In this document: positions 1 through 64,000 of the stretch, piece by piece
Position numbering within the stretch: the first letter of the stretch is position 1
Layout: every line of letters begins with the position of its first letter
NCBI GenBank assembly: GCA_947085285.1
Contig: CAMTVZ010000138.1
Location: forward strand, 330 to 64,329
Source of the DNA: an uncultured Ignavibacteriota bacterium
Lineage (GTDB): Bacteria > Bacteroidota > Ignavibacteria > UBA10030 > BY39
Length of the DNA stretch: 64,000 bases
Direction of reading: 5' to 3'
Position numbers and translations under genes: made by a program
Notes under the pieces: model-generated
Database searches by the model: none
Told to the model about the DNA's origin: nothing
The model's input: the letters and a program-made list of their open reading frames with translations, nothing else

Positions 1-630
1 TTGTTCGATGAGCCGCTAAGCAATCTCGATGCAAACCTGCGTGTTCAAATGCGAACCGAAATTTCGCGACTGCATCACCAAATTGAAACCACGATGATTT
101 ACGTAACGCACGACCAAGTGGAAGCAATGTCGATGGGCGACAGGATTGTTGTAATGAAAGACGGCTATATACATCAGGTTGATACACCACTAAACATATA
201 CAATAATCCCGTAAATAAATTTGTTGCTTCGTTTATCGGAAGTCCGACGATGAATTTTGTTGAAGGCACAATTCAAATTGATGATCAATTGAAGTTCACC
301 TCCCCCAGTAAAACTTTTACGTGTAATTTACCCGATGAATACAGAAACAAATTAGCTCCATATAAAAGTGAGAAAATTATATTAGGAATCCGACCTGAGC
401 ACATACACACTCAAATGAATTCGTCAACGTTGCAGGAGATAAAGGGGTTTATCGAAGTTATAGAAACGGTAGGTAACGAGATGTTTGTTTATTTCGCAAC
501 TGGAGAGAGGGAAAAGTTAGTGGCTCGTGTGCCCCCCGATAACCGGTTAAAAGTAAACGAAAACTTTCCGCTTTATATCGACACAACTAAATTACATTTT
601 TTTGATAAGGTAACAGAAAAAGCTGTATAA
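1..630 (+). CDS. Sugar ABC transporter ATP-binding protein (MalK/UgpC family), C-terminal part. The 5' end is truncated by the window edge.
   Basis: Walker B/D-loop [11 protein letters not shown] and H-loop YVTHDQ are present. The C-terminal TOBE-like regulatory domain follows. The frame is open at position 1. Confidence 0.75.
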
Positions 631-639
631 CAAGAACGA

Positions 640-1845
640 TCAAACTTCTGAAATTTTACGACAGATGTAAATATTATTTATTATTGGGTCGAAATGATGA
701 TGTGTTAGAATTTTTTCAATAGTCGAAAGAGTAACAATAAAACCAGCTTGTAAAAGTTTAATGCCGCTACCAGTACATAGATCGTTTGCTAATACCATAC
801 CCTCCCTGAGTTCATAGACGCTAATTTGTTGTTTATTATCCAGCCAAAAAGGATCGTTTGTAATGTGTAAATATTCTTCAAGCAATTGCATTACTCGCGG
901 GTCGAGTATCGTGCCTCGTGCTTTACGGACAGTTTCTATCAAATGATCGAGTTTGAAATCTGGTTTTGAGGTTTCTTGCTCAACAAGATTTACTGCTCTT
1001 AAAATTCTTGCCTCAATTGGAATATGCTGAGCTTGGAGCCTGTCGGGGTAACCTGTTCCGTCATAATTTTCTAACTGATGACGGATAACCAGACCCACAT
1101 TTTTTAATCTGCTAATCTTACCTATCAATAATTGCCCTAAAACCGGGAACTGGAACAACTTAGTTTTTTCGTCTTCCGACAAATCATAAAAATTCTTTTT
1201 TAGTATTTCATCGGAGAGTGTAATTTTTCCGATTTCTCGAAGTTGAATAGCCAATTCGATCGTCTTTTTTGTTTGAGCATCTAAACTTAATCTTTCAGTC
1301 ATCCAGCCAACCAATTCTTGTGCTTTCGAAGCTCTGACAGAAGCATTAGGGACGCGAAGTCCGATTAGCTGATTTAATAAATTTACCAATGCCAGCAATC
1401 CATCGTCTAATTCTTTGTTCAGTTGTTCTAATATTTTTTTATCATTTTTTAAAGTTTCTTGGAGTGATTTTATTCTTAAAAGTGCTTTTATTTTGGAATG
1501 AAGTTCTTCGGGGTTGAAAGGTTTCGTGATGAAATCATCGGCACCGACTTCTAAGCCTTTTATTTTAGTTTCGACTTCGGAAGCAACTGAAAGGATTACA
1601 AACATAGTATCGTACAGAAGGGGGTGTGATTTAATTTTTTTGCAAAAAGAGAAGCCATCTTCGTATGGCATGTAGTAATCTGAGAGGATAATGTCGGGTT
1701 GATTCTCCTCGGAAATTTTGAACGCTTGGATTGTATCGGTAGCTGTAAAAATTTTATAATGCGAGTTAACCTCCAATGCTCTTGAAATTTCATTTAAAAA
1801 CAGAGGTTCATCATCAATTATTAGTATTTTGAATTTTTTTTCCAT
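640..1845 (-). CDS. Response regulator with a receiver domain and a degenerate HD-GYP domain (GYP motif kept, HD dyad replaced).
   Basis: The N-terminus reads KILIIDDEP...ILSDYYMPYEDG, a REC domain. The C-terminus reads RHQLENYDGTGYPDRL, so the GYP motif is present. The expected LHDIGKI segment reads LREIGKI, so the HD dyad is absent. It sits 4 nt downstream of motB. Confidence 0.7.
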   Translation of the reverse strand: MEKKFKILIIDDEPLFLNEISRALEVNSHYKIFTATDTIQAFKISEENQPDIILSDYYMPYEDGFSFCKKIKSHPLLYDTMFVILSVASEVETKIKGLEVGADDFITKPFNPEELHSKIKALLRIKSLQETLKNDKKILEQLNKELDDGLLALVNLLNQLIGLRVPNASVRASKAQELVGWMTERLSLDAQTKKTIELAIQLREIGKITLSDEILKKNFYDLSEDEKTKLFQFPVLGQLLIGKISRLKNVGLVIRHQLENYDGTGYPDRLQAQHIPIEARILRAVNLVEQETSKPDFKLDHLIETVRKARGTILDPRVMQLLEEYLHITNDPFWLDNKQQISVYELREGMVLANDLCTGSGIKLLQAGFIVTLSTIEKILTHHHFDPIINNIYICRKISEV

Positions 1846-1849
1846 AAAC

Positions 1850-2617
1850 TTATCTCACATCAAATTTAATAATTATACTTATTCTGCGGTTGGATACATC
1901 GTTTGGGTTTTCAGCGTTACGAAGTTTTCTGTCGGCATAACCGCGTACTTCATCTATTTGAGAATCCTTAATTCCATTAGCAACCAAAACCCGACGAGCG
2001 CTATTCGATCGATCGGCGCTCAACTCAAAATTCGAATATCCGTCGCTTCTTTGATAAGGTCTACTGTCGGTATGTCCTTCAATAATAATGTGATTTGGTA
2101 GCTTGCCTACTTCTTTTGCGATGGCAGATAATATTTTTATAGCTTCAGGTTTTAGCTGAGCGTTTCCAATATCAAAAAAGAAGGATTCCGAGCCTTCGAG
2201 GAGTTCGATTCTCATTCCTTCTTTTACAATCTCTATTTTAATTTGCTCTAATAATTTTTTTAGGTTTGGTTCTTTAGTAAGTTCTCTCATAATAGCATTT
2301 GCCATCTCTTCTAATTTTTTTTCTTCACGTTTCAACATTTCGTCCTGAATTCTTTCTTTCACTATAGGAGAATCGCCCGAAAAAGTTCCAGTCCCTTTTG
2401 TGTTTTCAAAGAAAGCACCTGGGTCTTTAAAGTAGTTGGCTACATATTCTTTTATCTGCTTGCTTTGACCGACTATCCATAGCACAATAAACAAAGCCAT
2501 CATAGCTGTTACAAAATCGGCATAAGCCACTTTCCAGGCTCCGCCGTGATGAGCGGCGTGGTGCTTTTTATTTTTTCGTACAATTCGTACTGGTAAATCA
2601 TTATTCAAAGATTTCAT
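1850..2617 (-). CDS. motB: Flagellar stator protein MotB.
   Basis: A single transmembrane segment follows KVAYADFVTAMMALFIVLW. The C-terminus is OmpA-like (IIEGHTDSRPY). It follows motA directly. Confidence 0.85.
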   Translation of the reverse strand: MKSLNNDLPVRIVRKNKKHHAAHHGGAWKVAYADFVTAMMALFIVLWIVGQSKQIKEYVANYFKDPGAFFENTKGTGTFSGDSPIVKERIQDEMLKREEKKLEEMANAIMRELTKEPNLKKLLEQIKIEIVKEGMRIELLEGSESFFFDIGNAQLKPEAIKILSAIAKEVGKLPNHIIIEGHTDSRPYQRSDGYSNFELSADRSNSARRVLVANGIKDSQIDEVRGYADRKLRNAENPNDVSNRRISIIIKFDVR

Positions 2618-2629
2618 TTTAGATAATTC

Positions 2630-3505
2630 CTATTGTGTTGCTTTCTGTGTTGCTTTCAAAGATTTTACAGCTTCTTCTAATTCACTAAACGACGGACGCA
2701 CGTCATCAAAAATCACTCTACGGGCGAATTCAACTACGATAATTGGTGCGTTCCCTTTTGTATAAGCCACTACACCAGCTTTAATGCTTTCTAAATATCT
2801 ATGTTCTATTTGATTTAACAGTTCAAGATGAGTTGCAATCGGTTGAACAAATCCATACGATAAAAGGACCCCTAAGAAAGTACCTACAAGAGCGGCTGCA
2901 ACTTTTTGGCCGATTATTTCGGGCGGTCCGTCGATTGCCTGCATTGTAATAACAATTCCTAACACTGCCGCAACTATACCCAAGCCTGGCAGTGCATCTC
3001 CGATTTTTTGAATGATATTCGGTGCCGCTGAGCTTTCCTGGTGTTTAGTTTCGAGATCTGCCTCAAGTAATGCCTCTAGGTCGTGAGGAGGAACTCCGCC
3101 GCCGAGGAGTAATTTCATAGAATCACAAAAAAAGCTGATTGCATGATGTTGTTTTAACAGGAATGGATTTTTCGAAAAAATGGAGCTCTTCTCGGGCGAT
3201 TCAATATGCTGTTCAATATTAATAAGTCCATCGCGAGTGGCAAGGTTAAACAATTCGAACATACTCTTTAGCAAATTTAAATACTCCTGCTTAGTATATG
3301 GGTTGCCTTTAAAGATAAACCCAATACTCTTTGAAATTTTTTTTAAAATATGTAGAGGAGTTGATACTAATAGCGAGCCAATAGCAGCACCACCAATTAT
3401 CATAAATTCGCTCCACTGTAATAATACAAGTAATGGTCCTCCGTGCAGCAAATAGCCGCCCAGCACACCAATTATTACAACTGCTAAACCGATTATTACC
3501 AACAT
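2630..3505 (-). CDS. motA: Flagellar stator protein MotA.
   Basis: The membrane topology and C-terminal region match the MotA/TolQ/ExbB family. It is adjacent to motB. Confidence 0.85.
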   Translation of the reverse strand: MLVIIGLAVVIIGVLGGYLLHGGPLLVLLQWSEFMIIGGAAIGSLLVSTPLHILKKISKSIGFIFKGNPYTKQEYLNLLKSMFELFNLATRDGLINIEQHIESPEKSSIFSKNPFLLKQHHAISFFCDSMKLLLGGGVPPHDLEALLEADLETKHQESSAAPNIIQKIGDALPGLGIVAAVLGIVITMQAIDGPPEIIGQKVAAALVGTFLGVLLSYGFVQPIATHLELLNQIEHRYLESIKAGVVAYTKGNAPIIVVEFARRVIFDDVRPSFSELEEAVKSLKATQKATQ

Positions 3506-3514
3506 ATATCTACC

Positions 3515-3766
3515 TCATCTTTTAACATTTTTATTTGAATTTTCTTTGAGCATCCGGGCTGCTTGTATTACTGTACTCTTCAGAGTTTTCGCGGCTTCGG
3601 TATTATATCTCTCTATTTGGTCATATACTTCCGATCGAAATATTTTCACGTCATCGGGAGCTTCGAATCCTAACTTTACCTGTCCATCGGATATTTCTAA
3701 AATTTTGAGCTTAATATTTTTACTTATCACAATCGATTCGCTTATTTTTCTTGTCAATATTAACAT
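3515..3766 (-). CDS. csrA: Carbon storage regulator CsrA.
   Basis: MLILTRKISESIVIS...VKLGFEAPDDVKIFRSEVY is the canonical CsrA sequence. It lies immediately downstream of fliW. Confidence 0.9.
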   Translation of the reverse strand: MLILTRKISESIVISKNIKLKILEISDGQVKLGFEAPDDVKIFRSEVYDQIERYNTEAAKTLKSTVIQAARMLKENSNKNVKR

Positions 3767-3777
3767 AATATCCTCAT

Positions 3778-4182
3778 CTATTCAGGAATGGTTTCAAGTT
3801 TCAGCGAAAAATCATATCGTAGCTTTTCGTCCTCAAGAATTATTTGAACCCCCACCTGAGTATCGTTATCTATAATAATCGGGCTTCTCAAATTTAATGT
3901 CGAATCCTCAAATGGTTCGCGGAGTGTTGCAACAACAAACACACTTTTTTTACCTGGCATTTTGGGTATATAGTAATCAGGAATTATTAGGTTTGGTTCG
4001 ATTAGAGGAAGACTAAAATTCGAATCCTCAATTGAAACAAGCCAACGGAAGGGTTGAGAATCTTCGTCGTCAACAACTATAAATTTTTTTAAGTTTTCAA
4101 AACCGATAATCCCTTCAGGAAAATCTACTATGTGTTTTTCTTCGAACTCAAATTCGCCAAAATGATGGTTAAAATATTTCAT
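3778..4182 (-). CDS. fliW: Flagellar assembly factor FliW.
   Basis: The N-terminus IVDFPEGIIGFENLKKFIV and the RWLVSIED segment match the FliW family. It pairs with csrA as in Bacillus. Confidence 0.85.
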   Translation of the reverse strand: MKYFNHHFGEFEFEEKHIVDFPEGIIGFENLKKFIVVDDEDSQPFRWLVSIEDSNFSLPLIEPNLIIPDYYIPKMPGKKSVFVVATLREPFEDSTLNLRSPIIIDNDTQVGVQIILEDEKLRYDFSLKLETIPE

Positions 4183-4904
4183 TATAATTTCTCCTTTAAA
4201 TTATTTTCTTGAATTAAGTTTGTAACTATTACGATATCAACTCTTCTGTTACGGGCTCGATTTTCGGGTGTAGTATTAGGAACTATAGGATGATACTCGG
4301 AATAACCTGTAACAGAAATTTTTTCGGCTGTTAGCTTGTGTTTAGTAATAAGATAATATGCAGCTACTACCGCACGTTCAACCGATAAGTGCCAGTTCGA
4401 TGGAAATCGAGGTGTATTTATTGGAACATTGTCGGTATGCCCTTCGATTCTTATTTCGTTAGGCAAAGTCTGCAAAATTTTTGCCAGTGAATCGAGAACA
4501 GTTAACGAGTTGTTTTTTAATTCTGCCTTTCCGGTTTCGAATAATAATTCTTCCATCAAATGGACTGTAACACCTCGTTCGTTGTCGGTAACCGAAACTA
4601 ATCCTGAATTCACACTTGGTGCTAATGCATTTTTTATTTCGTCCTGGATTAATTTTTTTTCAATTTGGATTTCCGACAAGATAGGTTCGCGAACATCGAA
4701 TTTGCTTGACGGTAATATTTTTTCGGAGCTGCCGAAAATGCCCCCAAGGGCTGTAACAATTTTCGAATATCTATCACTATCTATCTTCGACATTGCATAC
4801 AATATCACAAATAAACCCAGTAATAATGTTATTAGGTCGGCATAGGTTAGAAGCCAGCGTTCGGTATTGTGAGTTTCATCTTTATTTATTTTTCTCTTAA
4901 TCAC
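4182..4904 (-). CDS. Second stator B subunit (MotB/MotS/PomB-like).
   Basis: The transmembrane segment reads RWLLTYADLITLLLGLFVIL. The OmpA C-terminus reads RIEGHTDNVPI. It is translationally coupled to the upstream MotA paralog. Confidence 0.75.
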   Translation of the reverse strand: MIKRKINKDETHNTERWLLTYADLITLLLGLFVILYAMSKIDSDRYSKIVTALGGIFGSSEKILPSSKFDVREPILSEIQIEKKLIQDEIKNALAPSVNSGLVSVTDNERGVTVHLMEELLFETGKAELKNNSLTVLDSLAKILQTLPNEIRIEGHTDNVPINTPRFPSNWHLSVERAVVAAYYLITKHKLTAEKISVTGYSEYHPIVPNTTPENRARNRRVDIVIVTNLIQENNLKEKL

Positions 4905-5680
4905 AGATTATGCCCCTTTTGACTTGAAGGGATCATACTTTCGAGTTTGGAACGAATAACTGAAGGCGACTCCCCCTGTTGGATAGCTATTACACTAACA
5001 ATATACATTTCTAACATTAATTGTTCTTCTGAATGAATTTGTTTCAACTTGTCGGCAATTGGCAACCAAACCAAATTTGCCATCAACACACCCCAAAGAG
5101 TTGCAACAAAAGCTGTTGCTATGTGTCGAATCAGTTCGTTCGGATCTTCGCCAGCAGCTGCTAATGTAGCAATCAAACCCATAACCGTACCAATAATTCC
5201 CATAGTTGGCGAATATCCCCCCATCCGTTGAAACAAACCAGAACCCTGGGCATGCCTTTCGGACAGGTAGTGGACCTCCATTTCAGCAATAGAGCGTAGA
5301 TCATCGGACTCGGTTCCGTCGATTGCTAATTGTAACATTTTTTTTAAGAATGGACTTTTTATATTTTCTATCTCTTTTTCGAGAACAAGTAAGCCTTCGC
5401 GGCGAGCAATAATTGCATAACTTACTAGTTCATCAATGGTTTGCTGAGTATCAAACCTCAGCGGGCGTATTACAAGAAGAATCAACTTGCCGAACATTAT
5501 AAATTTTTGAAAAGATGTGCCTATCAAAGCTGCGGCAAATGTGCCGCCGAATACTATGATCATTGCGGGCAAAAGAATTAATGCCCCAGTGCTACCACCT
5601 TCCAACATAAAGGATCCGAATATTGAACCGAATCCCAACAACAATCCACCTATTGTCCCTATGTCGTATGTTTTTTTCAT
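4901..5680 (-). CDS. Second stator A subunit (MotA/MotP/PomA-like).
   Basis: The four-TM MotA architecture is present. The conserved C-terminal region reads GIIGTVMGLI...ATLWGVLMANL. Confidence 0.75.
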   Translation of the reverse strand: MKKTYDIGTIGGLLLGFGSIFGSFMLEGGSTGALILLPAMIIVFGGTFAAALIGTSFQKFIMFGKLILLVIRPLRFDTQQTIDELVSYAIIARREGLLVLEKEIENIKSPFLKKMLQLAIDGTESDDLRSIAEMEVHYLSERHAQGSGLFQRMGGYSPTMGIIGTVMGLIATLAAAGEDPNELIRHIATAFVATLWGVLMANLVWLPIADKLKQIHSEEQLMLEMYIVSVIAIQQGESPSVIRSKLESMIPSSQKGHNL

Positions 5681-5681
5681 G

Positions 5682-6572
5682 TTATCTCAAATAGTCTAAT
5701 AATGTTTTGGGAATGATTCGCGCACCAACATTCATTGCTGCTTCAAGTGTCATTTCTTCCTGTTTCAATTTCACGATCGATTCGGCAATATCAGCATCCT
5801 GAAAATCAGAGAGTAATTTCAACAGGTTTACTTTGTTACTTTCAATTTGCTTTTCAAAATTATCGATTGTTTGATTTATTGAACCTAACTTACCCCCGAT
5901 ATCTGTTACATATTTGAAATGCTCTGAAATTGCTTGTATTTCCAGAGCTGTAGGGAGTTGACCGTTAAGCATGTTGTCTCTAATTTGAATCAGGTCGGTG
6001 AATATTTGATTTCCTCGGAAGGCTTCTTGACCGTTGATGTTTACAGTTTGAGATACACCTTCGCCAAAAGCAAATTTAATAGCACCCGATATACCGCTCG
6101 GGTTTACAGAAACGCTCGAACGATCAGCCGCCAAAACAAAAGGTGGTTGCAGGTTTTGTGTACCCCCGAAAATATATTTACCATTAAACTGTGTGTTGGC
6201 AATATGTACCGATTCGTCTAAAAGTTGATCGATTTTTTTGGCATAAATACTTAGTTCGTTCGACTGGGTACCATTCTTGGCGCGAACTAAAAGTTCTTTT
6301 ACTTCAGAAAGGATATTGGTAAAGTTATCGATTGCCAAACTTGTTGCATCGACGAAACTTTTCCCCTCTGAAATATTTTTCATATACTGTTCGGTCCTAT
6401 CGAGGGCACTCTGGAACAAAATTATTTTGTTTGCTGCTTCGGGATCGTCGGAAGGTTTGTTTACCCGTTTCGAGGTAGCAATTTGGGTTTGTAGCATTAC
6501 CAAACGATCGCGGCTACGATTTATGTTAGATAAAAAGTTTGATATAAATTTGTTTTCAGTTATACGCATCAT
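5682..6572 (-). CDS. flgL: Flagellar hook-associated protein 3, FlgL.
   Basis: The N-terminus MRITENKF...TQIATSKRVNKPSDDPEAA is a flagellin-like N domain. It follows flgK. Confidence 0.8.
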   Translation of the reverse strand: MMRITENKFISNFLSNINRSRDRLVMLQTQIATSKRVNKPSDDPEAANKIILFQSALDRTEQYMKNISEGKSFVDATSLAIDNFTNILSEVKELLVRAKNGTQSNELSIYAKKIDQLLDESVHIANTQFNGKYIFGGTQNLQPPFVLAADRSSVSVNPSGISGAIKFAFGEGVSQTVNINGQEAFRGNQIFTDLIQIRDNMLNGQLPTALEIQAISEHFKYVTDIGGKLGSINQTIDNFEKQIESNKVNLLKLLSDFQDADIAESIVKLKQEEMTLEAAMNVGARIIPKTLLDYLR

Positions 6573-7939
6573 TACACCATATTTAATATTGTTTGATATA
6601 ATTCATTAACACTGTTTACAACTTTTGCTGCTGCGTCGAATGACCTTTGATATTTAATCATATTAGTCATTTCTTCGTCGATTGAAACACCCGATACCGC
6701 CTGCCTCTGGTTTTCCAATTGACTAATGACTAAATCGCTCATCTTTAAATTATTCCCTACAATGTTTATCTGTGAACCCAATCCGCTAACAAGTGAAGCA
6801 TAAAATTGTTTTAACGAAGTTGTACCGCCGTTTAGAATTTTTTCGTTTTCAATTCCGGCTATCGCCAAAGCTATTGCGTTATCACCAGGTGCACCGTCGG
6901 ATGAAGCCGTTATGTTGTTTAGATTATTAAGAATACTGGCTGCAATATCTATATCTGACGAACCGGTCCCGGTAAAGAAATTATTTCCTGTTGATGGAGG
7001 ATTGCCCAATCCATACCCGGAAGAGTGGATTGAATTAACTCTGTTAATTAAATTTGATGCAATCTGGTCGAGTTTGGTCAGAAAATCAGGGACGGTGGTA
7101 TTACGAACTTTTAAAATTCCGCTCAACTCCCCCGAATTAATGTTAACAGAGTTCCCCGTTAAACTGGAAACGATATTCAAACTGTTACCGACACGCTCTG
7201 TGCGAAGTTCAACTGCACCTGCTCGCGAGGCAATTACAACTCCACCAACCGAAACCATAGTTGACCCACGTCCATCCTCAGTAACTTTAATATTTACAAG
7301 CTTGGAGAGCTCCTCAATTTTCAAATCTCTTTGGTCTTTAGCATCGTTTGGCGAAATGTTATCTACCAGTTTGCTTGTAATTTGCAGATCGAGTTGACTG
7401 ATTTCTTTTGTGAGCTGATTAATCCGGCCGAGTTTATGTTCTATTTCGATGTCAGTATCGCTTATCAATTTTTTTAAGCCTTGATCTAATCTTTTGAACG
7501 ACCCTGTTAAATTTACACCTTGTTGAAGCACAATGTTCCTTATGCCAGTGCTGTCGGGATTTTTCGCAAGTTCGTTGAAACTACCAAAGAACTTACTCAT
7601 AGCTGAACTTAAACCAACATCTGTTGGTTCGTTTATAAGAGCTTCGATTTGCGAAAGATACTGCTGCTGTGCTACTAAATCGCCATTAAGCTGGTTATTA
7701 GTTCTGACCTGCTGGTCAATAAATTGATTACGGAGTCTGCCGATATAATCGACGGTAACACCTGTCCCGATTAGGCCGGCTTTTCGTTTTAGGGGCTGCG
7801 ATGCTACTAAATCGGCTCGTTGGCGAGTGTAGCCTGGTGTGTTTACATTAGCAATGTTGTGGCTTGTTACACTCATCGCAAGCCGCTGAGTTATTAACGC
7901 TCGACGAGCGCTCTCGAGTATGTCGGTTAATCCAGCCAT
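6572..7939 (-). CDS. flgK: Flagellar hook-associated protein 1, FlgK.
   Basis: The N-terminus reads LAMSVTSHNIANVNTPGYTRQRADL. Length is 455 aa. A conserved C-terminal helix is present. Confidence 0.85.
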   Translation of the reverse strand: MAGLTDILESARRALITQRLAMSVTSHNIANVNTPGYTRQRADLVASQPLKRKAGLIGTGVTVDYIGRLRNQFIDQQVRTNNQLNGDLVAQQQYLSQIEALINEPTDVGLSSAMSKFFGSFNELAKNPDSTGIRNIVLQQGVNLTGSFKRLDQGLKKLISDTDIEIEHKLGRINQLTKEISQLDLQITSKLVDNISPNDAKDQRDLKIEELSKLVNIKVTEDGRGSTMVSVGGVVIASRAGAVELRTERVGNSLNIVSSLTGNSVNINSGELSGILKVRNTTVPDFLTKLDQIASNLINRVNSIHSSGYGLGNPPSTGNNFFTGTGSSDIDIAASILNNLNNITASSDGAPGDNAIALAIAGIENEKILNGGTTSLKQFYASLVSGLGSQINIVGNNLKMSDLVISQLENQRQAVSGVSIDEEMTNMIKYQRSFDAAAKVVNSVNELYQTILNMV

Positions 7940-7948
7940 ATTTTTTTC

Positions 7949-8404
7949 CTAAACTCTACAATCAATAAGTTGTTTGGTGTGATTTTCAGTTATTAACTTA
8001 ACATTTTCGCGTACAAAGTTTAAAGCGTTCTCGATCAATAATTTATTTTCCTGATTAACAGCTTGTAGATTTTTAATTATATTAGAAAGCCGATTACCCA
8101 CTTTCATAAGCCTTTCGGCATCGTTCGGATGCAACTGGTTTGTGATATGCGATAGATGAATATCCGATTTGGTTTCAGAATTTGCATCGTTACCTGCAAT
8201 TTCTAAACAAAGCATTAAACGTGCAGCTTCAAGGTTCTCTAATGGCAACATCAGGTCATAGAATTGATTAATTAAATTGCTTAAGGCGGTAATATCATTA
8301 TAAATAATCGCAAGTTGTTGCATTCGTAAGTTGGGAGCAATTAATTCTGCAAGTTCGGCTTCCATCGTCATTACAGTTTCAAGTTCTTCAATCTTTTTTT
8401 TCAT
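7949..8404 (-). CDS. Putative flagellar export chaperone (FlgN-like).
   Basis: A 151 aa helical protein immediately upstream of flgK-flgL. This matches the position of flgN/yvyG in Bacillus. Confidence 0.45.
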   Translation of the reverse strand: MKKKIEELETVMTMEAELAELIAPNLRMQQLAIIYNDITALSNLINQFYDLMLPLENLEAARLMLCLEIAGNDANSETKSDIHLSHITNQLHPNDAERLMKVGNRLSNIIKNLQAVNQENKLLIENALNFVRENVKLITENHTKQLIDCRV

Positions 8405-9203
8405 TTATATTCTCCTGTTCTTTGAAATAATTGATAAAATTCATCACTTTTTCTATATAAAGTTTAGTTTCTTTATATGGGGGAACGCCCGAGTGTTTTT
8501 CAACCGCGCCCGGTCCGGCGTTGTAAGCAGCTAAAGCTAACTCAACATCGTTTTGGAATTCTTTTAGCATCTTTGCCAAATATTTGGTGCCTCCGTTTAT
8601 ATTTTCGACTGGATTCCAGACATCCTTGACCCCCATATCCGAAGCTGTGGAATCGATCATCTGCATCAGCCCCTTTGCATTTTTCGGCGACTTTGCATTT
8701 ACTTTACCCGCCGATTCGGTTGCAATAACTGCTTTTATTAATGTGCTATCAACATTGTGTTTAGCAGCTGCTTCGTTTATTAATTTTTCATAATTCTGAA
8801 TTCGATTTTTAATTGTATCGGCTGGAGTAATAAAGTTGGTCGGTTTATTAATTTCTGATTCCTTCGCATTTTCGTTTTTTACAACTCTATTTAAAGTTTC
8901 TGGTTTGGGCAATACCTCGCCAGTAAGTTGCCGATACAGCATCTCGCCGATACCGAAGCTGTTATTTTGTGAAATATGTTTAGCAAGTTCACTATCAAAT
9001 ACACTTTCTAATATATCGCCGCCGTAATTTTCGCCAAAGCCATCTGAATCTACCTGACTGGAACGCATACTCTTTAATAAATATCCAACCATAATCGCCT
9101 CAAAATCTTTTACAACTTTTTGCAATTTTAATTTTGATTGCTCGTCCAATTTATTTTGAGCCGACGACTGTGTATGATTAATATGTGTTGTTAGTATGTT
9201 CAC
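8388..9203 (-). CDS. flgJ: FlgJ-like protein with a rod-binding domain fused to an SLT lytic transglycosylase domain.
   Basis: The N-terminus reads FEAIMVGYLLKSMRSS...NSFGIGEMLYRQL, a rod-binding domain. The C-terminus reads ESAGKVNAKSPKNAKGLMQM...AAYNAGPGAV, an SLT motif. Confidence 0.7.
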   Translation of the reverse strand: MNILTTHINHTQSSAQNKLDEQSKLKLQKVVKDFEAIMVGYLLKSMRSSQVDSDGFGENYGGDILESVFDSELAKHISQNNSFGIGEMLYRQLTGEVLPKPETLNRVVKNENAKESEINKPTNFITPADTIKNRIQNYEKLINEAAAKHNVDSTLIKAVIATESAGKVNAKSPKNAKGLMQMIDSTASDMGVKDVWNPVENINGGTKYLAKMLKEFQNDVELALAAYNAGPGAVEKHSGVPPYKETKLYIEKVMNFINYFKEQENINEKKD

Positions 9204-9214
9204 TTTATTAAAGT

Positions 9215-10327
9215 TTAAATAATTATTAATTCAGCTTTAAGAGCACCGGCTTCTTTAAGTGCCTGGAATATGGCAATAATATCGCGCGGTGTAACTTTAA
9301 GTGCATTCAGAGTTTTTGCAACATCCTGAACTGTGGCAGCACCATCGAAAGCCAAAATTCGTGATGTATCGGCTTGTGCCGATAGTGTAGTTATCTGAGT
9401 TACTACAGTTTCGCCCTGTGAGAATGGTTGAGGTTGAGAAATTACCGGAACTGATTGTATCTCGATATTCAACTGACCGTGTGTAATTGCAACAGGTAAT
9501 ATCGTAACCCGTTCACCAATCACAACGGTGCCGGTTCGTTCGTTCAATACCACTTTTGCAGTAACATCAGGGGTAACTTCGAGTAATTCTATCGACGAAA
9601 TAAACTCAACAATTTTTCCATCTTCACGTTTGTCTGGCGGAATCGTTATAGTTACGTTCGAAGCATCACGTGCAATAGCTAAATTAGATGAAAATTGTTT
9701 GTTGACAGCTTCGGCAATCCTCATTGCAGAAGTAAAATCGGCTTGCGTCAAGACGATTGTAATGGAGGTATCTTTTGAGACATTGTTTACAAACGAACGT
9801 TCCATTATAGCTCCCCCGGGAATACGTCCTGCCGCTGTATGATTGCGGCGAATTTCGTTTCCACTTTGCCTTACACTAGTACCTCCAGTTGATACCGAAC
9901 CTTGAGCTATAGCATAAACTAAACCATCGGTACCAGAAAGTGGCGTCATTAGCAAAGTCCCCCCCTGTAAACTTGTTGCATCGCCGATCGACGATACCAC
10001 AACATCTATTAAGCCTCCTTCTTTTGCAAAATTTGGTACCGAGGCGGTAACCATAACAGCAGCAGCATTACGCAACCGTAAATCGTCGTGCGAAACAGTT
10101 ATACCGAACCGTTTTAACATCGATGAGATCGATTGAACTGTAAATGTCGACCTGTGAGTATCGCCTGTTCCGTTCAAGCCTACAACGACTCCGTAACCGA
10201 TTAATTGCTGATTCCTGACACCGTGAATGTAAGCCATATCTTTCAGACGCACTGCTGAAGTGGTTGAACTTATAAACACAATGTTCAATAGAAGGAATAC
10301 TAAAATGTTATTTGTCAGTTTGTTCAT
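9215..10327 (-). CDS. flgI: Flagellar P-ring protein FlgI. I moved the start to the Met that opens the signal peptide (MNKLTNNILVFLLLNIVFISS). The ORF track extends it to 10465.
   Basis: The C-terminus reads IAIFQALKEAGALKAELIII. The signal peptide begins at the ATG at 10327. The longer ORF would overlap flgH by 122 nt. Confidence 0.85.
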   Translation of the reverse strand: MNKLTNNILVFLLLNIVFISSTTSAVRLKDMAYIHGVRNQQLIGYGVVVGLNGTGDTHRSTFTVQSISSMLKRFGITVSHDDLRLRNAAAVMVTASVPNFAKEGGLIDVVVSSIGDATSLQGGTLLMTPLSGTDGLVYAIAQGSVSTGGTSVRQSGNEIRRNHTAAGRIPGGAIMERSFVNNVSKDTSITIVLTQADFTSAMRIAEAVNKQFSSNLAIARDASNVTITIPPDKREDGKIVEFISSIELLEVTPDVTAKVVLNERTGTVVIGERVTILPVAITHGQLNIEIQSVPVISQPQPFSQGETVVTQITTLSAQADTSRILAFDGAATVQDVAKTLNALKVTPRDIIAIFQALKEAGALKAELIII

Positions 10328-10343
10328 ATTATCTCCATTCATA

Positions 10344-10901
10344 TTAAAACAGAAAGTGAAAAAGTTTTGTAATCCAACCTGGACCTTGCGAACGTGATAC
10401 AAGCCCGCTTCCTTCGATAACAATTGAAGCATCAGCGATGTTGTAAGAATAGATACTATTATCAACCTGAATATCTGCTGGACGCACTATGCCAGAAATT
10501 TGTATTTTTTGTTCTTCGCCATTAATAGAAGATGTTTTAGCTCCTTTAATTATTAGATTGCCGTTTGGCATAACAGAATCGACGCGGGCACTCATTTTTG
10601 CACGGATGAAACCGCGGCTCAATGTTCCACCTTCTCCTTTAAACTGGTTTCCTGTGCCGATGCTTTGTTCTGGAATCGGGATATAAACGTTACCGCCAAC
10701 AGATATATCGCTCGACCTGCTTGCTGAAGTTCGAGCATCGTTCGAGGCTGTAGTAGCCTCGACAATCAAAATTGTTACCAAATCGCCTACACGCGATGCT
10801 TTCTGGTCGGCAACTAACGATCGGTTAACACTCTCGCGAAAATCTTGCGCACTCACGACCGATGCAAATAGAGTTATCATTATAATAATTTTATTTTTCA
10901 T
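10344..10901 (-). CDS. flgH: Flagellar L-ring lipoprotein FlgH.
   Basis: A signal peptide is present. LVADQKASRVGDLVTILIVE matches FlgH. It lies between flgA and flgI. Confidence 0.85.
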   Translation of the reverse strand: MKNKIIIMITLFASVVSAQDFRESVNRSLVADQKASRVGDLVTILIVEATTASNDARTSASRSSDISVGGNVYIPIPEQSIGTGNQFKGEGGTLSRGFIRAKMSARVDSVMPNGNLIIKGAKTSSINGEEQKIQISGIVRPADIQVDNSIYSYNIADASIVIEGSGLVSRSQGPGWITKLFHFLF

Positions 10902-10916
10902 ATTCGTATCCTTCGA

Positions 10917-11609
10917 TTAATCCAATTTAATTTCTACTGTTTTGTTATTTAAGACAACAGCTTTAAGTTTTTTACGCGATCCGATTTCTTCGACAGAGAT
11001 TATTTCGTTTATATCAGCATCTTCTTTTGCAATTACTTTAGTGGTGATTTTTACATATCTTGTGTTCACAACTAAATCGAGAATATTATGCCGTTTAACT
11101 GCCGGTTGATTTTCGAGCGAGCTTCCGAATAATATACTTCCCTCATTAATTATACGACGCGTTCGCTTTCCGTTTAATTCAGAACTTTCTTTTATCACAT
11201 CATTCGGAAGTGTGGTTGTTTCGATTTTTTTAAATGTTATTTTATCGTTTAGAACAGTTTCGTTTCGATTTATAAAGGTGGATGCAACTAAAACATTTTC
11301 AAAAGTTCTTATTTTAACTGATACAATTAACCTACGATAAAGATTTCGGCCACATATAATTTCGATAGGTAAACTAATGTTACCTTTAAATGCACTTCCG
11401 ATTTCGTCAACAATTCGCAAGCTATACTCATCGCAGGGGACTGTAATTCTCGAAGGAATATTTCGAAACTCCACCAAAATTTCTTTTGTGGTATCGGTGA
11501 TGTTGTTTCTGATATATTTTTCGACGAAACGCTCGATTTGCAATGATTGAATTTCAGTTTCGCCCAAGCAAACCGAAGTAAATAATATGATAAACGAAAA
11601 TACTTTCAT
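10917..11609 (-). CDS. flgA: P-ring assembly chaperone FlgA.
   Basis: A signal peptide is present. The C-terminus is SAF-like. It sits between flgG and flgH. Confidence 0.55.
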   Translation of the reverse strand: MKVFSFIILFTSVCLGETEIQSLQIERFVEKYIRNNITDTTKEILVEFRNIPSRITVPCDEYSLRIVDEIGSAFKGNISLPIEIICGRNLYRRLIVSVKIRTFENVLVASTFINRNETVLNDKITFKKIETTTLPNDVIKESSELNGKRTRRIINEGSILFGSSLENQPAVKRHNILDLVVNTRYVKITTKVIAKEDADINEIISVEEIGSRKKLKAVVLNNKTVEIKLD

Positions 11610-11614
11610 TAGAA

Positions 11615-12403
11615 TTAGCGTTTAATATTGTTAGCCATACCCATCATATCTTCTACAGTTTTGATGGTTTTAGAATTTATTTCGTACGCACGTTGAGCAG
11701 TTATCATGTTCACCATTTCGGCGACTATATCCACGTTCGATGATTCGAGGCTGCCTTGCATCAACTCGCCGAATCCTTCGCTTCCTGGAAGCTGAATTAT
11801 AGGCTGGCCTGAAGCCGGTGTTTCGACATAGAGGTTGTCGCCAATTGAACGCAGTCCTGCGTTATTCACAAATTTTGCTAACTCGATTTGTCCGAGCTTA
11901 ACTGGGGCTTTATCGCCAGCAACCTGAGCTTCGACAACACCGTCGCGCGATATGTTAATGCTCACAGTGCCGGCTGGGAGAGCTAACCCCGGTTCGATAA
12001 TATAGCCCTGCGATGTAACGAGCATTCCGTCGCCCGAAATTTTTAATGACCCGTCGCGCGTATAACCGATTGTATTATCGGGCCTACGTACTTGGAAAAA
12101 TCCTTCCCCCTGAATAGCAACGTCAAGCGGATTGTTAGTCGGTTGTATGTCCCCCTGCTCAAAACTTTTCAGAGTTGCAACCGGAACTGTTCCGTTACCA
12201 ATTTCAATCTCGGTTGCCGGTTTAACATTTGGCGATTGCGAATTTCCACTAACCTGCAAAGTCTGATACATCAAATCCTGAAATTCTGCCCTGCTCTTTT
12301 TGAATCCGGTAGTATTTACGTTTGCTAAATTATGGGCAATGATTTCCACATTCATTTGCTGGGCTGCCATTCCAGTAGTGGCCGATCTTAATGCTCTATT
12401 CAT
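11615..12403 (-). CDS. flgG: Distal rod protein FlgG.
   Basis: The N-terminus reads MNRALRSATTGMAAQQMNVEIIAHNLANVNTTGFK. The C-terminus reads VNMITAQRAYEINSK. Confidence 0.9.
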   Translation of the reverse strand: MNRALRSATTGMAAQQMNVEIIAHNLANVNTTGFKKSRAEFQDLMYQTLQVSGNSQSPNVKPATEIEIGNGTVPVATLKSFEQGDIQPTNNPLDVAIQGEGFFQVRRPDNTIGYTRDGSLKISGDGMLVTSQGYIIEPGLALPAGTVSINISRDGVVEAQVAGDKAPVKLGQIELAKFVNNAGLRSIGDNLYVETPASGQPIIQLPGSEGFGELMQGSLESSNVDIVAEMVNMITAQRAYEINSKTIKTVEDMMGMANNIKR

Positions 12404-12430
12404 ATATTTTATCCTTTCGTTTAATTATTA

Positions 12431-13174
12431 TTATAATTTTCCAACTTCAATTGCTTTTTGTAAAGTCTCGTCCTGTGTTTGAATTGCTTTTTGATTCGAT
12501 TCGAAACTTCGGGTCATCTCAATCATCGCTACCATTTCGGCAATTCCATCCACATTCGAGGCTTCGAGATAACCTTGCCTTACAACACTCAGATTCTCAA
12601 GCGGCTCGATTGTATGTGGGATAAGATTCGAGTTAAAAAGGGATTTCCCTTCTTTCGATAATTTTGATAAGTCTGCGAAATCAACGATACGAAGTTTGGC
12701 TACAGTTTTATCGTCCAAGATTATCTCCCCCGATTCGTCGATCAATAATTTTGCTCGTTTGAGATTTTCTTTTTCTGGCAATTGAATTTTTCCTTCTTTG
12801 CCTATTACAGGATATCCTTCAGCAGTAACAAGCAAGCCAGTCGAAGTTAAATCGAAATGCCCATCGCGTGTGTATCTCAACCCGTTTGGAGTTTCAACTA
12901 CAAAAAAACCTCTCCCTTGGATCGCTACATCTAACTGATTATTAGTGTTATTTAAGCTCCCTTCACTAAAATCGACATACTGCCGGGTAACCATACCTGA
13001 GGTATCGGGTTGTCCATTCAGTTGTTCGACTCCGGTTTCCTTAAGTATTTCTGTAAAAGCCGCATCTCGTTTATAACCGGTTGAATTAATATTGGCAAGG
13101 TTATTAGCAACAATTTCCATATTCACCATTTTCGAACGCATCCCCGCACTCGAATTATAGATACTTTTTATCAT
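12431..13174 (-). CDS. flgF: Proximal rod protein FlgF.
   Basis: Rod N and C domains are present (SSAGMRSKMVNMEIVANNLANINSTGYK; MIEMTRSFESNQK). Confidence 0.8.
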   Translation of the reverse strand: MIKSIYNSSAGMRSKMVNMEIVANNLANINSTGYKRDAAFTEILKETGVEQLNGQPDTSGMVTRQYVDFSEGSLNNTNNQLDVAIQGRGFFVVETPNGLRYTRDGHFDLTSTGLLVTAEGYPVIGKEGKIQLPEKENLKRAKLLIDESGEIILDDKTVAKLRIVDFADLSKLSKEGKSLFNSNLIPHTIEPLENLSVVRQGYLEASNVDGIAEMVAMIEMTRSFESNQKAIQTQDETLQKAIEVGKL

Positions 13175-13812
13175 ATTCTTTCCTTTACTAATTTTTTGTT
13201 CCCATATTCATTAAGTTTTAGAGCTAAAATTATTTCACCATTACCGATGCCAAATTTTTTTGCTGCGTTGATTATTTGTTGCTTGCTTTTACCTTTGACC
13301 GAAATAATAATGTTGTTATAATAATTTTTTTTCGGTTGTGCTGATTGAATTTTTTGAATTATGGATAATTCACCATAACCGCGGCCCATCTGTTGAGCAA
13401 AGCGGACACCTTCATCTACAGATTCTACATCAATGGCGTTCGTGGCTACGATTGGTTCTGATGGAGGTGTTTCGACTTTTTGTTTAGTTATTGACTGAGC
13501 TTTAGTTTTCTTTTTGAAATATTTCATAACGCCGAGTAGCATAATTCCATTCAAACCCAAGACTATTAAGATTGAAATGGTAAGTAAAACGATAAAGTTG
13601 TTTGGGTTTTCGATTATATTTTGATTAGATGATTTGTCAGAAACTTTTACTGTAGAATAAGGGACAGAATATTTTTCGGCAAAAATATATTTTTTAACTG
13701 CATCCGAACCGCAGGTAGATGCAGCAAAACAAATATTGCTGATTATAAACAGAATCGTAATTACAAGCAATGGTGAAGAAAATATTTTTATGTAATTTGT
13801 TTTATTAACCAT
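13171..13812 (-). CDS. Hypothetical membrane protein with a signal/TM segment, a second TM segment, and two C-terminal helix-extension-helix-like repeats.
   Basis: The repeats are VDEGVRFAQQMGRGYGELSIIQKIQ and QIINAAKKFGIGNGEIILALKL. It is translationally coupled between the GAF kinase and flgF. I do not recognise a family. Confidence 0.4.
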   Translation of the reverse strand: MVNKTNYIKIFSSPLLVITILFIISNICFAASTCGSDAVKKYIFAEKYSVPYSTVKVSDKSSNQNIIENPNNFIVLLTISILIVLGLNGIMLLGVMKYFKKKTKAQSITKQKVETPPSEPIVATNAIDVESVDEGVRFAQQMGRGYGELSIIQKIQSAQPKKNYYNNIIISVKGKSKQQIINAAKKFGIGNGEIILALKLNEYGNKKLVKERI

Positions 13813-15181
13813 TGTTTTTCCTTGTTGGTAGAGTAATTATAAAAGTAGTTCCTTTATCAATTTCGCTATATACTTGAATGTTTCCTTTGTGTTGATTGAT
13901 AATTCTTCTTGATATAGACAAGCCTAATCCGGTACCTTGATCTTTTGTTTTTGTAGTAAAAAATGGTAAAAATACTTTTTCCAAATTCTCCACAGAAATC
14001 CCTTTACCATTATCAGAAAATTTTATTACGACAAAATTGTTAACTAATTCAGAAGAAATACAAATCAAGCCCCCCTGAGGCATTGCGTCGCGGGCATTAA
14101 TCAACAGGTTCATGAACACTAGCTGAAGGTAAGTCGACTTACCAAAAATTGCCGGAATGTTTTGAGCCAAATTTAATTCAATCTTGATATTTAAGTAGGT
14201 AAAATCTTTTCTTACTGTATCTACTGCATTGCAAATAACATCATTTATTTTGACTATTTCAAAATCATTACCATACGAATCATCGCGGCAAAAATCTAAC
14301 AAGCGTTTCGAAATTAAAACGAGTTGTTCAATTTTTTGAGAGAATAAATCGATCCAATTTTCAGGTAGCAAGCCCCGTTTAGCCAAATCGAGTTGGAACA
14401 TCAAGTATTGAACGGGGGTTCGCATTTCGTGCATGATGCTGGCGGCTAACTCGCCCACGGCGGCAAGCTTCGATACTTGAATCATTCTTTCCTGCGACGA
14501 TTTAATTTCCTCGTTTGCCGAAATTAATTCTTGGTAAGTTCTCCAATTTTCGATTCCTACGGCAGCAAAATTTGTGAGCACCGATAAAAGTTGTATATCG
14601 AAATGTGAGAAACCTTGTTGTGGTTTTTCGGTATGAATTACATAAATACCGATTGGTTCGTTACGAATAATCAATGGAACAATAACAAAATTCCTTGTAG
14701 TATTTATATTGGTCAGATGATTTAAATCTGGAATAATTACAGTCTTTTTCTCAGATAAAACCCAATCCACAATTCCCGATTCGAGCTGCAGGTTTGCTTG
14801 TTTTTCTAAACCATTCATTTCTCTTTTTAAAAATGGTTCTAATTTATTCGTTTTTCGAGTGAATAAAAAAATATTTGAATCGACAACTGGAATAACCTGC
14901 TTAGTGAGTTCAATTAATGTATCGATTAACTTTCCAGGTTCAACCGAAGTGCTGATAACGTTCGAGAGACGTTGTAGAGCAATTATTTCTTCAAACGATT
15001 GCTTCAACTCGATGTTGCTTTCAGTGCGGCGATTAATTTCGAGTTTTAAAACCTCTATAGTTTTTTCAAGTCCTTTTATGTAAGTTTCTCGACTCTCAAC
15101 AAACTGTTCGAAATTTTCAAGCACTTCGTTCGTTAAAGCATTCGGTGTTATATTTTGAAATATTTGTGTTGGATTGTTCAT
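13805..15181 (-). CDS. Cytoplasmic sensor histidine kinase with a GAF domain, HisKA and HATPase_c.
   Basis: The H-box reads ELAASIMHEMRTP. The G-boxes read DNGKGIS and GTGLGLSISRRI. There is no N-terminal TM segment. Confidence 0.8.
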   Translation of the reverse strand: MNNPTQIFQNITPNALTNEVLENFEQFVESRETYIKGLEKTIEVLKLEINRRTESNIELKQSFEEIIALQRLSNVISTSVEPGKLIDTLIELTKQVIPVVDSNIFLFTRKTNKLEPFLKREMNGLEKQANLQLESGIVDWVLSEKKTVIIPDLNHLTNINTTRNFVIVPLIIRNEPIGIYVIHTEKPQQGFSHFDIQLLSVLTNFAAVGIENWRTYQELISANEEIKSSQERMIQVSKLAAVGELAASIMHEMRTPVQYLMFQLDLAKRGLLPENWIDLFSQKIEQLVLISKRLLDFCRDDSYGNDFEIVKINDVICNAVDTVRKDFTYLNIKIELNLAQNIPAIFGKSTYLQLVFMNLLINARDAMPQGGLICISSELVNNFVVIKFSDNGKGISVENLEKVFLPFFTTKTKDQGTGLGLSISRRIINQHKGNIQVYSEIDKGTTFIITLPTRKNNG

Positions 15182-16062
15182 TGAACACTCTCTTGAACTT
15201 GCACTGTATTGTTCTTTAAATTTTCTAAGTCGGTCTTAAAAATGTTTGTATATTTTTGAATAAACAAGTCTTGCTGTTCTTGAGTCTGCAAACCAAGAAC
15301 CTGAAGAGCCTCTCTATTAAAGTCGAGTTTTCCATCAAAGATAATCCCATCACATCCAACCTCTGATGCAAAAACGTCAGCAACATGTAGTAGCACAGTC
15401 ATTTCCTGATTTCGCTCCATCTTTGTTGGGTTATGATGATTTTTAATAGCATCAACTAAAGAATCGGGGAGGTTCCACCTTTCGGCAAGCCAACCTCCAA
15501 CTTGGGCATGCGATACGCCCAAAATTTTTTCTTCGGCTTCTAAGTAAGATACATTATATTTTTTTGCCAGCTTGATTATAGCTCTGAATTCATCTGGAAA
15601 ATATTTATGCAGCACCGAGATCCCCATATCGTGCAGCAGCCCTGCAACAAATAACTCCCCCGATACTCGATAGCCCACATCGCGGGCTAAACGGCGTGCA
15701 ATAACCGCGCTCGAAATCGAATGGTCCCAATAATTTTTTGCATCAAAATACTCGTCCGATTCCTGTTGTAGTGCATTCACCATAGCCACACTCATCACAA
15801 TTTCGCGTAAAGTTTCGAACCCAAGTATTATAATTGCAAATTCGATAGTAGAAATTTTTTTTGGAAAACCATAAAAGGGAGAATTACTTATCTTCAGCAC
15901 CTTTGCTGTTAATGATTGATCGGTAGATATAACTGCGCCAAGCTGAGCGGCACTCGTCTTGGGATTGTCCAAAAGTTGGGCTATCTCCAATGCAACAGAG
16001 GACAATGCGGGCAAATGAATAATTTTTTTAACTCTCTCACGTATTTGTAAAGGGCTTAGCAT
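15178..16062 (-). CDS. HDOD domain protein.
   Basis: LPALSSVALEIAQLLDNP...VISTDQSLTAKVLKISNSPFYGF is an HDOD signature. It lies directly downstream of fliA. Confidence 0.8.
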   Translation of the reverse strand: MLSPLQIRERVKKIIHLPALSSVALEIAQLLDNPKTSAAQLGAVISTDQSLTAKVLKISNSPFYGFPKKISTIEFAIIILGFETLREIVMSVAMVNALQQESDEYFDAKNYWDHSISSAVIARRLARDVGYRVSGELFVAGLLHDMGISVLHKYFPDEFRAIIKLAKKYNVSYLEAEEKILGVSHAQVGGWLAERWNLPDSLVDAIKNHHNPTKMERNQEMTVLLHVADVFASEVGCDGIIFDGKLDFNREALQVLGLQTQEQQDLFIQKYTNIFKTDLENLKNNTVQVQESVQ

Positions 16063-16064
16063 TT

Positions 16065-16784
16065 TTAATTACTCTCCATAGTTTTTCGTAGTTCTGATAT
16101 AATTCTTGAATGGATTTGAGCTACACGCCCTTCCGATATTTTCATAATTTTTCCGATCTCTGAATATGTCAATTCTTCATAATAGTATAGCGTAATAACA
16201 TCACGGTCGCGTTGCGGAAGTTGAGCTATTGCATCGATTAAACGATCTTTCTCTTCTTCAATGCGTAGCTTTTCGTATGGATCTGTTTCAATCTCGTCCG
16301 AGACAATATTCACACCTTCCTCTTCATCATCATGTAGTTTGATTTTTTCCATATTAACTAATCTCAATGTTGAGTTCTGAAAATTTTCATCAATTTCTTC
16401 TGAATATTCTCCACAATTGAACTTCTGTTCATTTCTTTCGATAGCTAGTTGTGCTTCGCGTTCTTTTTTTCTGACTGACCGTGGAACCCAGTCTAATTTC
16501 CTAAGTTCGTCTCGTATAGTTCCCCGTATTCTGATAATGGCATAAGTTTCGAACTTCACCCCTTTCGAAGCATCAAACTTTTCGAAAGCATCCAGTAAAC
16601 CAATCATTCCAAATTGGATTAAATCATTTTCTTCTAATATCGAAGTACCAGTTGTGATAGGTAAATTATATTTCCACACAGCATAGTTTACAAGCTTGCT
16701 GTATTCTTTAACTAATTCATCTCTCACTTCAATTGATTTTGTTTCTGAATACAATTCGATTATTTTGTAGTTATCCTTTTCCAT
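16065..16784 (-). CDS. fliA: Flagellar sigma factor FliA (sigma-28).
   Basis: The region 2 motif reads LIQFGMIGLLDAFEKFD. The region 4 HTH reads LTYSEIGKIMKISEGRVAQIHSRII. Confidence 0.85.
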   Translation of the reverse strand: MEKDNYKIIELYSETKSIEVRDELVKEYSKLVNYAVWKYNLPITTGTSILEENDLIQFGMIGLLDAFEKFDASKGVKFETYAIIRIRGTIRDELRKLDWVPRSVRKKEREAQLAIERNEQKFNCGEYSEEIDENFQNSTLRLVNMEKIKLHDDEEEGVNIVSDEIETDPYEKLRIEEEKDRLIDAIAQLPQRDRDVITLYYYEELTYSEIGKIMKISEGRVAQIHSRIISELRKTMESN

Positions 16785-16791
16785 TTTTGAA

Positions 16792-17025
16792 TTATTTTAT
16801 TTTGGTCTCGCTTTTATTTGCTTGATTTTGAGTACCATTTATACTCCCTCGATCGTTCACCAACAATCTAACTGTGAGCACAACTAATACCCCTGCAGCT
16901 ATAACACCCACAAAAATTATGAATGAACGCGAAAGGAGTTCAACAATCGAAATTTCCTGTAATCCAAAATAGACTATCGAAATGCAAAATGTGAGAATGC
17001 CTATTTGAAATATAACTTTATTCAT
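16792..17025 (-). CDS. Small two-TM membrane protein, function unknown.
   Basis: A 77 aa ORF with two hydrophobic spans. It fills the flhG-fliA gap exactly. Confidence 0.4.
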   Translation of the reverse strand: MNKVIFQIGILTFCISIVYFGLQEISIVELLSRSFIIFVGVIAAGVLVVLTVRLLVNDRGSINGTQNQANKSETKIK

Positions 17026-17026
17026 A

Positions 17027-17878
17027 TTATTTTACTGCCCATAAATTTGATTTAATTGATGAATTTAAAAATTTGTCTGCTATCCGTCCGGCTGATAATG
17101 AAAAAGCAGAATTAGGATATTCCTTAACAACCATCTTTTGGTTCAGCACTGTTTTTTGAACGTGGTAGTCGGCGGGAATAATTCCTATATACGGAATGTT
17201 TAAATTGAGAAATTTTTTCAGGGCAAGCTGAAGGTTTGAAACAGCCCTCTCGGCATCGGACTGGTTAATAACGTTGTTAACTAAAATTTTTATTTCAGAA
17301 TTTTTATTTGTTAGTGCTATTACTTTAATCAATGCATAAGCATCTACAATAGATGTAGGCTCTGAATTAGTAACTATAATTGTGTAATCCGAATGAGTTG
17401 CGTAGGCAACAATTTCTTTAGAGATACCCGCTGAAGTATCTATAAAGATATAATCGAATCTATTTTTTAAAAATTTAATTTTTTCGATTAAACGTAGCTG
17501 CATTTTTTCGTCAAATTGTGGGAAATCTAATTCACCTGAACTACCTGGAATAAGGAATAAATTAGGTGAGGGGGAAACCATTATATCTTCCAATTCTAAA
17601 TCGCCTCTTAACACCGAACTAATTTTAAATTTTGTTGATATCCCGAACAAGACATCGAGGTTTGCTAAATTTGAATCGGCATCGAAGAGACATACCGACT
17701 TACCCGCCTCGGCGAGTTTGGATGCAAGGTTTGCCGAAATTGTGCTTTTACCTACACCCCCTTTACCACTGGTAATTGTTACCATCTGTGAAGTAGTTGT
17801 TTTACTAGAAATTTGATATTTGTCGACTATGCGGCGCAAATTTTCAGCTTGGTCGTATGTAGCTACCGAGTTATGCAT
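17027..17878 (-). CDS. flhG: MinD-like ATPase FlhG (FleN/YlxH).
   Basis: The deviant Walker A reads ITSGKGGVGKSTISANLA. It follows flhF. Confidence 0.85.
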   Translation of the reverse strand: MHNSVATYDQAENLRRIVDKYQISSKTTTSQMVTITSGKGGVGKSTISANLASKLAEAGKSVCLFDADSNLANLDVLFGISTKFKISSVLRGDLELEDIMVSPSPNLFLIPGSSGELDFPQFDEKMQLRLIEKIKFLKNRFDYIFIDTSAGISKEIVAYATHSDYTIIVTNSEPTSIVDAYALIKVIALTNKNSEIKILVNNVINQSDAERAVSNLQLALKKFLNLNIPYIGIIPADYHVQKTVLNQKMVVKEYPNSAFSLSAGRIADKFLNSSIKSNLWAVK

Positions 17879-19148
17879 TTTCTAAAACACTTTTTAAAAT
17901 TAAATTTGCAATATGACTAGCCTCAGCTTTCATGATATCATCTGGAACGGATTGTCCGGTTGTTAAGTATGAAATCGGCAAACTATTGGATTGAGTAATA
18001 TTTAAGATTGACCCCATACCTGCAACCTCGTCGAGCTTTGAGAGAATTAATAAGTTGGGATTCAGCGTTTTATAATTTGCTATTATTTGATTGACCGCCA
18101 TTCTGTCGGTAACTGCACTCACTACAAGGTGAATTTCGTCGGGATTAGCTGCACTTACTAATTTTGCAAGCTCGTTTATTTCTTTTGTGTTCTTCTGATT
18201 TCTACCGACTGTATCAATGAATACAATATCTTTGTCTTTAAATTTTCGTAGTACCTTCGAAATTTCTGACGCACGATAAATGATTTCGATTGGAATATCG
18301 GCAATAGCGGCAAAGGTTTTAAGTTGTTCGATTGCTCCTATCCGATAAGTATCTACGGAAATGAGAGCAACATTTTGCCCGTCTAATATTTTATAGTTTG
18401 CTGCCAATTTTGCAATCGTAGTGGTTTTGCCAACACCGGTTGGACCTACAAGAGCAACGACTTTCGGTTTGCCAATAGTTTTATTAAAAGAAGTTCGAGT
18501 GTAAATATTTGTTGTAATGTTCTTCAACAATGCATCTTCAACGGCTTTCTCGTTTAACAAATCTTCGCCGCTTAAGCGGGCATAAACATTTTGAACCAAA
18601 TCGGCAGCTAATTTTTCGTCAACTCCTTGTTCGACAAGTCCTGCGTGAATGCTTTTCAAATTTTCTGGAAGCACTGGCATATTGGAATATTTCATTTGCT
18701 TCACTATTTCAGCAAGGGTCAATTTAATTTCATCGAACTCATCCTTCAATTTTATCATGTCGAAATAATTCCCCCCTTGTATAATATTAGGTTTAGGTCC
18801 ATTGGTATTTTGTAGTTTTTGTTGAAATAGTTCGGCTACGTTTTTTATACCTTCTACAGTATTGTTTACCATCCTCCCCTCCATATTATACATATTCACA
18901 TCATTACCTCTCAAAAGTTGTTTAGAATTTTTATCTAAATTGCTCGACGTGTAGGAATTATATTTTGGGCAAACGTCGTCATCAACAGCAGCAGTAATAA
19001 CATATTCTTCGCTATTTAGAAAATTTAATATTCCCCCACGTTTTATTTTGTTAGTTTCCAAAATAATAGCATCCGAACCGAATTCTTTTTTCATAAGATC
19101 GATTGCTTGTTTAATAGAATTTCCTTTAAATTTTCTAATATTCATCAT
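17871..19148 (-). CDS. flhF: SRP-type GTPase FlhF.
   Basis: VALVGPTGVGKTTTIAKLAA and DTYRIGAIEQL match the FlhF family. Confidence 0.85.
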   Translation of the reverse strand: MMNIRKFKGNSIKQAIDLMKKEFGSDAIILETNKIKRGGILNFLNSEEYVITAAVDDDVCPKYNSYTSSNLDKNSKQLLRGNDVNMYNMEGRMVNNTVEGIKNVAELFQQKLQNTNGPKPNIIQGGNYFDMIKLKDEFDEIKLTLAEIVKQMKYSNMPVLPENLKSIHAGLVEQGVDEKLAADLVQNVYARLSGEDLLNEKAVEDALLKNITTNIYTRTSFNKTIGKPKVVALVGPTGVGKTTTIAKLAANYKILDGQNVALISVDTYRIGAIEQLKTFAAIADIPIEIIYRASEISKVLRKFKDKDIVFIDTVGRNQKNTKEINELAKLVSAANPDEIHLVVSAVTDRMAVNQIIANYKTLNPNLLILSKLDEVAGMGSILNITQSNSLPISYLTTGQSVPDDIMKAEASHIANLILKSVLENA

Positions 19149-21231
19149 TTATCTCCAATTTTCCAATGAATTCTACTCCTGTTTCAGCTGGCAATTCAGT
19201 GAACGATAATACTGTTATATTCGGGAATGCCGTATGAATTAAACGATAAAAATATGGCCGCACAGTCGCAGGACACAAGATGATTGGCTGATAACCCGAT
19301 GTTATAGCATGTTCAATGTTATCTGAAATGCTGTTCTGAATTTCCTGAATAAGACGGGGAGATAGTCCCAAGCTTGGACTGCTTTCTCTTTGATTCTGAA
19401 GTGCGTTTGTAATTAACTTTTCTAATTTCGGGTCCATTGCAATTGCGTGAACAACTCCTTTATCATCTTGAAACAAGCGAGCTATAGTTTCAGACAAAGA
19501 ATGTCGGACGTATTCTGTTAAAACATCTACATTTTTTGTAACCCTTGCATAATCGACTAGCGATTCTAAAATCGTAGCAAGGTCGCGTATTGGAATTCCT
19601 TCCTTCAAGAGGTTTTGCAATACTTTTTGAACTACGCCTGTTGGGAGAAGTTCAGGTGTTAACTCTTCGACTACAGCTGGATATTCTTTTTTAAGATTTT
19701 CAACAAGCCTTTTTGTATCTTGGCGTCCAAGAATTTTATGTGCATTGCGTCGAAGAATTTCTTGCAGATGTGTGGATAAAACAGAAGGAGGTTCGACTAC
19801 AGTATAACCAAGCAATTCGGCCTGATCGCGTTGGTTAGATGTTATCCAAACTGCCGGTAAACCAAATGCCGGTTCTTTTACTTGAATTCCCTCCAGTTTA
19901 TTGTCGGATGAACCTGCATTAATAGCCAGGAAACGATCCATATAAAGAAAATCGGAATTTACAACATTGCCCCGAATTTTGACTATGTATTGGTTAGGAC
20001 TTAATTGAAGGTTATCGCGAACGCGCAAAGGCGGAATTATTATGCCGAGTTCAATTGCAATTTGCTTCCGTATATTTGTAATGCGGTTGAACAAGTCGCC
20101 CCCTTGCGATTCATCGACTAATGAGATAAGCCCAAAACCAATCTCAAGTTCGATAGGGTCAACCTGCAAATAATCTTCAATTTTTTCCTGAACTTCTGTA
20201 ACGGGGGTCTTATTTTCATCAATTGCCAATGCTTCAGCTTTAGTATTTTTCATTTTCACAAAACCTAGTACGCCGGTTGCACCGGAGAGCAATAAAAACG
20301 GAACGGTTGGGAGTCCTGGTATAATTGCAAACAGAAATAATGCACCTGCCGAAATCAACAAAGCTTTTGGGCTACCAATAATTTGCTCGTTTAGTTCATT
20401 ATCAAGTTGTTTTCCCGACGCACTACGTGTAACAACTATACCGGCAGAGGTTCCAACAATTAATGCCGGAATTTGAGTAACGAGCCCGTCGCCGATAGTT
20501 AAGAGGGAATAAGTTTGCAGGGCTGTTGAAAAATCCATTCCCTTTTGAGCCACGCCGATAATAAAGCCCCCCACAATATTAATCATAGTAATCAAGAGGC
20601 CTGCAATGGCGTCGCCTTTTACAAATTTACTTGCACCGTCCATGGCTCCATAAAATTCAGCCTCGCGCGCTATTTCGGCACGGCGTTCACGAGCGTCTTG
20701 TTCAGTAATTAAGCCAGCATTCATATCGGCATCAATCGCCATTTGTTTACCGGGCATAGCATCTAAAGTAAAACGAGCCGAAACCTCAGCTATACGCCCA
20801 GCCCCTTTTACAATAACGATGAATTGAATAATTAAAAGTATAAGGAAGATAATGAAGCCAACTACATAATTTCCCTTTACAACAAAATTACCGAATGCGT
20901 TAATAACTTCGCCAGCGTAAGCTTCCCCCAAAATTAAACGTGTGGAAGATATATTTAATGCCAGCCTGAAAATTGTAACAATCAGCAATAAACCGGGAAA
21001 AACTGACAATTCGAGAGGGTGCTTAATATAAAGAGCAACCATCAGAATCAGAATCGCAAAAGTGATATTCAAGGTAAGCAGAATATCCAGCACAATCGAA
21101 GGCATCGGCAAAATCATCAATGCGAGTATAACGATAACTCCAGCCGCAAGAATTATATGCGAAAACATACCAAATAATTTACTACCGTTGCCAGTTAAAT
21201 TGTTTGTGCTATTTGTTGATTTATTTTTCAC
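19135..21231 (-). CDS. flhA: Flagellar export gate protein FlhA.
   Basis: At 698 aa it has an N-terminal 8-TM domain and a C-terminal cytoplasmic domain. Confidence 0.95.
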   Translation of the reverse strand: MKNKSTNSTNNLTGNGSKLFGMFSHIILAAGVIVILALMILPMPSIVLDILLTLNITFAILILMVALYIKHPLELSVFPGLLLIVTIFRLALNISSTRLILGEAYAGEVINAFGNFVVKGNYVVGFIIFLILLIIQFIVIVKGAGRIAEVSARFTLDAMPGKQMAIDADMNAGLITEQDARERRAEIAREAEFYGAMDGASKFVKGDAIAGLLITMINIVGGFIIGVAQKGMDFSTALQTYSLLTIGDGLVTQIPALIVGTSAGIVVTRSASGKQLDNELNEQIIGSPKALLISAGALFLFAIIPGLPTVPFLLLSGATGVLGFVKMKNTKAEALAIDENKTPVTEVQEKIEDYLQVDPIELEIGFGLISLVDESQGGDLFNRITNIRKQIAIELGIIIPPLRVRDNLQLSPNQYIVKIRGNVVNSDFLYMDRFLAINAGSSDNKLEGIQVKEPAFGLPAVWITSNQRDQAELLGYTVVEPPSVLSTHLQEILRRNAHKILGRQDTKRLVENLKKEYPAVVEELTPELLPTGVVQKVLQNLLKEGIPIRDLATILESLVDYARVTKNVDVLTEYVRHSLSETIARLFQDDKGVVHAIAMDPKLEKLITNALQNQRESSPSLGLSPRLIQEIQNSISDNIEHAITSGYQPIILCPATVRPYFYRLIHTAFPNITVLSFTELPAETGVEFIGKLEINDEY

Positions 21232-21232
21232 T

Positions 21233-22309
21233 TTAGTTATTATTTTTCATTCGATAAACTAATGCTAACAATTGTGCTACAGCTTGGAACAGCTTTTCAG
21301 GAATTTGTTCCCCCACATCAACTGATTGATAAAGTAAGCGTGCTAATGGTTTATCTTCGATAACCGGCACATTATTTTCATTTGCTAAGTCTCGGATTTT
21401 TTGGGCTATAAGTTCGCCCCCCTTTGCCACTACTTTTGGCGCAGCCATTTTTTCAACATCATATTTTAAGGCTATAGCAATGTGAGTTGGGTTGGTTACA
21501 ACCACGTCGGCTTTGGGAACCTCCTGCATCATTCGTTTGTAAGCAATCTGACGCTGAATAGTTCGGATGCGACTCTTGATTAACGGATCGCCTTCGTTTT
21601 GTTTGTTCTCATCTTTTATTTCCTGCTTCGTCATCCTAAGTTCACGCTCATAATCATACCTTTGATATAAAAAATCTGCTAATGCTATAACGACGTAAGC
21701 AACACCAATCGTCATACTTATACCTAAGGTAGTTCGCCCGATGAAACCGACTATCGAATTTATATCGGCATCGGCTAATCCCATTGCTTCTTTCATTGCA
21801 TCACTCAGTGCAAAAAAAGCTATAATTCCCAAAAGCGAAATTTTGATTAAGCCCTTTAATAACTCAACCAGAGCTCTACTTGAGAACACAACTTTTTTGA
21901 TTCCATTAATCGGATTTAGTTTTTGCCAATTTGGCTTTAATGCTTCACTCGAAATTACAAAACCAACTTGAGTAAAGCTTGTGGTTAAACCTATTATCAC
22001 CAGACCTAACGATAAGGGGGCGAGAGAAAGAAGAACGCTACTTATGCTTTCGACAAACAACTTGTGAAAATTATTCGCCGTTAAATTGATACTTCCAGCG
22101 GTTGCAAATAATGCCCGCGAAGTTGAGGCGATTTGTTCGACAATTCCCGATCCGCTGAAATACAGAATGAACAGTCCAAAAAGCAGGATTACCGCCGAGT
22201 TCAAATCGATGCTCTTGGCAACTTTACCTTTTTTCCGCGAGTCTTCCTTTTTTTTCGGAGTTGCCGGTTCGGTTTTTTCTTGAAATTGACTGCCTTGTTC
22301 TTCTGCCAT
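21233..22309 (-). CDS. flhB: Flagellar export protein FlhB.
   Basis: The autocleavage motif appears as VVTNPTHIAIALKY. Length is 358 aa. Confidence 0.9.
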   Translation of the reverse strand: MAEEQGSQFQEKTEPATPKKKEDSRKKGKVAKSIDLNSAVILLFGLFILYFSGSGIVEQIASTSRALFATAGSINLTANNFHKLFVESISSVLLSLAPLSLGLVIIGLTTSFTQVGFVISSEALKPNWQKLNPINGIKKVVFSSRALVELLKGLIKISLLGIIAFFALSDAMKEAMGLADADINSIVGFIGRTTLGISMTIGVAYVVIALADFLYQRYDYERELRMTKQEIKDENKQNEGDPLIKSRIRTIQRQIAYKRMMQEVPKADVVVTNPTHIAIALKYDVEKMAAPKVVAKGGELIAQKIRDLANENNVPVIEDKPLARLLYQSVDVGEQIPEKLFQAVAQLLALVYRMKNNN

Positions 22310-22311
22310 CT

Positions 22312-23079
22312 TTACATTAATTCGATTAATTGAATGATATTGTTTTCGAAGACGCTCAACAATTTTTTAAAAGTATATATCAGTAACGGCGAGGTAACCA
22401 TGAGGGCAACTATACCTACACCGATTTTCAGGGGAAAACTTAAACTGAAGATGTGAAGCTGCGGCATCATACGAGAGAGGATACCCAGAACTATGTTAAC
22501 CAAAAAACCTGCTACAATTACTGGAGCCGCAATTTTAACAGCAATAACAAATACCAACCCAACCATTTCTATCATCTTGAACTGAACCGCTGTACTAATA
22601 ACGTATGACCCCAGCGGAACTGCCTGATAGCTTAATTGTAGGGCTTGAATTACAAAATGGTGCCCATTTATAGCAAGAAATATCAGCATCATAAAGAGAT
22701 ATAGAAACTCGCCAATTAATGGAAAGTTTTGATTTTCATTAGCATTGAAAACATTGGCAAATGAAAACCCCAGGTCGAATCCTATTAAATCACCTGCATA
22801 TCGAACTGCGGCAAAAATAAGCCCGGTTGCAAAGCCGATTATCAACCCAACTATAACTTCTTGTAAAATTAAAATTACGAGGGGAAATAATTGTAGATTT
22901 GTAATCACATCAGCATTTTGTGAAATCGGAAACATTACGAATGCTAAAAATATTCCGAGTCCGACTTTTAATTGCAGCGGAACCGTCTGATGACCGAACA
23001 ATGGCGCCAGAACTATCAACGAAGTAATTCGTGCGAACAAAAGGAGAAACGTGATAAATTGTGTGATGTATATTTCCAT
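22312..23079 (-). CDS. fliR: FliR.
   Basis: A polytopic membrane protein placed between fliQ and flhB. Confidence 0.85.
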   Translation of the reverse strand: MEIYITQFITFLLLFARITSLIVLAPLFGHQTVPLQLKVGLGIFLAFVMFPISQNADVITNLQLFPLVILILQEVIVGLIIGFATGLIFAAVRYAGDLIGFDLGFSFANVFNANENQNFPLIGEFLYLFMMLIFLAINGHHFVIQALQLSYQAVPLGSYVISTAVQFKMIEMVGLVFVIAVKIAAPVIVAGFLVNIVLGILSRMMPQLHIFSLSFPLKIGVGIVALMVTSPLLIYTFKKLLSVFENNIIQLIELM

Positions 23080-23348
23080 TAATTTATTAAAGTTGGAATT
23101 TGATTAAAAAGATTTTTTGTAAACGACACCATAATATCAATCATCCATGGAAACAATAATACTATAATTAGACCGGTAATAACTATTTTCGGAATAAATG
23201 TAAGTGTAAACTCTTGAATTGAAGTAGCCGCCTGAAAGATAGAGATTACCAAGCCGACAATAAGCGACATTATTAAAATTGGAGCTGACACTAACAACAT
23301 TGTATAAAGTGCTTCACGAAAAAGATGTATTATAAATTCTTCTGTCAT
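23079..23348 (-). CDS. fliQ: FliQ.
   Basis: An 89 aa two-TM protein. Size and position match FliQ. Confidence 0.9.
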   Translation of the reverse strand: MTEEFIIHLFREALYTMLLVSAPILIMSLIVGLVISIFQAATSIQEFTLTFIPKIVITGLIIVLLFPWMIDIMVSFTKNLFNQIPTLIN

Positions 23349-23366
23349 ACTTGCATTCCTAAAATT

Positions 23367-24116
23367 TTATTTAAAACTATTCATTAAAGAACCGACTAAT
23401 AAATTCCAACCGTCAACAAGAATAAAGAGGAGAACTTTGAACGGGAGCGAAATCATAATAGGGGGTAACATCATCATCCCCATCGACATCAGCACGCTTG
23501 CCACCACCAGATCAATTATCAGAAAGGGAATAAAAATTATAAAGCCGATTTGAAAACCTGTTCTAAGTTCGCTAATCGCATAGGCTGGAACGAGCACATA
23601 AGTTGGAATATCATTCCGGTTTTCCGGTTTTTCAAGCTTTGCCATTTTTACAAACAATGCCAGATCTTCTTCGCGTGTGTGTTTGAACATAAACTCACGT
23701 AACGGTTCAACACCCTTGTCGTACGCTTGCTGAAGATTTATTTTATTATTAAGATACGGTTGTAATGCTACTTCGTTGATTTTGTTCCAAGTAGGTGCCA
23801 TGATAAAGAATGTCAGAAACAGAGCCAAGCCTATCATTATTTGGGCAGGCGGCATTTGCGGAGTTCCTAATGCTTGTTTGGTAAAGTGAAAAACTATTAT
23901 AATGCGTGTAAAGGCTGTGGTTAAAATTAAGATTGCCGGAGCCAACGAAAGAATAGTCATTAAAAAAAGGATTTGCAAGGTAAGCGAAACATCTTGGGGA
24001 TTAGCAGCCTTGCCTACTTCGACCGACAATTTTGGGAACGGCATTGTTTCGGGTTGGGCTGCTGCACTTCCAACGAGAACAATAGTAAAAAATAATATAT
24101 GTAAAAATCTATTCAT
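23367..24116 (-). CDS. fliP: FliP.
   Basis: A signal peptide is followed by conserved FliP TM regions (FTRIIIVF...GLALFLTFFIM). Confidence 0.9.
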   Translation of the reverse strand: MNRFLHILFFTIVLVGSAAAQPETMPFPKLSVEVGKAANPQDVSLTLQILFLMTILSLAPAILILTTAFTRIIIVFHFTKQALGTPQMPPAQIMIGLALFLTFFIMAPTWNKINEVALQPYLNNKINLQQAYDKGVEPLREFMFKHTREEDLALFVKMAKLEKPENRNDIPTYVLVPAYAISELRTGFQIGFIIFIPFLIIDLVVASVLMSMGMMMLPPIMISLPFKVLLFILVDGWNLLVGSLMNSFK

Positions 24117-24517
24117 TATTTACCGTCCTTAAGCTTTGATACTGCCGAACTTAGATATTTGCTGAACACAGAAATAAGCCCCGAGTTTTCCGATGCGAAC
24201 CCTTCTTGCTTTTCAGCAAGAAGCCCCGCTTCGTTACCTTGACCCATCTTATCAACGTTTTCCTTATCGCTAATTTCAGTTAAATTAAAAATTCCTTTTT
24301 CGGTTACTCCGACTACAAATATTTTATTCAACACTTTTAACACATATATAGTATGCCGTGGCTGCAGCGATTGTCTTCCTAATACTTCGATATTTATGGA
24401 GTTTTTTACTGATATCTTTCCGTTAAGAGAATAATTTTTAAAACCCCAGGCAATAGCGAGCATTAAACCGAGCACGGCTAAAAGGGAAAATAGAGTTTTT
24501 ATTAATACCGATTCCAT
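24116..24517 (-). CDS. fliO: FliO (FliZ-like).
   Basis: A single TM segment is followed by the LGRQSLQPRHTIYVLKVLNKIFVVGVTEKGI motif. Confidence 0.6.
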   Translation of the reverse strand: MESVLIKTLFSLLAVLGLMLAIAWGFKNYSLNGKISVKNSINIEVLGRQSLQPRHTIYVLKVLNKIFVVGVTEKGIFNLTEISDKENVDKMGQGNEAGLLAEKQEGFASENSGLISVFSKYLSSAVSKLKDGK

Positions 24518-24519
24518 TC

Positions 24520-24837
24520 TTATTGCCCAAAATTCTTTATGCGTTCCTTAGCATCTGCAATATCCGTAACGCGAATACCAAATTGTTTATCAATCACTAC
24601 AACTTCACCTTCAGCCATCTTCTTTCCGTTCACAATTATGTCGAGTGCTTCCCCAACTCTTTTATCCAGCTCGATAACTGTACCACGCTGAAGCTCGAGA
24701 ACTTCTTTTATCTTCAACGAAGTTCTGCCTAATTCGATTGATACAGGAAGTTGAAGGTCCATGAGTAAATCGAGTTTAATTTCCCCTTCACCATTAGTAG
24801 GCTTCGATTCGAGTTGTTGAAATTCCATATCTTGCAT
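24520..24837 (-). CDS. fliN: Switch protein FliN.
   Basis: SpoA-type C-terminus: GTVIELDKRVGEALDIIVNGKKMAEGEVVVID. Confidence 0.85.
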   Translation of the reverse strand: MQDMEFQQLESKPTNGEGEIKLDLLMDLQLPVSIELGRTSLKIKEVLELQRGTVIELDKRVGEALDIIVNGKKMAEGEVVVIDKQFGIRVTDIADAKERIKNFGQ

Positions 24838-24853
24838 AATAAATTTCCTTTCC

Positions 24854-25831
24854 TTATTCTGTAGATGTATTTGTTATACTGACTGCCAAGTGTCCATTCG
24901 ATACGCCCGGTTTTCCTTTTAATTTTAGTTTATTTCCTATCATAATGGTTACTTCGCCATTTACAGGAATTTTCGTACGTATAATATCCCCCAGCTTTAA
25001 CTCAAGTAGTTCTCGAATCGACACTGTGGATGTGGCAAGCACAACTACACTCTCTAATGTAGTTTGATACAATTGTTGTTTTACATATTCACTATGAGGT
25101 TTATTTGCTTTTTTGGCTTTCTGTTTATCTTCTATATCGCTGTTTAAATTAGAAAGCATTTTATTTATAGCTGCAATCGGATAAACGATATTCAAATTGA
25201 AATTATGTTTCTCGAAAATTATTTCGAAGGATGTAATAAGCATTACTTCGGTTGGAAGCGATATCTGAAGATATTCGGAGTCGGTTTCAAATCGATTCAT
25301 CGAGAAAGTGCTGATACTGTGTTTTTCCCAAGCGCACTGAAGTTCGTTAAGAATTTTTTCGGCAACTTTTTTGAAAACCATTTGTTCGAGAAGTGTTAAT
25401 GTGCGGGATTTAAAGTTAGCCTCCTGTCGACCGCCTAAGAGACTTGCGACAATAAATAGAGCAAAACTTGAGTTAAACTCAATAATTGCGGAAGCATCAA
25501 ATTGGTTGATTGTAAAAACATAAGCAGCAACCGGGTTAGGAACGGTGAGGAGGTATTCAGAAAGATAAAGCGAATTTGTTCCGAGTGGATTTATTGAAAT
25601 CTGTTTTTCTAAATTTGAAAAGAAATATTTTTCGACATTGACCGCAAATTTTTTATTAACAGTCTGTAATACTCGAAGCTGATTTTCAGGAAGTTGCTGC
25701 GGACTTTGGAAATCGAATTTCTTCGCTTCTATATTTTTACCTTGCTTATCAATATTACTGCTTACTACGCTAACAGATGCCGCCTCAGTAAGCAAAACAT
25801 CTATTTCCTGTTGTGTTAATAATTTCGACAT
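24854..25831 (-). CDS. fliM: Switch protein FliM.
   Basis: The N-terminus reads LTQQEIDVLL. Length is 325 aa. The C-terminal FliN-like domain is present. Confidence 0.85.
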   Translation of the reverse strand: MSKLLTQQEIDVLLTEAASVSVVSSNIDKQGKNIEAKKFDFQSPQQLPENQLRVLQTVNKKFAVNVEKYFFSNLEKQISINPLGTNSLYLSEYLLTVPNPVAAYVFTINQFDASAIIEFNSSFALFIVASLLGGRQEANFKSRTLTLLEQMVFKKVAEKILNELQCAWEKHSISTFSMNRFETDSEYLQISLPTEVMLITSFEIIFEKHNFNLNIVYPIAAINKMLSNLNSDIEDKQKAKKANKPHSEYVKQQLYQTTLESVVVLATSTVSIRELLELKLGDIIRTKIPVNGEVTIMIGNKLKLKGKPGVSNGHLAVSITNTSTE

Positions 25832-25842
25832 TTGAAAAGTAA

Positions 25843-26358
25843 TTACTGAATTATGAATTTGCTGAAATACACATTCGTTGGTTTCCCGAGTTTCAATATC
25901 TTTGCTATCTCTGCTGATATTTCTTTTCGTATCGCATCACGTTTCGACATATCTGCTAATTCCTCTAAATGTTTGCTTCCTAAAACTGTGTTCAAAATAT
26001 CTCTCACAACAATTTCTTTATTTTGAATTTCACGCAACACTTCGGTCGAAGGGACTTCAACACCAATTGTTGTCAAAAGAAATTTCGCTCCACCTGACGA
26101 AGCGGGGTTAATGATTAAATCTTTTAATACAAACATTTGTAGATCCACAGGTGGGGCATGCTCAGTTTCTAAAGGCAATGTCTCTGTCTTTTGCGATACT
26201 ACTGCGGGAGCAATTAATTTTGCCACTAAAAAATAGACGACCACTATCTGCACAATCAAAATAGGGAGGCCAATAATTAATATTTTTTTGAACAAATCTG
26301 CTTTTTTAGGAGATTCGTTTGTTGGGTTTGATTCAATTGTTGCTGTTTCGTTTTCCAT
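25843..26358 (-). CDS. fliL: FliL.
   Basis: A single-TM basal-body protein. It is the first gene after a 202-nt intergenic region. Confidence 0.75.
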   Translation of the reverse strand: MENETATIESNPTNESPKKADLFKKILIIGLPILIVQIVVVYFLVAKLIAPAVVSQKTETLPLETEHAPPVDLQMFVLKDLIINPASSGGAKFLLTTIGVEVPSTEVLREIQNKEIVVRDILNTVLGSKHLEELADMSKRDAIRKEISAEIAKILKLGKPTNVYFSKFIIQ

Positions 26359-26380
26359 AATATTTTTTTTTCACTATTAA

Positions 26381-26396
26381 TTCAATTCTTGTGCCA
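26381..26396 (-). promoter_or_regulatory. Putative sigma-54 promoter of the fliL-fliM-...-flhA operon (TGGCAC-N5-TTGAA).
   Basis: The minus strand reads TGGCACAAGAATTGAA, about 22 nt upstream of the fliL ATG. It has the same box and the same -12 variant as upstream of flgB. The leader would be very short. Confidence 0.4.
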
Positions 26397-26461
26397 AGCC
26401 ATTTTCTTACGTATTCATTGAAAAAATAGATTTTTAGATGGTAATAACTGTTCTGTGGCGA

Positions 26462-26489
26462 ATATCGGGCAGGTGTTGGATAAAATATA
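26462..26489 (-). promoter_or_regulatory. Sigma-28-like promoter upstream of fliL that parallels the flagellin promoter.
   Basis: The minus strand reads TATA-N15/16-(G)CCCGATAT and contains the CCGATA core. The plus-strand layout mirrors the flagellin region. The same G-tract motif sits immediately 5' of it. Confidence 0.3.
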
Positions 26490-26503
26490 GGGGGATAAAG
26501 AAT
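26490..26503 (-). promoter_or_regulatory. G-tract motif copy 3 (plus strand GGGGGATAAAGAAT), upstream of fliL.
   Basis: It abuts the sigma-28-like -35 and lies about 100 nt upstream of the sigma-54-like box. Confidence 0.4.
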
Positions 26504-26560
26504 TTATGATATAATTGAGTGTAGAATATTAGCCAAGTTAACTCTGCCGGATTGTGTATG

Positions 26561-27787
26561 TTATGGAATGGAATATTTTACACGTATAGGCTCTTTGATC
26601 GAGTCGCTCTTTTGCCATTGAAGAATCATTTTAATAAAAGTCTCGGTTAATATCGAGTATGAGCGAATTAGACACAGCCCATTTCTTGTTACGATATCCT
26701 GCATTAAAATCATTCCTGCCTGTAGCTCTTCAACGGTAACGTATTTTTCAACTTCATTCTTTTGTTGTTGGCTTTGCTCTGTTCCGAAAAATAAGTTCAA
26801 TAATTCTGGGTCATAAATATCGTTAGTGCTTACTAATTTTTTGTATAAATCACTCCCCTTATTATTCAAAGATATAAGTTTATCCATATCAATTAAGATA
26901 CGAAGCAACCGTGAGCCAAGAGGTAATTCGTTTCGACATACTTTTTCGAGTACCGGTTCCCCCTTTCCACTGTAATCTTTTTTACTAAAACGAATAATTC
27001 GTGCTACATTTTTAAATTTTGGTATGTTCTCAATCAGAGCCGCACCAAGAAGCTGGTGATTTTTTGCTTCAGCAAACCTTTCGATAGCCGATAGTCCCTC
27101 TTTGTTAAGTATAACTTGTATCCATGCTGGCAAAACAGCCACGCCAATATTGAATAAATCGAAAGCACTTTCAATCTCCCAACGTTCTAATTCACTTAAG
27201 GGGGGCAATTTTTTCAAAAAAACATTCCCTAATTGTCGTACTCGCATTGTTTGAGCATTTGCCTCGGGATTGATATAGACAATTAAGTCGCTCAGCAAGC
27301 GAACAGTACCACCAACTGTTCCACTGAGAAGCTCGTTAAGTTGAGAGTTTTTCGACTTAAGTACATTCAGTAAATATTTGTTTTCTTGTAATAGATTGTA
27401 TTTTTCAAGAGAATCTCTGAGTAGTTTTTTTAGGTCGTTATCATTCCATGGTTTATTTATATAATGACTGATTTTACCGATATTGATTGCCCGCAGTGTG
27501 TCGTCGAAATCGGCATACCCTGTAATCATTATTCGGATTGTTTCAGGGGAATATTCTGACACGGTTTGTAGTACTTTAACTCCATCTACTACCGGCATTC
27601 TCTGGTCTGAAAATACTACTGCGAAAGGGCCATGTAGATTGAGATAATCCTCTATTCTCTCAGATTTATCAAGAAGATGAATGTCGCAGTTTTCGTTGCG
27701 CATAAGGGAGCGAAAAGCCGAAAGAAGATTAGGTTCGTCATCAACATATAGAATTTTTCGATTTTGAGTATAAGTATCAGTTAGCAT
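26561..27787 (-). CDS. Response regulator with a receiver domain and a highly degenerate HD-GYP-like C-terminal domain.
   Basis: The REC domain reads ILYVDDEPN...FSDQRMPVVDG. The C-terminus reads DYSGKGEP where DGSGYP would be expected. No HD dyad is present. Confidence 0.6.
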   Translation of the reverse strand: MLTDTYTQNRKILYVDDEPNLLSAFRSLMRNENCDIHLLDKSERIEDYLNLHGPFAVVFSDQRMPVVDGVKVLQTVSEYSPETIRIMITGYADFDDTLRAINIGKISHYINKPWNDNDLKKLLRDSLEKYNLLQENKYLLNVLKSKNSQLNELLSGTVGGTVRLLSDLIVYINPEANAQTMRVRQLGNVFLKKLPPLSELERWEIESAFDLFNIGVAVLPAWIQVILNKEGLSAIERFAEAKNHQLLGAALIENIPKFKNVARIIRFSKKDYSGKGEPVLEKVCRNELPLGSRLLRILIDMDKLISLNNKGSDLYKKLVSTNDIYDPELLNLFFGTEQSQQQKNEVEKYVTVEELQAGMILMQDIVTRNGLCLIRSYSILTETFIKMILQWQKSDSIKEPIRVKYSIP

Positions 27788-27790
27788 AAA

Positions 27791-28984
27791 TTAAACCTTG
27801 ATTTTATTTAGCCATTTTTCTATAACATCCTGATTTTCGGCAGCATCGTTCAATTCTAACATTTCAGCGATCTGCATAATTTTAGAAATTTCGTTTCCAT
27901 TTTGATTAATATGATGGGATACTACAGCATCGATAATTTCTTCAGGATAATTCCATAGACGTAAAAGCTCGGCACTTATTTGTTCATGAGAAATTGGAAA
28001 AATTTTTTTGTCGGCTTCTGACAGTTTTATTTTTTCAGATTTTTGGATTGAAAGCATTTTTTCGTACTTCTCAAAATCTGAACAGATTCTGACTAACAAC
28101 CCAATATCTTGTAGCATCGATGCCACGTAAACTGTTTGTGAATCAACGGGGGTGCTCCAATGGGCCGATACCTCTTTCGCAAACAATGCACGTTTTAAAG
28201 CATTATCCCAAAATATTTCGACCTGTTTTTGAACTTCATCTGGTAAATCTTTCATCAAATTCTGATACATATCGATCGCTAAGGCGAGAATTTGTACGTA
28301 CGAGGTCCCTATAAAAATGATAGCATCCCTAATGCTTGAAATATGTTTATAAGAAGCGTAATAAACAGAATTAGCAATTTGTAATACTTTAGCTATAAGT
28401 ACCGGGTTTTGCCTGACCTCTTCGACAAGTTCGTTGAGGGAGCTTTCTTTTTTATTTAAAAAAGAATGGAATCGTTCGTTAAACTTTTTTGAGGGGGGTA
28501 AATTATTGAACTTCAATAAAACATCCGACAACTTTTCGCTACGTAGTTCGTTTTGCAGTTTTATCGTTTTCGAAATGTAGTTCTTTAGCGTTGCATCGTC
28601 CCACGGTTTTAAAAAGTATTGATTAGCCAATCCATTACTCAACGCATCTAAAATTATTTCTTTTTCTTCATAACCACTTACTATTACACGAATAGCATCG
28701 GGGCAAATTTCTTTTGCCACTCTTAACAAATCAAGCCCCCCTATTTCAGGCATTCGCATGTCGGTTAGAATTATATCCACATTATAATTTTCGAACTGAG
28801 AAATTGCTTCTTTGGCAGAAGTAAATTGTAAAATGTTATAACCCTCATGTCGAAACAACCGACTTAATGCCGAAAGTATGGCTTGCTCGTCATCTATAAA
28901 AAATAATGTTGTTTGAACATTAAACGATAATTTTTGAATTTCTTTTTTTTCAGAATTAAACATTTTTATTCTATAGGCTCCCAT
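27791..28984 (-). CDS. Response regulator with a receiver domain and an HDOD domain.
   Basis: The REC domain reads LFFIDDEQAI...LTDMRMPEIGG. The HDOD domain reads NELVEEVRQNPVLIAKVLQIANSVYYAS. Confidence 0.75.
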   Translation of the reverse strand: MGAYRIKMFNSEKKEIQKLSFNVQTTLFFIDDEQAILSALSRLFRHEGYNILQFTSAKEAISQFENYNVDIILTDMRMPEIGGLDLLRVAKEICPDAIRVIVSGYEEKEIILDALSNGLANQYFLKPWDDATLKNYISKTIKLQNELRSEKLSDVLLKFNNLPPSKKFNERFHSFLNKKESSLNELVEEVRQNPVLIAKVLQIANSVYYASYKHISSIRDAIIFIGTSYVQILALAIDMYQNLMKDLPDEVQKQVEIFWDNALKRALFAKEVSAHWSTPVDSQTVYVASMLQDIGLLVRICSDFEKYEKMLSIQKSEKIKLSEADKKIFPISHEQISAELLRLWNYPEEIIDAVVSHHINQNGNEISKIMQIAEMLELNDAAENQDVIEKWLNKIKV

Positions 28985-31760
28985 TTGTGTGTGGGAGGGT
29001 TATTCGGAATTTTGTCCCTTTATTTACTTCACTTTCAACAGTGAGTGTGCCTTTATGTTTTTGTATAATTGTCTTTGATATCCATAACCCGAGCCCTGTA
29101 CCTTTGCCAACAGCTTTAGTAGTAAAAAATGGATCGAAAATTTTATTCAAATGTTCGATAGCAATCCCACTTCCGTTATCGGAAATTTCAATAATAGCGT
29201 TCTTATCTTCAGCAAAAGTTTTGATTTTAATAAATCCTTTTTCGGGTATAGCTTGAGCAGCATTCACTAATAAATTAGTAAAGACTTGCTTAAGTTCGCC
29301 CGGATTGCACTTTATGAGAGGAAGAGAACTATATTCTTTTTTGATGTCAGCTTTATATTTTATTTCATTCCATACTAATGTTAAAGTATCCTCAATAGCA
29401 TCATGAATATTACTATCAATAAATTTATCGTCACCTTTATGCGAAAACACCCGTAGCTTATCGACTATAGTCTTAATTCTTTGTGTTCCTTCTCTTGTCT
29501 CTGCAATAAGTTTATTAAAATCTTGCACAATAAAAGTAATATCAACTCGGCGTTCCAAGTCTCGTAGATCTTGCAAGAGTGCCTGTACTTCTGGTCCCTC
29601 ATTCACAAACATACCAAGAATTTGCCATTTCCTTAAAACATTCGTCAGATCTTCGATATATTCCCCAAAACGATTCAGATTGCTCGAAACAAATGCGAGG
29701 GGGTTGTTAATCTCGTGAGCAATTCCGGCTGTTAACTGTCCGATTGACGCCATTTTTTCTGATTGTATTAGGTGTTCCTGCATCTCTTTAATATTCTCGA
29801 TCATACTTTCTAATTCTTGGTTTCGCTTTAGTAGTTCCAATTCGAGAGCTTTTCGTTTCGAGATATCTCGAACAACTGCCTGGATTATTTTTTTCCCATC
29901 TAATTCCATCGCAGTTAGGAGGACTTCTGAAGGGAAATCGGTTCCATCTTTACGCCGATGTACCCATTCAAAACAGTTATTTCCTTTTTCGAGAGCGTAA
30001 TTAATTTGCTGATTTGCAAGTTGTTTTGAGTCGATATTTCCAAATTGCATCGGAGGCGAAACTTCTGCAAGATTTTGTTTACAAAATTCTTCTTTCGAGG
30101 TATAACCAAACATAGTCAGAGTTGCGTTGTTGCAATCAAAAAAACCATTTTCATCCAGAAGCATTACTGCGTTGCCGGTCGATTCATAAAGAGTACGGAA
30201 TTTTATTTCAGAATTTCTTATTGCTTCTTCTGCCATCATCTGCTCAGTTATATTTTCTATTATTCCCTCAAAAAATAATATTTCACCCGTGTCGTTCAGC
30301 TGAACCCGTTCATTCAAATTAACATATATAACGCTCCCATCTTTTTTCTTTAATTTGATTTTAAGATTCTCAGTTTTTTTTCTTTCTTTAGTTCTTTCAA
30401 GTACACTCTTCCGATCGGCTGGGTCGTAATATAGTTGCGTTGGAATATCAATACTCATTAAATCTTCTGCCGATTTATATCCTAACATTTTAACAAGTGC
30501 CCGATTTACTTTTATAAACTTACCATCTTGACTCGTTCGGAATATCCCATGGACAGCGTTTTCAAATATCGACCTGTAATCTTCTTCCGATTGTTTAAGT
30601 GCCTCTTCAATTTTCTTTCTTTCAGTAATATCTTCCCACAAACTCTCAAAAAACAGGATGTTGCCAGCCTCGTCTTCTACAATTCTTTTATCTAATTTCA
30701 CGTTTATAAGACTGCCATCTTTTTTTTTCAACACTAGTTCATAATTTTTTATACTTTTCTTCTCTATTAATTGGGAATGTAGATTAGCTTGGTCTGATGG
30801 ATTTAAATATATTTGAGTAGTAATATCGAGACTCATCAACTCTTCTTCCGACTCATATCCTAACATTTTAACCAAGGCTGGATTTACTTTGATGAACTTA
30901 CCATCTGCACTTGTTCGAGCAATTCCTTGAATAGCATTTTCAAAAATTGTTCTATAATCTCGTTCCGATTGTTTTAACTCCTCTTCGATTTTTTTTCGAG
31001 CTGTAATATCTTGCATAATACAAACAAAACCTACAAATTCTTTTTTTGAGTTACGTCTTGAAGAAATCGAGGTTTCGAAAAAACGAGTTCCATTCAACGA
31101 TTTTAGATTCCATTCGAACATTACATTCGGTTCGATCTTAGCCCGTTCCGAGGCAATCTCGAAAAGGTCGCCATTCTTTTCGCCTAATACTTCATATACA
31201 GTTTTGTTTTTATAACGGTTAAAATCTATTCCGTATATGTGTGTCATTTGTCCGTATGCTTCTTTAAAACGTAAATCTTCGTCAAGTGTAAAAACTATGC
31301 CGCTGATGGAGTCGAGGATGGTTCGCATTAATTCCTCGTTTTCGCGCAAAGTAATTTCAGCTTTTTCCTTTTGATCGATGAAGTTTTTATTTGAGATGGC
31401 TTGTTCGATAGCAGGAATGAAACGAGTAAAATTAGTTTTCATGATGTAATCGGTGGCACCGGCTTTGATCAATCCAACTGCCAGTTCTTCGTCCAAAGCC
31501 CCGGTAACAAAGATAAACGGAACAGAAGGGGCGTGCTGTTTAGCAAGTTGAAGTGCGAGCATCCCATCGAAATCGGGAATCGAATAATCCGAAAGAATAA
31601 CATCGGGTTTAAAATTTTCGAGTGCATCTAAAAAACTGTCACGCGTAGAAACTAACTTAGAAGTAAATTGCAAATGGTTAGTTTCGAAAAATTCATTATA
31701 AAGATTGAAGAATTCTTCATCATCTTCTATAATTAAAATGTGTATTTTTTCTTTCGACAC
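28971..31760 (-). CDS. Hybrid sensor kinase: N-terminal receiver, three or four PAS domains, HisKA, HATPase_c. It appears to start at a GTG codon.
   Basis: The REC domain reads ILIIEDDEE...LSDYSIPDFDG. PAS blocks repeat as QDITARKKIEE and EDITERKKIEE. The H-box reads AHEINNPLAF. The G-box reads GTGLGLWISKTI. Confidence 0.85.
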   Translation of the reverse strand: MSKEKIHILIIEDDEEFFNLYNEFFETNHLQFTSKLVSTRDSFLDALENFKPDVILSDYSIPDFDGMLALQLAKQHAPSVPFIFVTGALDEELAVGLIKAGATDYIMKTNFTRFIPAIEQAISNKNFIDQKEKAEITLRENEELMRTILDSISGIVFTLDEDLRFKEAYGQMTHIYGIDFNRYKNKTVYEVLGEKNGDLFEIASERAKIEPNVMFEWNLKSLNGTRFFETSISSRRNSKKEFVGFVCIMQDITARKKIEEELKQSERDYRTIFENAIQGIARTSADGKFIKVNPALVKMLGYESEEELMSLDITTQIYLNPSDQANLHSQLIEKKSIKNYELVLKKKDGSLINVKLDKRIVEDEAGNILFFESLWEDITERKKIEEALKQSEEDYRSIFENAVHGIFRTSQDGKFIKVNRALVKMLGYKSAEDLMSIDIPTQLYYDPADRKSVLERTKERKKTENLKIKLKKKDGSVIYVNLNERVQLNDTGEILFFEGIIENITEQMMAEEAIRNSEIKFRTLYESTGNAVMLLDENGFFDCNNATLTMFGYTSKEEFCKQNLAEVSPPMQFGNIDSKQLANQQINYALEKGNNCFEWVHRRKDGTDFPSEVLLTAMELDGKKIIQAVVRDISKRKALELELLKRNQELESMIENIKEMQEHLIQSEKMASIGQLTAGIAHEINNPLAFVSSNLNRFGEYIEDLTNVLRKWQILGMFVNEGPEVQALLQDLRDLERRVDITFIVQDFNKLIAETREGTQRIKTIVDKLRVFSHKGDDKFIDSNIHDAIEDTLTLVWNEIKYKADIKKEYSSLPLIKCNPGELKQVFTNLLVNAAQAIPEKGFIKIKTFAEDKNAIIEISDNGSGIAIEHLNKIFDPFFTTKAVGKGTGLGLWISKTIIQKHKGTLTVESEVNKGTKFRITLPHTNGSL

Positions 31761-31814
31761 TTTGCGACTTTCATTATTATTCGTCTAATTAATTTTATTT
31801 TCGCCGATTGTTTA

Positions 31815-31846
31815 TTGCTGCGAATTCTTTTCAGAATCCGCAGCAA
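31815..31846 (-). other. Long perfect stem-loop immediately 3' of flgE.
   Basis: The sequence is ttgctgcgaattct-tttc-agaatccgcagcaa, about 13 bp with one mismatch. No adjacent U-tract is present. Confidence 0.5.
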
Positions 31847-31864
31847 CAAAACACATCAACAATT

Positions 31865-33130
31865 TTAACGTTTAATATTTACAACCTCAGTTAAAAATTC
31901 ATCACTCGTAGTAATAACTCGTGCGTTAGCCTGAAAACCTCGTTGAGCAGTAATCATCTTTGTAAATTCATCTGCTAAATCTACGTTCGATTGTTCGAGC
32001 CCGCCTGAGACTAAAATTGAATTTGAAGCGCCCCCTGGATTAAAAATTACCGGCATACCGGCATTACTTCCAATTTCGTACATATTATCCCCGATTCGGA
32101 GTAATCCTGATGGATTGTTGAATTCAGCCAGCATAATTTGACCTAAAGCTTGAACAGTGCCGTTTGAGAATGAGCCAAGAATTTTTCCGTTCTGATCAAT
32201 TGAAATATCGTTCAACGATCCTGCAGCATAACCATCCTGTTCCGTTGGCGACACGTTGGATAGTCCGTTGGTTTGAGTTATACCTGAAAAAATTCCTGGC
32301 GTACCAGCATTAAGAGAAATCGCTAAAGGTGAAGCACCGTTATTAGGATTAAGATTCAAGGCCGAAGCACCTCCAGCGTATGTAAATGTTTGTAAAGTTC
32401 CATCCGAATTGAAAGTAGCAACACCACTTCCGCCGGATGTAATAGTAACAGGAGCTTGGCTATTGGCAGTCCAGGTCCATTCGTTTGCGTTCACAGTCTT
32501 TGTGAAAGTTACTGTAACTGCATGTCTGTTTCCTAATGAATCGAAAACAGTTAACGAAGTGTTAACCGAAGTGCCGGTTTGGGCTGCCGAATCTAGGTTT
32601 CCAGATAGTTTGATATTGCTCGTAGCGCGGGCTGGGGACTTGGTATCGAAAGCAATCACTAAGTTTTCCAACCTGTTGCCGGTGGGAATGTTACCTGTTG
32701 CATCGGCTAACTTACCTTGAAGTATAGCACCTGTGCCGGGAGATACTATTCTACCCATTGCATCAATTTTGAAACCGCCGTCGCGGGTATAATAATTTTT
32801 TCCGTTTTTATTAACTACAAAAAAACCGGTCCCTTGAATTGCAAGGTCGGTTGCCTGATCGGTCGATTCGATATTGCCTTGATGGAAGAGGGTATCGACA
32901 CGAAGGGTAGCCATGCCTAAACCGACTTGAATTGGGTTCGAGCCACCGTTTTCGTTAGTAGGGAGCGAGCCAGCCCTTAAAGTTTGTGCAAACATTTCGC
33001 CGAAGGTTGCCCTCCCCGCTTTAAAACCGATTGTATTAATATTCGCAATATTATTACCTATAACATCCATCATTAATTGATGATTACGAAGTCCTGAGAC
33101 TCCAGCTGATAGTGATCTTAAAAATGCCAT
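31865..33130 (-). CDS. flgE: Flagellar hook protein FlgE.
   Basis: The N-terminus reads MAFLRSLSAGVSGLRNHQLMMDVIGNNIANINTIGFK. The C-terminus reads TKMITAQRGFQANARVI. Confidence 0.9.
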   Translation of the reverse strand: MAFLRSLSAGVSGLRNHQLMMDVIGNNIANINTIGFKAGRATFGEMFAQTLRAGSLPTNENGGSNPIQVGLGMATLRVDTLFHQGNIESTDQATDLAIQGTGFFVVNKNGKNYYTRDGGFKIDAMGRIVSPGTGAILQGKLADATGNIPTGNRLENLVIAFDTKSPARATSNIKLSGNLDSAAQTGTSVNTSLTVFDSLGNRHAVTVTFTKTVNANEWTWTANSQAPVTITSGGSGVATFNSDGTLQTFTYAGGASALNLNPNNGASPLAISLNAGTPGIFSGITQTNGLSNVSPTEQDGYAAGSLNDISIDQNGKILGSFSNGTVQALGQIMLAEFNNPSGLLRIGDNMYEIGSNAGMPVIFNPGGASNSILVSGGLEQSNVDLADEFTKMITAQRGFQANARVITTSDEFLTEVVNIKR

Positions 33131-33245
33131 AATTATGGTTCCTTTATTTTTTTATTGTTGATTAATTACCAAGCTTCTGTCGTTCGGCTCGGTAAGGGCT
33201 TCCATAAATGGACCAGCCCAATTGTTGTTTAGTTAATTATAAAAT

Positions 33246-33635
33246 TCATGATGCAATTACTGCACTGTCGATATTCGTGAATACATTTTGTTTCAACGAC
33301 TCGTTATCTATTGTCGTTATTATTGTTCTGTTTTTTACACTTACTATAAATGCCATATCGCGCAGTATCACCAGCGATTCTTGCGCACCTTTTAATTCAG
33401 CTTTATCGACTGCGGCTTCTAATTTTAAAAAATCGATGCTGCTTAATTCTATTTGTCTCGACTCGAGCCGTTCTTTGGCGTGCTTCGAAAACTTTAACTT
33501 GTTAAGCTCTTTCTGAAATATGTTTTCGAATGACCGCTCATTCGGTATTTCGATGGTTTTGTTGTTAGGTAAACCATTTACTCCGCCTATCGGAACAAAC
33601 GGAACATTCACACCATTTATTGTTGTATCCGTCAT
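33246..33635 (-). CDS. Small flagellar-operon protein between flgD and flgE, probably the family I recall as TIGR02530.
   Basis: A 129 aa protein with the motif FSKHAKERLESRQI. Its position matches the flgD-orf-flgE arrangement I recall from Clostridia and Spirochaetes. Confidence 0.45.
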   Translation of the reverse strand: MTDTTINGVNVPFVPIGGVNGLPNNKTIEIPNERSFENIFQKELNKLKFSKHAKERLESRQIELSSIDFLKLEAAVDKAELKGAQESLVILRDMAFIVSVKNRTIITTIDNESLKQNVFTNIDSAVIAS

Positions 33636-33639
33636 AATT

Positions 33640-34311
33640 TTATCCTTGCATAATTTCTAATATTGAAGATAATCGTACTTCGATTCCATTCACCAAAAAC
33701 ACAGCACCTTCAGCTTTATATCGTACCGATGTTACAGTACCAAAAATGTATGGCGATGCATTAATTTTTTTTCCGTTTATGTCTTTACTTTCCACTTCGA
33801 ATCTGTACCTACCATTCGCAGCATTCTCGCCTTGTTCGTTCTTTCCGTTCCAAACAATCTGGTTATCGCCTTTCGCAACAGGTCCGCTGATTGTTCTCAC
33901 AAGGTTCCCTTTTTCATCAAATATCTTGATGGTTGACGAAGCTGCGGCTTCAGGAAGCGAAAATCCAAGCTTAACTTCGTTTCCTGTGAAGTTTATTTCG
34001 TTCACACTCGAACGAACCTGCTTGCCCACAAACGCAGCTGCGAGTGCATTATTTATAGATTGAGCAATAACCGCGTTAGTATCCAAGCTTTGCATTAAAC
34101 TCGATTTAATATTGTGCAATTGCTCAACCGAACTAAACTGGGCTAACTGGGCTGCGAACTCGGTTCCTTTCATCGGATTCATAGGGTCCTGATGCCTTAG
34201 CTGCATTATGAGCATTTTGAGAAAATCATCTTTTCCCAAAGTAGTTGTACGATTTGTTGCTTGAGTGTTTTTAGTAAAATTTGTTGTCGTATTTGTTATT
34301 GCATTTGACAT
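33640..34311 (-). CDS. flgD: Hook capping protein FlgD.
   Basis: LGKDDFLKMLIMQLRHQDPMNPM matches the FlgD family. Confidence 0.85.
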   Translation of the reverse strand: MSNAITNTTTNFTKNTQATNRTTTLGKDDFLKMLIMQLRHQDPMNPMKGTEFAAQLAQFSSVEQLHNIKSSLMQSLDTNAVIAQSINNALAAAFVGKQVRSSVNEINFTGNEVKLGFSLPEAAASSTIKIFDEKGNLVRTISGPVAKGDNQIVWNGKNEQGENAANGRYRFEVESKDINGKKINASPYIFGTVTSVRYKAEGAVFLVNGIEVRLSSILEIMQG

Positions 34312-34324
34312 TGATTCTCCTTCA

Positions 34325-35578
34325 CTAAATTAAATATTCGATAGTGTTGTAGCCCAGCATCTTAATTGATTCCTCTGCTTCCTCAACTAGTTCATTATAT
34401 GCTGCCGCATTATTTGGGTTATCGTTTTGCTTTTTATGATTATTAAATGATGCTGAATTACCACTCGTAAATATATCGATTTGTTGAACATCAATTCCGC
34501 GAGCTAACAGTGAATCGCGTAACTGCGGCATGTGCGATTCAATAATTGTTTTTACGGCTGTATGAGGTACTTCAATCTTTACGGTTGCCTTACTCTCTTC
34601 CATTCTGACTTTTAAATTAAGCTCTCCCAAGTTTTCGGGATGGAGTTTCATTTTCATTTCCGATATTTCGTTTTTTAAATTAAGCACAATAGTTTTAATT
34701 ATGTTATCAGCGTCGCTTTGTGTAATTGCTGATACAGGAACTTGGAGAACACTATCCGGATGTTTTGTTCCAACTGGTTGATTGTCGAATAAAGATTGAA
34801 AATTTCCCAAATTGAATAAATTCGTTTTCGGTGTAACCGTCGTTGTTGCTATGCCTTCGCTTTGCGAAATCACAGTTTTATCTCGTGCTACTTCGTTATT
34901 TATCGATTTATCTTTAATCTCTGTTTTTGCTGTAACTGGTTCTTGTTGTTGCTTCTCGATTTTTTTTATTTGCGATAAAGGGATATTAGCATCATCGAAA
35001 GACGTTTCTGCTTGAATTTCAGATTTAGATTTTTCAATTTGAATTACCGGTTTTATAGCTGTTGCAACCATTTGTGTAGTCGTTAATAATTCAGGAGAGT
35101 TGAGTCCTTTTAATGCTTGTGTAATATTCTGTTGATAAACAGATGCACTAAACTTTGAGATCAGCTCCGTTTCGATACCAATGTTTTCGTTGTGCATTTT
35201 TAGATTTTCGATTACACCGATTTCTACAGTAGATTGTTTGTTAGTGTTCAATATATTTTTTTCGGTTGGTAAGTTTTTTTCGTTCGTCATAATCGTTTGT
35301 TTATCGGGGAGATCAACCCATAATGTTGAGGGAACAATTTTGTTCCCCTGGTCGGCTTTCAGGCTCGAAATATTTTCATTCGTCGCTGTTAATTGTTGAG
35401 TGTTTAATTCATTCAATACAGTTGGTGTAACGAGTTTGCGTGTTTGGTCGGTAACCCCAGCCGACAACTCCATTAACAATGCCGAGAAAGTGGGGTTTGA
35501 TTCTGTAATATTTACGGGCGGCTCAATTTCTAATATCTCAGCATTAGGTTTGATAATATTGATAGTTGGCATATTCAT
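34325..35578 (-). CDS. fliK: Hook-length control protein FliK.
   Basis: The C-terminal Flg_hook domain reads LHPENLGELNLKVRMEESKATVKIEV. The N-terminus is long and low-complexity. Confidence 0.75.
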   Translation of the reverse strand: MNMPTINIIKPNAEILEIEPPVNITESNPTFSALLMELSAGVTDQTRKLVTPTVLNELNTQQLTATNENISSLKADQGNKIVPSTLWVDLPDKQTIMTNEKNLPTEKNILNTNKQSTVEIGVIENLKMHNENIGIETELISKFSASVYQQNITQALKGLNSPELLTTTQMVATAIKPVIQIEKSKSEIQAETSFDDANIPLSQIKKIEKQQQEPVTAKTEIKDKSINNEVARDKTVISQSEGIATTTVTPKTNLFNLGNFQSLFDNQPVGTKHPDSVLQVPVSAITQSDADNIIKTIVLNLKNEISEMKMKLHPENLGELNLKVRMEESKATVKIEVPHTAVKTIIESHMPQLRDSLLARGIDVQQIDIFTSGNSASFNNHKKQNDNPNNAAAYNELVEEAEESIKMLGYNTIEYLI

Positions 35579-36114
35579 TTCATTAATTCGATTGCTTTTT
35601 CAGGTTCAAGCAAGCTTAATATCTTTGCAGCTTGCCGTTTTTTCATGTTTTTTAGAATTATTTTAGCCTCCTCGATTTCCATTTGTTGTATAATACGCGA
35701 AGCATTATCAGCACTCATCGCTTCCAATAGCTTTACCGTTGCTATGTTATTTGCATTTTTAGTGCTGTCGGATATTTTCGCAATATCAGCAGACTGGCGA
35801 ATTAATTCATCAAATTTTTTCTGTTGATTTTCCAGTTCCAATTTTAACAAATGTTTGCTATCGACTTTTTGCATAATAGGGGATGTGTCGGGTTTAGTTT
35901 GTTGGGCTAATGAATCGGCATTTTGTGCAATGAGACTATCGGTTTGAACTTTTTGAACTGTCGACACTGTATCGGTAACACTAATATTATTAGTACTTGT
36001 GAATAATTCCGGCTTCACAGCAACTAATAAAAGTGCAATCTGTAGAATAAAAAAGAGAGATAAAAATGATACCAAAATGTAAATTCCTATACTTTTCATA
36101 ATTTTAGAATACAA
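35575..36114 (-). CDS. Flagellar protein with a C-terminal MgtE-N-like domain (YlxF/FlbB-like).
   Basis: The C-terminus reads AKIILKNMKKRQAAKILSLLEPEKAIELMK. Its position between fliJ and fliK matches ylxF in B. subtilis. Confidence 0.5.
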   Translation of the reverse strand: MYSKIMKSIGIYILVSFLSLFFILQIALLLVAVKPELFTSTNNISVTDTVSTVQKVQTDSLIAQNADSLAQQTKPDTSPIMQKVDSKHLLKLELENQQKKFDELIRQSADIAKISDSTKNANNIATVKLLEAMSADNASRIIQQMEIEEAKIILKNMKKRQAAKILSLLEPEKAIELMK

Positions 36115-36547
36115 TCTTTATTCGTTGAGCCAATACATCAATTTGGTTCTGTAAAATTTTTTCATTTTCGTTAGCAATTTCTTCAGAATGTTTTTCATTT
36201 AATTTTTCAATTATCTTTTTAGATTTTGTTTTTTCTGTCAGCTCTACTCGTTTATCATCTTCTTGGTCTATGATATTTTCTATAACTTCTTCTTGTTCTT
36301 GTATCTGATGAGAAAGCGACCTTAAATATGCTTGATGGTATTGTAAATCGCGAGCGTTCGCAGAGATAGTTTGACGAGTTTCTGCAATAGCGGCATCGTT
36401 TACTTTTATTAGATTGTTTAAGTTTTCAGTTTCCACTTCCCGTTTATTCTGAATTGCTACAAGTTCACGATGCGCCTTTTCTTCGAGATACTTTTTTATT
36501 TTAGATACACATTTTAATTGAGCTTGGTTTTTTGTCATCTTTAACAA
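36104..36547 (-). CDS. fliJ: Export chaperone FliJ.
   Basis: A 147 aa coiled-coil protein immediately after fliI. Confidence 0.65.
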   Translation of the reverse strand: MLKMTKNQAQLKCVSKIKKYLEEKAHRELVAIQNKREVETENLNNLIKVNDAAIAETRQTISANARDLQYHQAYLRSLSHQIQEQEEVIENIIDQEDDKRVELTEKTKSKKIIEKLNEKHSEEIANENEKILQNQIDVLAQRIKIVF

Positions 36548-36552
36548 TCCAT

Positions 36553-37911
36553 TTATAATAATTTTAAGATACGATTTATACTTTCGTTGTAGTCGGCATA
36601 TTCTTCAGAGCTTTGTTGAAGAAATGCTTTTATCTTCGGCATATTAAGAAGAGCTTCATCAATTTTCGGGTTGCTGCCTTTAACATAGGCACCAATATTT
36701 ATCAAGTCTTCGGCTTCACGATAAGCAGCCATTAATTCAAAAACCCTCTGTACAGCTTGCCTGTGTTCGACTGAAGTAATAGAAGGCATAACACGACTAA
36801 TGCTTTCGAGAACATCGATAGCAGGATAGTGACCGGCAGAAGCCAATCGACGGGATAAAACAATATGCCCGTCGAGAATTGAGCGCACTGTATCTGCAAT
36901 CGGGTCGCGCATATCATCTCCTTCAACTAAAACAGTGTACATCCCTGTGATACTTCCCTTTTTAGCATTACCTGCCCGTTCGAGTAATTTGGGGAGTAGA
37001 GCAAACACCGATGGGGTATATCCTTTTGTTGTAGGGGGTTCGCCAATTGCAAGTCCAACTTCGCGTTGCGCCATAGCTAAGCGGGTAACCGAATCCATCA
37101 TCAGCATAACATCCGATCCTTTATCTCTAAAATATTCGGCAATAGCGGTAGCCATAAATCCAGCTTTTATACGCAGAAGTGCGGCTTGGTCGCTTGTAGC
37201 AACTACCACTACCGAACGTTGTAAACCTTCCTTTCCAAGTTCGCGTTCTAAAAATTCCCCCACCTCGCGTCCTCTTTCGCCAACAAGGGCTATAACATTT
37301 ACATCTGCTTGGGTATTGCGAGCAATCATACCGAGAGTTACACTTTTTCCAACTCCGCTCCCAGCAAAAATACCGATTCGCTGCCCCTTACCGCAAGTCA
37401 ACATTGCATCAATTGATCTGATACCAGTAGCTATCGAGCTTGTTATTCGCTGGCGATCGAGAGGGTTGGGAGGAAGAGAATAAACAGACCTGATTTCGTC
37501 TGCATCGATTGGACCTTTTCCGTCGATCGGATGCCCCAATCCGTCAATCACTCTTCCGAGTAATGCATCGCCGACCGGAACCGAAAGAGGATGCCCAGTA
37601 GCAACAATCTCGCTTCCGGGGCTTACTTTTCCGACTTCCCCTAAAGCCATTGAAAGAACGCGGTTATCCCGAAATCCCACCACTTCGGAACGACAAACAA
37701 CTTCCCCCTCTTTTGATTTGATTTCGCAGACTTCGCCAAGAGATGAATTTGGGCCAACAGACTCGATTACCAAACCAATAACTTGAGTTACTCTGCCATT
37801 TACCTTGAGTAAATCGATCCTTCCGAGCTGAGAAAGACTGGCATCCAGAAAATCATACTGACCGATATCGGTAATAGCAATTTGGTCGTCGTTTATTTCG
37901 TATGCAAACAT
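36553..37911 (-). CDS. fliI: Flagellum-specific ATPase FliI.
   Basis: Walker A reads GIFAGSGVGKSVTLGMIARN. Walker B reads VMLMMDSVTRLAMAQRE. Confidence 0.95.
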   Translation of the reverse strand: MFAYEINDDQIAITDIGQYDFLDASLSQLGRIDLLKVNGRVTQVIGLVIESVGPNSSLGEVCEIKSKEGEVVCRSEVVGFRDNRVLSMALGEVGKVSPGSEIVATGHPLSVPVGDALLGRVIDGLGHPIDGKGPIDADEIRSVYSLPPNPLDRQRITSSIATGIRSIDAMLTCGKGQRIGIFAGSGVGKSVTLGMIARNTQADVNVIALVGERGREVGEFLERELGKEGLQRSVVVVATSDQAALLRIKAGFMATAIAEYFRDKGSDVMLMMDSVTRLAMAQREVGLAIGEPPTTKGYTPSVFALLPKLLERAGNAKKGSITGMYTVLVEGDDMRDPIADTVRSILDGHIVLSRRLASAGHYPAIDVLESISRVMPSITSVEHRQAVQRVFELMAAYREAEDLINIGAYVKGSNPKIDEALLNMPKIKAFLQQSSEEYADYNESINRILKLL

Positions 37912-37915
37912 AAAT

Positions 37916-38608
37916 CTATTGTAATGAGATATTGTTTATCAATACATCTTCGAGTTTTGTCAGTTGCGATGTTATTCTCGCATCAACATTTCCTGATTCA
38001 CTTTCTATGATGCAACTTCCTCGTTCAATCTTTTCATCAGTTTCTATTGCAATCTCACGTATCGAATCGGAACTACCTTGGAGAATTGATTTTTGAGACC
38101 GCACAAGTTCGGCATCATCCGGATTAATTCGTATCTTTACTTGTTCAACTCCAACAATTCTGCTGAGTGCATCTTTAATTTGGCTCAACACAATTTCAGA
38201 CCCCAACATTATAGCTCGTTTAACAATTTTTTCTGCAACAGCGATTGCAAACTTTAATACAATGTATTCTGATTTTCTATGCAGATGCACAAATTGGTCG
38301 TGCATGCTTGAAATTAATTTCTGCATTCTGTTCTTTTCGTTTTCAAGTAATGCTTCGTATGTTTGGCGCATTACTTCTTCAGCTTTGATAATCCCTTCTT
38401 CGTAACCCCTCCGGTAATCTTCGTCTGCCCTTGCTGAGACTGGCTCTGACAATTCAGATTGGTTTTCATTCGAAACATTATCTTGTTCAACTTCAGTATT
38501 GTCCCACGGCACAAACTTGCCCTCATAATTTTCGACAAGTAAGATCTCGAGACCGTTAATGCTGTTTGACTTTAAAATATTAGACAAGAATTTCCTCCTT
38601 TCCGCCAC
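37916..38608 (-). CDS. fliH: FliH.
   Basis: A 230 aa acidic, coiled-coil protein between fliG and fliI. Confidence 0.7.
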   Translation of the reverse strand: MAERRKFLSNILKSNSINGLEILLVENYEGKFVPWDNTEVEQDNVSNENQSELSEPVSARADEDYRRGYEEGIIKAEEVMRQTYEALLENEKNRMQKLISSMHDQFVHLHRKSEYIVLKFAIAVAEKIVKRAIMLGSEIVLSQIKDALSRIVGVEQVKIRINPDDAELVRSQKSILQGSSDSIREIAIETDEKIERGSCIIESESGNVDARITSQLTKLEDVLINNISLQ

Positions 38609-39605
38609 GTCCTGATACGACTATTTCCCCCTGTTCTTCGAGGTTTTTAACAATTTCGATAATTCTTTGTTGCGCTGCTTCAACATCCTTCAATCGAACA
38701 GGTGCCATGTATTGCAACTCTTCTTTTACAAGTTCTTGGGCTCGTTCCGACATATTAGAAAAAATCTTCTGCTTCATCGTTTCGTCGGCAACCTTTAACG
38801 ATATTGCCAAATCTTTTTTATCAATTTCCCGCAATATTCTCTGGATGCCGCGACTGTCAATTTTTATGAGGTCTTCAAATTGGAACATCATTTTCTTTAC
38901 ATCGCCCGACAGAATTTCATCTTTCTGGTCGAGGTGTTCCAAAATAGATTTAGAAGTAAGGTTATCGCAGTTGTTTAATATTTGAGCCACCAATTTTTTC
39001 CCCACGATAGACTGTTTTTCGGTCCCATGTTCGGAAGAAATCAGATTGTTTACGATACTTTCGATTTCGTGGAGAATATTTTTAGGAACTTTCTCTATGG
39101 AAGCCATTCGGTAACTTACATCGTTTCGTGTATCGGTGGGAAAGAACTCGATAACTTCCCCCGCTTTTTCAGCCTCCAGATGTAAAAGTATAATTGCTGC
39201 TGTTTGAGGATGCTCCTCCATTAAAAGTTTGGCAATCTTCTCGCTTTCGATGGCATTTAATTTCTCGAACGATTTAGAGCTCCCTTTAAATTTTACCTTT
39301 TCGATAATTTCTCCTGCTTTTGATTTGCCTAAGGATTGCTCGAGAAATTTTTTAGCCCCCAACTCCCCCCCCTGAATGAAAATTTTATTGGTAGCAGCTA
39401 ATTGAAAAAATTCCTTATAAACTTGATCGACATGGTTGTCTGAAACATTTTTTAAACCGGTAATTTCGCGTGTAATCTCTTCGATTTCTTTTTGCGAAAA
39501 GTATTTCATTAATTTTGCTACGGTTTCTACATCAAGCGAGAGCAAAAATAAAGCTGCTTTTTGCTTTTTAGTTAATTTTTCAGATGTCTCTTTTTTATCA
39601 GGCAT
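38580..39605 (-). CDS. fliG: Rotor protein FliG.
   Basis: The N-terminus reads LTKKQKAALFLLSLDVETVAKLMKYFSQKEIEEI. The C-terminal torque helix region is present. Confidence 0.9.
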   Translation of the reverse strand: MPDKKETSEKLTKKQKAALFLLSLDVETVAKLMKYFSQKEIEEITREITGLKNVSDNHVDQVYKEFFQLAATNKIFIQGGELGAKKFLEQSLGKSKAGEIIEKVKFKGSSKSFEKLNAIESEKIAKLLMEEHPQTAAIILLHLEAEKAGEVIEFFPTDTRNDVSYRMASIEKVPKNILHEIESIVNNLISSEHGTEKQSIVGKKLVAQILNNCDNLTSKSILEHLDQKDEILSGDVKKMMFQFEDLIKIDSRGIQRILREIDKKDLAISLKVADETMKQKIFSNMSERAQELVKEELQYMAPVRLKDVEAAQQRIIEIVKNLEEQGEIVVSGRGGKEEILV

Positions 39606-41101
39606 TATTCCTCATCAGCTAACCAAGCTTTTAATAAGCGCGAAGCTTCTTCCGGATTATTATTCAATAACTCGGCAACTACTTCGCGCCGGTTCCCTTG
39701 ATTTAAAATAGCATCGTATTTTCCTTGCAACGCAGATGGTGCTAATGCAGCAATACCCTCAATAGAATTATCAGTGTTCTTAAATCTTTTTAAAAGCGAC
39801 AATAAAATAACAACCGCGGCCCCCATTGCTATTGCAATAATTAGTAATTTAATCCAATCATCATATTTTGTTACAGGGTCGATCTGATATTGAAAATCAT
39901 CATTTATATTTTCAACTGCAAAAGGAAGATTTACAACTGATATTTCGTCGCCTCGCTGAACATTATAACCGACCGCTCTTTTTACAACTTCCGATATTTT
40001 CATTAATTCATCTTCAGTTCGAGGTTCATTCTCGGTAACAGTCTCGTTGCCTTTTGTTACAACTTTTTGTTTTCCGTTCACAGTAACCGCAATAGATATG
40101 CGTTTGATACTCCCTTGATTTTCAATTATTCTTTCAATTTCTTTATTTATTTCATAATTAGTAACAGTATTGGTACGAATCGATGAAGGGGACGAATCTT
40201 TGGAAGTTGTTTTATCTTCACTTAGCTGCTCGCTTCGTATTGCAGTATTTTCAGGGTCGTATTTTTCCATCGTTCTTTCAACTTGTCTGAAATCGAGTTC
40301 GGCATTCACCTGAACAATTGCATTGTTTGCACCTAACACTCCGTCGAGCAGTGATTGTGCTTTGCTTGTAAGAGATGCTTCAACCTGATGTTGGAGTTCG
40401 TATTGCGCAGCGGTGAGCGAGGCAAAATTATTTTGCTTGTTGTTATTAGATAATAACATCCCACGCGAATCGACTACCGTTACATTTTCCGGATCCAAGC
40501 CTTCGACGCTACTCGAAATTAAATGAACAATCCCTTGAATTGTTTCGGGGCTCGGAGCTTTTCCTGTTCGTAATTTTAAAATCACTGAAGCAGTGGGTGG
40601 CTTTTCGTCTTCCTTAAATAATTTTCTTTCGGGCAATACTATATGCACACGAGCCCCTTCCACTTCGCCAATTTGAAGAATCGTTCGAGCTAATTCTCCT
40701 TCTAAAGCTCGTCGATAATTTACTTTTTGAACAAAATCTGAAATTCCTAAATTCGTTTTGTCGAATATTTCGTAGCCAACAATACTCGACTGTGGAAGCC
40801 CCTCGCCGGCAAGCGATAACCTTAAATCGTATATAATTTCCTTTGGAACTAATATAGTTGAGCCGTTTCCTTCGAGTTTATAAGCTATCGATTTCTCTTT
40901 TAATTTTTCAACTATTTTTGAGGCATCCTGCGGTGCTAAATTACTGAAGAGAGTTCCATAATCGGGACTATTTACAAACATCACCAACGATATTACTGCA
41001 ATAAGGGTTACAACTAAAACTCCTGCAATAATCAGCTTTTGCGAAGTAGAAAGTTTTTTAAAAAACTCAAACGATTGATTTAAATTTAGTTCCTTATCCA
41101 T
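39605..41101 (-). CDS. fliF: MS-ring protein FliF.
   Basis: At 498 aa it has an N-terminal TM segment, a YscJ-like periplasmic domain and a C-terminal TM segment. Confidence 0.9.
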   Translation of the reverse strand: MDKELNLNQSFEFFKKLSTSQKLIIAGVLVVTLIAVISLVMFVNSPDYGTLFSNLAPQDASKIVEKLKEKSIAYKLEGNGSTILVPKEIIYDLRLSLAGEGLPQSSIVGYEIFDKTNLGISDFVQKVNYRRALEGELARTILQIGEVEGARVHIVLPERKLFKEDEKPPTASVILKLRTGKAPSPETIQGIVHLISSSVEGLDPENVTVVDSRGMLLSNNNKQNNFASLTAAQYELQHQVEASLTSKAQSLLDGVLGANNAIVQVNAELDFRQVERTMEKYDPENTAIRSEQLSEDKTTSKDSSPSSIRTNTVTNYEINKEIERIIENQGSIKRISIAVTVNGKQKVVTKGNETVTENEPRTEDELMKISEVVKRAVGYNVQRGDEISVVNLPFAVENINDDFQYQIDPVTKYDDWIKLLIIAIAMGAAVVILLSLLKRFKNTDNSIEGIAALAPSALQGKYDAILNQGNRREVVAELLNNNPEEASRLLKAWLADEE

Positions 41102-41106
41102 AATTA

Positions 41107-41412
41107 TTATACCTGCATCCTCATTATTTCACGGTATGCATCTATTGCTTTGTTGCGCACTTCCATCAATAACTCGAAACTAGTTTTTGCTTTTTCTGCG
41201 GCAATCATTACCTCGTGTAAATCAATTGGATCGCCTTTTACCAATTTTTCTACAGCTTCTCCGGCTTGAGCTTGCAAATTATTTACAGCCGCCGTTGCTT
41301 CTTTTAAAGTTTCGCCAAACGATTTGTTGGTTTCTTGAATCGCTTCGTTTATTTTCTGTTTCTTTTGCATAGCATCGTTCGGTAACAATGTTAATCTGTT
41401 GCTGATTTTCAT
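41107..41412 (-). CDS. fliE: FliE.
   Basis: The 101 aa protein ends in DLHEVMIAAEKAKTSFELLMEVRNKAIDAYREIM. Confidence 0.8.
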   Translation of the reverse strand: MKISNRLTLLPNDAMQKKQKINEAIQETNKSFGETLKEATAAVNNLQAQAGEAVEKLVKGDPIDLHEVMIAAEKAKTSFELLMEVRNKAIDAYREIMRMQV

Positions 41413-41414
41413 AT

Positions 41415-41663
41415 CTATCCTTTCCTGTCGATTACTGTTCCAACCTGCATTTTTTTTGGAGTTCCTGATTTGCTGTAAAAATATTCTTCCCGAATTTCCT
41501 TCGAAGCTTCGGGAAAAACCTTTTCAAAAAATTTTGTTTCGGCCTTTGATAAAATTTCGTTCTTAATGTTCTCTGTAATTTGAAAATTAGCCTTGTCGGC
41601 TTTCTTATATTTATTTACCAAAAGCGATTGGGTGATTGATGATTTTATTTCGTTAACATTCAT
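41415..41663 (-). CDS. Hypothetical 82 aa lysine-rich protein inserted between flgC and fliE.
   Basis: A tightly packed ORF with 3-nt gaps on both sides. I recognise no family. The canonical flgB-flgC-fliE triplet is interrupted here. Confidence 0.4.
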   Translation of the reverse strand: MNVNEIKSSITQSLLVNKYKKADKANFQITENIKNEILSKAETKFFEKVFPEASKEIREEYFYSKSGTPKKMQVGTVIDRKG

Positions 41664-41666
41664 TAA

Positions 41667-42164
41667 TCAAATCTCCAGACTGTCTTTAGCTATACTTTTT
41701 TCAGCATTAATAACAGTTACGTTGGCTTCGTAAGCTCGTGAGGCTGAAATCATATTCACCATTTCAGCCACTATGTTTACATTTGGGAGGCGAACATAAC
41801 CGTCTTGGTTCGCATCGGGGTGAGTGGGGTCGTAAACCATTTTTAAATGCGAATCGTCCTCTTCAACCTCTATTTCGATCGATTTTACAGGGTTTTGAGA
41901 AACTGGTGTTTCGATTTCCGCCACTGATATATGATTAGGATTTGTTGTACTTAGCGAAGCGCTATGTTCGCGAATTGTGCTTAGAAACGACTGCTTCGAT
42001 GTTTGTTTTACTTGAACTACTTTTCGTTTGTAAGGCAAACCCTCTTCGGTTCGTGTCGTTTCAGTATTTGCAATATTTTCAGCGATTGCATCCATACGTT
42101 TGCGTTGCACTTTCAAACCGAATGCTGCAACATTTAGCCCGGAAAAAATTTTTTCTAGTTTCAT
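41667..42164 (-). CDS. flgC: Proximal rod protein FlgC.
   Basis: The N-terminus reads FSGLNVAAFGLKVQRKRMDAIAENIANTETTRT. The C-terminus reads VNMISASRAYEANVTVI. Confidence 0.9.
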   Translation of the reverse strand: MKLEKIFSGLNVAAFGLKVQRKRMDAIAENIANTETTRTEEGLPYKRKVVQVKQTSKQSFLSTIREHSASLSTTNPNHISVAEIETPVSQNPVKSIEIEVEEDDSHLKMVYDPTHPDANQDGYVRLPNVNIVAEMVNMISASRAYEANVTVINAEKSIAKDSLEI

Positions 42165-42583
42165 GAATATCCTTTTATACTTTTTTGAATACCTTTAAAA
42201 CTATCGGCAATAATTCGTGCAGCAAACTTAAACCTGATTTGATTTTTTGCTAACTCAGCCATTTCTAAATCGATGTCCACATCGTTAATACCGCTTTTTA
42301 GTTCATTGTCGCTATTCCCCTCCACAGAATTTTCAACTACTTTTGGATTTAGATCCGTAAACTTTGAAGAGTTTATAGGAATATGATCAGGATGAGTGCA
42401 GCCATCTATGTTGGAATTTTTCGACATCGCTAAGTTTAGTTCTTCCTCAAATCTTACACTTTTACTTTTGTATCCTTCTGTAGTAATGTTTGCAATATTC
42501 AATGCGATTGTTTTTTGACGGAGCGAATAAGCATCGAGGGCTTTGCTCAACAACGGTATTTTTGTCTTGTTGAAAATATTCAT
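42161..42583 (-). CDS. flgB: Proximal rod protein FlgB.
   Basis: The N-terminus reads LDAYSLRQKTIALNIANITTEGYK. The C-terminus reads MAELAKNQIRFKFAARI. Confidence 0.85.
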   Translation of the reverse strand: MNIFNKTKIPLLSKALDAYSLRQKTIALNIANITTEGYKSKSVRFEEELNLAMSKNSNIDGCTHPDHIPINSSKFTDLNPKVVENSVEGNSDNELKSGINDVDIDLEMAELAKNQIRFKFAARIIADSFKGIQKSIKGYS

Positions 42584-42804
42584 TTGCTATCCTTAAATAA
42601 CGAAGCTGGAATCGCCAGCGATGTTCCACAGCAATCTATTTGATGTGTAAATATCAACAACCCTTCCGGTCGCAAACCCAAATGTATTTTTTTTCTGTCT
42701 ATCATGTGTCCATTAAAATCGATATCCTGGTCATTCAAAAAGGTTTCTTTCGATTCCCAGCTTTTTCCACATAAAGTACAGTTTTTAAAAACTTTATTTC
42801 GCAT
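42580..42804 (-). CDS. Small Cys-containing protein with CxxC and a CC pair, possibly a zinc ribbon. It is the first ORF of the flgB operon.
   Basis: The 74 aa protein starts MRNKVFKNCTLCGKSW and ends QIDCCGTSLAIP. It overlaps the flgB start by 4 nt. Its ATG lies about 20 nt downstream of the putative sigma-54 box. Confidence 0.4.
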   Translation of the reverse strand: MRNKVFKNCTLCGKSWESKETFLNDQDIDFNGHMIDRKKIHLGLRPEGLLIFTHQIDCCGTSLAIPASLFKDSK

Positions 42805-42831
42805 ATATTCTTTTTGTTTTTAAAACATATG

Positions 42832-42847
42832 TTCAAACGATGTGCCA
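42832..42847 (-). promoter_or_regulatory. Putative sigma-54 promoter of the flgB operon (TGGCAC-N5-TTGAA).
   Basis: The minus strand reads TGGCACATCGTTTGAA, about 28 nt upstream of the first ATG (42804). The -12 element reads TTGA, not TTGC. A sigma-54 activator is encoded immediately upstream. Confidence 0.5.
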
Positions 42848-42999
42848 CGAAGAAATTTTATTGAAATAGGCAATTAATTAGAAAAATAGAACAGTATTTG
42901 GAGACTATTAGACAAACTGTTAACTATTAGCCAACGGATGTAAATTAGATAGTGAGGTGTACAAAAGAATAAGCAGCTACAGAAATAATATTGTTTTTT

Positions 43000-43015
43000 G
43001 GGGGGGATAATGAAC
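43000..43015 (-). promoter_or_regulatory. G-tract motif copy 2 (plus strand GGGGGGGATAATGAAC), about 155 nt upstream of the flgB sigma-54 box.
   Basis: A G7 homopolymer inside the same motif. Confidence 0.4.
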
Positions 43016-43192
43016 AGGCAAGGAGTTTTTTTGCTAGTGAGAGGTATCGTCAAGCTAACACGGTGGTTGGGCAAGCTTAATATCCACAATTAGAGACCTC
43101 TTAAAAAAAATTAAATCTCTAATGAATTAATCATTTGGGTAGAACACGTGCGAAGTATCACATCGGTAGATAAACACCGATTATTATCAGTG

Positions 43193-44608
43193 TTAATTTA
43201 ACGATTGTATTTTAGCTGTTTTATCTGTGTCGATCCCTAATTGTTCCATTCTATAACGAAGTTTCGACCTCGATATACCTAAAATTTTAGCTGCTTGAAC
43301 TTGATTACCATTAGTTAGGATCAAAGTTTTTAGGATTAGATCTTTAACCACCTTCTCCATTTTGATTCCAGTGGGCGGAATATCAAGGTTATATTCGCTG
43401 TTTGTCGATCTTTTTTCTTCGTGTTTATGTACAACGGGGTCTAAAAAATAAAAATGGTCAACCTCGATAATAGGGCAATCGTTAAGAAGATTTACTCGCT
43501 CGATCGCATTTCGTAATTCACGAACATTACCTTTCCAGCGGTATGCTTGCAGATACTCGATAGCTTCCTTGCTAATTTTGATAGCCGGTTTACCAAAACG
43601 TTTACTAAATTCTTCTTGGAATGCAGCGGTAATGGGAGGTATATCTTCGGGGCGCTCACGTAGTGGTGGAATATGAATACTTGCAACGTTAATGCGGTAA
43701 TAGAGGTCTTCGCGAAATCTGCCAGCTGCAACTTCCTTGGCAAGGTTGCGATTAGTAGCGGCAATAATTCGTACATCTACTTTTATTTCAGTATTCCCTC
43801 CAAGTCGGTAAAATTTCTTCTCCTCGAGGACACGTAACAGTTTGACTTGCATCTCAAGTGAGAGTTCTCCAATTTCATCTAACAAAATAGTACCACCGTC
43901 AGCAAGTTCAAATTTTCCAAGTTTCATTTTCTCCGAAGCTCCAGTAAAAGCTCCTTTCTCGTATCCAAATAATTCGCTTTCAGCCAAATCTTTTGGAATG
44001 GCACCACAATTTATTGTGATAAAGAGATTATCAGCACGATTGCTTTTTTCATAAATATAACGGGCAATTAGCTCTTTTCCCGTACCGCTCTCGCCTTCAA
44101 GTAAAACAGTTGTGTTGCTTTTGGCTAACTTGTTTGCAACCTGCAGAACTTTGTGCATTTTATCGCTTTTATAAATTATGCCTAAGTGTGAGCGAGTTTC
44201 TTCTAGCTCCTCTTTGAGTAAACTTACCTGATTTATCAACCGGTGTTGCAACAAAGCTTTTTCAATTATGATTTTTAGTCTATTCAAATCTATCGGCTTT
44301 TCAATAAAATCTTCGGCCCCTTCTTTCATTGCCTCGACCGCAAGATTAACATTAGCTTGTCCGGTAATCATAACAACAGGTATTTTCCAACCCTCCTTAT
44401 TAATTTTCTTTAAAAGCTGAATTCCGTTTAATTCTCCTAAATATACATCCAATAAAATAATATCGGGGTGTGTTTGTGCCAGAACTGAAAACAAATTTTT
44501 TCCGGCAAAACAGCTACTTACATCGTAGCCCCAAGTAGTGAGGATTTTTTCAAACGTTTGGACGATCATTGGTTCGTCGTCGACAACTAAAATTTTTTTC
44601 TTACTCAT
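43193..44608 (-). CDS. Sigma-54-dependent response regulator (NtrC family: REC, AAA+ sigma-54 activation domain, Fis HTH), FleR/FlgR/FlrC-like.
   Basis: The REC domain reads ILVVDDEPM...LLDVYLGELNG. Walker A reads LLEGESGTGKELIARYIY. The GAFTGA motif appears as EKGAFTGAS. The HTH reads AAKILGISRSKLRYRMEQLGI. Confidence 0.9.
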   Translation of the reverse strand: MSKKKILVVDDEPMIVQTFEKILTTWGYDVSSCFAGKNLFSVLAQTHPDIILLDVYLGELNGIQLLKKINKEGWKIPVVMITGQANVNLAVEAMKEGAEDFIEKPIDLNRLKIIIEKALLQHRLINQVSLLKEELEETRSHLGIIYKSDKMHKVLQVANKLAKSNTTVLLEGESGTGKELIARYIYEKSNRADNLFITINCGAIPKDLAESELFGYEKGAFTGASEKMKLGKFELADGGTILLDEIGELSLEMQVKLLRVLEEKKFYRLGGNTEIKVDVRIIAATNRNLAKEVAAGRFREDLYYRINVASIHIPPLRERPEDIPPITAAFQEEFSKRFGKPAIKISKEAIEYLQAYRWKGNVRELRNAIERVNLLNDCPIIEVDHFYFLDPVVHKHEEKRSTNSEYNLDIPPTGIKMEKVVKDLILKTLILTNGNQVQAAKILGISRSKLRYRMEQLGIDTDKTAKIQSLN

Positions 44609-45645
44609 ATATTATTCTTTTGTGAAAAAATTATACGTGTTATTAAGCCACCGTCGGGCGATTTTTCGACTTGCATTTTTGCATTATTGCACATCAGAAA
44701 ATCGGTAGTAAAGGGTTTGGTAGCTTCGCTTGATTTTATGAAATAGCCAACACTCATATTAAAATTTGCATTAAATTCTTCTATCGAAACGCCAGAATTT
44801 GAATCTTTAATAACAACAAAAATACTGTACGGTGGTAAGGCAGGTTTGGCGAATGATAATTCTAAAATTCCGCTCGTTACTGTAATTCGCGAATTTTCAG
44901 GGGAATAGTAAATTACTGTTTTCAATATATTTTTGAAAGCTTCTGTAATTTGTTTGGAATTAATTTTAATCGCTGGTAAATCTTCGTCTAAATGTAAATC
45001 AAGTTGTAGGTTCTTCTCTTTTATTGGAATAAGAATTGCTTGTATTGCTTCCATCATTAAACTATTTACATCATGGTCGGTTTGTGTATTATCGCCAAGG
45101 TGTATAAGGGATGCTATCCGTTCCAGAATGTTAGTAATTCTGTTGCTCGCCTTTATAGCAAAATTGATTTCGGCCCGATCTTTATCGTGTCCGGTTTGTT
45201 GAAGAAATTGCAAATTCATTATAATAATACCTAAGGGGTTGCGAATTTCGTGTACTATGCGAGCAGTAAAATTTGATAAATTAGAAAAAAATTGTTGAAA
45301 CGAATTTATCTTTTTTTTAAAATTTTCAGAAGATATTTCCTGAATGAATAACGCAACCTCGTTGTTGGCTAAACCACCGATGTGACTGACGATAATGTAA
45401 ATATCGAAAATGTTGTTATTTTTAGTTTTTAAATAATACTCGCCCGATTTAAAAGTTTTTGTGTCTACAGCCTTGCTGGCATCGGCATCTTCATAAATTG
45501 GAAATGTTTGTAAATTAAGAATCTCGATTTCCGAAAAACCAAATAATTGAAGAGCCGATTCGTTAATATCAACCACCCTTGCCTCATTCGTGTTAACTAT
45601 AATAACTGGATTTTTTATAGTTTTTATAAAATCAACTATGTTCAT
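44605..45645 (-). CDS. Cytoplasmic PAS-type sensor histidine kinase paired with the sigma-54 activator (FleS/FlgS-like).
   Basis: The H-box reads ARIVHEIRNPLGII. The HATPase D-box reads VIKDSNSGVS. There is no TM segment. It overlaps the regulator start by 4 nt. Confidence 0.8.
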   Translation of the reverse strand: MNIVDFIKTIKNPVIIVNTNEARVVDINESALQLFGFSEIEILNLQTFPIYEDADASKAVDTKTFKSGEYYLKTKNNNIFDIYIIVSHIGGLANNEVALFIQEISSENFKKKINSFQQFFSNLSNFTARIVHEIRNPLGIIIMNLQFLQQTGHDKDRAEINFAIKASNRITNILERIASLIHLGDNTQTDHDVNSLMMEAIQAILIPIKEKNLQLDLHLDEDLPAIKINSKQITEAFKNILKTVIYYSPENSRITVTSGILELSFAKPALPPYSIFVVIKDSNSGVSIEEFNANFNMSVGYFIKSSEATKPFTTDFLMCNNAKMQVEKSPDGGLITRIIFSQKNNI

Positions 45646-45683
45646 TAAATTATTAACAGGAAAATTTTAAATTATAATGATGG

Positions 45684-45712
45684 TTATTATATAAAAAATT
45701 TGGGTAATAAAC
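45684..45712 (-). promoter_or_regulatory. Possible sigma-70-type promoter for the kinase/sigma-54-activator operon.
   Basis: The minus strand reads TTGTTT-N17-TATAAT, about 40 nt upstream of the kinase ATG. A G-tract motif lies just 5' of the -35. Confidence 0.25.
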
Positions 45713-45716
45713 AACA

Positions 45717-45730
45717 GAGGGGGAAAATGA
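45717..45730 (-). promoter_or_regulatory. G-tract motif copy 4 (plus strand GGGGGAAAATGAAG), upstream of the kinase/sigma-54-activator operon.
   Basis: It lies 4 nt 5' of the putative -35. Confidence 0.35.
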
Positions 45731-45781
45731 AGCCCTTTTCGCTGAGAGCGAAATTTATTGATATAACTATGCCGTAGCGAA

Positions 45782-46045
45782 CTAAGAAGGTTCGTTTTTT
45801 AAATCTTTTAAAACCTTCTCTGCAATTTTTTCTAAAACTTCGTACTGATCATAAAACCCTTCTTTAAGTTTTTTTTCGATCTCTTCTAATTGTTTTACTT
45901 TTTGATCTTTTGCGAGAGCACGAGCTGCTTCCGATATGTTCACCTTGTCGGTGTCCGACGGCTTGGTATTTTCGGTCGGCTTCGTTTTCTTTAATTTCGG
46001 TATCTCGACCGGATATCCACTTTTATTTATTTTATTAATAGTCAT
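45782..46045 (-). CDS. flgM: Anti-sigma-28 factor FlgM.
   Basis: The 87 aa protein ends in ISEAARALAKDQ...KLKEGFYDQYEVLEKIAEKVLKD, which resembles the sigma-28-binding helices. Confidence 0.7.
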   Translation of the reverse strand: MTINKINKSGYPVEIPKLKKTKPTENTKPSDTDKVNISEAARALAKDQKVKQLEEIEKKLKEGFYDQYEVLEKIAEKVLKDLKNEPS

Positions 46046-46057
46046 AATAATCTCTTT

Positions 46058-46462
46058 TTATTTGTACGATGCAATTGCTTTTTGAATTGTAGCTTTTTTA
46101 ATTAATTCGATCAATTCGTTTTTTTTTGTGTCGAGCGTGTAAGATAACAATTCGTTACTGTTACGTAATTCTTCAAATAGGGGTAAAAATATTTCATTCA
46201 GTTTGTCTTTTACTTCTATGCTTGTAGTAAAATAATAAATTTTCTCTTTTAATAAAACTGCCCGATTTAATAACACTTCTCGTTTTTCTATCAGCTCGGT
46301 TGCTTTATCGTATTCCTCATTCGCAATACATTGTGTGAGGAAAGAAGTAATTGAGTTGATATTTTCGCAAATCTGCCTTTGTTCAACGATAAATTTTTCG
46401 ATGTTGCTGATCGCAGTTTTATATTCAAATGTATAACTCGTATTTATGTTACGATTTTTCAT
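46058..46462 (-). CDS. Putative flagellar chaperone (FlgN/FliT-like), all-helical, 134 aa.
   Basis: It sits between flaG and flgM. It has helical heptad character. No motif is decisive. Confidence 0.3.
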   Translation of the reverse strand: MKNRNINTSYTFEYKTAISNIEKFIVEQRQICENINSITSFLTQCIANEEYDKATELIEKREVLLNRAVLLKEKIYYFTTSIEVKDKLNEIFLPLFEELRNSNELLSYTLDTKKNELIELIKKATIQKAIASYK

Positions 46463-46784
46463 CGACCAGCAGTCCTATAAATTTTGCAATATTTTCAGAA
46501 ATCTTCCTCAATTCCTTGGGAGGGATTTCTTTTATTACTTCATTAGTTTCAGAATCTATCAATCTGATTATTACTTTTTTAGTTTTTTCGTCTATCGAGA
46601 AAGTTAAATTAATTTTATACTGACTGATTTTTTCGTTTATTATTTTTGTCAGTTCAATAATTTTTTCGACAGATAAATTATCTTCAGCTTTTTGTATTAT
46701 TCTACTTTTACGGCTAAGCCCCTTATCGTTCGTATCGACCACGCCCGATTTATTAATTTGCGATATGTTTTCGATAGATTTCAT
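46449..46784 (-). CDS. flaG: FlaG family protein.
   Basis: The C-terminus reads TFSIDEKTKKVIIRLIDSETNEVIKEIPPKELRKI. It is next to fliD. Confidence 0.6.
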   Translation of the reverse strand: MKSIENISQINKSGVVDTNDKGLSRKSRIIQKAEDNLSVEKIIELTKIINEKISQYKINLTFSIDEKTKKVIIRLIDSETNEVIKEIPPKELRKISENIAKFIGLLVDEKS

Positions 46785-46790
46785 AAAATA

Positions 46791-48218
46791 TTACCAACCT
46801 GCCATAATGTTTCGCACAAGTTGCTGTTGTTGAGTAATCATAGATAAAATATTTTGAATCTTATTTAGGTCGTTCCGAAAATTATTTACTTTTTTGTTAA
46901 TCTGTACTTCTGTCAATTTAATCCGGTTGTCGAGATTTTTGATTTGTGTATTAATACCATCGTTTGATTTATCGACAACGCCACCCGAACTTATAAAATT
47001 CTGCAATAAATCTTTCAACCGAACCGCAATTCCATTTGAAGAGTTAAAAAGATCAGTTACCTTATTGGGGTTATTTGTCAGAGCCTCATCTAAAGCTGAG
47101 CTATTGCTTATACTTAAAGTTCCATCTTTAGCAGCGGTTATTCCAATCTGTGATAGAGATCCGGGGTTTTCGGGGTTTAAATTAGTTACAAAACCCTCAA
47201 CAGTTGTTCTGAGTTTTAGTCGAAGATTAATAAAAACAGAATCGCCAGACAATATTTGTCGAACGCCAGTACTACCATCGACTGCAGTTTTAGCTTTAAT
47301 AAACTTTATTACACTGTTATATTCTTCTATAAATTTTTGAATTTTCAATTTTAGCTTTTCTGTGTCACGCATAACACTCAGGGTAATTGGAAGTTCGTTT
47401 TCGCTTTGAACACTTTTCAATTCAAACGTTAGCCCCGAAATTACGTCGTTTACCATATTTGAACTGCGAACTATATCAATACCATTTAATTTAAAACGTG
47501 CATCAAGTTCCGAGACTTGATTGTATAAATAGCCGCCGGCATTTCCGGAGGTTACCGTTCGTGAATTTAGTACCGACTGGCTCAATCCGATGCTACTTAA
47601 TAAACCTTCTCCCGTTTCATATAATGATATTGCATTTGTCGAACCTGTTTCTGTACTGTTCAATACTAGACGGCTCGTCGTGGATGTTACTGCAATAACC
47701 GAAGCTTTCAACTTTAAACCTAACCCATTAACAGCGGTAGAAATTTTTGTCAATACAGAATTATTGGCTTCTCCTTCAGACAAATTAACTGATATTTCTT
47801 TTTCTTGACCGTTAATTGAAACACTAAACAAGTGCGTGCCGGCGCCGGCAGTATCTACGATCGAATTACTGTCCCTTTCTATCGCTCCTGAAATTAGAGA
47901 ATCAGATTTTGCCAAACTGCTTACTGATAAACTATAACTTCCTAAAGCGTCGGCAGATGAAGCAGTAGCCGAAACTACATTAGTGTTTGAAGACGATACT
48001 TTATAGCCGATAAGATTCGTCGACGCTCCATCTACACTCATATCTTTAACCTGGTTAAAGAAGGAATTTAGCTTCATTTTCATTTCAGAAAGTACATTAA
48101 GGCGTACTTTCAATGTGGTCTTTCTATTTTCCAATGAAGTGATAGGTTTACGTAAGCTTAAGCGATACTTTTGAACTAATCCATCGATCGATGCCGACAA
48201 TGATGATACATCAGTCAT
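46791..48218 (-). CDS. fliD: Filament cap protein FliD.
   Basis: The N-terminus reads ASIDGLVQKYRLSLRKPITSLENRKTTLKVRLNVLSEMKMKLNSF. Length is 475 aa. The C-terminal helix is present. Confidence 0.85.
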   Translation of the reverse strand: MTDVSSLSASIDGLVQKYRLSLRKPITSLENRKTTLKVRLNVLSEMKMKLNSFFNQVKDMSVDGASTNLIGYKVSSSNTNVVSATASSADALGSYSLSVSSLAKSDSLISGAIERDSNSIVDTAGAGTHLFSVSINGQEKEISVNLSEGEANNSVLTKISTAVNGLGLKLKASVIAVTSTTSRLVLNSTETGSTNAISLYETGEGLLSSIGLSQSVLNSRTVTSGNAGGYLYNQVSELDARFKLNGIDIVRSSNMVNDVISGLTFELKSVQSENELPITLSVMRDTEKLKLKIQKFIEEYNSVIKFIKAKTAVDGSTGVRQILSGDSVFINLRLKLRTTVEGFVTNLNPENPGSLSQIGITAAKDGTLSISNSSALDEALTNNPNKVTDLFNSSNGIAVRLKDLLQNFISSGGVVDKSNDGINTQIKNLDNRIKLTEVQINKKVNNFRNDLNKIQNILSMITQQQQLVRNIMAGW

Positions 48219-48226
48219 AACTTATC

Positions 48227-48586
48227 TCATCTATTTAATTTAAAAGCATCAACCCAACTTGAGCGGAGTTCTTCAAAAACTAACTCAACTTCCTCGAAAT
48301 TACCTTTACGCAGGCAACGTTTGCAATAATCGTATAATTGGAAAAGTTGAACAGCAATTTCGTTATTATCGAAATTCAGCGAGCTGATAAGTTCGGTTAA
48401 TACACGTTGTGCGAGCCGGAGGTCATGTTTTTTACATGCAACTATTTCGGTGTCGTATAATTTTCTGATCACTTCAACTGGCGAAAGGTTCAGGAGTTGT
48501 TCCTTTTGATAGGTTTTAACTGCCGCTGCAACAATTCCATTTTTCACATTTGATTCGGTGTTATTTATAGTTTCCTGACGATACAT
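48227..48586 (-). CDS. fliS: Flagellin chaperone FliS.
   Basis: YQKEQLL...ELISSLNFD...LFQLYDYCKRCL...SSWVDAF aligns with the FliS family. Confidence 0.8.
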   Translation of the reverse strand: MYRQETINNTESNVKNGIVAAAVKTYQKEQLLNLSPVEVIRKLYDTEIVACKKHDLRLAQRVLTELISSLNFDNNEIAVQLFQLYDYCKRCLRKGNFEEVELVFEELRSSWVDAFKLNR

Positions 48587-48629
48587 TTTATCATTTTATT
48601 AAAGTTAGTTATTGAGTTTAATAAAGAAG

Positions 48630-48671
48630 AAACCCGTCCGATAAAAATCAAATCGGACAGGTTTCTTTTTA
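48630..48671 (-). terminator. Hairpin terminator or attenuator between flagellin and fliS.
   Basis: A 13-bp stem (AAACCCGTCCGAT/ATCGGACAGGTTT, one mismatch) is flanked by T-rich sequence on both strands. It starts 8 nt after the flagellin stop. Confidence 0.5.
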
Positions 48672-48678
48672 CGCATGA

Positions 48679-49503
48679 TTAACGGAACAATGATAAGAAT
48701 ACTTGTGGTGAACTGTTTGCTTGAGCTAATTGAGCTGTAGCAGTCTGTTGTAAGAACTGTAATTTTACTGCAGCGATTTGCTCTTTTGCAACGTCGGCAT
48801 CAAGTATACGGCTTTTTGCAGCTTCCGTATTGGTGATCGCGGTTGTCAGGTTTGTTTCTTTTATCGACAAACGATTAACTGCGGCACCGATTTTTCCGAT
48901 TTCCGCATTAACAGTTTGCAATGCTGTATCAACTGTTAAACCTGCAACGTTAGACCTAGTAATTGAACCACCGGCGGTACCCAACAAAGCAGATGAACCT
49001 ACAGAAGCACCGAAGGCAACTGTGAATATTTCGGTTGAAGCTTCGCCAACCTGGAAATCTACGGAATAACTTCCGTTTAAGAGAGTTGTACCGTTGAATT
49101 TGGTTTGCGCCACGATATCGTCAATTTCTGTTGCTAATTGGTCGATTTCTGAAGCTATTGCGTCTTGCTCGTCGTTGCCCATAGCACCATTGTTAAAGCG
49201 GGCTTGTTTTTCTTTTATTTGAACGAGAATATCGGCAATTGTTTGATAACCACCTTCGGCGACACCATAAACGCTCTGTGCATCTCCAACGTTATCCAAA
49301 GCCATGCTCATAGCACGAACGCGGCCCTCCATTTTCTTGGAAATGACATAACCCGACGCATCGTCGGCTGCTGTGTTGATTCGCTTACCGCTGGCAAGTC
49401 GAAGTTGATGAATTCCCATCTCACGATTTACAGTGTTTAAAGCATTGAGTGCGTTAAATGCAGAGATGTTAGTATTGATTCTTGAACCTGATGAAAATGA
49501 CAT
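48679..49503 (-). CDS. fliC: Flagellin. It is short (274 aa, mainly the D0/D1 domains).
   Basis: The N-terminus reads RINTNISAFNALNALN...LASGKRINTAADDASGYVISKKM. The C-terminus reads AQANSSPQVFLSLFR. A sigma-28 promoter lies upstream. Confidence 0.9.
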   Translation of the reverse strand: MSFSSGSRINTNISAFNALNALNTVNREMGIHQLRLASGKRINTAADDASGYVISKKMEGRVRAMSMALDNVGDAQSVYGVAEGGYQTIADILVQIKEKQARFNNGAMGNDEQDAIASEIDQLATEIDDIVAQTKFNGTTLLNGSYSVDFQVGEASTEIFTVAFGASVGSSALLGTAGGSITRSNVAGLTVDTALQTVNAEIGKIGAAVNRLSIKETNLTTAITNTEAAKSRILDADVAKEQIAAVKLQFLQQTATAQLAQANSSPQVFLSLFR

Positions 49504-49509
49504 AAATAA

Positions 49510-49552
49510 CCTCCATGTTATTTGTTATTGTTAGTTTTGGGCATCCATGCCC
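49510..49552 (-). promoter_or_regulatory. Flagellin 5' leader with two GGA motifs, one in a hairpin loop and one over the Shine-Dalgarno. These are candidate CsrA binding sites.
   Basis: The leader reads GGGCATGGATGCCC (stem GGGCA/TGCCC, loop TGGA) and CATGGAGG, which overlaps the RBS GGAGG 6 nt before the ATG. csrA and fliW are present in the locus. Confidence 0.45.
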
Positions 49553-49602
49553 GTTGTTTAGTTGTTTATTATTTAAAGGAGCTACTTAACTCCTCTACTT
49601 AT

Positions 49603-49629
49603 ATTATCGGCAGGATTTTAAAAATCTTT
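49603..49629 (-). promoter_or_regulatory. Sigma-28 (FliA) promoter of the flagellin gene: TAAA-N15-GCCGATAA.
   Basis: The minus strand reads TAAAGATTTTTAAAATCCTGCCGATAA. This is a perfect consensus with a 15-nt spacer, about 100 nt upstream of the flagellin ATG. fliA is encoded in the window. Confidence 0.75.
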
Positions 49630-49643
49630 AGGGGGGATATGAA
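49630..49643 (-). promoter_or_regulatory. G-tract motif copy 1 (plus strand GGGGGGATATGAAT), abutting the -35 of the flagellin sigma-28 promoter.
   Basis: One of four intergenic copies of GGGGG(G)AWAWWGAA in this AT-rich window. Confidence 0.4.
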
Positions 49644-49646
49644 TAA

Positions 49647-49676
49647 AATAAAAAAGCCCCAACATTAAGATGGGGC
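49647..49676 (-). terminator. Rho-independent terminator of the lipoprotein transcript.
   Basis: The stem AGCCCCA/TGGGGCT (7 bp, 9-nt loop) is followed on the minus strand by TTTTTTATTTTATT. It ends just before the sigma-28 promoter. Confidence 0.6.
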
Positions 49677-49904
49677 TTTGTAATAATGCCCGCTCGCTTT
49701 CAGACTTCGGGCGGGGAGTATTACTATTTGATTAATAACATCCGTTTTGCTTGAACAAAGCGGTCGTTGGAATATTGTCAGTTCATCACAGAAAACTGAT
49801 AAATGTAAATTCCGCTCGCTACTTTAGAGTCTGATGCGTTAGTACCATTCCACTCAACCGAACGATTTCCCCGGAAGCATTTGCGATGTATTTCCGAATT
49901 CAAC

Positions 49905-51188
49905 TTACGGTTTAGTGGTAAAAGTAAATGTTTGTGAATATGTATAACCCAAATCGGAGGTCATCTCACGCATCCACTTAATGAACGTATTCGATGCAGC
50001 ATAATCAGTAGAAGGAATTGGTAAATACCGGTAAACCGACCAAGAATAAAGTGTATTTACGGGTAACCCCAATCCGTGTACTGAAAAATCGGGTATCTTT
50101 AAGTTTGAAGCTCTTGTGAAGATATAATATCTTGGGCTGTTAGCAACTGAAGAATACATTTGAACAATATTTACACCTTCGCCTGTACCTTGACTCCACG
50201 TAAATTCAGAATTATAATCTATATTGGAAGAACTATGAGGAGGTAACGCTAAACGTGGTGCGGACTCGAGCGTAACATTTACATTTGTTGACCCGGCGCT
50301 TATTCCTAATTTTGTGAAAGAAGTACCTATGGTGTTAGGTGTGCTGCTCATCGAAGCATCTGCCCGAATTCCGAATTGAACACCCGATATATTGGGAACA
50401 GCAAAATTAAAATTATTCGAAACGATTGGGGCATACTCGCTCCGCAAACCAATCTTGGCATTTTCGAATATAATAAAAAGGAAGCGTGAAGAAATCGAAT
50501 AACCTGCAGGAATATTTACAACACCAGTAATCGTTACATCGGGTGGGTCAACCACTTCAGTCGTTGAGAAATTTTGATTGCTATAACTTGCACCGTTTTG
50601 AACTGTAAGCGATTTTGAGGCATATCCGTCGAAGGTGGTTGGGTTACCCGTAATGTCAGTAGAAAACCTCAATAAGATTAATTTACCAATTAAAGTATTG
50701 GATGTATCAAACCAGCGGGCATTCAAAGTGTAAGCACCAGTTGTCGGGTCAGCTGTTGCTAAAGAATAGTTAGCGCCACTTACAAAGTAAATCCTGGTTG
50801 TTCTGCCCGATGCAGCAGGGGCTGTGCCAGTGATGGTTGCACTTTTCGATATAGACGGGAAAGAGAGATAGAGGAGTTTGGGGTCGGGACGATTCAAACC
50901 CTGATATATCATAGCAACTTTCCCCGTACTTACTACCACCGATATATCATACGGAACAGTTACGTTCGGTATTGAGAAAGTTCCGGCGGCGCTAGTAGTT
51001 ACAGCAGACTTACCGGGAATGATTACAGCAGCTCCGCTCACTGGTGATCCAAAGTAATCTTTTACAAAACCACTTACCGTGATCGGTCCAAGGGCTCCTT
51101 CTTCTTTTTCGCATCCAAAAAACATAAAACCAAGCAACAATGTTGCAATAAAAATAATAAATATATTTTTCATAATTATACTCCACAT
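49905..51188 (-). CDS. Secreted lipoprotein with carboxypeptidase-regulatory-like beta domains. Function unknown.
   Basis: A signal peptide with lipobox (LLLGFMFFGC) is present. The segment ITVSGFVKDYFGSPVSGAAVIIPG resembles a carboxypeptidase-regulatory-like beta domain. Confidence 0.6.
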   Translation of the reverse strand: MWSIIMKNIFIIFIATLLLGFMFFGCEKEEGALGPITVSGFVKDYFGSPVSGAAVIIPGKSAVTTSAAGTFSIPNVTVPYDISVVVSTGKVAMIYQGLNRPDPKLLYLSFPSISKSATITGTAPAASGRTTRIYFVSGANYSLATADPTTGAYTLNARWFDTSNTLIGKLILLRFSTDITGNPTTFDGYASKSLTVQNGASYSNQNFSTTEVVDPPDVTITGVVNIPAGYSISSRFLFIIFENAKIGLRSEYAPIVSNNFNFAVPNISGVQFGIRADASMSSTPNTIGTSFTKLGISAGSTNVNVTLESAPRLALPPHSSSNIDYNSEFTWSQGTGEGVNIVQMYSSVANSPRYYIFTRASNLKIPDFSVHGLGLPVNTLYSWSVYRYLPIPSTDYAASNTFIKWMREMTSDLGYTYSQTFTFTTKP

Positions 51189-51259
51189 AAAAATTTTTTA
51201 AATTGCTAATTAATTTCTGTTGGCATTTTATTGTGCCTTTCAAACTAAACCAGGATATT

Positions 51260-51829
51260 TTAATCTGGATAAACTATTGGAGGTGGTTGTTTCTTCTCCT
51301 CTTTTTTAGTGAGAAGAAGTACTGCAACCACAGCCCCAACCACTGCAACACCGGCACCTACTATAACCCAGGTGTTCTCATACCACGCAGTATCTTTTTT
51401 TTGTTCATCGGCAGCTTGTGGTTCTTCTGGCTGTTGACTTCGTATTTTTTCTACTAAAGCTACATAAGTCGGTGTGTCTTTATCAGGGTTAGGTGTATAG
51501 GTGGGAACTAACTCTAATAGCTTTCTTATTGCATTTTCAGCCTGTTCCTGATAGTCTTTTCCAAGATATACTTTTGCAAGCAATTCGTGAGCACGTGCTC
51601 GTTCTTGCTTGGTTATGCTGCTCTCTTTCAAACAATTGTTCAGAATTGTTATCGCATCATCAAATAGTCCCTCGTAAAACTTTTGCTCAGCTTGCTTTAT
51701 TTTCTCATCACAACTACTCTGCGTTTGTGCCATTATCGGAGTGAGAGTCGGTAGCACAAAAGCAAATATAATAACTCCGATTATTCCAGCAGTAACTTTT
51801 CGATACCTGTACAACAACTTACCAATCAT
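51260..51829 (-). CDS. TPR-like membrane protein.
   Basis: An N-terminal TM segment and a C-terminal TM segment (WVIVGAGVAVVGAVVAVLLL) flank TPR-like helices (ELLAKVYLGKDYQEQAENAIRKLLELVP). Confidence 0.55.
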   Translation of the reverse strand: MIGKLLYRYRKVTAGIIGVIIFAFVLPTLTPIMAQTQSSCDEKIKQAEQKFYEGLFDDAITILNNCLKESSITKQERARAHELLAKVYLGKDYQEQAENAIRKLLELVPTYTPNPDKDTPTYVALVEKIRSQQPEEPQAADEQKKDTAWYENTWVIVGAGVAVVGAVVAVLLLTKKEEKKQPPPIVYPD

Positions 51830-51860
51830 ACATCCTCCAATTTAATTTTAGTATTTTACT

Positions 51861-54374
51861 TTACTTTTTCTTTAGTGAAAATTTTAAGGGTTGATCTAAA
51901 TCTTTTTCAAAATTTATATTCTTTACACCATCAACGAGTGTGTAACCATCCAAGCGAACTTCAATTTTGTGCAAACCACTCCTCACTTTAATTTGAGCCG
52001 GTGTTTGTTTGCCCTCGGATTTATCGTCCACAAATATTTCTGCACGTAGCGGGCTTCCTGCATCATCGAAAGCAGTAATTGTTAAGGCACACATTTTATC
52101 AAAGTCGGCTAATATTTCGAGTGATTCTTCGGCTTTAATATTTATTGATTTTTCCCAAGTTCCGTATTTTGGGTGGGTAATTTTTATTTTACGTGTTCCG
52201 GAAGGAACATCTACATTAACCGGAACATCTGTATCTGATTTTTTTAACTGGTCGTCTACGTAAATCGAACCGTAAGGTTTGGCACGGAGTTTCAACTTAC
52301 CTATCATCGGTACTAAATTCTTACTGATAGTATATGTTTGCTTTTGTAATATGTTGAGAGTTGTGTCGAAATCCTTAAATCCATCCTTTTGCATTTTAAA
52401 TCTATGTCTGCCCGATGCAACCTTTTGGTTCATAAGCGGTGTAACACCAATCTCTTTTCCATCCATAATTATGGGAACACCCACTGGCTGCGAAGTTATA
52501 TTAATAAATCCGGCTGGAGATAATTTGACATCGATGGTTACCGGTTTATTGCCGATTATTCGAACAACCTGTTCGTAATCTTCAAAGTCGGGTCCAGCAA
52601 TGATTTTAATTTTGTGATAACCAGGCTGAATGAGACTATCTCTGTATGGGGTTTGCCCAATTTCCATTTCACCAATAAATACTTTAGCCCCCGGCGGCTC
52701 CGAATTGATTATCAATCTTTCAACCATAGCAGCTGCGCCAGTAGGTGCAAGATTATATCGGAGGTTTTTATTTTCTCCCTGCTTTAAATCAATCTCTTCT
52801 GTTTTTTCTCCATAAATTGGATGGATTACAAGAATGCGATGTTTACCTATTGAACGTTCGATGCTCGCAAGTTGAAAAGGTGGAATTGTATCTTTATCAA
52901 TAACCACGATAGCATCTGGAGGCATTACTGAAATAGACAATATCCCTGATGGTATTAAATTAAAATTTAATTGATAGTGCTGCCCATTGGTGGTAACGAT
53001 AGAAGTTTCGGCTGCGAAGAAATCTTTCTTGTGAACTTTTATTAATAATTTACCCACATCAACGGTGAATTCTTCTAAGGGGGTGTTTTTTCCAGTTGGT
53101 GCGTCGTTTACTGTAACTACGGCTCCGGGGGGTTGGGTGAAAATTGAAATTGTAGTTTTATCGGGTGAAAAAACAAAATACCACAGACCGATTAATAAGG
53201 CTGCAATTCCGAATACTGCAACCCTAATAAACTTTTTAGGGCTTGATAAGAGGGATTCGATTTTTTTACCAAACCAAAAAATAATTGCAGTTGCTAATCC
53301 GGTAAGCAACGAACTTGCAACTTTTTCTTTAGTCTGCTTGGACATTTGGATCCCAACTCCTCGTTTAGGGGCTGACCTTGCAACTGTTTCTTGCCCTGAT
53401 GCTTTTACTCTTATTGTTGTACGTTTTTTTAGAATTTGTGGAATAACAACATTCCATCGAACATCTTTAACATTCGATTTAAAAGTAAGGATTGAAATAA
53501 TTGATTTTAAAAAGTTCTCAATTGAAGAGGGACGTTTGTGAGGGTCAGTCATCAGAGCATTTTCGAGGACTGAGGAAATTCCTGACCACGGCTCGCCTTC
53601 GTTGCGGAAGGAGAGGTCGTATCCTTCTAATAATCTGAATGTTAATGCAGCAATCGAGTAAATATCGGATTGTTCGTTAACCGAATCGCCGCGTTTGTCC
53701 TCGGGCGAATAGTAGCCTTGCTTGATTTGTATGGCTTCGTCGGAAGGTAGATTTTTAAACGGCACTCCAATGTTGGCAAGAGTAACTAATAAATTTCCCT
53801 CATCGTCTAAACTTAGTATGATGTTGCCGGGGGCTAAATCTCTGATCCAAATTCTTTGACTATGAGCGGCTGAAACTGCCTTTGCAACTTGGTTAATTAT
53901 TTTGATTGTGTCGTTGGGCGAGAGGCGGTTTTGTTTATCGAGCACTTCGGCTAATGAAACACCTTGTATTAAATCGGTAACAATATACGGGCGGGGCTCA
54001 TCGTCAACATATGTGGTACCGAAACGAATATTTTGAAGAAATAGATGTCCGGGAAAACGTTCTGACAGGTATTTTAACATTTCAGCTTTAAACTGAAATT
54101 GTTGTGAAACGTTCTCGTTGTAAATTAGCTTTTTGTGTAATACACGGATTGCTACTAATTTATTTTTTTCGGTATCGAATGCCTCGTATGTAGTGTTAAA
54201 ATCGCCCCTGACGAAAAACGAACGCAATTCGTAATTTCCGAAGTATCGCCGAGTTAAAAGATTGAATTCGTCGGTAGAAAGTTTAACCGTAACTTTTCGA
54301 CGTTTATAAAAAATTATTCCTGCCACTAAAACGATTAAAATTCCGAATATTAATATAACTATCCAGATATCCAA
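51861..54374 (-). CDS. Transmembrane Ser/Thr-kinase-like protein with four or five C-terminal PEGA repeats. It is probably a pseudokinase.
   Basis: The N-terminal TM segment precedes a kinase fold in which the catalytic motifs are altered: VAIK reads VAIRVL, HRDLKPxN reads IRDLAPGN, DFG reads NIG. PEGA-like repeats include PPGAVVTVNDAPTG, PPGAKVFIGEMEIGQTPY and SQPVGVPIIMDGKEIGVTPL. Confidence 0.75.
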   Translation of the reverse strand: MDIWIVILIFGILIVLVAGIIFYKRRKVTVKLSTDEFNLLTRRYFGNYELRSFFVRGDFNTTYEAFDTEKNKLVAIRVLHKKLIYNENVSQQFQFKAEMLKYLSERFPGHLFLQNIRFGTTYVDDEPRPYIVTDLIQGVSLAEVLDKQNRLSPNDTIKIINQVAKAVSAAHSQRIWIRDLAPGNIILSLDDEGNLLVTLANIGVPFKNLPSDEAIQIKQGYYSPEDKRGDSVNEQSDIYSIAALTFRLLEGYDLSFRNEGEPWSGISSVLENALMTDPHKRPSSIENFLKSIISILTFKSNVKDVRWNVVIPQILKKRTTIRVKASGQETVARSAPKRGVGIQMSKQTKEKVASSLLTGLATAIIFWFGKKIESLLSSPKKFIRVAVFGIAALLIGLWYFVFSPDKTTISIFTQPPGAVVTVNDAPTGKNTPLEEFTVDVGKLLIKVHKKDFFAAETSIVTTNGQHYQLNFNLIPSGILSISVMPPDAIVVIDKDTIPPFQLASIERSIGKHRILVIHPIYGEKTEEIDLKQGENKNLRYNLAPTGAAAMVERLIINSEPPGAKVFIGEMEIGQTPYRDSLIQPGYHKIKIIAGPDFEDYEQVVRIIGNKPVTIDVKLSPAGFINITSQPVGVPIIMDGKEIGVTPLMNQKVASGRHRFKMQKDGFKDFDTTLNILQKQTYTISKNLVPMIGKLKLRAKPYGSIYVDDQLKKSDTDVPVNVDVPSGTRKIKITHPKYGTWEKSINIKAEESLEILADFDKMCALTITAFDDAGSPLRAEIFVDDKSEGKQTPAQIKVRSGLHKIEVRLDGYTLVDGVKNINFEKDLDQPLKFSLKKK

Positions 54375-54449
54375 GATTTAAATTCTTTCTAATATTTTTT
54401 GAAAAGTTACATTGTAATTTAACATTTTTTAAGGTATTGTCAAATAAAA

Positions 54450-54884
54450 TTAGTACGACTTAGGACTCGATGATAAAGGTTCGATACAGGGTAAATTATC
54501 AACGATCCCCTCGAGGCTATGACTTTGCTGTCTTGCAACACAGTTATCGTAGTCGAACCATTCTAACCGAGAGCGGATTTCAGGATCTTTACCAGCTTCA
54601 ATCGCTTCTTCTATATCTTCCTTCAATTCTCTTACAAGGCGGCGGAAGTCTTCAAAATGCCGTCTTTCGTGGGCTACCACTTCTGCGGCTTCAGTATTGT
54701 TAAGCTCCTCACTGATTAAAATTCGTGTCAAAAATGAAACTGTCAGGATCTCATCCTGCAAACTAGCTTCCCACGTATAATCGAAACAACCTCTATCTTC
54801 ATCAGGCATTATGCTTTGAATCTCGCTTATGCTCACCTTTTCGGGTGAGGGGGCTGTTGTGTGTCCGCTAAAATGTACTTGCAT
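54450..54884 (-). CDS. Hypothetical acidic protein with an HExxH motif, possibly zincin-like (DUF4157-like).
   Basis: The sequence reads VVAHERRHFEDF. It lies downstream of the contractile-system genes. The family call is an inference only. Confidence 0.4.
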   Translation of the reverse strand: MQVHFSGHTTAPSPEKVSISEIQSIMPDEDRGCFDYTWEASLQDEILTVSFLTRILISEELNNTEAAEVVAHERRHFEDFRRLVRELKEDIEEAIEAGKDPEIRSRLEWFDYDNCVARQQSHSLEGIVDNLPCIEPLSSSPKSY

Positions 54885-55082
54885 GAATATAAGTTCTCAA
54901 TTTATTTTATAACAGGTCGACTTTCTTTTAGCGTATGTAGAATCGGCTGCGGTGTAAGCCATTCTTTAACTGGGAATTCTCCTTTGTCCTCGATGTTGAA
55001 TAACATTGATTATTGATGAGAATAGAACTGCACAAAATTTGCAAAAAGAAAATCGAGAATTTAAAAATATTTATTTTATGTT

Positions 55083-56681
55083 TTAACATGCCGGTGAGCG
55101 ACCATAGTGATCAGGATTGGTTATATTTGGAACAACTAAATTACCATTAGCATCCCGCAACTCCCGGCGTACTTCAATTCTCTTTCTTCGTCCTGTAAAA
55201 AGTTTTCTGTATCTTCGACCAGTGAAACTTTGGCGATAAATTACACTCCCATCACGCTGTCGCATCCGTTGTATTTCTCCAGCAGACCATGACCAATTAT
55301 CAAAATCAGTTCCACTAGCGTCTTCTTCATTTCCCCAACCTTCTCTATTCCAAGCCTCTTCAAGCTCTGGGAAAATGTTTCCGTCTTCATCAGGTCTTTC
55401 TTCATAATCAATATACCTATGTATAGAAAAGGTTTGTAAATTGCCGAGGGACCAATTCCATTCATCATAACGAGTTCGAAAAGTGTCATCAGAGTTTTCC
55501 CATCCTTCATCGTCCCAAGCATTCTGCAAATCTTGTAGAAAATTATGATTACGCTCTGGTCTATCGGCGTATCCTATATACATAGGAAGTGATTCAGTGT
55601 CATAACGCTTGCGATATTTTCTATCCCTTAACATTGTTCGCCATTGTTCATCTGTGGCAATATCTGGATATTTTTCTTGGAAACGTGCAATACAAGTTGC
55701 TTCATTCGGTTCAATTGTGCCGGGGACGTAGAAATAAAAGAATTCTATAAAATACTCTTGAGCAGTTACGTTCCCATTCCTACTCTCATATGAATACCAT
55801 TGAATATATTTAGGTGCATAAATAGTAGAACGACCCCCAAAAAGATTTCTTATTTCATCGAGTAATTCTTGGCTATTGCCGAGAGAGCATCCACGAATGA
55901 CTATAGTAGATTCATTATCGAGTTGTGTATCATCTGGTGCTACTAACCTTTCATCCTCAGCATTATCTCTAAGCATTTGAGGAGTTACATGGCGTGTTCT
56001 GGAATCTGCACGGAAGAGCTTAATTAACCACTCTGATTCATTACCATGACTTACAATATTCACTTGTCCCCATGTGCCGTATCCTAAACGAGCTGATTCA
56101 GTGTGAAGATATGTAAATATCTCTTCGACGCTTGAACGAGCAAATACCCCATCAGCGTTTATCCTCCAGTAATGGGAGGCGGCAGTAAAATAACCGCGAC
56201 TTCCGGTAATAAACGAAATAATGGGTCTATCTTGAACAAAATTACGCACAAAAGCGAGTGTCGCAGTACGAAAGCTTTTTCGACGCCCATCAATGCGTCC
56301 GTTTACTTCAAGTTGTATCTCAAAGATTCCCTGCTCTCGCTCATTACGAGCACCTGGAATTGGGAGTTCATAGACTGTATCTTCTGGTTCACCATCAATA
56401 TGTATACGTAATATTGGTGCACCTTCTGCGGCTCTTGCGCGACGTGAAATAGCACCAGTAAATTGCCCATCAACAATTTGACCTGTGAATTCTACAATAA
56501 AATCATCGCTACCTCCACCAGATTCGGTTACAGCTTCACTCCCTCTTCCCCAACGATCAACTTCTTTAAGAGTCAAAACAACATCACTTGCACTATCAGG
56601 TGAATCGAAAATAATTGAAAGAGTTTCCGATAAATTGTTGAGAACCCCGGGATAAAGTATAGCGTGAAATTCACTCATCAC
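55083..56681 (-). CDS. Hypothetical 532 aa protein with two tandem W/D/E-rich repeats and a basic C-terminal tail. It is a candidate injected cargo.
   Basis: The repeats are NAWDDEGWENSDDTFRTRYDEWNWSLGNLQ and EAWNREGWGNEEDASGTDFDNWSWSAGEIQ. Its composition is R/D/E/W-rich, unlike the K/I/N-rich neighbours. Its start overlaps the next gene. Confidence 0.5.
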   Translation of the reverse strand: MMSEFHAILYPGVLNNLSETLSIIFDSPDSASDVVLTLKEVDRWGRGSEAVTESGGGSDDFIVEFTGQIVDGQFTGAISRRARAAEGAPILRIHIDGEPEDTVYELPIPGARNEREQGIFEIQLEVNGRIDGRRKSFRTATLAFVRNFVQDRPIISFITGSRGYFTAASHYWRINADGVFARSSVEEIFTYLHTESARLGYGTWGQVNIVSHGNESEWLIKLFRADSRTRHVTPQMLRDNAEDERLVAPDDTQLDNESTIVIRGCSLGNSQELLDEIRNLFGGRSTIYAPKYIQWYSYESRNGNVTAQEYFIEFFYFYVPGTIEPNEATCIARFQEKYPDIATDEQWRTMLRDRKYRKRYDTESLPMYIGYADRPERNHNFLQDLQNAWDDEGWENSDDTFRTRYDEWNWSLGNLQTFSIHRYIDYEERPDEDGNIFPELEEAWNREGWGNEEDASGTDFDNWSWSAGEIQRMRQRDGSVIYRQSFTGRRYRKLFTGRRKRIEVRRELRDANGNLVVPNITNPDHYGRSPAC

Positions 56682-57123
56682 TTACATTCTCCCATCCTTT
56701 CTGATCAATGTCTCGAATCACTATTTCTTTGCCGCTTTCTTCATCGGTGCTAAGCTGGGTTACGTCTTCATAAGATTCTTCTTGAAATAGCAAATAGTCA
56801 GGTATTCTTATAAGACAACGTATAATATGGGTAGGCGTTGATGGGATAACAGTTGAAAAGCTTCCCTCAATATCAAGTCGATAGTCTCCTGGGGGAACAT
56901 TCTGACACTCGATTAAACCATCTCCATCAGTTCTTCCCTCCACAACACAATTGTTAGGGAGATGAATGCGATAAGATTTATTTGCAATGGGAACAGCCCC
57001 CGAATTACTCTTCAATAAAAGCGAAATATGACTTAACTTTGTCCTTAATATCAATGTATTATATGCATCGATATCATTAGTGCTGAGAGAAATATTTACT
57101 TCTGTATTCATACTAATACACAT
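56671..57123 (-). CDS. Hypothetical protein with a carboxypeptidase-regulatory-like (transthyretin-fold) domain.
   Basis: YRIHLPNNCVVEGRTDGDGLIECQNVPPGDYRLDIEG matches the domain. Confidence 0.45.
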   Translation of the reverse strand: MCISMNTEVNISLSTNDIDAYNTLILRTKLSHISLLLKSNSGAVPIANKSYRIHLPNNCVVEGRTDGDGLIECQNVPPGDYRLDIEGSFSTVIPSTPTHIIRCLIRIPDYLLFQEESYEDVTQLSTDEESGKEIVIRDIDQKGWENVSDE

Positions 57124-57132
57124 TTAAAATAA

Positions 57133-57795
57133 CTAACATCCATAAACTTCTTTTAATTTTGAACATGTTTTTTCATCCAATTGACCATTCGGCGTTAATC
57201 CGTTTTTTCTCTGAAATATCTTTATTGCTGCCTCTGTACGTGGACCTTTGATACCATCAATTGAACCACAGCGATATCCTAAATTTGTGAGTCTCGCTTG
57301 CACTCCTGTAATTTCTTCAATTGGATCAAGAGAGCTTATTTTTAATATCCATGTGTAATTATCACCTAACACATTTTGTTTATTCACGGTTAATTTACCT
57401 TCGGTGATATTCGAAGGAGCTTCGTTTTCAAGTAAGCCTTTATCATTTGTCGTACCATCGAAAGTTTCACTGCCTAACTGTAATTTGTACGACACATTTG
57501 CAAGTGGATTCCCATCTTCATCTTTAAGAATTATTCTCAAATATGTGTGTTGATTTTTAAATTTAATTTTTACTTTCTTCCCTGTATCGATGTTTTCGAC
57601 TTTTGATTTTTTATCTGGAATAACTACTTTGTCACCTGGGAAAATTATATTTGGATTTGGCCTCTTATTTTTTAAATCTTTATTATCTGGATGCTCATAA
57701 ATAGTTTTCCAATTTTTAAACTCATATTTTTTTGCAATACTCGCTAAACACTCCCCTTGTTTTACTATGTGTACTTTGCTCATGTATAGCTCCAA
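57133..57795 (-). CDS. LysM plus peptidoglycan-binding (PG_binding_1-like) protein, as found in phage-tail and contractile injection loci (gpX/Afp7-type).
   Basis: The N-terminal LysM reads HIVKQGECLASIAKKYEFKNWKTIYEHPDN...IFPGDKVVIP. The C-terminus reads ITGVQARLTNLGYRCGSIDGIKGPRTEAAIKIFQRKNGLTPNGQLD. Confidence 0.8.
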   Translation of the reverse strand: MELYMSKVHIVKQGECLASIAKKYEFKNWKTIYEHPDNKDLKNKRPNPNIIFPGDKVVIPDKKSKVENIDTGKKVKIKFKNQHTYLRIILKDEDGNPLANVSYKLQLGSETFDGTTNDKGLLENEAPSNITEGKLTVNKQNVLGDNYTWILKISSLDPIEEITGVQARLTNLGYRCGSIDGIKGPRTEAAIKIFQRKNGLTPNGQLDEKTCSKLKEVYGC

Positions 57796-58440
57796 TTATT
57801 TTATTTCCCATTCTCCGGAATCAATTTCCGGAAAAGTAATTTTACAAGTTCCAGGCTCAACACCTTCGAGTTTTATTTTACCTTTTGCATCAACAACACC
57901 TCTTTTTATAGACCCATCGGGCAATTCAATCTCGTACTTTTCACCTATCATCGGTTTTCCATCTTCATCTGTTACATCAACTTCAATCCAATCAGTTTTC
58001 TTTTTTTCTTCTTTCTTAGAAGATTTCTGTTCAGATTTTTTAGGAGGTGGAGATGAGGTTTTTTTCTCGCTTGATTTTATTTCCGGTTGAGGGGGAACAG
58101 CAAACGGCGGCATAATAACAGGTGGTGCACCCGGCATCACTTCACCTATCAAAACAGTTGGACATCCCACTACAATCGTCCCACCGTGTGCACAACTATC
58201 GCCCATTCGCGCAGCAGGTTTTCCACCAATCATCACACCAGTCGAACCTTTTACAATTACATCTGGCGGACCAACACACGTTGCCATATCGCCCATAACA
58301 GCGGCAGGCAAACCACCGATGAGTACATTAGGAACCCCAGGTCCAGTTATAGGACCACCAACATGTGGAATTGGTGGAACGCCCGGTGTTACCATCGGGC
58401 ATACGTGCATATCACTTATACGTGCGGCTGGTTGTCCCAT
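57796..58440 (-). CDS. PAAR-repeat spike-tip protein with a Pro/Lys-rich linker and a C-terminal domain of about 60 aa.
   Basis: Three PAAR-type repeats are present (GQPAARISD, GLPAAVMGD, GKPAARMGD) with the conserved Cys/His pattern. The C-terminal extension makes it 214 aa. Confidence 0.85.
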   Translation of the reverse strand: MGQPAARISDMHVCPMVTPGVPPIPHVGGPITGPGVPNVLIGGLPAAVMGDMATCVGPPDVIVKGSTGVMIGGKPAARMGDSCAHGGTIVVGCPTVLIGEVMPGAPPVIMPPFAVPPQPEIKSSEKKTSSPPPKKSEQKSSKKEEKKKTDWIEVDVTDEDGKPMIGEKYEIELPDGSIKRGVVDAKGKIKLEGVEPGTCKITFPEIDSGEWEIK

Positions 58441-58454
58441 ATTTAGATTTTAGA

Positions 58455-59315
58455 TTAATTTTTTTCACCAAAAAGTGTATCAACATATTCATCATATTCA
58501 CTCTCAACAATACCCAATCGGTCTTTACCTAAAGAAGCGCGTCCCAAAACAAACCCACTGGTTTCTAATAAAATTTGAATTCGTGCGTGAAAATAAAACG
58601 GCTCGGCAAATTCTACAAGCCGGTACAATTTTTTACTTACACCTGCTTCTTCAGCCCAACCTGCTTCTTGAAGTTTTTCGAGTGTTCTTACATTTATCGG
58701 TCCGATTGTGATGTTGTAAAACTTCGGACGCGACTTGAATTTTTTTCCAAGTACAAAATCTTTCCCGATTGTTGAATGATTATCCTTCTTACCTAATTTA
58801 GATTGAAGTTCGTCCGGGATTGGTCGCTCCTGATATTCTAAATCCTTAACAACGACGGGGACAGGAAGCTGAGTTGAACACTCTAACATCGTGCGAACAA
58901 GTGTAGCAATTCCATCGGTATGTCCCCAGGTTTCGTGTGCATGAACATAATTTTTTAAAAATACTTCAGCTTGATCGTCAGTGAGAGATGAGATGAAATC
59001 TATGTACCATTCGGGACATAACGCTGAGGTATATTGGCGAAGATAATCGGGAATATTTTCGTGCAACGTCTCGAAAGTCTGCGATTGCTCGTCTCTATCA
59101 GCAAACAGACGAGGAAAAGATTGCAAAAGCGCATAACGTGAATGCTCCATGCTGTTCAAGCCCGCATCTTGTATGAGCCGTTCAATTATACGCAAAGCCT
59201 TTACGGCATTTGAAGTTCCGACGGATTCATCCTTATCGAGTAGTCCGATTGGCAGAAGGTCTTCAAGCGAAGCAATCTGAAGTGGAATTTCTATTTTTTC
59301 TATCTCATCCATCAT
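58455..59315 (-). CDS. Putative baseplate protein (TssG/gpI/Afp12-like).
   Basis: It is translationally coupled (ATGA) downstream of the TssF/gpJ-like gene. Position and size fit. I have no motif proof. Confidence 0.35.
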   Translation of the reverse strand: MMDEIEKIEIPLQIASLEDLLPIGLLDKDESVGTSNAVKALRIIERLIQDAGLNSMEHSRYALLQSFPRLFADRDEQSQTFETLHENIPDYLRQYTSALCPEWYIDFISSLTDDQAEVFLKNYVHAHETWGHTDGIATLVRTMLECSTQLPVPVVVKDLEYQERPIPDELQSKLGKKDNHSTIGKDFVLGKKFKSRPKFYNITIGPINVRTLEKLQEAGWAEEAGVSKKLYRLVEFAEPFYFHARIQILLETSGFVLGRASLGKDRLGIVESEYDEYVDTLFGEKN

Positions 59316-60823
59316 TCTTCCGCAGAAACAAGTTTTATTCTAATAAAATTACCATTAACTGTTCTGCTCTTTAAATATAACCCAAGCAGTCTTTCAAAGT
59401 AGCTTTTATCGGGTTCAGATAAGAGTGCACCGTCGTTAACTGGGACTGAAATTTCGGTGAACGGAGTTAAAAATCCTTTAACACGCCCGACTTTTTCTTC
59501 GAATGCAATATTGTTTGATTTAACTAAATCGTTTCGATGGCTAAATGGAGGATAACCAACGATAGCAGCGCGTAAATCATCTTTAGTTAGCCAGCGATGG
59601 CGGCTTGCAAGAAGCGACCGGAAATAATTCCAGATGTGTTCTTTATTATTCAGTGCCTCAATCCGATGGGTTGGAGTTAATGACTGTGCACTTTTTACTC
59701 TTTCATCTATTCCTTGATACAGTCCGAAGCTTCTTCCCGATGCAATGTTGATACAATCATCTCCTATATCGTACTGGCAATAGTGTACTTTCACTGTGCC
59801 CGAAGGCGGTGGCGAAAAAGCAAAAACAACTTCGTCCTTATGAATATCGACTGATGTAGTATATTGAAACGGATAACCCGGATCCAGAACTGTAGCAGCA
59901 TTCAAATATTCAATCGGCGGGTCTGAACCGAGGTCTGTAACTGAAGTAATAATTGTTTCCTTTGACTTATGGGCAGTAATCGGAATGTTATACCGAAATT
60001 GATCAACGGGCAGGGCAAGTGCTTCCATCTCTACCATATTCCAGGCTAGGAATGAATTGAGGACAAGCTTCTTTTCCAAATCTTGTGCGAACTCACCGAG
60101 TCCCGGAAAAGGAATCCATATCAAATCATCTTTTGATTTGCTTGATGAAGCCGCGATGAAGATATCGAAAGGAATTTTTATGAAGCGGGAATCATAAGGA
60201 GTAAGAAAGAAATCATCGACGATGTTGTAGTTGCCCGGATATTTAGTTCTAATAACTGACTTTTTATTATTCTCGAGAACTTTAAAACCTGCAGCTTGCG
60301 TAATGCGACAGCGAAGTCGTTCCACTAACAACGGATCAACATCGCCTGTGAATATACTTATTTCACCGTTTTCTATCTCTTGAAGATTAGAAGTGAAAAT
60401 GTTAAAGCCAAGCATCAAGTCGTCGCCATAGCTGTCAACCCGAACATCGTTCGTATTGGCAGGAACAATCCAGGTCGGATACTGAGGAGCGAATAAAACT
60501 TTTGTTCCTTCTTTATCTTGAACATTAAAATAATGAGGTTGCTCCAACCACACAGGCTGTGCGGTTTTAACTTCACGTAAAGTAGATTGCAGAACAACAT
60601 AAGCCGGACCCGGAAACATCTGTCCAAACAAATGACGGCGAAGCACTTCAAACAATCCGTCGGAAACCTGATCGCTACGCTGTGCATAGGTTGATAAAAG
60701 GAGTTGATCCTGTACTTCCCCCTGATACGCTTCAAGAGTTTGTAAGATTGTAGTGAGTATAGGATCTTTTATATCGCCTTTATACTGACTAATAAAACGA
60801 GATTTAAAATCAGTAAACGTCAT
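59312..60823 (-). CDS. Putative baseplate protein (TssF/baseplate-J/gp6-like).
   Basis: A 503 aa protein between the gp25-like gene and the TssG-like gene. This is the conserved order gp25-gp6-gp7 (TssE-F-G). Confidence 0.4.
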   Translation of the reverse strand: MTFTDFKSRFISQYKGDIKDPILTTILQTLEAYQGEVQDQLLLSTYAQRSDQVSDGLFEVLRRHLFGQMFPGPAYVVLQSTLREVKTAQPVWLEQPHYFNVQDKEGTKVLFAPQYPTWIVPANTNDVRVDSYGDDLMLGFNIFTSNLQEIENGEISIFTGDVDPLLVERLRCRITQAAGFKVLENNKKSVIRTKYPGNYNIVDDFFLTPYDSRFIKIPFDIFIAASSSKSKDDLIWIPFPGLGEFAQDLEKKLVLNSFLAWNMVEMEALALPVDQFRYNIPITAHKSKETIITSVTDLGSDPPIEYLNAATVLDPGYPFQYTTSVDIHKDEVVFAFSPPPSGTVKVHYCQYDIGDDCINIASGRSFGLYQGIDERVKSAQSLTPTHRIEALNNKEHIWNYFRSLLASRHRWLTKDDLRAAIVGYPPFSHRNDLVKSNNIAFEEKVGRVKGFLTPFTEISVPVNDGALLSEPDKSYFERLLGLYLKSRTVNGNFIRIKLVSAEE

Positions 60824-61286
60824 GTGTTTCCTCGATAATATTCCAAGGACCTATTGTTCCTGCTTTCAGTCCTTTTTCGCTTCTTGATATTTTAAATTTG
60901 TAAACATATTCTTTATTCTCGGTTCGGAATTTAATTCCATTTTCTTCCCGCTCATCGCCAATCAAGTTCACATCATAGATTTCTGCAATATCTCCAAACC
61001 AGTTATTAACTTCGTTTTTAATAATTTGTTCGAGCGACCTGCGTTTGTCTTCTTCCATAATATCGCAGAATCGGGCGCTCATTCCCATATTGTAGAATTG
61101 AACCCACATAGCACGGATACCGGGAGATGGTAATTTGAGATATTCGCCAGCACCTGATAAAACAAATAATCTAAGTCGCGAGCCGACAATATTCTCTTCA
61201 GTACTTGCCCGTTGGAAAGTACCAATCGGCGATAATGTTAATGGAATATGTAAAACTGCCATGTTAATTAATTTGTACCATTGCAC
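60810..61286 (-). CDS. gp25/TssE-like baseplate wedge protein.
   Basis: TEENIVGSRLRLFVLSGAGEYLKLPSPGIRAMW fits the GPW_gp25 signature (eeNI..lL.T..GER...P.fG). It is 158 aa and directly follows VgrG. Confidence 0.55.
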   Translation of the reverse strand: MQWYKLINMAVLHIPLTLSPIGTFQRASTEENIVGSRLRLFVLSGAGEYLKLPSPGIRAMWVQFYNMGMSARFCDIMEEDKRRSLEQIIKNEVNNWFGDIAEIYDVNLIGDEREENGIKFRTENKEYVYKFKISRSEKGLKAGTIGPWNIIEETHDVY

Positions 61287-63021
61287 CTTTGATTACGTTT
61301 GTAGCTGCTGCCGACGATTCGACTTGAGTACCTTCTACCTTTACAGACATTGAAGATTTAAGTTCTGCTGAAGATGAGCCAGCAAGTGTAAGTTTATTGC
61401 CTGCTGTTGCTTCAATATCTTGTGCATTGACTTCAGTTTTGGAAGTTGCAGAAATTTCGATTTTGTCAGCTTTCATTTCAATTTTATCATCGGCATTTAT
61501 TTTTATCGTTTTTGCATGAACTTCCACTGTGCCGTCGCTCGATTCGATGAAGATTTTTGGACCTTTGTGTTCCATCCGTATAAGGTTCTCGCCGTTCGGC
61601 ATGGTGATCAAGATTTGCTCAGAACCTTTTTTTTCAATAACTCGAATTTCCGAGCCGGAAGATGTTTTTGCTATCAGCACTTCTTCAGTACCATTATCTG
61701 TTTTACAATCGGGTTTGTTTTCGCTGTGGTAGAGTGAGCCGATGACTACAGGAAGCGATGTGTTGCCGTGTTCGCATCCCACCAAAACCTGATCGTATAT
61801 GCGTGGAGTAAAGTGCGAGCCGTGGTCCGAACCGGCAAAAGGTGTTAACACACGAGCCCAAGCATGTGCACTCCCCTCTGTATCCCATAGATAACGAATT
61901 TGTACTCTGCCAATATTTGCTGGGTCTTTATTATCAATTACTTCAGCGGGTTGTAAAAGCCCCATATACTCGCGTTCGTCGGTGGCTAATTTGCGCATCA
62001 CAGAATCTTTGACCGCACCTTTGAATGAGGCGTTATAAACATTACCTTTGAATTCGGCTTCTAATTCCACCACCACAAATTTATCTTTCAAGATTGGATG
62101 TTCAGGAGCTTCGATCACACGACCTATCGTAACCATCGGATGATTTGTAGTCCCTGTTACATTTATATGCAAGCCATTATAAAATGCTTGTTGATGCTTC
62201 ACAAATTTTTCAAACTCACTTTTTTCAGTAATTGGTTCTTTGTAAATTTCGGTTGGCTCTTTGTGTAATTCATTCGATTTTTTGAAAATTTTTGAACCGA
62301 ACGGATGATTTGGGGCAGCATAGCTACCAGAGTTCACTACTAAGTCGGACGATTCAGAGTGTTTCTGATAATCATACGGAACTCCGTGGAACCTTGTATC
62401 GCCTAAAAAACAATTCAACCGAACATTAGAAATATTTTCCAACCCTAACTTTACTTCCGTTGTTCCACTCAATTTGGGTTCATATCGGAATGTTTCGCCG
62501 TCGTGGTAAAAAACACAGCCGTCGTAACGTGCAAGCCGCTTTAAGAATTCATAATCAGTTTCGTCGTACTGATGTAAAAATCGAAACTTTACCCCGTCAG
62601 ATGGTCCAGTTAATGAATTTGCAAATGATTTATTTTTGACGATTGTATTCACCACATCGAAGGCAGACATATTGACAAAGGATTTATGTTTTTCGACGAA
62701 GTTAAGAGAATGATCTTCCGACATCGCTTGAATGATAAGATTACCTGTCTCGAGATGAAGGTTGTGTATGATGCCGATGTATTTTTTGGAGATGCTGTTA
62801 TCCAATTGATCTAATACGGTGAGTTCTAATTTTTCGCCGAGCCATAAGGATACTGCTTTATCAAAAACAGAATTACACTCGGCTTCATCGAATCCGAGGG
62901 CAAGTCGTATTTTACAATGCGAAAAAAGTGATTGCCACATGTTGGCGCTAACGAAACGCAAACCGTGTGGCTTTCCGTTTATTGTAGCATTTACAATTAT
63001 ATTAGTTACTTTAGAAGCCAT
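61264..63021 (-). CDS. vgrG: VgrG-like spike protein (phage gpD/gp27 fused to a gp5 OB-fold), followed by a C-terminal beta-helix-like repeat.
   Basis: QYDETDYEFLKRLARYDGCVFYHDGE is the VgrG/gpD hallmark. AEVIDNKDPANIGRVQIRYLWDTEGSAHAWARVLTPFAGSDHGSHFTPRIYDQVLVGCEHGNTSLPVVIGSLY is the gp5 OB-fold. Confidence 0.9.
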   Translation of the reverse strand: MASKVTNIIVNATINGKPHGLRFVSANMWQSLFSHCKIRLALGFDEAECNSVFDKAVSLWLGEKLELTVLDQLDNSISKKYIGIIHNLHLETGNLIIQAMSEDHSLNFVEKHKSFVNMSAFDVVNTIVKNKSFANSLTGPSDGVKFRFLHQYDETDYEFLKRLARYDGCVFYHDGETFRYEPKLSGTTEVKLGLENISNVRLNCFLGDTRFHGVPYDYQKHSESSDLVVNSGSYAAPNHPFGSKIFKKSNELHKEPTEIYKEPITEKSEFEKFVKHQQAFYNGLHINVTGTTNHPMVTIGRVIEAPEHPILKDKFVVVELEAEFKGNVYNASFKGAVKDSVMRKLATDEREYMGLLQPAEVIDNKDPANIGRVQIRYLWDTEGSAHAWARVLTPFAGSDHGSHFTPRIYDQVLVGCEHGNTSLPVVIGSLYHSENKPDCKTDNGTEEVLIAKTSSGSEIRVIEKKGSEQILITMPNGENLIRMEHKGPKIFIESSDGTVEVHAKTIKINADDKIEMKADKIEISATSKTEVNAQDIEATAGNKLTLAGSSSAELKSSMSVKVEGTQVESSAAATNVIKGAMVQIN

Positions 63022-63319
63022 AAGTCACCTGATTATCTAATTACAAAAAAGTAAGATATTAAGGGGTTGTGTAAAAATTATATATAATGAACTCAACCCC
63101 GCATAGAAAAATCCAATTCCAAGGCTGACCAAAAAGTAAGCAACTTGTCATTGTGTGGAGTCCCGCGAAACGCGGGACGACGAAGCCTGCCCGGGCAGGC
63201 GGGCAATCTCTCAATTCAATTGAAAAACGACACGTTCAGATTGCTTCTCACGACAAAAGTCGGGATCACAATGACTTTTAGTCAGCCCGAACAAATAATT
63301 CAGTCAACAGCCAACCTTT

Positions 63320-63979
63320 TTACTTACTGCCTTCTTTCCAATGCTCAGAATCGGTAGAAACCAGATACATGTTCAATTGGCGAATCGCATTCTTGTATTT
63401 CACATTTATACGAATATCGATAGCCTGATTGTTCACGGAGCCGTCAGGATTGGTAACTACATCAACTCCTTCAACCTTTCCATATTCTAACATCTTAGAA
63501 GGACCGCCGGTATTGTGCATAAGGAATTTCTGAATTGCCGACTGAATCTGGTCACGACTTGACTGCTCGTTTGGAACGAATGTGCGTCCGTTCAGATAAT
63601 GCAGAACAACTTTTGCAATGTACTCATCGCATCGTTTTACGGTGTACTGATCCATTCCTTCATCTCCCTGACCGCTCGCTAAGTATAAAGTATCAACGCC
63701 CCAGAACACAAGACCTTCATAGAAAGCTACGGGGATAAGAGCTTTGTTGAACTTCATCTGTTGACCGCCACGAATATTCCACTTCATTTCTAATGGGGAT
63801 CCATCGGGAGTTGGTATTTTTATTTCGTGCGGTTTATTTGCCTGAGCGATATGGATACCTTCCTTTATATCACCTTTGTATATTTTCCCAGCAAGAATTC
63901 CGGCGGGGTTAATGTACAGGTCGCCAAGTTCCTTTTCGAAGCGATTTGCACGACGAATTCTGAGTGGATTAGCAACCAC
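63320..63979 (-). CDS. Partial gene immediately upstream of vgrG. It is possibly a tube-initiator or sheath-family component. Its 5' end lies beyond the window.
   Basis: The frame stays open to the window edge. The C-terminus reads GVDVVTNPDGSVNNQAIDIRINVKYKNAIRQLNMYL. The call rests on position only. Confidence 0.3.
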   Translation of the reverse strand: MVANPLRIRRANRFEKELGDLYINPAGILAGKIYKGDIKEGIHIAQANKPHEIKIPTPDGSPLEMKWNIRGGQQMKFNKALIPVAFYEGLVFWGVDTLYLASGQGDEGMDQYTVKRCDEYIAKVVLHYLNGRTFVPNEQSSRDQIQSAIQKFLMHNTGGPSKMLEYGKVEGVDVVTNPDGSVNNQAIDIRINVKYKNAIRQLNMYLVSTDSEHWKEGSK

Positions 63980-64000
63980 CGAAATATGTTGCTTTATTGG

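Follow-up and report, generated by a model that had tools for sequence, protein, structure and literature searches.

We analyzed a 64,000-nucleotide stretch of DNA (the window) in which a gene for a 401-amino-acid protein (positions 640 to 1845, minus strand) is the final gene of a flagellar supercluster. The encoded protein, hereafter called the regulator, consists of an intact receiver (REC) domain, a long stalk helix, a degenerate HD-GYP fold, and an 80-amino-acid C-terminal beta-barrel domain (CTD). Pfam searches assigned Response_reg to residues 7 to 120 (E value, 9.8e-27) and HD_5, a model covering the HD-GYP core, to residues 156 to 317 (E value, 1.4e-24). The ATG start codon (positions 1843 to 1845) follows the TAA stop codon of motB (positions 1850 to 1852) at a spacing of exactly 4 nt. 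An original prediction, made from the DNA alone, had placed a REC plus HD-GYP gene 4 nt after motB, and the open reading frame, the coordinates, and the Pfam assignments agree with it.

The receiver (residues 5 to 120; positions 1486 to 1833, minus strand) was delimited by Pfam and homolog columns and carries the complete phospho-acceptor set (i.e., D11, D12, D56, S86, and K108) as well as F105. The stalk (residues 121 to 165; positions 1351 to 1485) lies within a continuous helix, residues 112 to 164 in the secondary structure of the model described below, that joins the receiver to the HD-GYP fold. The degenerate HD-GYP domain (residues 166 to 320; positions 886 to 1350) was delimited from alignments to the solved structures 5z7c and 4mcw and is followed by a small beta-barrel plus helix domain, the CTD (residues 335 to 398; positions 652 to 843), all on the minus strand.

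Genomic neighborhood of the regulator gene

Directly upstream of the regulator, on the same strand, lies an Escherichia coli-type stator pair, consisting of motB (positions 1850 to 2617; MotB_plug and OmpA domains in Pfam; 229 bits to the MotB model PRK09041) and motA (positions 2630 to 3505; 350 bits to the MotA1 model TIGR03818, against a cutoff of 304). The same-strand genes upstream of motA are csrA (positions 3515 to 3766), fliW (positions 3778 to 4182), a second stator pair (positions 4182 to 5680), flgL, and flgK. The csrA and fliW genes, identified with Pfam, thus occupy positions 3515 to 4182 between the two stator pairs. The second pair, motB' (positions 4182 to 4904) and motA' (positions 4901 to 5680), is MotCD/MotPS/PomAB-like, with scores of 228 bits to NF006583 and 211 bits to the MotD model NF006541 that are both under the respective cutoffs. 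These stator-region genes overlap or are separated by gaps of only 1 to 12 nt, too little for each to have a promoter of its own, and a scan of positions 1 to 8500 for consensus promoters and terminators returned counts at the level of shuffled sequence. The regulator is translated from a tightly packed transcription unit shared with motA-motB. Its other neighbor is a convergent ABC ATPase gene.

The flagellar cluster also contains a paralog (positions 26561 to 27787, minus strand), located directly upstream of fliL, which combines a REC domain, a degenerate HD-GYP domain, and a CTD, is 26% identical to the regulator, and scores 238 bits against the NosR model. With its HD motif changed to FN, GK to GV, and GYP to GEP, the paralog appears to be more degenerate than the motAB-linked regulator. 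Two histidine kinases are encoded in the cluster, namely, a GAF kinase (positions 13805 to 15181) and a hybrid REC-PAS kinase (positions 28971 to 31760), the latter adjoining a REC-HDOD protein and the paralog. Full annotation of the window's flagellar cluster (approximately 49 kb) revealed no GGDEF, EAL, or PilZ gene and no active HD-GYP gene; the window genes scanned included none with a FIST domain (NosP), and no kinase gene was seen adjoining the regulator.

Loss of the metal site

An AlphaFold2 model built from a 120-sequence alignment (mean pLDDT, 91.2) comprises the receiver, the continuous helix (residues 112 to 164) that runs into the helical core of the HD-GYP fold, the GYP loop, and, at the C terminus, a unit made up of one helix and four short strands. 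Analogous dimerizing stalk helices are present in PmGH and DvhD (PMC4159591, PMC13090378). The HD-GYP entry matched best by Foldseek was c-di-GMP-bound DvhD (9rbz_B; E value, 4.7e-8; target TM score, 0.75).

The metal center of PmGH is held by eight ligands (E185, H189, H221, D222, H250, H276, H277, and D305), and replacement of H189, H221, D222, H250, H276, or H277 by alanine essentially abolishes its activity (PMC4159591). Residue-by-residue alignments to two solved HD-GYP enzymes, V-cGAP3 (5z7c) and PmGH (4mcw), were used to map these ligands. The regulator retains none of the eight (PmGH reference): E185 corresponds to N167, H189 to R171, H221 to R203, D222 to E204, H250 to F233, H276/H277 to Q257/L258, and D305 to N286. 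In the former HD motif, LREIGKI (residues 202 to 208; positions 1222 to 1242, minus strand), R203-E204 align on the His-Asp pair of both structures, and the lysine at the catalytic position, K207, is retained. In the former HHExxDGxGYP loop, RHQLENYDGTGYPD (positions 1042 to 1083, minus strand), HHE has become QLE, whereas the GYP motif itself (G265-Y266-P267) is present and the backbone of the loop (D262, G263, G265, P267, and D268) is conserved. A search of the regulator and of the homolog columns for a compensating His/Asp set found none; the only further histidine that is conserved, H256, precedes the HHE register by one position and lacks partners.

The HD-GYP domain of the regulator is therefore predicted from its sequence to be catalytically dead. 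The original prediction of an enzymatically dead HD-GYP protein had been based on the LREIGKI and YDGTGYPDRL motifs, both of which are present, and the loss extends well beyond the HD dyad. A second His-Asp pair completing the metal site, which the same prediction had named as the contrary case, is absent from the alignments, H256 being out of register.

Conservation of the replaced active site

The best 120 of more than 2,000 relatives, all full length and 40 to 82% identical to the regulator, were taken as the homolog set; their source names are Ignavibacteria, Ignavibacteriales, or "Bacteroidota bacterium" metagenome-assembled genomes (MAGs). LREIGK is also read in the closest homologs (69 to 82% identity), so the degeneracy is not a sequencing artifact. 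At the former ligand positions, R171 occurs in 106 of the 120 homologs, position 233 is F or Y in 114, and N286 is found in 115; position 203 is H in 105, R in 9, and K in 5. E204, G206, and K207 are invariant, and Q257 (119/120), E259 (119/120), and H256 (106/120) are nearly so. The GYP tyrosine is less constant, with Y in 57, F in 26, H in 11, and L in 8 homologs. In the receiver, D56 and T/S86 are present in all 120 sequences and K108 is present in 112.

Mean pairwise identity is 45% in the degenerate domain, 43.5% in the REC domain, and 52% in the CTD, which is the most conserved region of the protein and has five invariant residues (G349, G361, L364, D386, and P387). Since the replacement residues are near-invariant and the degenerate domain is as conserved as the receiver, these patterns point to a selected pseudoenzyme rather than to decay, and every part of the regulator is under purifying selection.

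The same columns bear on whether the protein could still be a hydrolase with a noncanonical site, to which H256, E204, and E259, together with H203 in most relatives, might for example contribute. The frequencies of H203 and H256 and the near or complete invariance of E204 and E259 would fit such a site. The window protein itself carries an arginine at position 203, however, and the alanine substitutions in PmGH show how little activity survives the loss of single ligands (PMC4159591). Moreover, HnoD, which likewise has QLE, reportedly failed to hydrolyze c-di-GMP (bioRxiv 10.1101/2021.11.05.467447), and DvhD, with comparable losses, was inactive with any metal tried (PMC13090378). Residual hydrolysis is accordingly very improbable.

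A CTD-bearing HD-GYP subfamily and a sister clade

A profile covering the degenerate domain and the CTD, searched against 1.84 billion representative proteins, retrieved 839 sequences at an E value of ≤1e-30. Among the best 151 of these 839, 47 have the complete catalytic pattern (25 with the CTD), 31 have the signature R/K171, E204, Q257, and E259 (HQLE-type; 30 with the CTD), and 73 are otherwise degenerate (63 with the CTD). The occurrence of the CTD in proteins with the catalytic pattern indicates that it belongs as an accessory to a larger HD-GYP subfamily, apparent enzymes among its members, of which the HQLE-type lineage represents one branch.

A search seeded on an HQLE-type outgroup representative (P0265) led to a sister clade. 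Its members with source names are Syntrophorhabdus/Syntrophorhabdaceae MAGs of the phylum Thermodesulfobacteriota. These proteins are 26 to 39% identical to the window protein and retain R171, H203-E204, K207, and H256-Q257-L258-E259, along with the glycines and proline of the GYP loop and the CTD invariants; both clades thus share the C-terminal barrel together with the remodeled pocket and the backbone of the GYP loop. At the GYP position, F (50), I (25), T (9), M (8), S (7), and L (4) are found among 115 sequences, and tyrosine is not among these six commonest residues, which account for 103 of the 115. The acceptor aspartate of the receiver is present in 63 of the 115 sister-clade sequences and missing in 45%, which suggests that part of this clade can do without the receiver. 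Phosphorylation therefore cannot serve as the input in every member of the family.

Candidate functions of the remodeled pocket

The former active-site residues R171, R/H203, E204, K207, H256, Q257, and E259 are most likely joined by salt bridges and hydrogen bonds in a network that takes the place of the metal cluster. Polar, near-invariant residues deep in a pocket could just as well mean a small-molecule ligand. An alternative reading is that the regulator is a metal-free cyclic-dinucleotide receptor like DvhD, with the ligand-bound protein braking or releasing the stator. DvhD, the top structural match among HD-GYP entries, binds c-di-GMP metal-free, its HD being replaced by SQ and its HH by MN (PMC13090378). 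We compared its binding site (Y523, L577, K582, Y621, M646, R650, Y652, and E668; the alignment of the loop is uncertain) with the homolog columns. Two contact positions are kept in kind, i.e., L577 as L222 (L, W, or F) and K582 as K227 (R or K in 94 of 120), and the pocket is basic, with near-invariant R171 and K207 and, in the subclade of the window protein, R/K203.

The remaining contacts fit this receptor poorly. The GYP tyrosine, which contacts phosphate in PmGH and DvhD (PMC4159591, PMC13090378), is Y266 in the regulator but occurs in fewer than half of its homologs (57/120) and gives way to F, I, T, M, S, or L in the sister clade. The loop that bears R650, Y652, and R653 in DvhD and the substrate-binding R314 and K317 in PmGH (loop L10/11) is four residues shorter here and has no conserved arginine or aromatic residue; residues 290 to 299 include no conserved basic residue, and the positions of R650 and Y652 are unconserved, subject to the uncertain loop alignment. 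E668, the guanine-specificity position, is likewise unconserved and corresponds to A, G, or S. With a variable GYP tyrosine and a short, unconserved loop, canonical c-di-GMP binding is unlikely, and we regard a DvhD-like receptor as improbable.

The original prediction had offered c-di-GMP or phosphorylation as the input of the protein. The c-di-GMP option is weakened by the rarity of the GYP tyrosine in the sister clade, its presence in only 57 of 120 homologs, and the short, unconserved guanine-binding Arg/Lys loop. The phosphorylation option holds up in part: it is plausible in the Ignavibacteria, in which D56 and T/S86 are found in 120 of 120 homologs, but it does not extend to the whole sister clade (acceptor aspartate in 63/115).

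Association of the regulator with motA-motB

In all 15 Ignavibacteria-type loci, motA, motB, and the regulator are adjacent and in this order, with a 4-nt gap or an overlapping stop and start codon between motB and the regulator. Searches seeded on the regulator yielded six distinct proteins (42 to 100% identical), all encoded in the order flgK-flgL-motA'B'-fliW-csrA-motA-motB-regulator, and the genes downstream of the regulator vary between Ignavibacteria-type loci. Scanning metagenomes with the HD-GYP core, for which the DGTGYPD pattern is generic, placed 7 of 80 loci in the family, 5 of them informative; these five additional loci with upstream DNA have an orthologous motB directly upstream of the regulator, and motA too where it is present. 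In the reverse direction, four of four contigs found with MotA as the seed (MotA 67 to 70% identical) carry motB and then a REC plus HD_5 gene of 402 to 405 amino acids. One locus (L173) has no fliW-csrA between the stator pairs, yet motAB and the regulator are kept. The Ignavibacteria loci lie at the end of a flagellar operon, where gene order tends toward conservation anyway.

Both sister-clade loci for which the neighborhood was obtained (2/2) have motA (57 to 60% identical), motB (50 to 51% identical), and then the regulator, with 4-nt overlaps. Each is an isolated three-gene unit with unrelated neighbors, outside any flagellar cluster. The linkage was thus observed in 17 of 17 loci examined, from two phyla as judged by the named relatives of the looked-up proteins rather than by the contigs themselves, and MotA of the linked loci is 57 to 73% identical to that of the window. 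As a control, a MotA or MotB homolog was found in the flanks of 0 of 154 other REC or HD-GYP loci from two collection scans, one of which gave 80 loci, all with unrelated REC proteins; this is a weak comparison because many of those contigs are short. Independent support for the stator linkage is provided by the two sister-clade loci only, and the tie of the regulator to the stator is one of gene order alone. The link to the stator drawn in the original prediction from a single window now extends to every locus examined. The position of motA-motB directly upstream in all relatives examined, in two phyla, indicates that the regulator is probably a stator accessory or regulator.

Gene order can also be read as co-expression. 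The regulator could be a phosphorylation-controlled pseudo-phosphodiesterase of the HnoD/NosR kind that inhibits or activates a c-di-GMP cyclase or phosphodiesterase encoded elsewhere, its position behind motAB reflecting co-expression only. Its best family model is NosR, with 222 bits over residues 129 to 384 and an E value of 7e-7 for the CTD alone, and this score is under the 400-bit cutoff of the model. HnoD of Shewanella oneidensis has HD changed to SE, with Glu in the HD motif, and HHE changed to QLE, and is reported to be inactive and to act by protein-protein interaction, inhibiting the EAL enzyme HnoB (bioRxiv 10.1101/2021.11.05.467447). The degenerate NosR of Burkholderia pseudomallei (BPSS1648; HG...GTP) is phosphorylated by its cognate kinase NosK, and mutants in the pathway are altered in biofilm formation and swimming (PMC12570481). 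In addition, the GYP loop, through which RpfG binds GGDEF proteins (PMC4159591), keeps its backbone residues in the regulator. Against these likenesses, a GGDEF, EAL, active HD-GYP, or PilZ gene adjoins the regulator in none of the 17 loci, and the flagellar cluster of the window has none, just as neither a FIST (NosP) gene nor an adjoining kinase gene was seen there. The sister-clade gene, moreover, travels with motAB alone, outside flagellar clusters, where co-expression within a flagellar regulon offers no explanation. We therefore consider an HnoD/NosR-like effect on a distant cyclase or phosphodiesterase unlikely.

Proposed role in stator control

We tentatively favor the reading, to which we give a little less than an even chance, that the regulator is an HD-GYP pseudoenzyme that has lost catalysis and whose function is tied to the MotAB stator specified by the two preceding genes. 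Under this proposal, the regulator would dimerize via its stalk, as PmGH and DvhD do. Phosphorylation of D56 by a histidine kinase, for which the GAF kinase and the hybrid PAS kinase of the flagellar cluster (positions 13805 to 15181 and 28971 to 31760, respectively) are candidates, would rearrange the stalk and the paired HD-GYP/CTD lobes. The lobes may then contact the cytoplasmic face of the stator, or the stator-rotor interface, protein to protein, and the result would be control over whether engagement or torque comes from the E. coli-type stator as opposed to the second stator set. Most simply, the regulator would be an accessory to the E. coli-type stator, or a regulator of it, that acts by protein-protein contact and, in the Ignavibacteria, is switched by phosphorylation. 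The sign of its effect is left among brake, clutch, selector, recruiter, and assembly factor; the brake or clutch named in the original prediction is purely conjectural.

A broader proposal, which we put forward as doubtful, is that motA-motB and the HQLE-type dead HD-GYP gene constitute an ancient, transferable three-gene stator cassette, in which the pseudoenzyme would serve as a dedicated cytoplasmic subunit or regulator that chooses the stator set. Degenerate HD-GYP response regulators are already known, but a stator cassette conserved across phyla appears to be undescribed. No description of a motAB-linked HD-GYP regulator was found in the literature searched, including a 2026 review of motility suppression, which is not proof of novelty.

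To our knowledge, few controls of the flagellar motor after its assembly have been described. They include CheY at the switch, the PilZ brakes YcgR, MotI, and FlgZ, and the EpsE clutch. The choice between two stator sets is, as far as we know, understood in only a handful of proteobacteria. If the broader proposal is correct, the regulator would represent a third route of motor control, a phosphorylation-driven "CheY for the stator" that is distinct from both CheY-FliM switching and the c-di-GMP/PilZ brakes. A pseudoenzyme that accompanies one stator type across phyla is a candidate, and a testable one, for a stator regulator of a new class. The regulator also appears to be a clear example of an HD-GYP fold put to another use after total loss of its metal center.

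Comparison with known systems

With respect to role, the nearest systems are YcgR, MotI (DgrA), and FlgZ, the last of which acts on one of two stator sets. The likeness, which we infer, lies in the proposed role only, i.e., control after assembly, at the stator or at the stator-rotor interface. These are PilZ proteins with c-di-GMP as the input, whereas the regulator has neither a PilZ domain (RxxxR, D/NxSxxG) nor a PilZN domain, as expected from the original claim that it is unlike YcgR and MotI in sequence, and its likely input is phosphorylation. PA2572 of Pseudomonas aeruginosa (YN-GYP) also combines a REC domain with a degenerate HD-GYP domain and has nonenzymatic regulatory effects on motility-related phenotypes. 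It differs from the regulator in its degenerate motif and in its partner, which is the orphan chemoreceptor-like sensor PA2573 and not a stator.

With respect to the fold, active phosphodiesterases of the RpfG type share the REC plus HD-GYP architecture and the GYP motif with the regulator, which lacks their metal octet and the residues corresponding to R314 and K317. DvhD of Desulfovibrio vulgaris (PDB 9RBZ and 9RC0) is similar in being a nonhydrolyzing, metal-free HD-GYP fold with a dimerizing stalk, but it is a membrane receptor (dCache-TM-PAS-HD-GYP) that controls a periplasmic protease, and its c-di-GMP contact residues are mostly unconserved in the regulator. NosR (family NF053512) is the best profile match of the regulator (222.3 bits, below the 400-bit cutoff), and the match includes the C-terminal barrel. 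NosR is encoded in a nitric oxide (NO)-sensing operon with nosP (FIST) and nosK, whereas the regulator has a stator context and neither of these neighbors. HnoD, compared here through its published motif description only, has the same REC plus HD-GYP layout with Glu in the HD position and QLE; it reportedly operates in an NO/H-NOX kinase network with HnoB as its target, whereas the regulator is fixed behind motAB. The degenerate HD-GYP regulators HnoD and NosR appear to be the closest known relatives of the regulator.

Loss of the receiver's acceptor Asp, and a degenerate HD-GYP paralog

In the sister clade of the orphan regulator (REC, degenerate HD-GYP, and C-terminal barrel; 640-1845, minus strand), whose homologs are 26 to 39% identical to it, the acceptor Asp of the receiver is present in 63 of 115 proteins and lost in about 45%. 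Across these 115 proteins and the two sister-clade loci (L175 and L176), the acidic pair is often lost as well. The degenerate HD-GYP domain and the C-terminal barrel remain conserved, and the sister-clade protein appears to join a pseudo-receiver to a pseudo-enzyme.

The window itself encodes a second REC plus degenerate HD-GYP protein (26561-27787, minus strand), with a C-terminal barrel as in the regulator, in which HD is replaced by FN, GK by GV, and GYP by GEP. This paralog belongs to a three-gene signaling insert between flgE and fliL (26561-31760, minus strand), together with a REC-HDOD protein (27791-28984, minus strand) and a hybrid kinase with a REC-PAS(x3-4)-HisKA-HATPase architecture (28971-31760, minus strand). 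Directly downstream of the paralog lies fliL, which is likewise a stator-associated gene.

Stator operon and a type VI secretion cluster

Two stator sets, with fliW-csrA in between, lie in one operon (2630-5680, minus strand). The first is of the E. coli type (MotA1, above the cutoff), and the second is MotCD/MotPS/PomAB-like, with scores just under the cutoffs. This split arrangement is kept at the loci of the Ignavibacteria type. At the ortholog locus L086 (3655-4326), fliW and csrA are called as one 223-amino-acid gene with both Pfam domains present, which could reflect a gene fusion or an assembly frameshift.

A type VI secretion cluster (54450-63979, minus strand) carries genes for a TssC fragment, VgrG-like Phage_GPD/Phage_base_V, PAAR, TssG, and a peptidoglycan-binding protein; several of its ORFs have no Pfam match. 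It adjoins a gene for an 837-amino-acid Ser/Thr kinase with three PEGA domains (51861-54374).

Signaling genes of the flagellar supercluster

The supercluster (1-49500; roughly 49 kb) contains no che, PilZ, GGDEF, or EAL genes; it has four genes for receiver proteins and three for histidine kinases. In the flgI/flgH region (9215-10901, minus strand), the longest ORF for flgI begins with TTG at 10465 and shares about 120 nt with the flgH ORF. Its FlgI Pfam match starts only at residue 73, and the true start probably lies further downstream. Between fliA (16065-16784, minus strand) and flgF lie three genes (within 13171-16784, minus strand), encoding a stand-alone HDOD protein (15178-16062, minus strand), a GAF histidine kinase (13805-15181, minus strand), and a 213-amino-acid protein (13171-13812, minus strand) without a match in Pfam or NCBIfam searches. 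The GAF kinase is a candidate partner of the orphan regulator. Upstream of flgB, a PAS histidine kinase and a sigma-54-dependent response regulator (43193-45645, minus strand) resemble a flagellar transcription pair of the FlrBC/FleSR type.

Follow-up and report, generated by a model that had tools for sequence, protein, structure and literature searches.

The 64 000-nt stretch of DNA analysed here (the window) is a flagellar gene cluster of an Ignavibacteriota bacterium in which two long minus-strand operons are each headed by a box of the sigma-54 type (table 1). In the flgB operon, a 74-aa ORF is followed by flgB, flgC, an 82-aa ORF, fliE, fliF, fliG, fliH, fliI and fliJ, and the distal part comprises an MgtE_N-like gene, fliK, flgD, a gene for a TIGR02530-type protein and flgE. 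Directly upstream of the flgB promoter lie the genes for a histidine kinase and a response regulator, which overlap by 4 nt. The flagellin gene (48679–49503) and fliA (16065–16784) are also inside the cluster, and the canonical sigma-28 promoter before flagellin provides an in-organism standard for FliA promoters.

Table 1. Features of the flagellar cluster, with positions counted from the first letter of the window.
Feature	Position	Strand	Basis or remark
fliL operon body: fliL, fliM, fliN, fliO, fliP, fliQ, fliR, flhB, flhA, flhF, flhG	17027–26358	minus	Pfam
fliL-operon sigma-54-type box TGGCACAAGAATTGAA, TGGCAC-AAGAA-TTGAA	26381–26396	minus	pattern match, close-clade conservation
Candidate enhancer site B, fliL side, TGCCCGATATTCGCCA	26456–26471	minus	begins 75 nt upstream of box
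Candidate enhancer site A, fliL side, TGGCTAATATTCTACA	26520–26535	minus	139 nt upstream of box, 64 nt from site B
flgB operon body	31865–42583	minus	Pfam, NCBIfam
74-aa flgB-operon leader gene, small Cys2-His-Cys protein, uncharacterised family	42580–42804	minus	
flgB-operon sigma-54-type box TGGCACATCGTTTGAA, TGGCAC-ATCGT-TTGAA	42832–42847	minus	pattern match, PWM, 4-way alignment
Two tandem candidate UAS sites, flgB side: TGGCTAATAGTTAACA (42933–42918), TGTCTAATAGTCTCCA (42914–42899)	42899–42933	minus	
NtrC-type response regulator / sigma-54 activator (REC, AAA+ with GAFTGA, HTH_8)	43193–44608	minus	Pfam
Soluble PAS-HisKA histidine kinase	44605–45645	minus	Pfam PAS_9, HisKA
Canonical sigma-28 promoter before flagellin gene, TAAA-N15-GCCGATAA	49604–49630	minus	late tier

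The pattern TGGCAC-N5-TTGAA occurs exactly twice on the two strands of the window and never in 100 dinucleotide shuffles, and both occurrences are at the positions given by an earlier note made from this sequence. When the pattern was relaxed to TGGCAC-N5-TTGM with up to two mismatches, the same two boxes were the sole matches in intergenic gaps of the window (0 expected). A position weight matrix (PWM) trained solely on the fliL boxes of 27 relatives picked out the flgB box as its best match window-wide (24.4 bits). The gap between box and first ATG is 27 nt for the flgB operon (ATG 42804) and 22 nt for the fliL operon (ATG 26358), within the 22–28 nt that the note had estimated. Both boxes have the exact −24 element TGGCAC with its GG (42846–42845 in the flgB box). 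The −12 element departs from TTGC, with GC, one of the two dinucleotides that define such promoters, 10 bp past the GG: the spacing and TTG are present and the −12 base is A (−13 G and −12 A at 42834–42833 in the flgB box). The lineage PWM also gave 21 bits to a plus-strand box, TGGCACCGGCTTTGAT (31454–31469), which lies antisense within a hybrid kinase gene; we rejected it as a chance match because the orthologous codons of loci L091 and L092 do not preserve it.

Orthologous boxes precede the fliL or flgB operon in 37 more promoter regions from approximately 33 related genomes; this conservation and the Pfam gene calls bear out the earlier assignment of the boxes to the heads of these two operons. 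The AT-rich composition of the window is the only point in favour of dismissing both boxes as chance matches, an idea to which we give next to no credence, since none are expected and conservation at orthologous positions refutes it. A search that left the −12 and −11 bases free located an orthologue of the fliL box in the flgE–fliL gap of 27 other Ignavibacteriota loci. Boxes of the flgB operon are present in L081, L085, L086, L084, L014, L028 and L087, L084 being the single locus returned by a metagenome scan with FlgB. In the close clade the fliL box is conserved as TGGCAYAARRWTTGAR, and the boxes read TTGAA or TTGAG. Four-way alignments of close relatives revealed the flgB box as an invariant footprint; the boxes and the upstream sites described below are the sole invariant blocks in intergenic regions with 53% and 72% identity.

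Over the 39 boxes, which are not phylogenetically independent, A occupies −12 in 34, C in 3 and T in 2. TGGCA and TTG never vary (39/39), and A at −12 is retained in genomes of 59–62% G+C as well as in those of 36–39% G+C. As the earlier note had remarked, GA at this position is unusual: according to PMC4551910, C is found at −12 in 96% of known sigma-54 promoters. For a control, the same open pattern was applied to Alphaproteobacteria (Geminicoccaceae and related groups), where a conserved, syntenic TGGCAY-N5-TTG box likewise stands before the hook genes, upstream of fliK-flgD-flgE. All 31 of these loci have TTGC (TTGCT/G/A), unlike the Ignavibacteriota/Kryptonia set. Set against this control, the predominance of A, including in genomes of high G+C, points to GA as a selected, lineage-wide variant. 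As judged from these comparisons of promoter sequence, these flagellar promoters have A at −12 (TTTGA for TTGC) as their selected, lineage-typical base, and it is no defect. The retention of A speaks against the earlier proposal that GA could make the boxes weak, activator-dependent promoters, and that proposal is also at odds with PMC4551910, which associates loss of the −12 C with less tightly repressed basal transcription and not with stronger activator dependence.

Since TTGAC(A) is the sigma-70 −35 consensus, one could instead read TTGAC as a housekeeping-sigma −35 hexamer, with TGGCA as an adjoining operator or a coincidence and sigma-54 uninvolved; in one subgroup of relatives, CCACAAT lies approximately 18 nt downstream. 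We think this very improbable. It leaves unexplained why TGGCA stands exactly 6 nt upstream in every one of the boxes, no −10 partner is common to the clades, the close clade reads TTGAA or TTGAG at this place, and a gene for a GAFTGA activator adjoins. The best −35/−10 pairs in the window match at 8–9 of 12 positions and would start transcription at or past the ATG, and no sigma-70 promoter in either intergenic region outscored shuffled sequence.

Upstream of both boxes, beginning at distances of 67–139 nt, are conserved elements that take the form of tandem 16-bp TGnnnRATATTnnnCA sites with symmetric ends. On the flgB side the two sites are 19 nt apart and begin 86 and 67 nt upstream of the box; four close relatives share this block almost unchanged, in surroundings where mean intergenic identity is 53%, and the tandem direct repeat was also recovered by independent repeat detection. 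Related sites precede the flgB boxes of L028, L084 and L087. On the fliL side, site B is the best match in the window to a PWM built from the upstream element of 27 relatives (19.5 bits, compared with a maximum of 17.5 in 30 random sequences) and is conserved in the close clade. The position, symmetry, tandem arrangement and conservation of these sites suggest that they are bound by the activator.

The earlier note had placed an enhancer between 42805 and 43192. That region does contain the candidate tandem sites, while the two features singled out within it, a G-tract and an inverted repeat, are both unconserved. The inverted repeat ATTAGAGA/TCTCTAAT is present at 43089–43096 and 43116–43123, and there is a C-run, which is a G-run when read on the plus strand, near 43000. 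The repeat (43089–43123) was rejected both as an enhancer and as a terminator: L081 has lost the TTAGAGA repeat by deletion and L086 lacks it, its RNA fold is unremarkable (z = −1.5), and no terminator was called. In the window the C/G-tract TTATCCCCC precedes flagellin, flgB and fliL; it was likewise set aside, being unconserved in close relatives.

The upstream elements could alternatively be sigma-28 (FliA) promoters with a −10 of the form GCCGATAW, the operons then being transcribed by sigma-28 alone or together with sigma-54. There is a resemblance to account for: the left half of the element is GCCGATAA or GCCGATAT in 19 of 27 relatives, this half reads CCCGATAT in the fliL region of the window, and fliA is within the cluster. 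We nevertheless consider this improbable. Column counts show that the relatives lack TAAA at N15 upstream, and the perfect TAAA-N15-GCCGATAA of the window's flagellin promoter has no counterpart in the upstream elements. Strict invariance is confined to TG....ATA.T..CCA and does not take in the CGA core, which is missing from all flgB-side sites (window, L081, L085, L086, L028 and L087) and from two of the four fliL sites in the close clade. The tandem spacing of the sites, 19–21 or 64 nt, is, moreover, what would be expected of an oligomerising activator.

A suitable activator is encoded next to the flgB promoter. The predicted response regulator matches Sigma54_activat (E = 3 × 10−72), Response_reg and HTH_8 in Pfam, and its orthologues (81–83% identity) keep GAFTGA and have an identical recognition helix. 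No hydrophobic segment was found in the sequence of the partner kinase. The earlier note's description of an adjacent activator with an intact GAFTGA loop and its kinase is thus supported by the domain content, and a GAFTGA/HTH_8 activator and kinase adjoin the flgB promoter in L081, L086 and L028 as well as in the window. We saw no second activator in the 64 kb cluster, and neither other activator genes nor non-flagellar sigma-54 promoters were found in the related loci examined. The activator is not a FlgR equivalog, because it scores 309 bits with the NCBIfam FlgR model (NF049963) against a cut-off of 750. The AtoC, NtrC and FlbD models all outscore the FlgR model on this protein, each remaining below its own cut-off (for NtrC, 395 bits against an equivalog cut-off of 558.6).

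In its organization the pair, a soluble kinase and an NtrC-type regulator both encoded in the flagellar cluster, resembles FlgS/FlgR of Campylobacter jejuni and Helicobacter pylori, which serve RpoN-dependent basal-body and hook genes and are likewise followed by a sigma-28 late tier driving flagellin (PMC3930126). H. pylori FlgR lacks a DNA-binding domain and C. jejuni FlgR can dispense with its C-terminal domain, which means that the two proteins work without an enhancer (PMC3930126). Here, by contrast, HTH_8 and the tandem upstream sites are both conserved, and the export-gate genes fliPQR and flhBA are also behind a sigma-54 box. In epsilonproteobacteria the export-gate genes belong to sigma-70 class I, and the sigma-54 promoters have TTGC. 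FlrB/FlrC of Vibrio and FleS/FleR of Pseudomonas share with the present system a DNA-binding NtrC-type two-component activator, −24/−12 promoters and flgB-type operons (class III); they operate beneath a master activator, FlrA or FleQ, and their promoters have canonical TTGC. NtrB/NtrC at glnAp2 offers a further parallel, with tandem dyad-symmetric sites approximately 100–140 bp upstream, a GAFTGA AAA+ domain and a Fis-type HTH. It differs from the present system, in which the site is TGnnnRATATTnnnCA, the regulon is another one, the score with the NtrC model is below cut-off and the −12 base is A.

The 74-aa ORF that the earlier note had proposed as leader gene of the flgB operon is a real gene. 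Its dN/dS is 0.11–0.14, it overlaps flgB by 4 nt (ATGA), and the protein belongs to a family of 144 cluster representatives in which C9, C12, H54 and C59 are invariant. The protein has no match in Pfam or NCBIfam.

Neither the window nor the gene calls in related loci include rpoN, so we can only infer its presence in this genome. The RpoN-box motif likewise had 0 matches over the 1.5 Mb of sequence covered, a result that carries no information. Among cultured relatives, supplementary file 8 of PMC12316311 records rpoN with all three domains in Ignavibacterium album (IALB_2998) and Melioribacter roseus (MROS_1125). Our literature search found no paper on sigma-54 promoters in Ignavibacteria. 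The I. album genome paper says of flagellar control just that FlhDC is absent, and in a 2025 cross-phylum survey of sigma-54 Ignavibacteriota are missing from the main text and appear in a supplementary table only.

Taking promoter pattern, conservation and gene neighbourhood together, we regard it as highly likely that two early flagellar operons are transcribed from these boxes as genuine sigma-54 (RpoN) promoters, and from the architecture we propose a kinase–activator mechanism. The soluble PAS kinase would phosphorylate the NtrC-type activator, whose Fis-type HTH would bind the tandem 16-bp sites upstream of each box. Bound activator would then oligomerise and, by DNA looping, be brought into contact with the closed sigma-54 holoenzyme complex, where its GAFTGA loop would open the promoter using ATP. 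Transcription is predicted to start near 42821 for the flgB operon and near 26370 for the fliL operon, which would give short A-rich leaders. The fliL transcription unit would continue towards fliA, and FliA would in turn drive flagellin via the canonical sigma-28 promoter.

What the A at −12 means for the polymerase is a separate matter. Wherever both promoters of a genome are known, their −12 bases agree in kind: the base is A at both in the window, in L081+L089, L085+L092, L086+L091 and L014, and is non-A at both in L028 (L081 and L089, contigs of one sample, SRR15359042, are paired as one organism by assumption). This within-genome agreement is suggestive of a genome-wide determinant. The reading that we prefer, although it is unproven, is that in this lineage sigma-54 recognises an extended TTTGA element. 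More specifically, −12 recognition by Ignavibacteriota sigma-54 may have moved from TTGC to extended TTTGA(C), a natural promoter dialect that would have arisen after the split from Kryptonia, where the flgB promoter has TTGCA; we put this forward as a tentative proposal. A somewhat unlikely alternative is that GA is promoter-specific tuning, in which a weaker fork-junction lock makes the early operons leakier or easier to activate and the lineage's sigma-54 otherwise prefers TTGC. The −12 C does restrain basal transcription, and E. coli low-level-bypass promoters tend to lack it (PMC4551910); GC boxes in L008, L028 and L087 also indicate that GC is usable in the wider group. Against tuning of individual promoters, the agreement between the two promoters of each genome (A/A in five, non-A/non-A in L028) is a better fit to a trans determinant, and the near-invariant T at −16 (36/39 boxes) hints at a recognition element that has shifted. 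The repressive fork junction, which keeps the sigma-54 holoenzyme locked, is believed to be nucleated by the −12 C; if a shift in recognition is what took place, the lineage would therefore have rebuilt this lock with another base.

How flagellar genes are controlled in the Bacteroidota/Chlorobiota/Ignavibacteriota group is essentially undescribed. The arrangement described here, in which a two-component activator and sigma-54 would serve two early operons ahead of a FliA/flagellin late tier, amounts to a testable three-tier scheme, and these data also define a likely enhancer sequence. Scans for sigma-54 promoters that rely on the TTGC consensus will overlook this regulon in the phylum. Few bases of sigma-54 promoters are as conserved as the −12 C, which is linked to the mechanism that silences the enzyme. 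A lineage in which A has been selected at −12 is natural material with which to probe how this position locks the polymerase.

The earlier note had proposed two sigma-54-type boxes at the heads of the flgB and fliL operons, and a pattern search combined with the Pfam and NCBIfam gene layout confirmed their positions (see table). TGGCAC-N5-TTGAA matches the window, both strands considered, only at these boxes and was found in none of 100 dinucleotide-preserving shuffles; the only intergenic matches with up to two mismatches to TGGCAC-N5-TTGM are the same pair. The lineage sigma-54 PWM has one more strong match in the window (TGGCACCGGCTTTGAT, 21 bits, 31454-31469, plus strand). It lies antisense within the hybrid-kinase REC domain and was rejected as a chance match, with no conservation in the orthologous codons of two related loci (L091 and L092). 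All window genes are on the minus strand, and domain searches bore out the GAFTGA activator and kinase said to adjoin the flgB promoter. This adjoining activator and the conservation of the boxes support the sigma-54 reading. GAFTGA activators have no known function without sigma-54. No rpoN was found in the 64-kb window or the collected relatives' loci, an absence that is expected there and uninformative. Supplementary file 8 of PMC12316311 lists an RpoN for I. album (IALB_2998) and for M. roseus (MROS_1125), each with the activator-interacting, core-binding and DNA-binding domains.

Coordinates of the promoter elements and flagellar genes in the window
Feature	Sequence	Position	Strand	Remarks
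flgB-operon box	TGGCACATCGTTTGAA	42847-42832	minus	ends 27 nt before first ATG
fliL-operon box	TGGCACAAGAATTGAA	26396-26381	minus	ends 22 nt before first ATG
flgB-side tandem site	TGGCTAATAGTTAACA	42933-42918	minus	
flgB-side tandem site	TGTCTAATAGTCTCCA	42914-42899	minus	
sigma-28 promoter of flagellin gene	TAAA-N15-GCCGATAA	49630-49604	minus	
flagellin, fliS, fliD, flaG				upstream of kinase
PAS-HisKA kinase		44605-45645	minus	Pfam/NCBIfam
NtrC-type activator		43193-44608	minus	REC, AAA+ with GAFTGA, HTH_8; Pfam/NCBIfam
388-nt gap				between activator and 74-aa ORF
74-aa ORF, then flgB through flgE			minus	after 388-nt gap
three signalling genes (REC-4xPAS-HisKA-HATPase hybrid kinase, REC-HDOD, REC-HD)		26561-31760	minus	between flgE and fliL promoter
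202-nt gap				between three signalling genes and fliL
fliL through flhG, then fliA		16065-16784 (fliA)	minus	

The best FlgE matches (51-68% identical) come from MAGs labelled Ignavibacteriota, Ignavibacteriae, Bacteroidota or Chlorobi, and the window was therefore placed in Ignavibacteriota. The open pattern TGG[CT]A[CT]-N5-TTGNN gave one plus-strand match between flgE and fliL in 27 Ignavibacteriota loci. Close relatives were added via exact-protein look-ups: L081 and L089 (one sample, SRR15359042, assumed to be one organism), L085/L088/L092 and L086/L090/L091 (one contig each); with L084, L014, L028 and Candidatus Kryptobacter (L087) this made 39 boxes fronting a fliL or flgB operon. TGGCA and TTG are invariant in all 39 and T at -16 is present in 36, while the base after TTG, at -12, is A in 34, C in three (fliL of locus L008, flgB of L028 and L087) and T in two. 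According to PMC4551910 (citing Barrios et al. 1999), 96% of known sigma-54 promoters have the conserved C at -12. As a control, 31 alphaproteobacterial flagellar loci (mostly Geminicoccaceae) returned by the same search carry a syntenic plus-strand box matching the open pattern, approximately 2-2.9 kb upstream of flgE and before likely fliK-flgD-flgE genes, and every one of the 31 has TTGC. These loci (within L037-L080; e.g. L080, 7684-7699) show a conserved canonical TGGCAC-N5-TTGC. The contrast in -12 A, 0/31 versus 34/39, comes from one method and one data set, and carries no p-value, given the phylogenetic non-independence of the boxes. Four-way alignments of the close clade leave only two or three invariant blocks in both the flgB (mean identity 53%) and the fliL (72%) intergenic regions, and the box is one of them. 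The public FliL gene call on the SRR22387906 contig (L088 5001 / L092 10001) starts 45 nt too far upstream and crosses the sigma-54 box; the window's ATG aligns with the conserved ATGGAAAACGAAA start.

On comparative grounds the -12 A is selected and not drift, since it is retained in genomes of 59-62% G+C as well as in the window's 36-39% G+C clade. An activator is required at all sigma-54 promoters. The suggestion that the A makes these 'activator-dependent weak promoters' finds no support: the base is conserved, not degenerate, and PMC4551910 links the absence of C at -12 to looser repression of basal transcription. Tentatively, we favour a sigma-54 in this lineage that reads TTTGA, judged from flagellar promoters, because the -12 bases of the two promoters agree in kind wherever both could be compared, in six genomes (five A/A; L028 C/T), T at -16 is near-invariant and the outgroup Kryptobacter has TTGCA. 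Certainty is tempered by one clade holding four of the five A/A genomes. Individual tuning of the flgB and fliL promoters, weighed on the same flagellar promoters, seems only slightly less probable, and each reading is less likely than not; what probability remains falls to some combination of both or to another explanation.

The enhancer elements first suggested within the 388-nt gap did not hold up. The TTAGAGA-type inverted repeat ATTAGAGA/TCTCTAAT (43089-43123) has been lost by deletion in L081 and is missing from L086, and its fold is no stronger than that of shuffles (z = -1.5); the C-run near 43000 (the G-tract of the earlier note) lacks conservation in close relatives. The motif TTATCCCCC(C) recurs on the minus strand upstream of flagellin (approx. 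49640), flgB (approx. 43000) and fliL (approx. 26490), again unconserved in close relatives. The conserved block upstream of the flgB box is instead at approximately 42894-42936 and holds two tandem sites, which a repeat finder detected independently as a direct repeat spaced by 19 nt. In 27 more distant loci, a 16-bp element (consensus TGGCYRATAWTARCCA, invariant positions TG....ATA.T..CCA) precedes the fliL box by 86-110 nt. A PWM built from relatives only has its best window match at 26471-26456 (TGCCCGATATTCGCCA, 19.5 bits, against a maximum of 17.5 in 30 random sequences), starting 75 nt upstream of the fliL box, with a second copy 64 nt further upstream (26535-26520). Related elements lie upstream of the boxes of other lineages: a pair spaced by 26 nt in Kryptobacter (TGCCTAATATTGTTCA, 93 nt from the box, and TGCCCAATATTCTTCA, 67 nt), a half-site in L084 (TATTAGCCA, approx. 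80 nt) and, before the flgB box of L028, a near-perfect palindrome of two adjacent copies. The recognition helix of the activator HTH is identical across the close clade. Position, symmetric ends, tandem order and presence upstream of both co-regulated boxes fit activator binding. A 16.8-bit match to the enhancer-site PWM, 70 nt inside the kinase gene (TGGTTGATATTAACGA, 45575-45560, minus strand), within the random-sequence score range, could reflect autoregulation or chance.

The left half of the element equals the FliA -10 consensus in many relatives (GCCGATAA or GCCGATAT), so these could be sigma-28 promoters and not activator sites. We consider this highly improbable and rejected it: no TAAA lies at the right distance, the invariant positions differ from the CGA core, and CGA is absent from all flgB-side and half of the close-clade fliL sites. 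Moreover, the perfect flagellin promoter indicates that the organism uses a standard sigma-28 promoter. Just before the latter, a terminator-like hairpin and T-run of the upstream gene was read by eye (approx. 49650-49680).

The 74-aa ORF (42580-42804, minus strand), proposed earlier as leader of the flgB operon, is a real gene, the first behind this promoter in the window's clade, given a dN/dS of 0.11-0.14 against its L081 and L086 orthologues (70-78% nucleotide identity) and a family of 144 cluster representatives (26 at E <= 1e-10, exhaustive HMMER search); it also overlaps flgB by ATGA. The family is uncharacterized, with nothing similar in Pfam, NCBIfam or PDB. Invariant C9, C12, H54 and C59 suggest a zinc site, and the AlphaFold model is confident (pLDDT 87.6). 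L014, L084 and L087 have a small membrane-protein ORF in the leader position instead.

The fliL promoter directly follows flgE in 27 other Ignavibacteriota loci; the three-gene signalling insertion was seen in the AT-rich close clade only (window, L088-L092). Neither a terminator nor a promoter turned up in the 104 nt that follow flgE, so transcription of the flgB operon may continue into these genes. On the upstream side of the flagellar cluster, the minus strand encodes a Ser/Thr kinase with a PEGA domain (51861-54374). It also carries genes resembling those of type VI secretion, which encode VgrG (61264-63021), a PAAR protein (57796-58440), a TssG-like protein (58455-59315) and a peptidoglycan-binding protein (57133-57795). 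None of these genes (51861-63021) has a sigma-54 box in front of it.

Around the observed elements (conserved promoter-like boxes and upstream sites, an adjoining kinase and activator, and a sigma-28 late promoter), the soluble PAS kinase would phosphorylate the activator, which would assemble on the tandem sites, loop to the closed sigma-54 complex and open it via ATP hydrolysis. Transcription would start at approximately 42821 and 26370, giving A-rich leaders of 17 and 12 nt without Shine-Dalgarno sequences, and FliA, encoded downstream of the fliL transcription unit, would then turn on flagellin. The closest analogues are FlrBC/FleSR and the epsilonproteobacterial FlgS/FlgR, with a soluble kinase and rod and hook genes (PMC3930126). 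No enhancer takes part in the action of FlgR, whereas here the DNA-binding domain and candidate enhancer are conserved. Export-gate genes too stand behind a sigma-54 box here, so the activator appears to top the flagellar hierarchy. The promoter type itself is known, but the lineage-wide -12 A in sigma-54 flagellar promoters is new and the candidate enhancer motif is newly defined; both can be put to a direct test in M. roseus or I. album.

What the first reader, a model, noticed from the sequence alone, without database searches (positions are those of the whole stretch)
26490..49643. Recurrent G-tract motif GGGGG(G)AWAWWGAA in four flagellar promoter regions
The four copies are 49630-49643 (GGGGGGATATGAAT), 43000-43015 (GGGGGGGATAATGAAC), 26490-26503 (GGGGGATAAAGAAT) and 45717-45730 (GGGGGAAAATGAAG). 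All four lie in the rare intergenic regions of an AT-rich locus, upstream of flagellin, the flgB operon, the fliL operon and the kinase/sigma-54-activator operon. In three cases the motif directly abuts the 5' side of a -35-like element, which is where an activator or UP-like site would sit. In the flgB case it lies about 155 nt upstream of the sigma-54 box, an enhancer-like distance. This could be an operator for a locus-wide regulator. Because it is built on G5-G7 homopolymers, it could also be a slipped-strand phase-variation switch of the kind used in Campylobacter flagellar regulation.
Basis: seen in the sequence. Interest (0 to 1): 0.7.

Follow-up and report, generated by a model that had tools for sequence, protein, structure and literature searches.

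The report
Short C-runs beside flagellar promoters
Four look-alike G/C-run motifs do sit in the promoter regions of a flagellar gene cluster from an uncultured Ignavibacteria-like bacterium, but only the flagellin copy is conserved, as the upstream edge of an ordinary sigma-28 promoter, and there is no sign of a shared operator or a phase-variation switch.

Summary
The four copies exist, though two coordinates are off by 1-2 nt. Within this genome they are non-random. Every gene in the window is on the minus strand, so in the direction of transcription the motif reads TTCWT(W)WT-C5-7.

Each copy lies in an intergenic region with a different promoter class:
- sigma-28 for flagellin
- sigma-70-type for the kinase/sigma-54-activator operon
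- sigma-54 for the flgB and fliL operons

Three related metagenomic species give the following picture:
- The flagellin C-run is invariant. It starts the conserved promoter block CCCCC-TAAAG-N14-GCCGATAA.
- The TTCAT half is not conserved anywhere.
- The other three C-runs decay to TATCCC-like patches in the two nearest relatives and vanish in the third.
- All four species keep the sigma-54 boxes, the sigma-70 hexamers and a TGGCTAATA upstream site at fixed distances.

Tracts of 5-7 nt are too short, and wrongly placed, for slipped-strand switching. They are identical in assemblies from two other sequencing runs.

Verdict: this is an ordinary sigma-28 promoter with a clade-specific C-rich flank, plus three species-specific pyrimidine patches. 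A clade-restricted TATCCC operator is not excluded (about 0.2). Low interest.

The parts
49631..49644 (-). Motif copy 1, ATTCATATCCCCCC on the coding strand. C6 is 49631-49636.
   Evidence: The C5-6 run is invariant in species B, C and D, but the TTCAT part is not.
49604..49631 (-). Sigma-28 (FliA) promoter of flagellin, CTAAAG-N14-GCCGATAA. Its first C is the last C of the run.
   Evidence: PWM built from 24 Ignavibacteria flagellin promoters: 27.1 bits, the only strong site in the window. Invariant in four species. The FliA gene is in the window.
45719..45732 (-). Motif copy 4, CTTCATTTTCCCCC. TTCATTTT doubles as the T-tail of a terminator-like hairpin at 45749-45732.
   Evidence: Relatives have TTATCCCGCC (B), TGTCCCTCC (C) and no run (D).
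45686..45714 (-). Sigma-70-type promoter TTGTTT-N17-TATAAT of the kinase/sigma-54-activator operon, 4 nt downstream of copy 4.
   Evidence: Both hexamers and the 17-nt spacing are conserved in four species. Coordinates.
43000..43015 (-). Motif copy 2, GTTCATTATCCCCCCC (C7), in the spacer between the activator gene and the flgB control region.
   Evidence: Identical in ERR3478705 (L086). Species C has TATCCCCC, B has TATCCC, D has nothing.
42904..42934 (-). Two tandem TTGGCTAATAGT / TTGTCTAATAGT sites, the candidate sigma-54 enhancer (UAS) for flgB.
   Evidence: Conserved in A-D at 86+-1 nt from the sigma-54 box. Also present in a distant Ignavibacteriales MAG.
42832..42847 (-). Sigma-54 promoter TGGCACATCGTTTGAA of the flgB operon.
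26490..26503 (-). Motif copy 3, ATTCTTTATCCCCC, in the non-conserved spacer between the two UAS copies of the fliL region.
   Evidence: Relatives have CTATCCC (B), ATCTCCC (C) and no C3+ at all (D).
26524..26536 (-). UAS copy 1 of the fliL region, TTGGCTAATATTC.
   Evidence: Conserved in A-D, 138-140 nt upstream of the sigma-54 box.
26460..26472 (-). UAS-like copy 2, CTGCCCGATATTC.
   Evidence: Conserved as YTGACYGATATTC in B-D, 67-69 nt after copy 1. It fails the sigma-28 PWM at the -35.
26381..26396 (-). Sigma-54 promoter TGGCACAAGAATTGAA of fliL.
16065..16784 (-). FliA/WhiG-family sigma-28 gene.
   Evidence: TIGR02479 scores 190.5 bits against a cut-off of 189.6. Pfam finds Sigma70 r2 and r4.
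43193..45645 (-). PAS-HisKA kinase (44605-45645) and REC-AAA+-HTH_8 sigma-54 activator (43193-44608).

Best explanation
On the transcribed (minus) strand the motif is a T-rich stretch followed by a C5-7 run. It is not one regulatory device.

The flagellin copy. At flagellin the C-run is the 5' edge of a classical sigma-28 (FliA) promoter. The last two or three C's fall inside the xCTAAAG -35 element that sigma region 4 reads. The remaining C's are a clade-specific C-rich extension reaching to about -41. FliA holoenzyme, encoded in the same window, transcribes flagellin from this promoter.

The other three copies. These lie in poorly conserved spacer DNA at operon boundaries, next to promoters of other classes. 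One is sigma-70-type, for the kinase/activator operon. Two are sigma-54 with a TGGCTAATA upstream activator site, for flgB and fliL. They are species-specific expansions (CCC to C5-7) of a short TATCCC-like pyrimidine patch. Their T-rich halves partly coincide with terminator tails. Relatives keep the real control elements at fixed spacing without them, so they are probably dispensable.

Shown: the positions, the promoter classes, and the pattern of conservation or its absence. Inferred: that FliA contacts the C's, and that the three other copies have no sequence-specific role.
For: - All genes are on the minus strand.
- The flagellin site is CCCCCC-TAAAG-N14-GCCGATAA. It scores 27.1 bits on a sigma-28 PWM, against 15 bits for the next best site, which lies in coding DNA.
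- The block conserved across four species starts exactly at the C-run. Upstream of it the sequence and the neighbouring genes differ.
- In 42 sigma-28-like sites from Ignavibacteria/Kapabacteria, position -1 is C in 31, and positions -3 and -4 are C in about 40%. Runs of C5 or longer are rare.
- In P. aeruginosa the -35 element is TCTAAAG and sigma region 4 contacts -37 to -30 (PMC12784957).
- FliA is present in the window.
- Copies 2-4 are not conserved.
- The sigma-54 boxes and the UAS sit at 86+-1 nt (flgB) and 138-140 nt (fliL) in all four species.
- TTGTTT-N17-TATAAT is conserved.
- Terminator hairpins lie directly 5' of copies 1 and 4.
Against: - The four copies in this genome resemble each other more than chance allows: flank test P about 2e-4, and 4 intergenic C5+ runs against 0.7 expected.
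- A TATCCC core recurs at homologous places in the two nearest species. All three TATCCC in 22 kb of species B are in these intergenic regions, and species C has TATCCCCC in the flgB region. This hints at some constraint that a purely neutral account does not explain.
- No experiment or transcript data exist for this uncultured lineage.
Confidence: 0.55

Rival explanations
1. TATCCC(C)n, extended in this species to TTCWTWWT-C5-7, is the operator of an unidentified, clade-restricted DNA-binding factor. The factor would bind just upstream of promoters of all three flagellar tiers (sigma-70, sigma-54, sigma-28) and tune the whole regulon together.
For: - The motif is non-random within the window and rare in other Ignavibacteria loci.
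- A TATCCC-like core sits at homologous positions in species B and C, and all TATCCC in B's 22 kb are in these intergenic regions.
- The motif lies 0-4 nt upstream of the -35 at flagellin and at the kinase operon.
Against: - It is absent from three of the four regions in species D, and from more distant Ignavibacteria that keep the same promoters and UAS.
- Its distance to the neighbouring promoter elements varies: 2, 4 and 12 nt to the kinase -35, and 48-78 nt to the flgB UAS.
- The only DNA-binding domain found among the window proteins scanned is the activator's HTH_8, and a better conserved site exists for that. About 20 ORFs, at 640-9203 and 49905-63979, were not scanned or gave no informative hit.
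- Sharing between A, B and C may simply be common descent.
Confidence: 0.22
2. The pyrimidine stretches are operon-boundary signals, not promoter elements. They would be U-rich tails of intrinsic terminators, or C-rich, G-poor Rho-loading (rut-like) stretches, ending the upstream operon before the next promoter.
For: - All four lie at the 3' end of an upstream co-directional operon.
- Copies 1 and 4 directly follow hairpins. These are AAAGCCCC...GGGGCTTTTTT at 49650-49679 and GCTCT...AGGGC at 45749-45732, and TTCAT(T)TT forms part of the T-tail.
Against: - No hairpin precedes copies 2 and 3.
- At flagellin the conserved part is the C-run attached to the -35, not the T-tail. Upstream genes and terminators differ between species.
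- A single 5-7 nt C-run is far shorter than a rut site (established knowledge).
Confidence: 0.1
3. The G/C homopolymers are slipped-strand phase-variation switches for flagellar expression.
For: The tracts are homopolymeric and sit near flagellar promoters. The flagellin tract is 5 or 6 nt long in different species.
Against: - The tracts are 5-7 nt. Campylobacter phase-variable tracts are mainly G9-G10, and tracts shorter than 7 are described as not reversibly variable (PMC8355987).
- They lie upstream of the -35, so a length change would not alter -35/-10 spacing or a reading frame.
- Lengths are identical in the MAG contig, in the SRR3731039 assembly (13,082 nt, 0 mismatches, covering copies 1, 2 and 4) and, for copy 2, in ERR3478705.
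Confidence: 0.03
4. The motif is the upstream enhancer bound by the locus-encoded sigma-54 activator.
For: It lies 153 nt upstream of the flgB sigma-54 box and 94 nt upstream of the fliL box.
Against: - Two of the four copies are at non-sigma-54 promoters.
- It is not conserved where the sigma-54 promoters are.
- TGGCTAATAKT sites at fixed distance in four species and in a distant MAG are a far better candidate.
Confidence: 0.03
5. Read on the plus strand, GGGGG-AWA-ATGAA is a Shine-Dalgarno sequence plus start codon of tiny divergent ORFs.
For: Three copies carry an ATG 2-3 nt after the G-run.
Against: - The spacing is too short for a Shine-Dalgarno sequence and start codon.
- The putative peptides are short (9 to about 27 codons by eye) and unrelated to each other.
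- The ATG is not kept in relatives.
- No gene in 64 kb is on the plus strand.
Confidence: 0.02

Closest known systems
Sigma-28 (FliA / SigD / WhiG) dependent late flagellar promoters, (T)CTAAAG-N14-15-GCCGATAA, such as P. aeruginosa fliC (PMC12784957) and B. subtilis hag
   Same: The flagellin copy abuts a textbook -35/-10 pair with canonical spacing. It lies upstream of flagellin, and a FliA-family sigma is encoded in the locus. The C immediately 5' of TAAAG is part of the known element.
   Different: Here a C5-6 run replaces the usual T/A at -36 and beyond. This run is restricted to a small clade of four species, with sporadic cases elsewhere. It is not a general Ignavibacteria feature.
Homopolymeric-tract phase variation, such as Campylobacter G/C tracts and flgR/flgS (PMC8355987). 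Promoter tracts in Neisseria, Haemophilus and Bordetella fim genes are cited from my own knowledge.
   Same: Homopolymeric G/C runs associated with surface or motility genes.
   Different: The tracts are 5-7 nt, not 8 or more. They lie outside ORFs and outside the -35/-10 spacer. No length variation was seen between assemblies from different runs.
Two-component (FlgS/FlgR, FlrB/FlrC type), sigma-54, sigma-28 flagellar cascades of Campylobacterota and Vibrio (established knowledge)
   Same: The locus has the same logic. A kinase plus sigma-54 activator operon sits behind a sigma-70-type promoter. Rod and fliL operons sit behind sigma-54 promoters. Flagellin sits behind sigma-28.
   Different: The activator keeps an HTH_8 domain and has a conserved TGGCTAATA upstream site. 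The G/C-run motif is not part of this conserved wiring.
UP elements and extended -35 contacts of RNA polymerase
   Same: The position is immediately upstream of the -35, at about -37 to -45, at the flagellin and kinase promoters.
   Different: UP elements are A/T-rich. A C-run is not a known alpha-CTD target, and no such element is described for sigma-28.

Membership tests
Sigma-28 (FliA) promoter, flagellin copy | -35 TAAA(G) and -10 GCCGATAA separated by about 15 nt | tested here: met
   CTAAAG-N14-GCCGATAA at 49631-49604. PWM score 27.1 bits, the top hit in the window.
Sigma-28 (FliA) promoter, flagellin copy | A FliA/WhiG-family sigma factor is encoded by the organism | tested here: met
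   The product of 16065-16784(-) passes TIGR02479, 190.5 bits against a cut-off of 189.6.
Sigma-28 (FliA) promoter, flagellin copy | Conserved upstream of orthologous late flagellar genes | tested here: met
   Invariant in species B, C and D. The same architecture occurs in many Ignavibacteria flagellin loci.
Sigma-28 (FliA) promoter, flagellin copy | FliA-dependent transcription start | not testable with these tools
   No transcript data exist for this uncultured lineage.
Sigma-28 (FliA) promoter, fliL copy | -35 TAAA(G) at the correct spacing from a CCGATA -10 | tested here: not met
   The -35 scores -0.5 bits at a 16-nt spacer. 'CCGATAT' is CTGATAT in species C and D and belongs to a repeated TGNCYRATATTC site.
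Phase-variable homopolymeric tract (contingency locus) | Tract long enough for frequent reversible slippage, about 8 nt or more | tested here: not met
   Tracts are C6, C7, C5 and C5. Reference range from PMC8355987.
Phase-variable homopolymeric tract (contingency locus) | Tract lies in an ORF, or between promoter elements, so that its length changes expression | tested here: not met
   All four are intergenic and upstream of the -35, or in a spacer far from any promoter element.
Phase-variable homopolymeric tract (contingency locus) | Length polymorphism among reads, isolates or samples | tested here: inconclusive
   Lengths are identical in assemblies from SRR3731039 (copies 1, 2 and 4) and ERR3478705 (copy 2). 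Copy 3 had no second assembly.
Sigma-54 enhancer (bEBP upstream activator sequence) | Present upstream of the sigma-54 promoters of the regulon and conserved with them | tested here: not met
   The C-run is missing from species D at both flgB and fliL, and it is also present at non-sigma-54 promoters. TGGCTAATA sites meet this criterion instead.
Transcription-factor operator shared across a regulon | Enriched upstream of co-regulated genes genome-wide | not testable with these tools
   Only a 64-kb window was available. The MAG is not among the searchable genome representatives. The window has 4 copies in about 1.4 kb of flagellar intergenic DNA and 0 in about 0.64 kb of other intergenic DNA, which is not significant.
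Transcription-factor operator shared across a regulon | Conserved sequence and position in orthologous promoters | tested here: inconclusive
   A TATCCC-like core persists in species B and C but not in D. The TTCAT half is never conserved, and spacing to promoter elements varies.

The most novel reading that the evidence does not exclude
TATCCC(C)n is the binding site of an unidentified regulator specific to a genus-level clade of uncultured Ignavibacteria. The regulator would sit just upstream of sigma-70-, sigma-54- and sigma-28-class flagellar promoters and co-modulate all tiers of the cascade. The C5-7 runs in this species would be strengthened versions of that site.
Probability: 0.2. Interest if true: 0.45.

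Novelty: new member of a known kind. Interest (0 to 1): 0.2.

Why it matters
If the main reading is right, little changes. The locus shows the familiar cascade from two-component system to sigma-54 to sigma-28, here in an uncultured Ignavibacteria lineage whose flagellar regulation has not been described. The I. album genome paper says nothing on promoters.

The useful outcome is a corrected regulatory map:
- one sigma-28 promoter with a clade-specific C-rich -35 flank
- sigma-54 promoters with a well conserved TGGCTAATA upstream site
- a CsrA/FliW-type flagellin leader

Only if the TATCCC core proved to be a real operator would there be a new regulator to look for.

Tried and rejected
- FliD as a single query against genome representatives found no relative. 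A 26-sequence FliD alignment was too divergent to search with.
- The metagenome scan with the activator alignment used only N-terminal receiver patterns. It returned paralogues of 45% identity or less, so no extra orthologous regions were gained.
- The nearest FlgB outgroup, P0091, had no retrievable DNA.
- Rfam found nothing in the window.
- I read TTCAT(T)AT as a sigma-70 -35 with the C-run in the spacer. The consensus scan lists TTCATA-17-TAAAAT for copy 1, and by eye copy 2 fits TTCATT-18-TATTAT. Copies 3 and 4 do not fit, and the reading is not conserved.
- I read CATTAT as a -10 with a C-rich discriminator. No acceptable -35 lies 16-18 nt upstream in any copy (by eye).
- I compared the motif by eye with the DnaA box (TTATCCACA) and the IHF consensus (WATCAANNNNTTR). 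Both are weak partial matches only.
- Plus-strand mini-ORFs were rejected: they are not conserved and the spacing is wrong.
- A sequencing poly-G artefact was rejected, because the sequence is identical in assemblies from other runs.
Full report
**Observation.** The four sequences are present. Every ORF of 100 aa or more that looks like a gene is on the minus strand. In the direction of transcription the motif therefore reads TTCWT(W)WT followed by C5-C7. All four copies are intergenic. They lie upstream of these genes:
- flagellin, 48679-49503
- a PAS-HisKA kinase plus REC-AAA+-HTH_8 sigma-54 activator operon, 45645-43193
- the flgB rod operon, from 42804
- fliL-fliM, from 26358

**Is it more than chance?** Four results say yes.
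- The degenerate pattern gives 5 hits against 0.38 expected.
- The roughly 2.1 kb of genuine intergenic DNA holds 4 runs of C5 or longer, against 0.7 expected.
- The 10 nt 5' of the four runs are more alike than random sets of four intergenic 10-mers, P about 2e-4.
- In 482 kb of other Ignavibacteria/Kapabacteria loci the full pattern occurs only twice, counting both strands.

The recurrence is therefore real for this genome. The pattern was chosen post hoc, however. The window also has too little non-flagellar intergenic DNA (about 0.64 kb) to show that the motif is specific to flagellar promoters.

**Source and relatives.**
- The window comes from a metagenome-assembled contig. The FliD protein is carried by NCBI and by Logan SRR3731039.
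- Flagellin relatives of 66-78% identity come almost entirely from Ignavibacteria / 'Bacteroidota' MAGs.
- Through FliD, FliM and FlgB homologues I recovered syntenic loci from three related uncultured species: B (SRR15359042; L003, L082, L087), C (SRR22387906; L004, L083, L088) and D (SRR22388165; L002, L084).
- Protein identities to the window are 55-83%.
- I also recovered the same strain from other runs: L001 (SRR3731039), and L085 and L086 (ERR3478706 and ERR3478705).

**Flagellin copy.**
- On the coding strand the sequence is ...TTCATAT-CCCCCC-TAAAG-N14-GCCGATAA.
- A sigma-28 position weight matrix, trained on 24 flagellin promoters from other Ignavibacteria, scores this site at 27.1 bits. 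The next best site in the window scores 15 bits and lies in coding DNA.
- A FliA/WhiG-family sigma is encoded at 16065-16784.
- In the four-species alignment the conserved block begins exactly at the C-run, with five invariant C's. It continues almost unchanged through the promoter and the 5' UTR.
- Everything upstream of the run differs, including the TTCAT half and the neighbouring genes.
- Across 42 sigma-28-like sites from the wider group, position -1 is C in 31, and positions -3 and -4 are C in about 40%. Runs of C5 or longer are rare.
- A cryo-EM study of P. aeruginosa sigma-28 holoenzyme gives the -35 element as TCTAAAG, with sigma region 4 contacting -37 to -30 (PMC12784957).
- The 3' C's of the run therefore lie within the element that sigma-28 reads. 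The remaining C's are a clade-specific extension.

**Kinase/activator copy.**
- The run ends 4 nt upstream of TTGTTT-N17-TATAAT, which is conserved in all four species.
- The run itself is TTATCCCGCC in B, TGTCCCTCC in C (12 nt from the -35) and absent in D.
- Its T-rich half is also the tail of a terminator-like hairpin of the upstream operon.

**flgB copy.**
- C7 lies 153 nt upstream of TGGCACATCGTTTGAA.
- Two tandem sites, TTGGCTAATAGT and TTGTCTAATAGT, are conserved between the run and the box. They sit 86+-1 nt upstream of the sigma-54 box in A-D.
- The same TTGGCTAATATTC precedes a sigma-54 box upstream of flgB in a distant Ignavibacteriales MAG.
- The C-run is TATCCCCC in C, TATCCC in B (28-30 nt closer to the UAS) and absent in D.

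**fliL copy.** The region has a rigid architecture in A-D:
- UAS copy 1 is TGGYTRATATTC.
- A second copy, YTGMCYGATATTC, follows 67-69 nt later.
- The sigma-54 box TGGCAY-N5-TTGA follows 70-72 nt after that.

The PWM gives its -35 a score of -0.5 bits, and species C and D have CTGATAT there. The C5 run lies in the variable spacer between the two UAS copies. That spacer reads CTATCCC in B and ATCTCCC in C, and it has no C3+ at all in D.

**Phase variation.**
- The tracts are 5-7 nt long and lie upstream of the -35 or in spacers. A change in length would alter neither a reading frame nor -35/-10 spacing.
- The Logan assembly of SRR3731039 matches the window over 13,082 nt with no mismatch, including C6, C5 and C7.
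- A contig from a different run, ERR3478705, has the identical flgB region with C7.
- Campylobacter phase-variable tracts are mainly G9-G10. The shorter flgR/flgS tracts (fewer than 7 repeats) are described as not reversibly variable (PMC8355987).
- Read-level heterogeneity could not be checked.

**What remains unexplained.** A TATCCC-like core sits at homologous positions in A, B and partly C.
- In A, three of the eleven TATCCC in 64 kb are in these intergenic regions.
- In B, all three TATCCC in 22 kb are.
- C has TATCCCCC in the flgB region.

This may be shared ancestry in slowly diverging spacers, with slippage lengthening CCC to C5-7 in the window's lineage. It may instead reflect weak constraint from an unknown factor. 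Three points argue against an operator:
- Its spacing to neighbouring promoter elements varies.
- It is absent from species D and from all more distant relatives, which keep the same promoters.
- The four regions use three different sigma factors.

I put the operator reading at about 0.2.

**Conclusion.** The copies are promoter-proximal, and the flagellin copy does abut a -35. The data do not support a locus-wide operator, a sigma-54 enhancer or a phase switch. The conserved regulatory logic of the locus has three parts:
- a sigma-70-type promoter for the kinase/activator operon
- sigma-54 promoters with TGGCTAATA upstream sites for flgB and fliL
- one sigma-28 promoter for flagellin

The flagellin promoter's C-rich 5' flank is the one conserved instance of the reported motif.

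**Approaches that led nowhere.** These are listed under Tried and rejected.

Noticed in passing
window 42904-42934 (-) and 26524-26536 / 26460-26472 (-); L169 9720-9732: A conserved TTGGCTAATAKT-type site lies upstream of both sigma-54 promoters at fixed distances in four species: 86+-1 nt for flgB, and 138-140 nt for fliL with a second copy 67-69 nt downstream of the first. It also occurs upstream of flgB in a distant Ignavibacteriales MAG. It is probably the enhancer of the HTH_8-bearing sigma-54 activator.
   Followed up: partly
window 49504-49600 (-); csrA 3515-3766 (-); fliW-like ORF 3778-4182 (-): The flagellin 5' UTR is almost invariant in four species. It folds (z = -4.5) into three hairpins. 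Two of them present GGA in the loop, and one of those contains the Shine-Dalgarno sequence. A CsrA gene and a FliW-like ORF, both recognised by eye, are in the window. This suggests CsrA/FliW-type translational control of flagellin, as in B. subtilis.
   Followed up: partly
window 1-64000: All of the roughly 68 genes in the 64-kb window (flagellar, chemotaxis-related and others) are on the minus strand, with no credible plus-strand gene.
   Followed up: no
window 26460-26490 versus L083 9330-9375 and L084 9340-9385: In species C and D the fliL spacer carries a sigma-70-like TTGTTG-N18-GATATT. In the window and in species B the -35 part is replaced by C-rich/TAA sequence. This may be promoter turnover overlying the second UAS copy.
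   Followed up: no
window 33131-33245 (-): The region upstream of flgE contains the hairpin GGGCUGGUCCAUUUAUGGAAGCCC, with GGA near its 3' side. It resembles the flagellin-leader hairpin. No sigma-54 or sigma-28 box was recognised there.
   Followed up: no
window 42580-42804, 41415-41663, 45782-46045, 46058-46462, 13171-13812 (all -): Five small or medium ORFs are embedded in the flagellar operons (74, 82, 87, 134 and 213 aa). None has a Pfam or NCBIfam hit. The four small ones have counterparts at the same positions in the related species' loci.
   Followed up: no
loci L007, L008, L015, L023, L049 and others: Several species-representative MAGs carry Ignavibacteria-type flagellin loci (70-74% identity to the window, or 37-39% for the Kapabacteria-like ones). 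Their titles read Chitinophagales, Chitinophaga pinensis, Synechococcus or Hyphomicrobiales, which are probably taxonomic mislabels or mis-binned contigs.
   Followed up: no
window 49650-49716 (-): Two consecutive GC-rich terminator hairpins separate the upstream CarboxypepD_reg-like gene from the flagellin promoter. The proximal one has A- and T-runs on both sides and so looks bidirectional.
   Followed up: no
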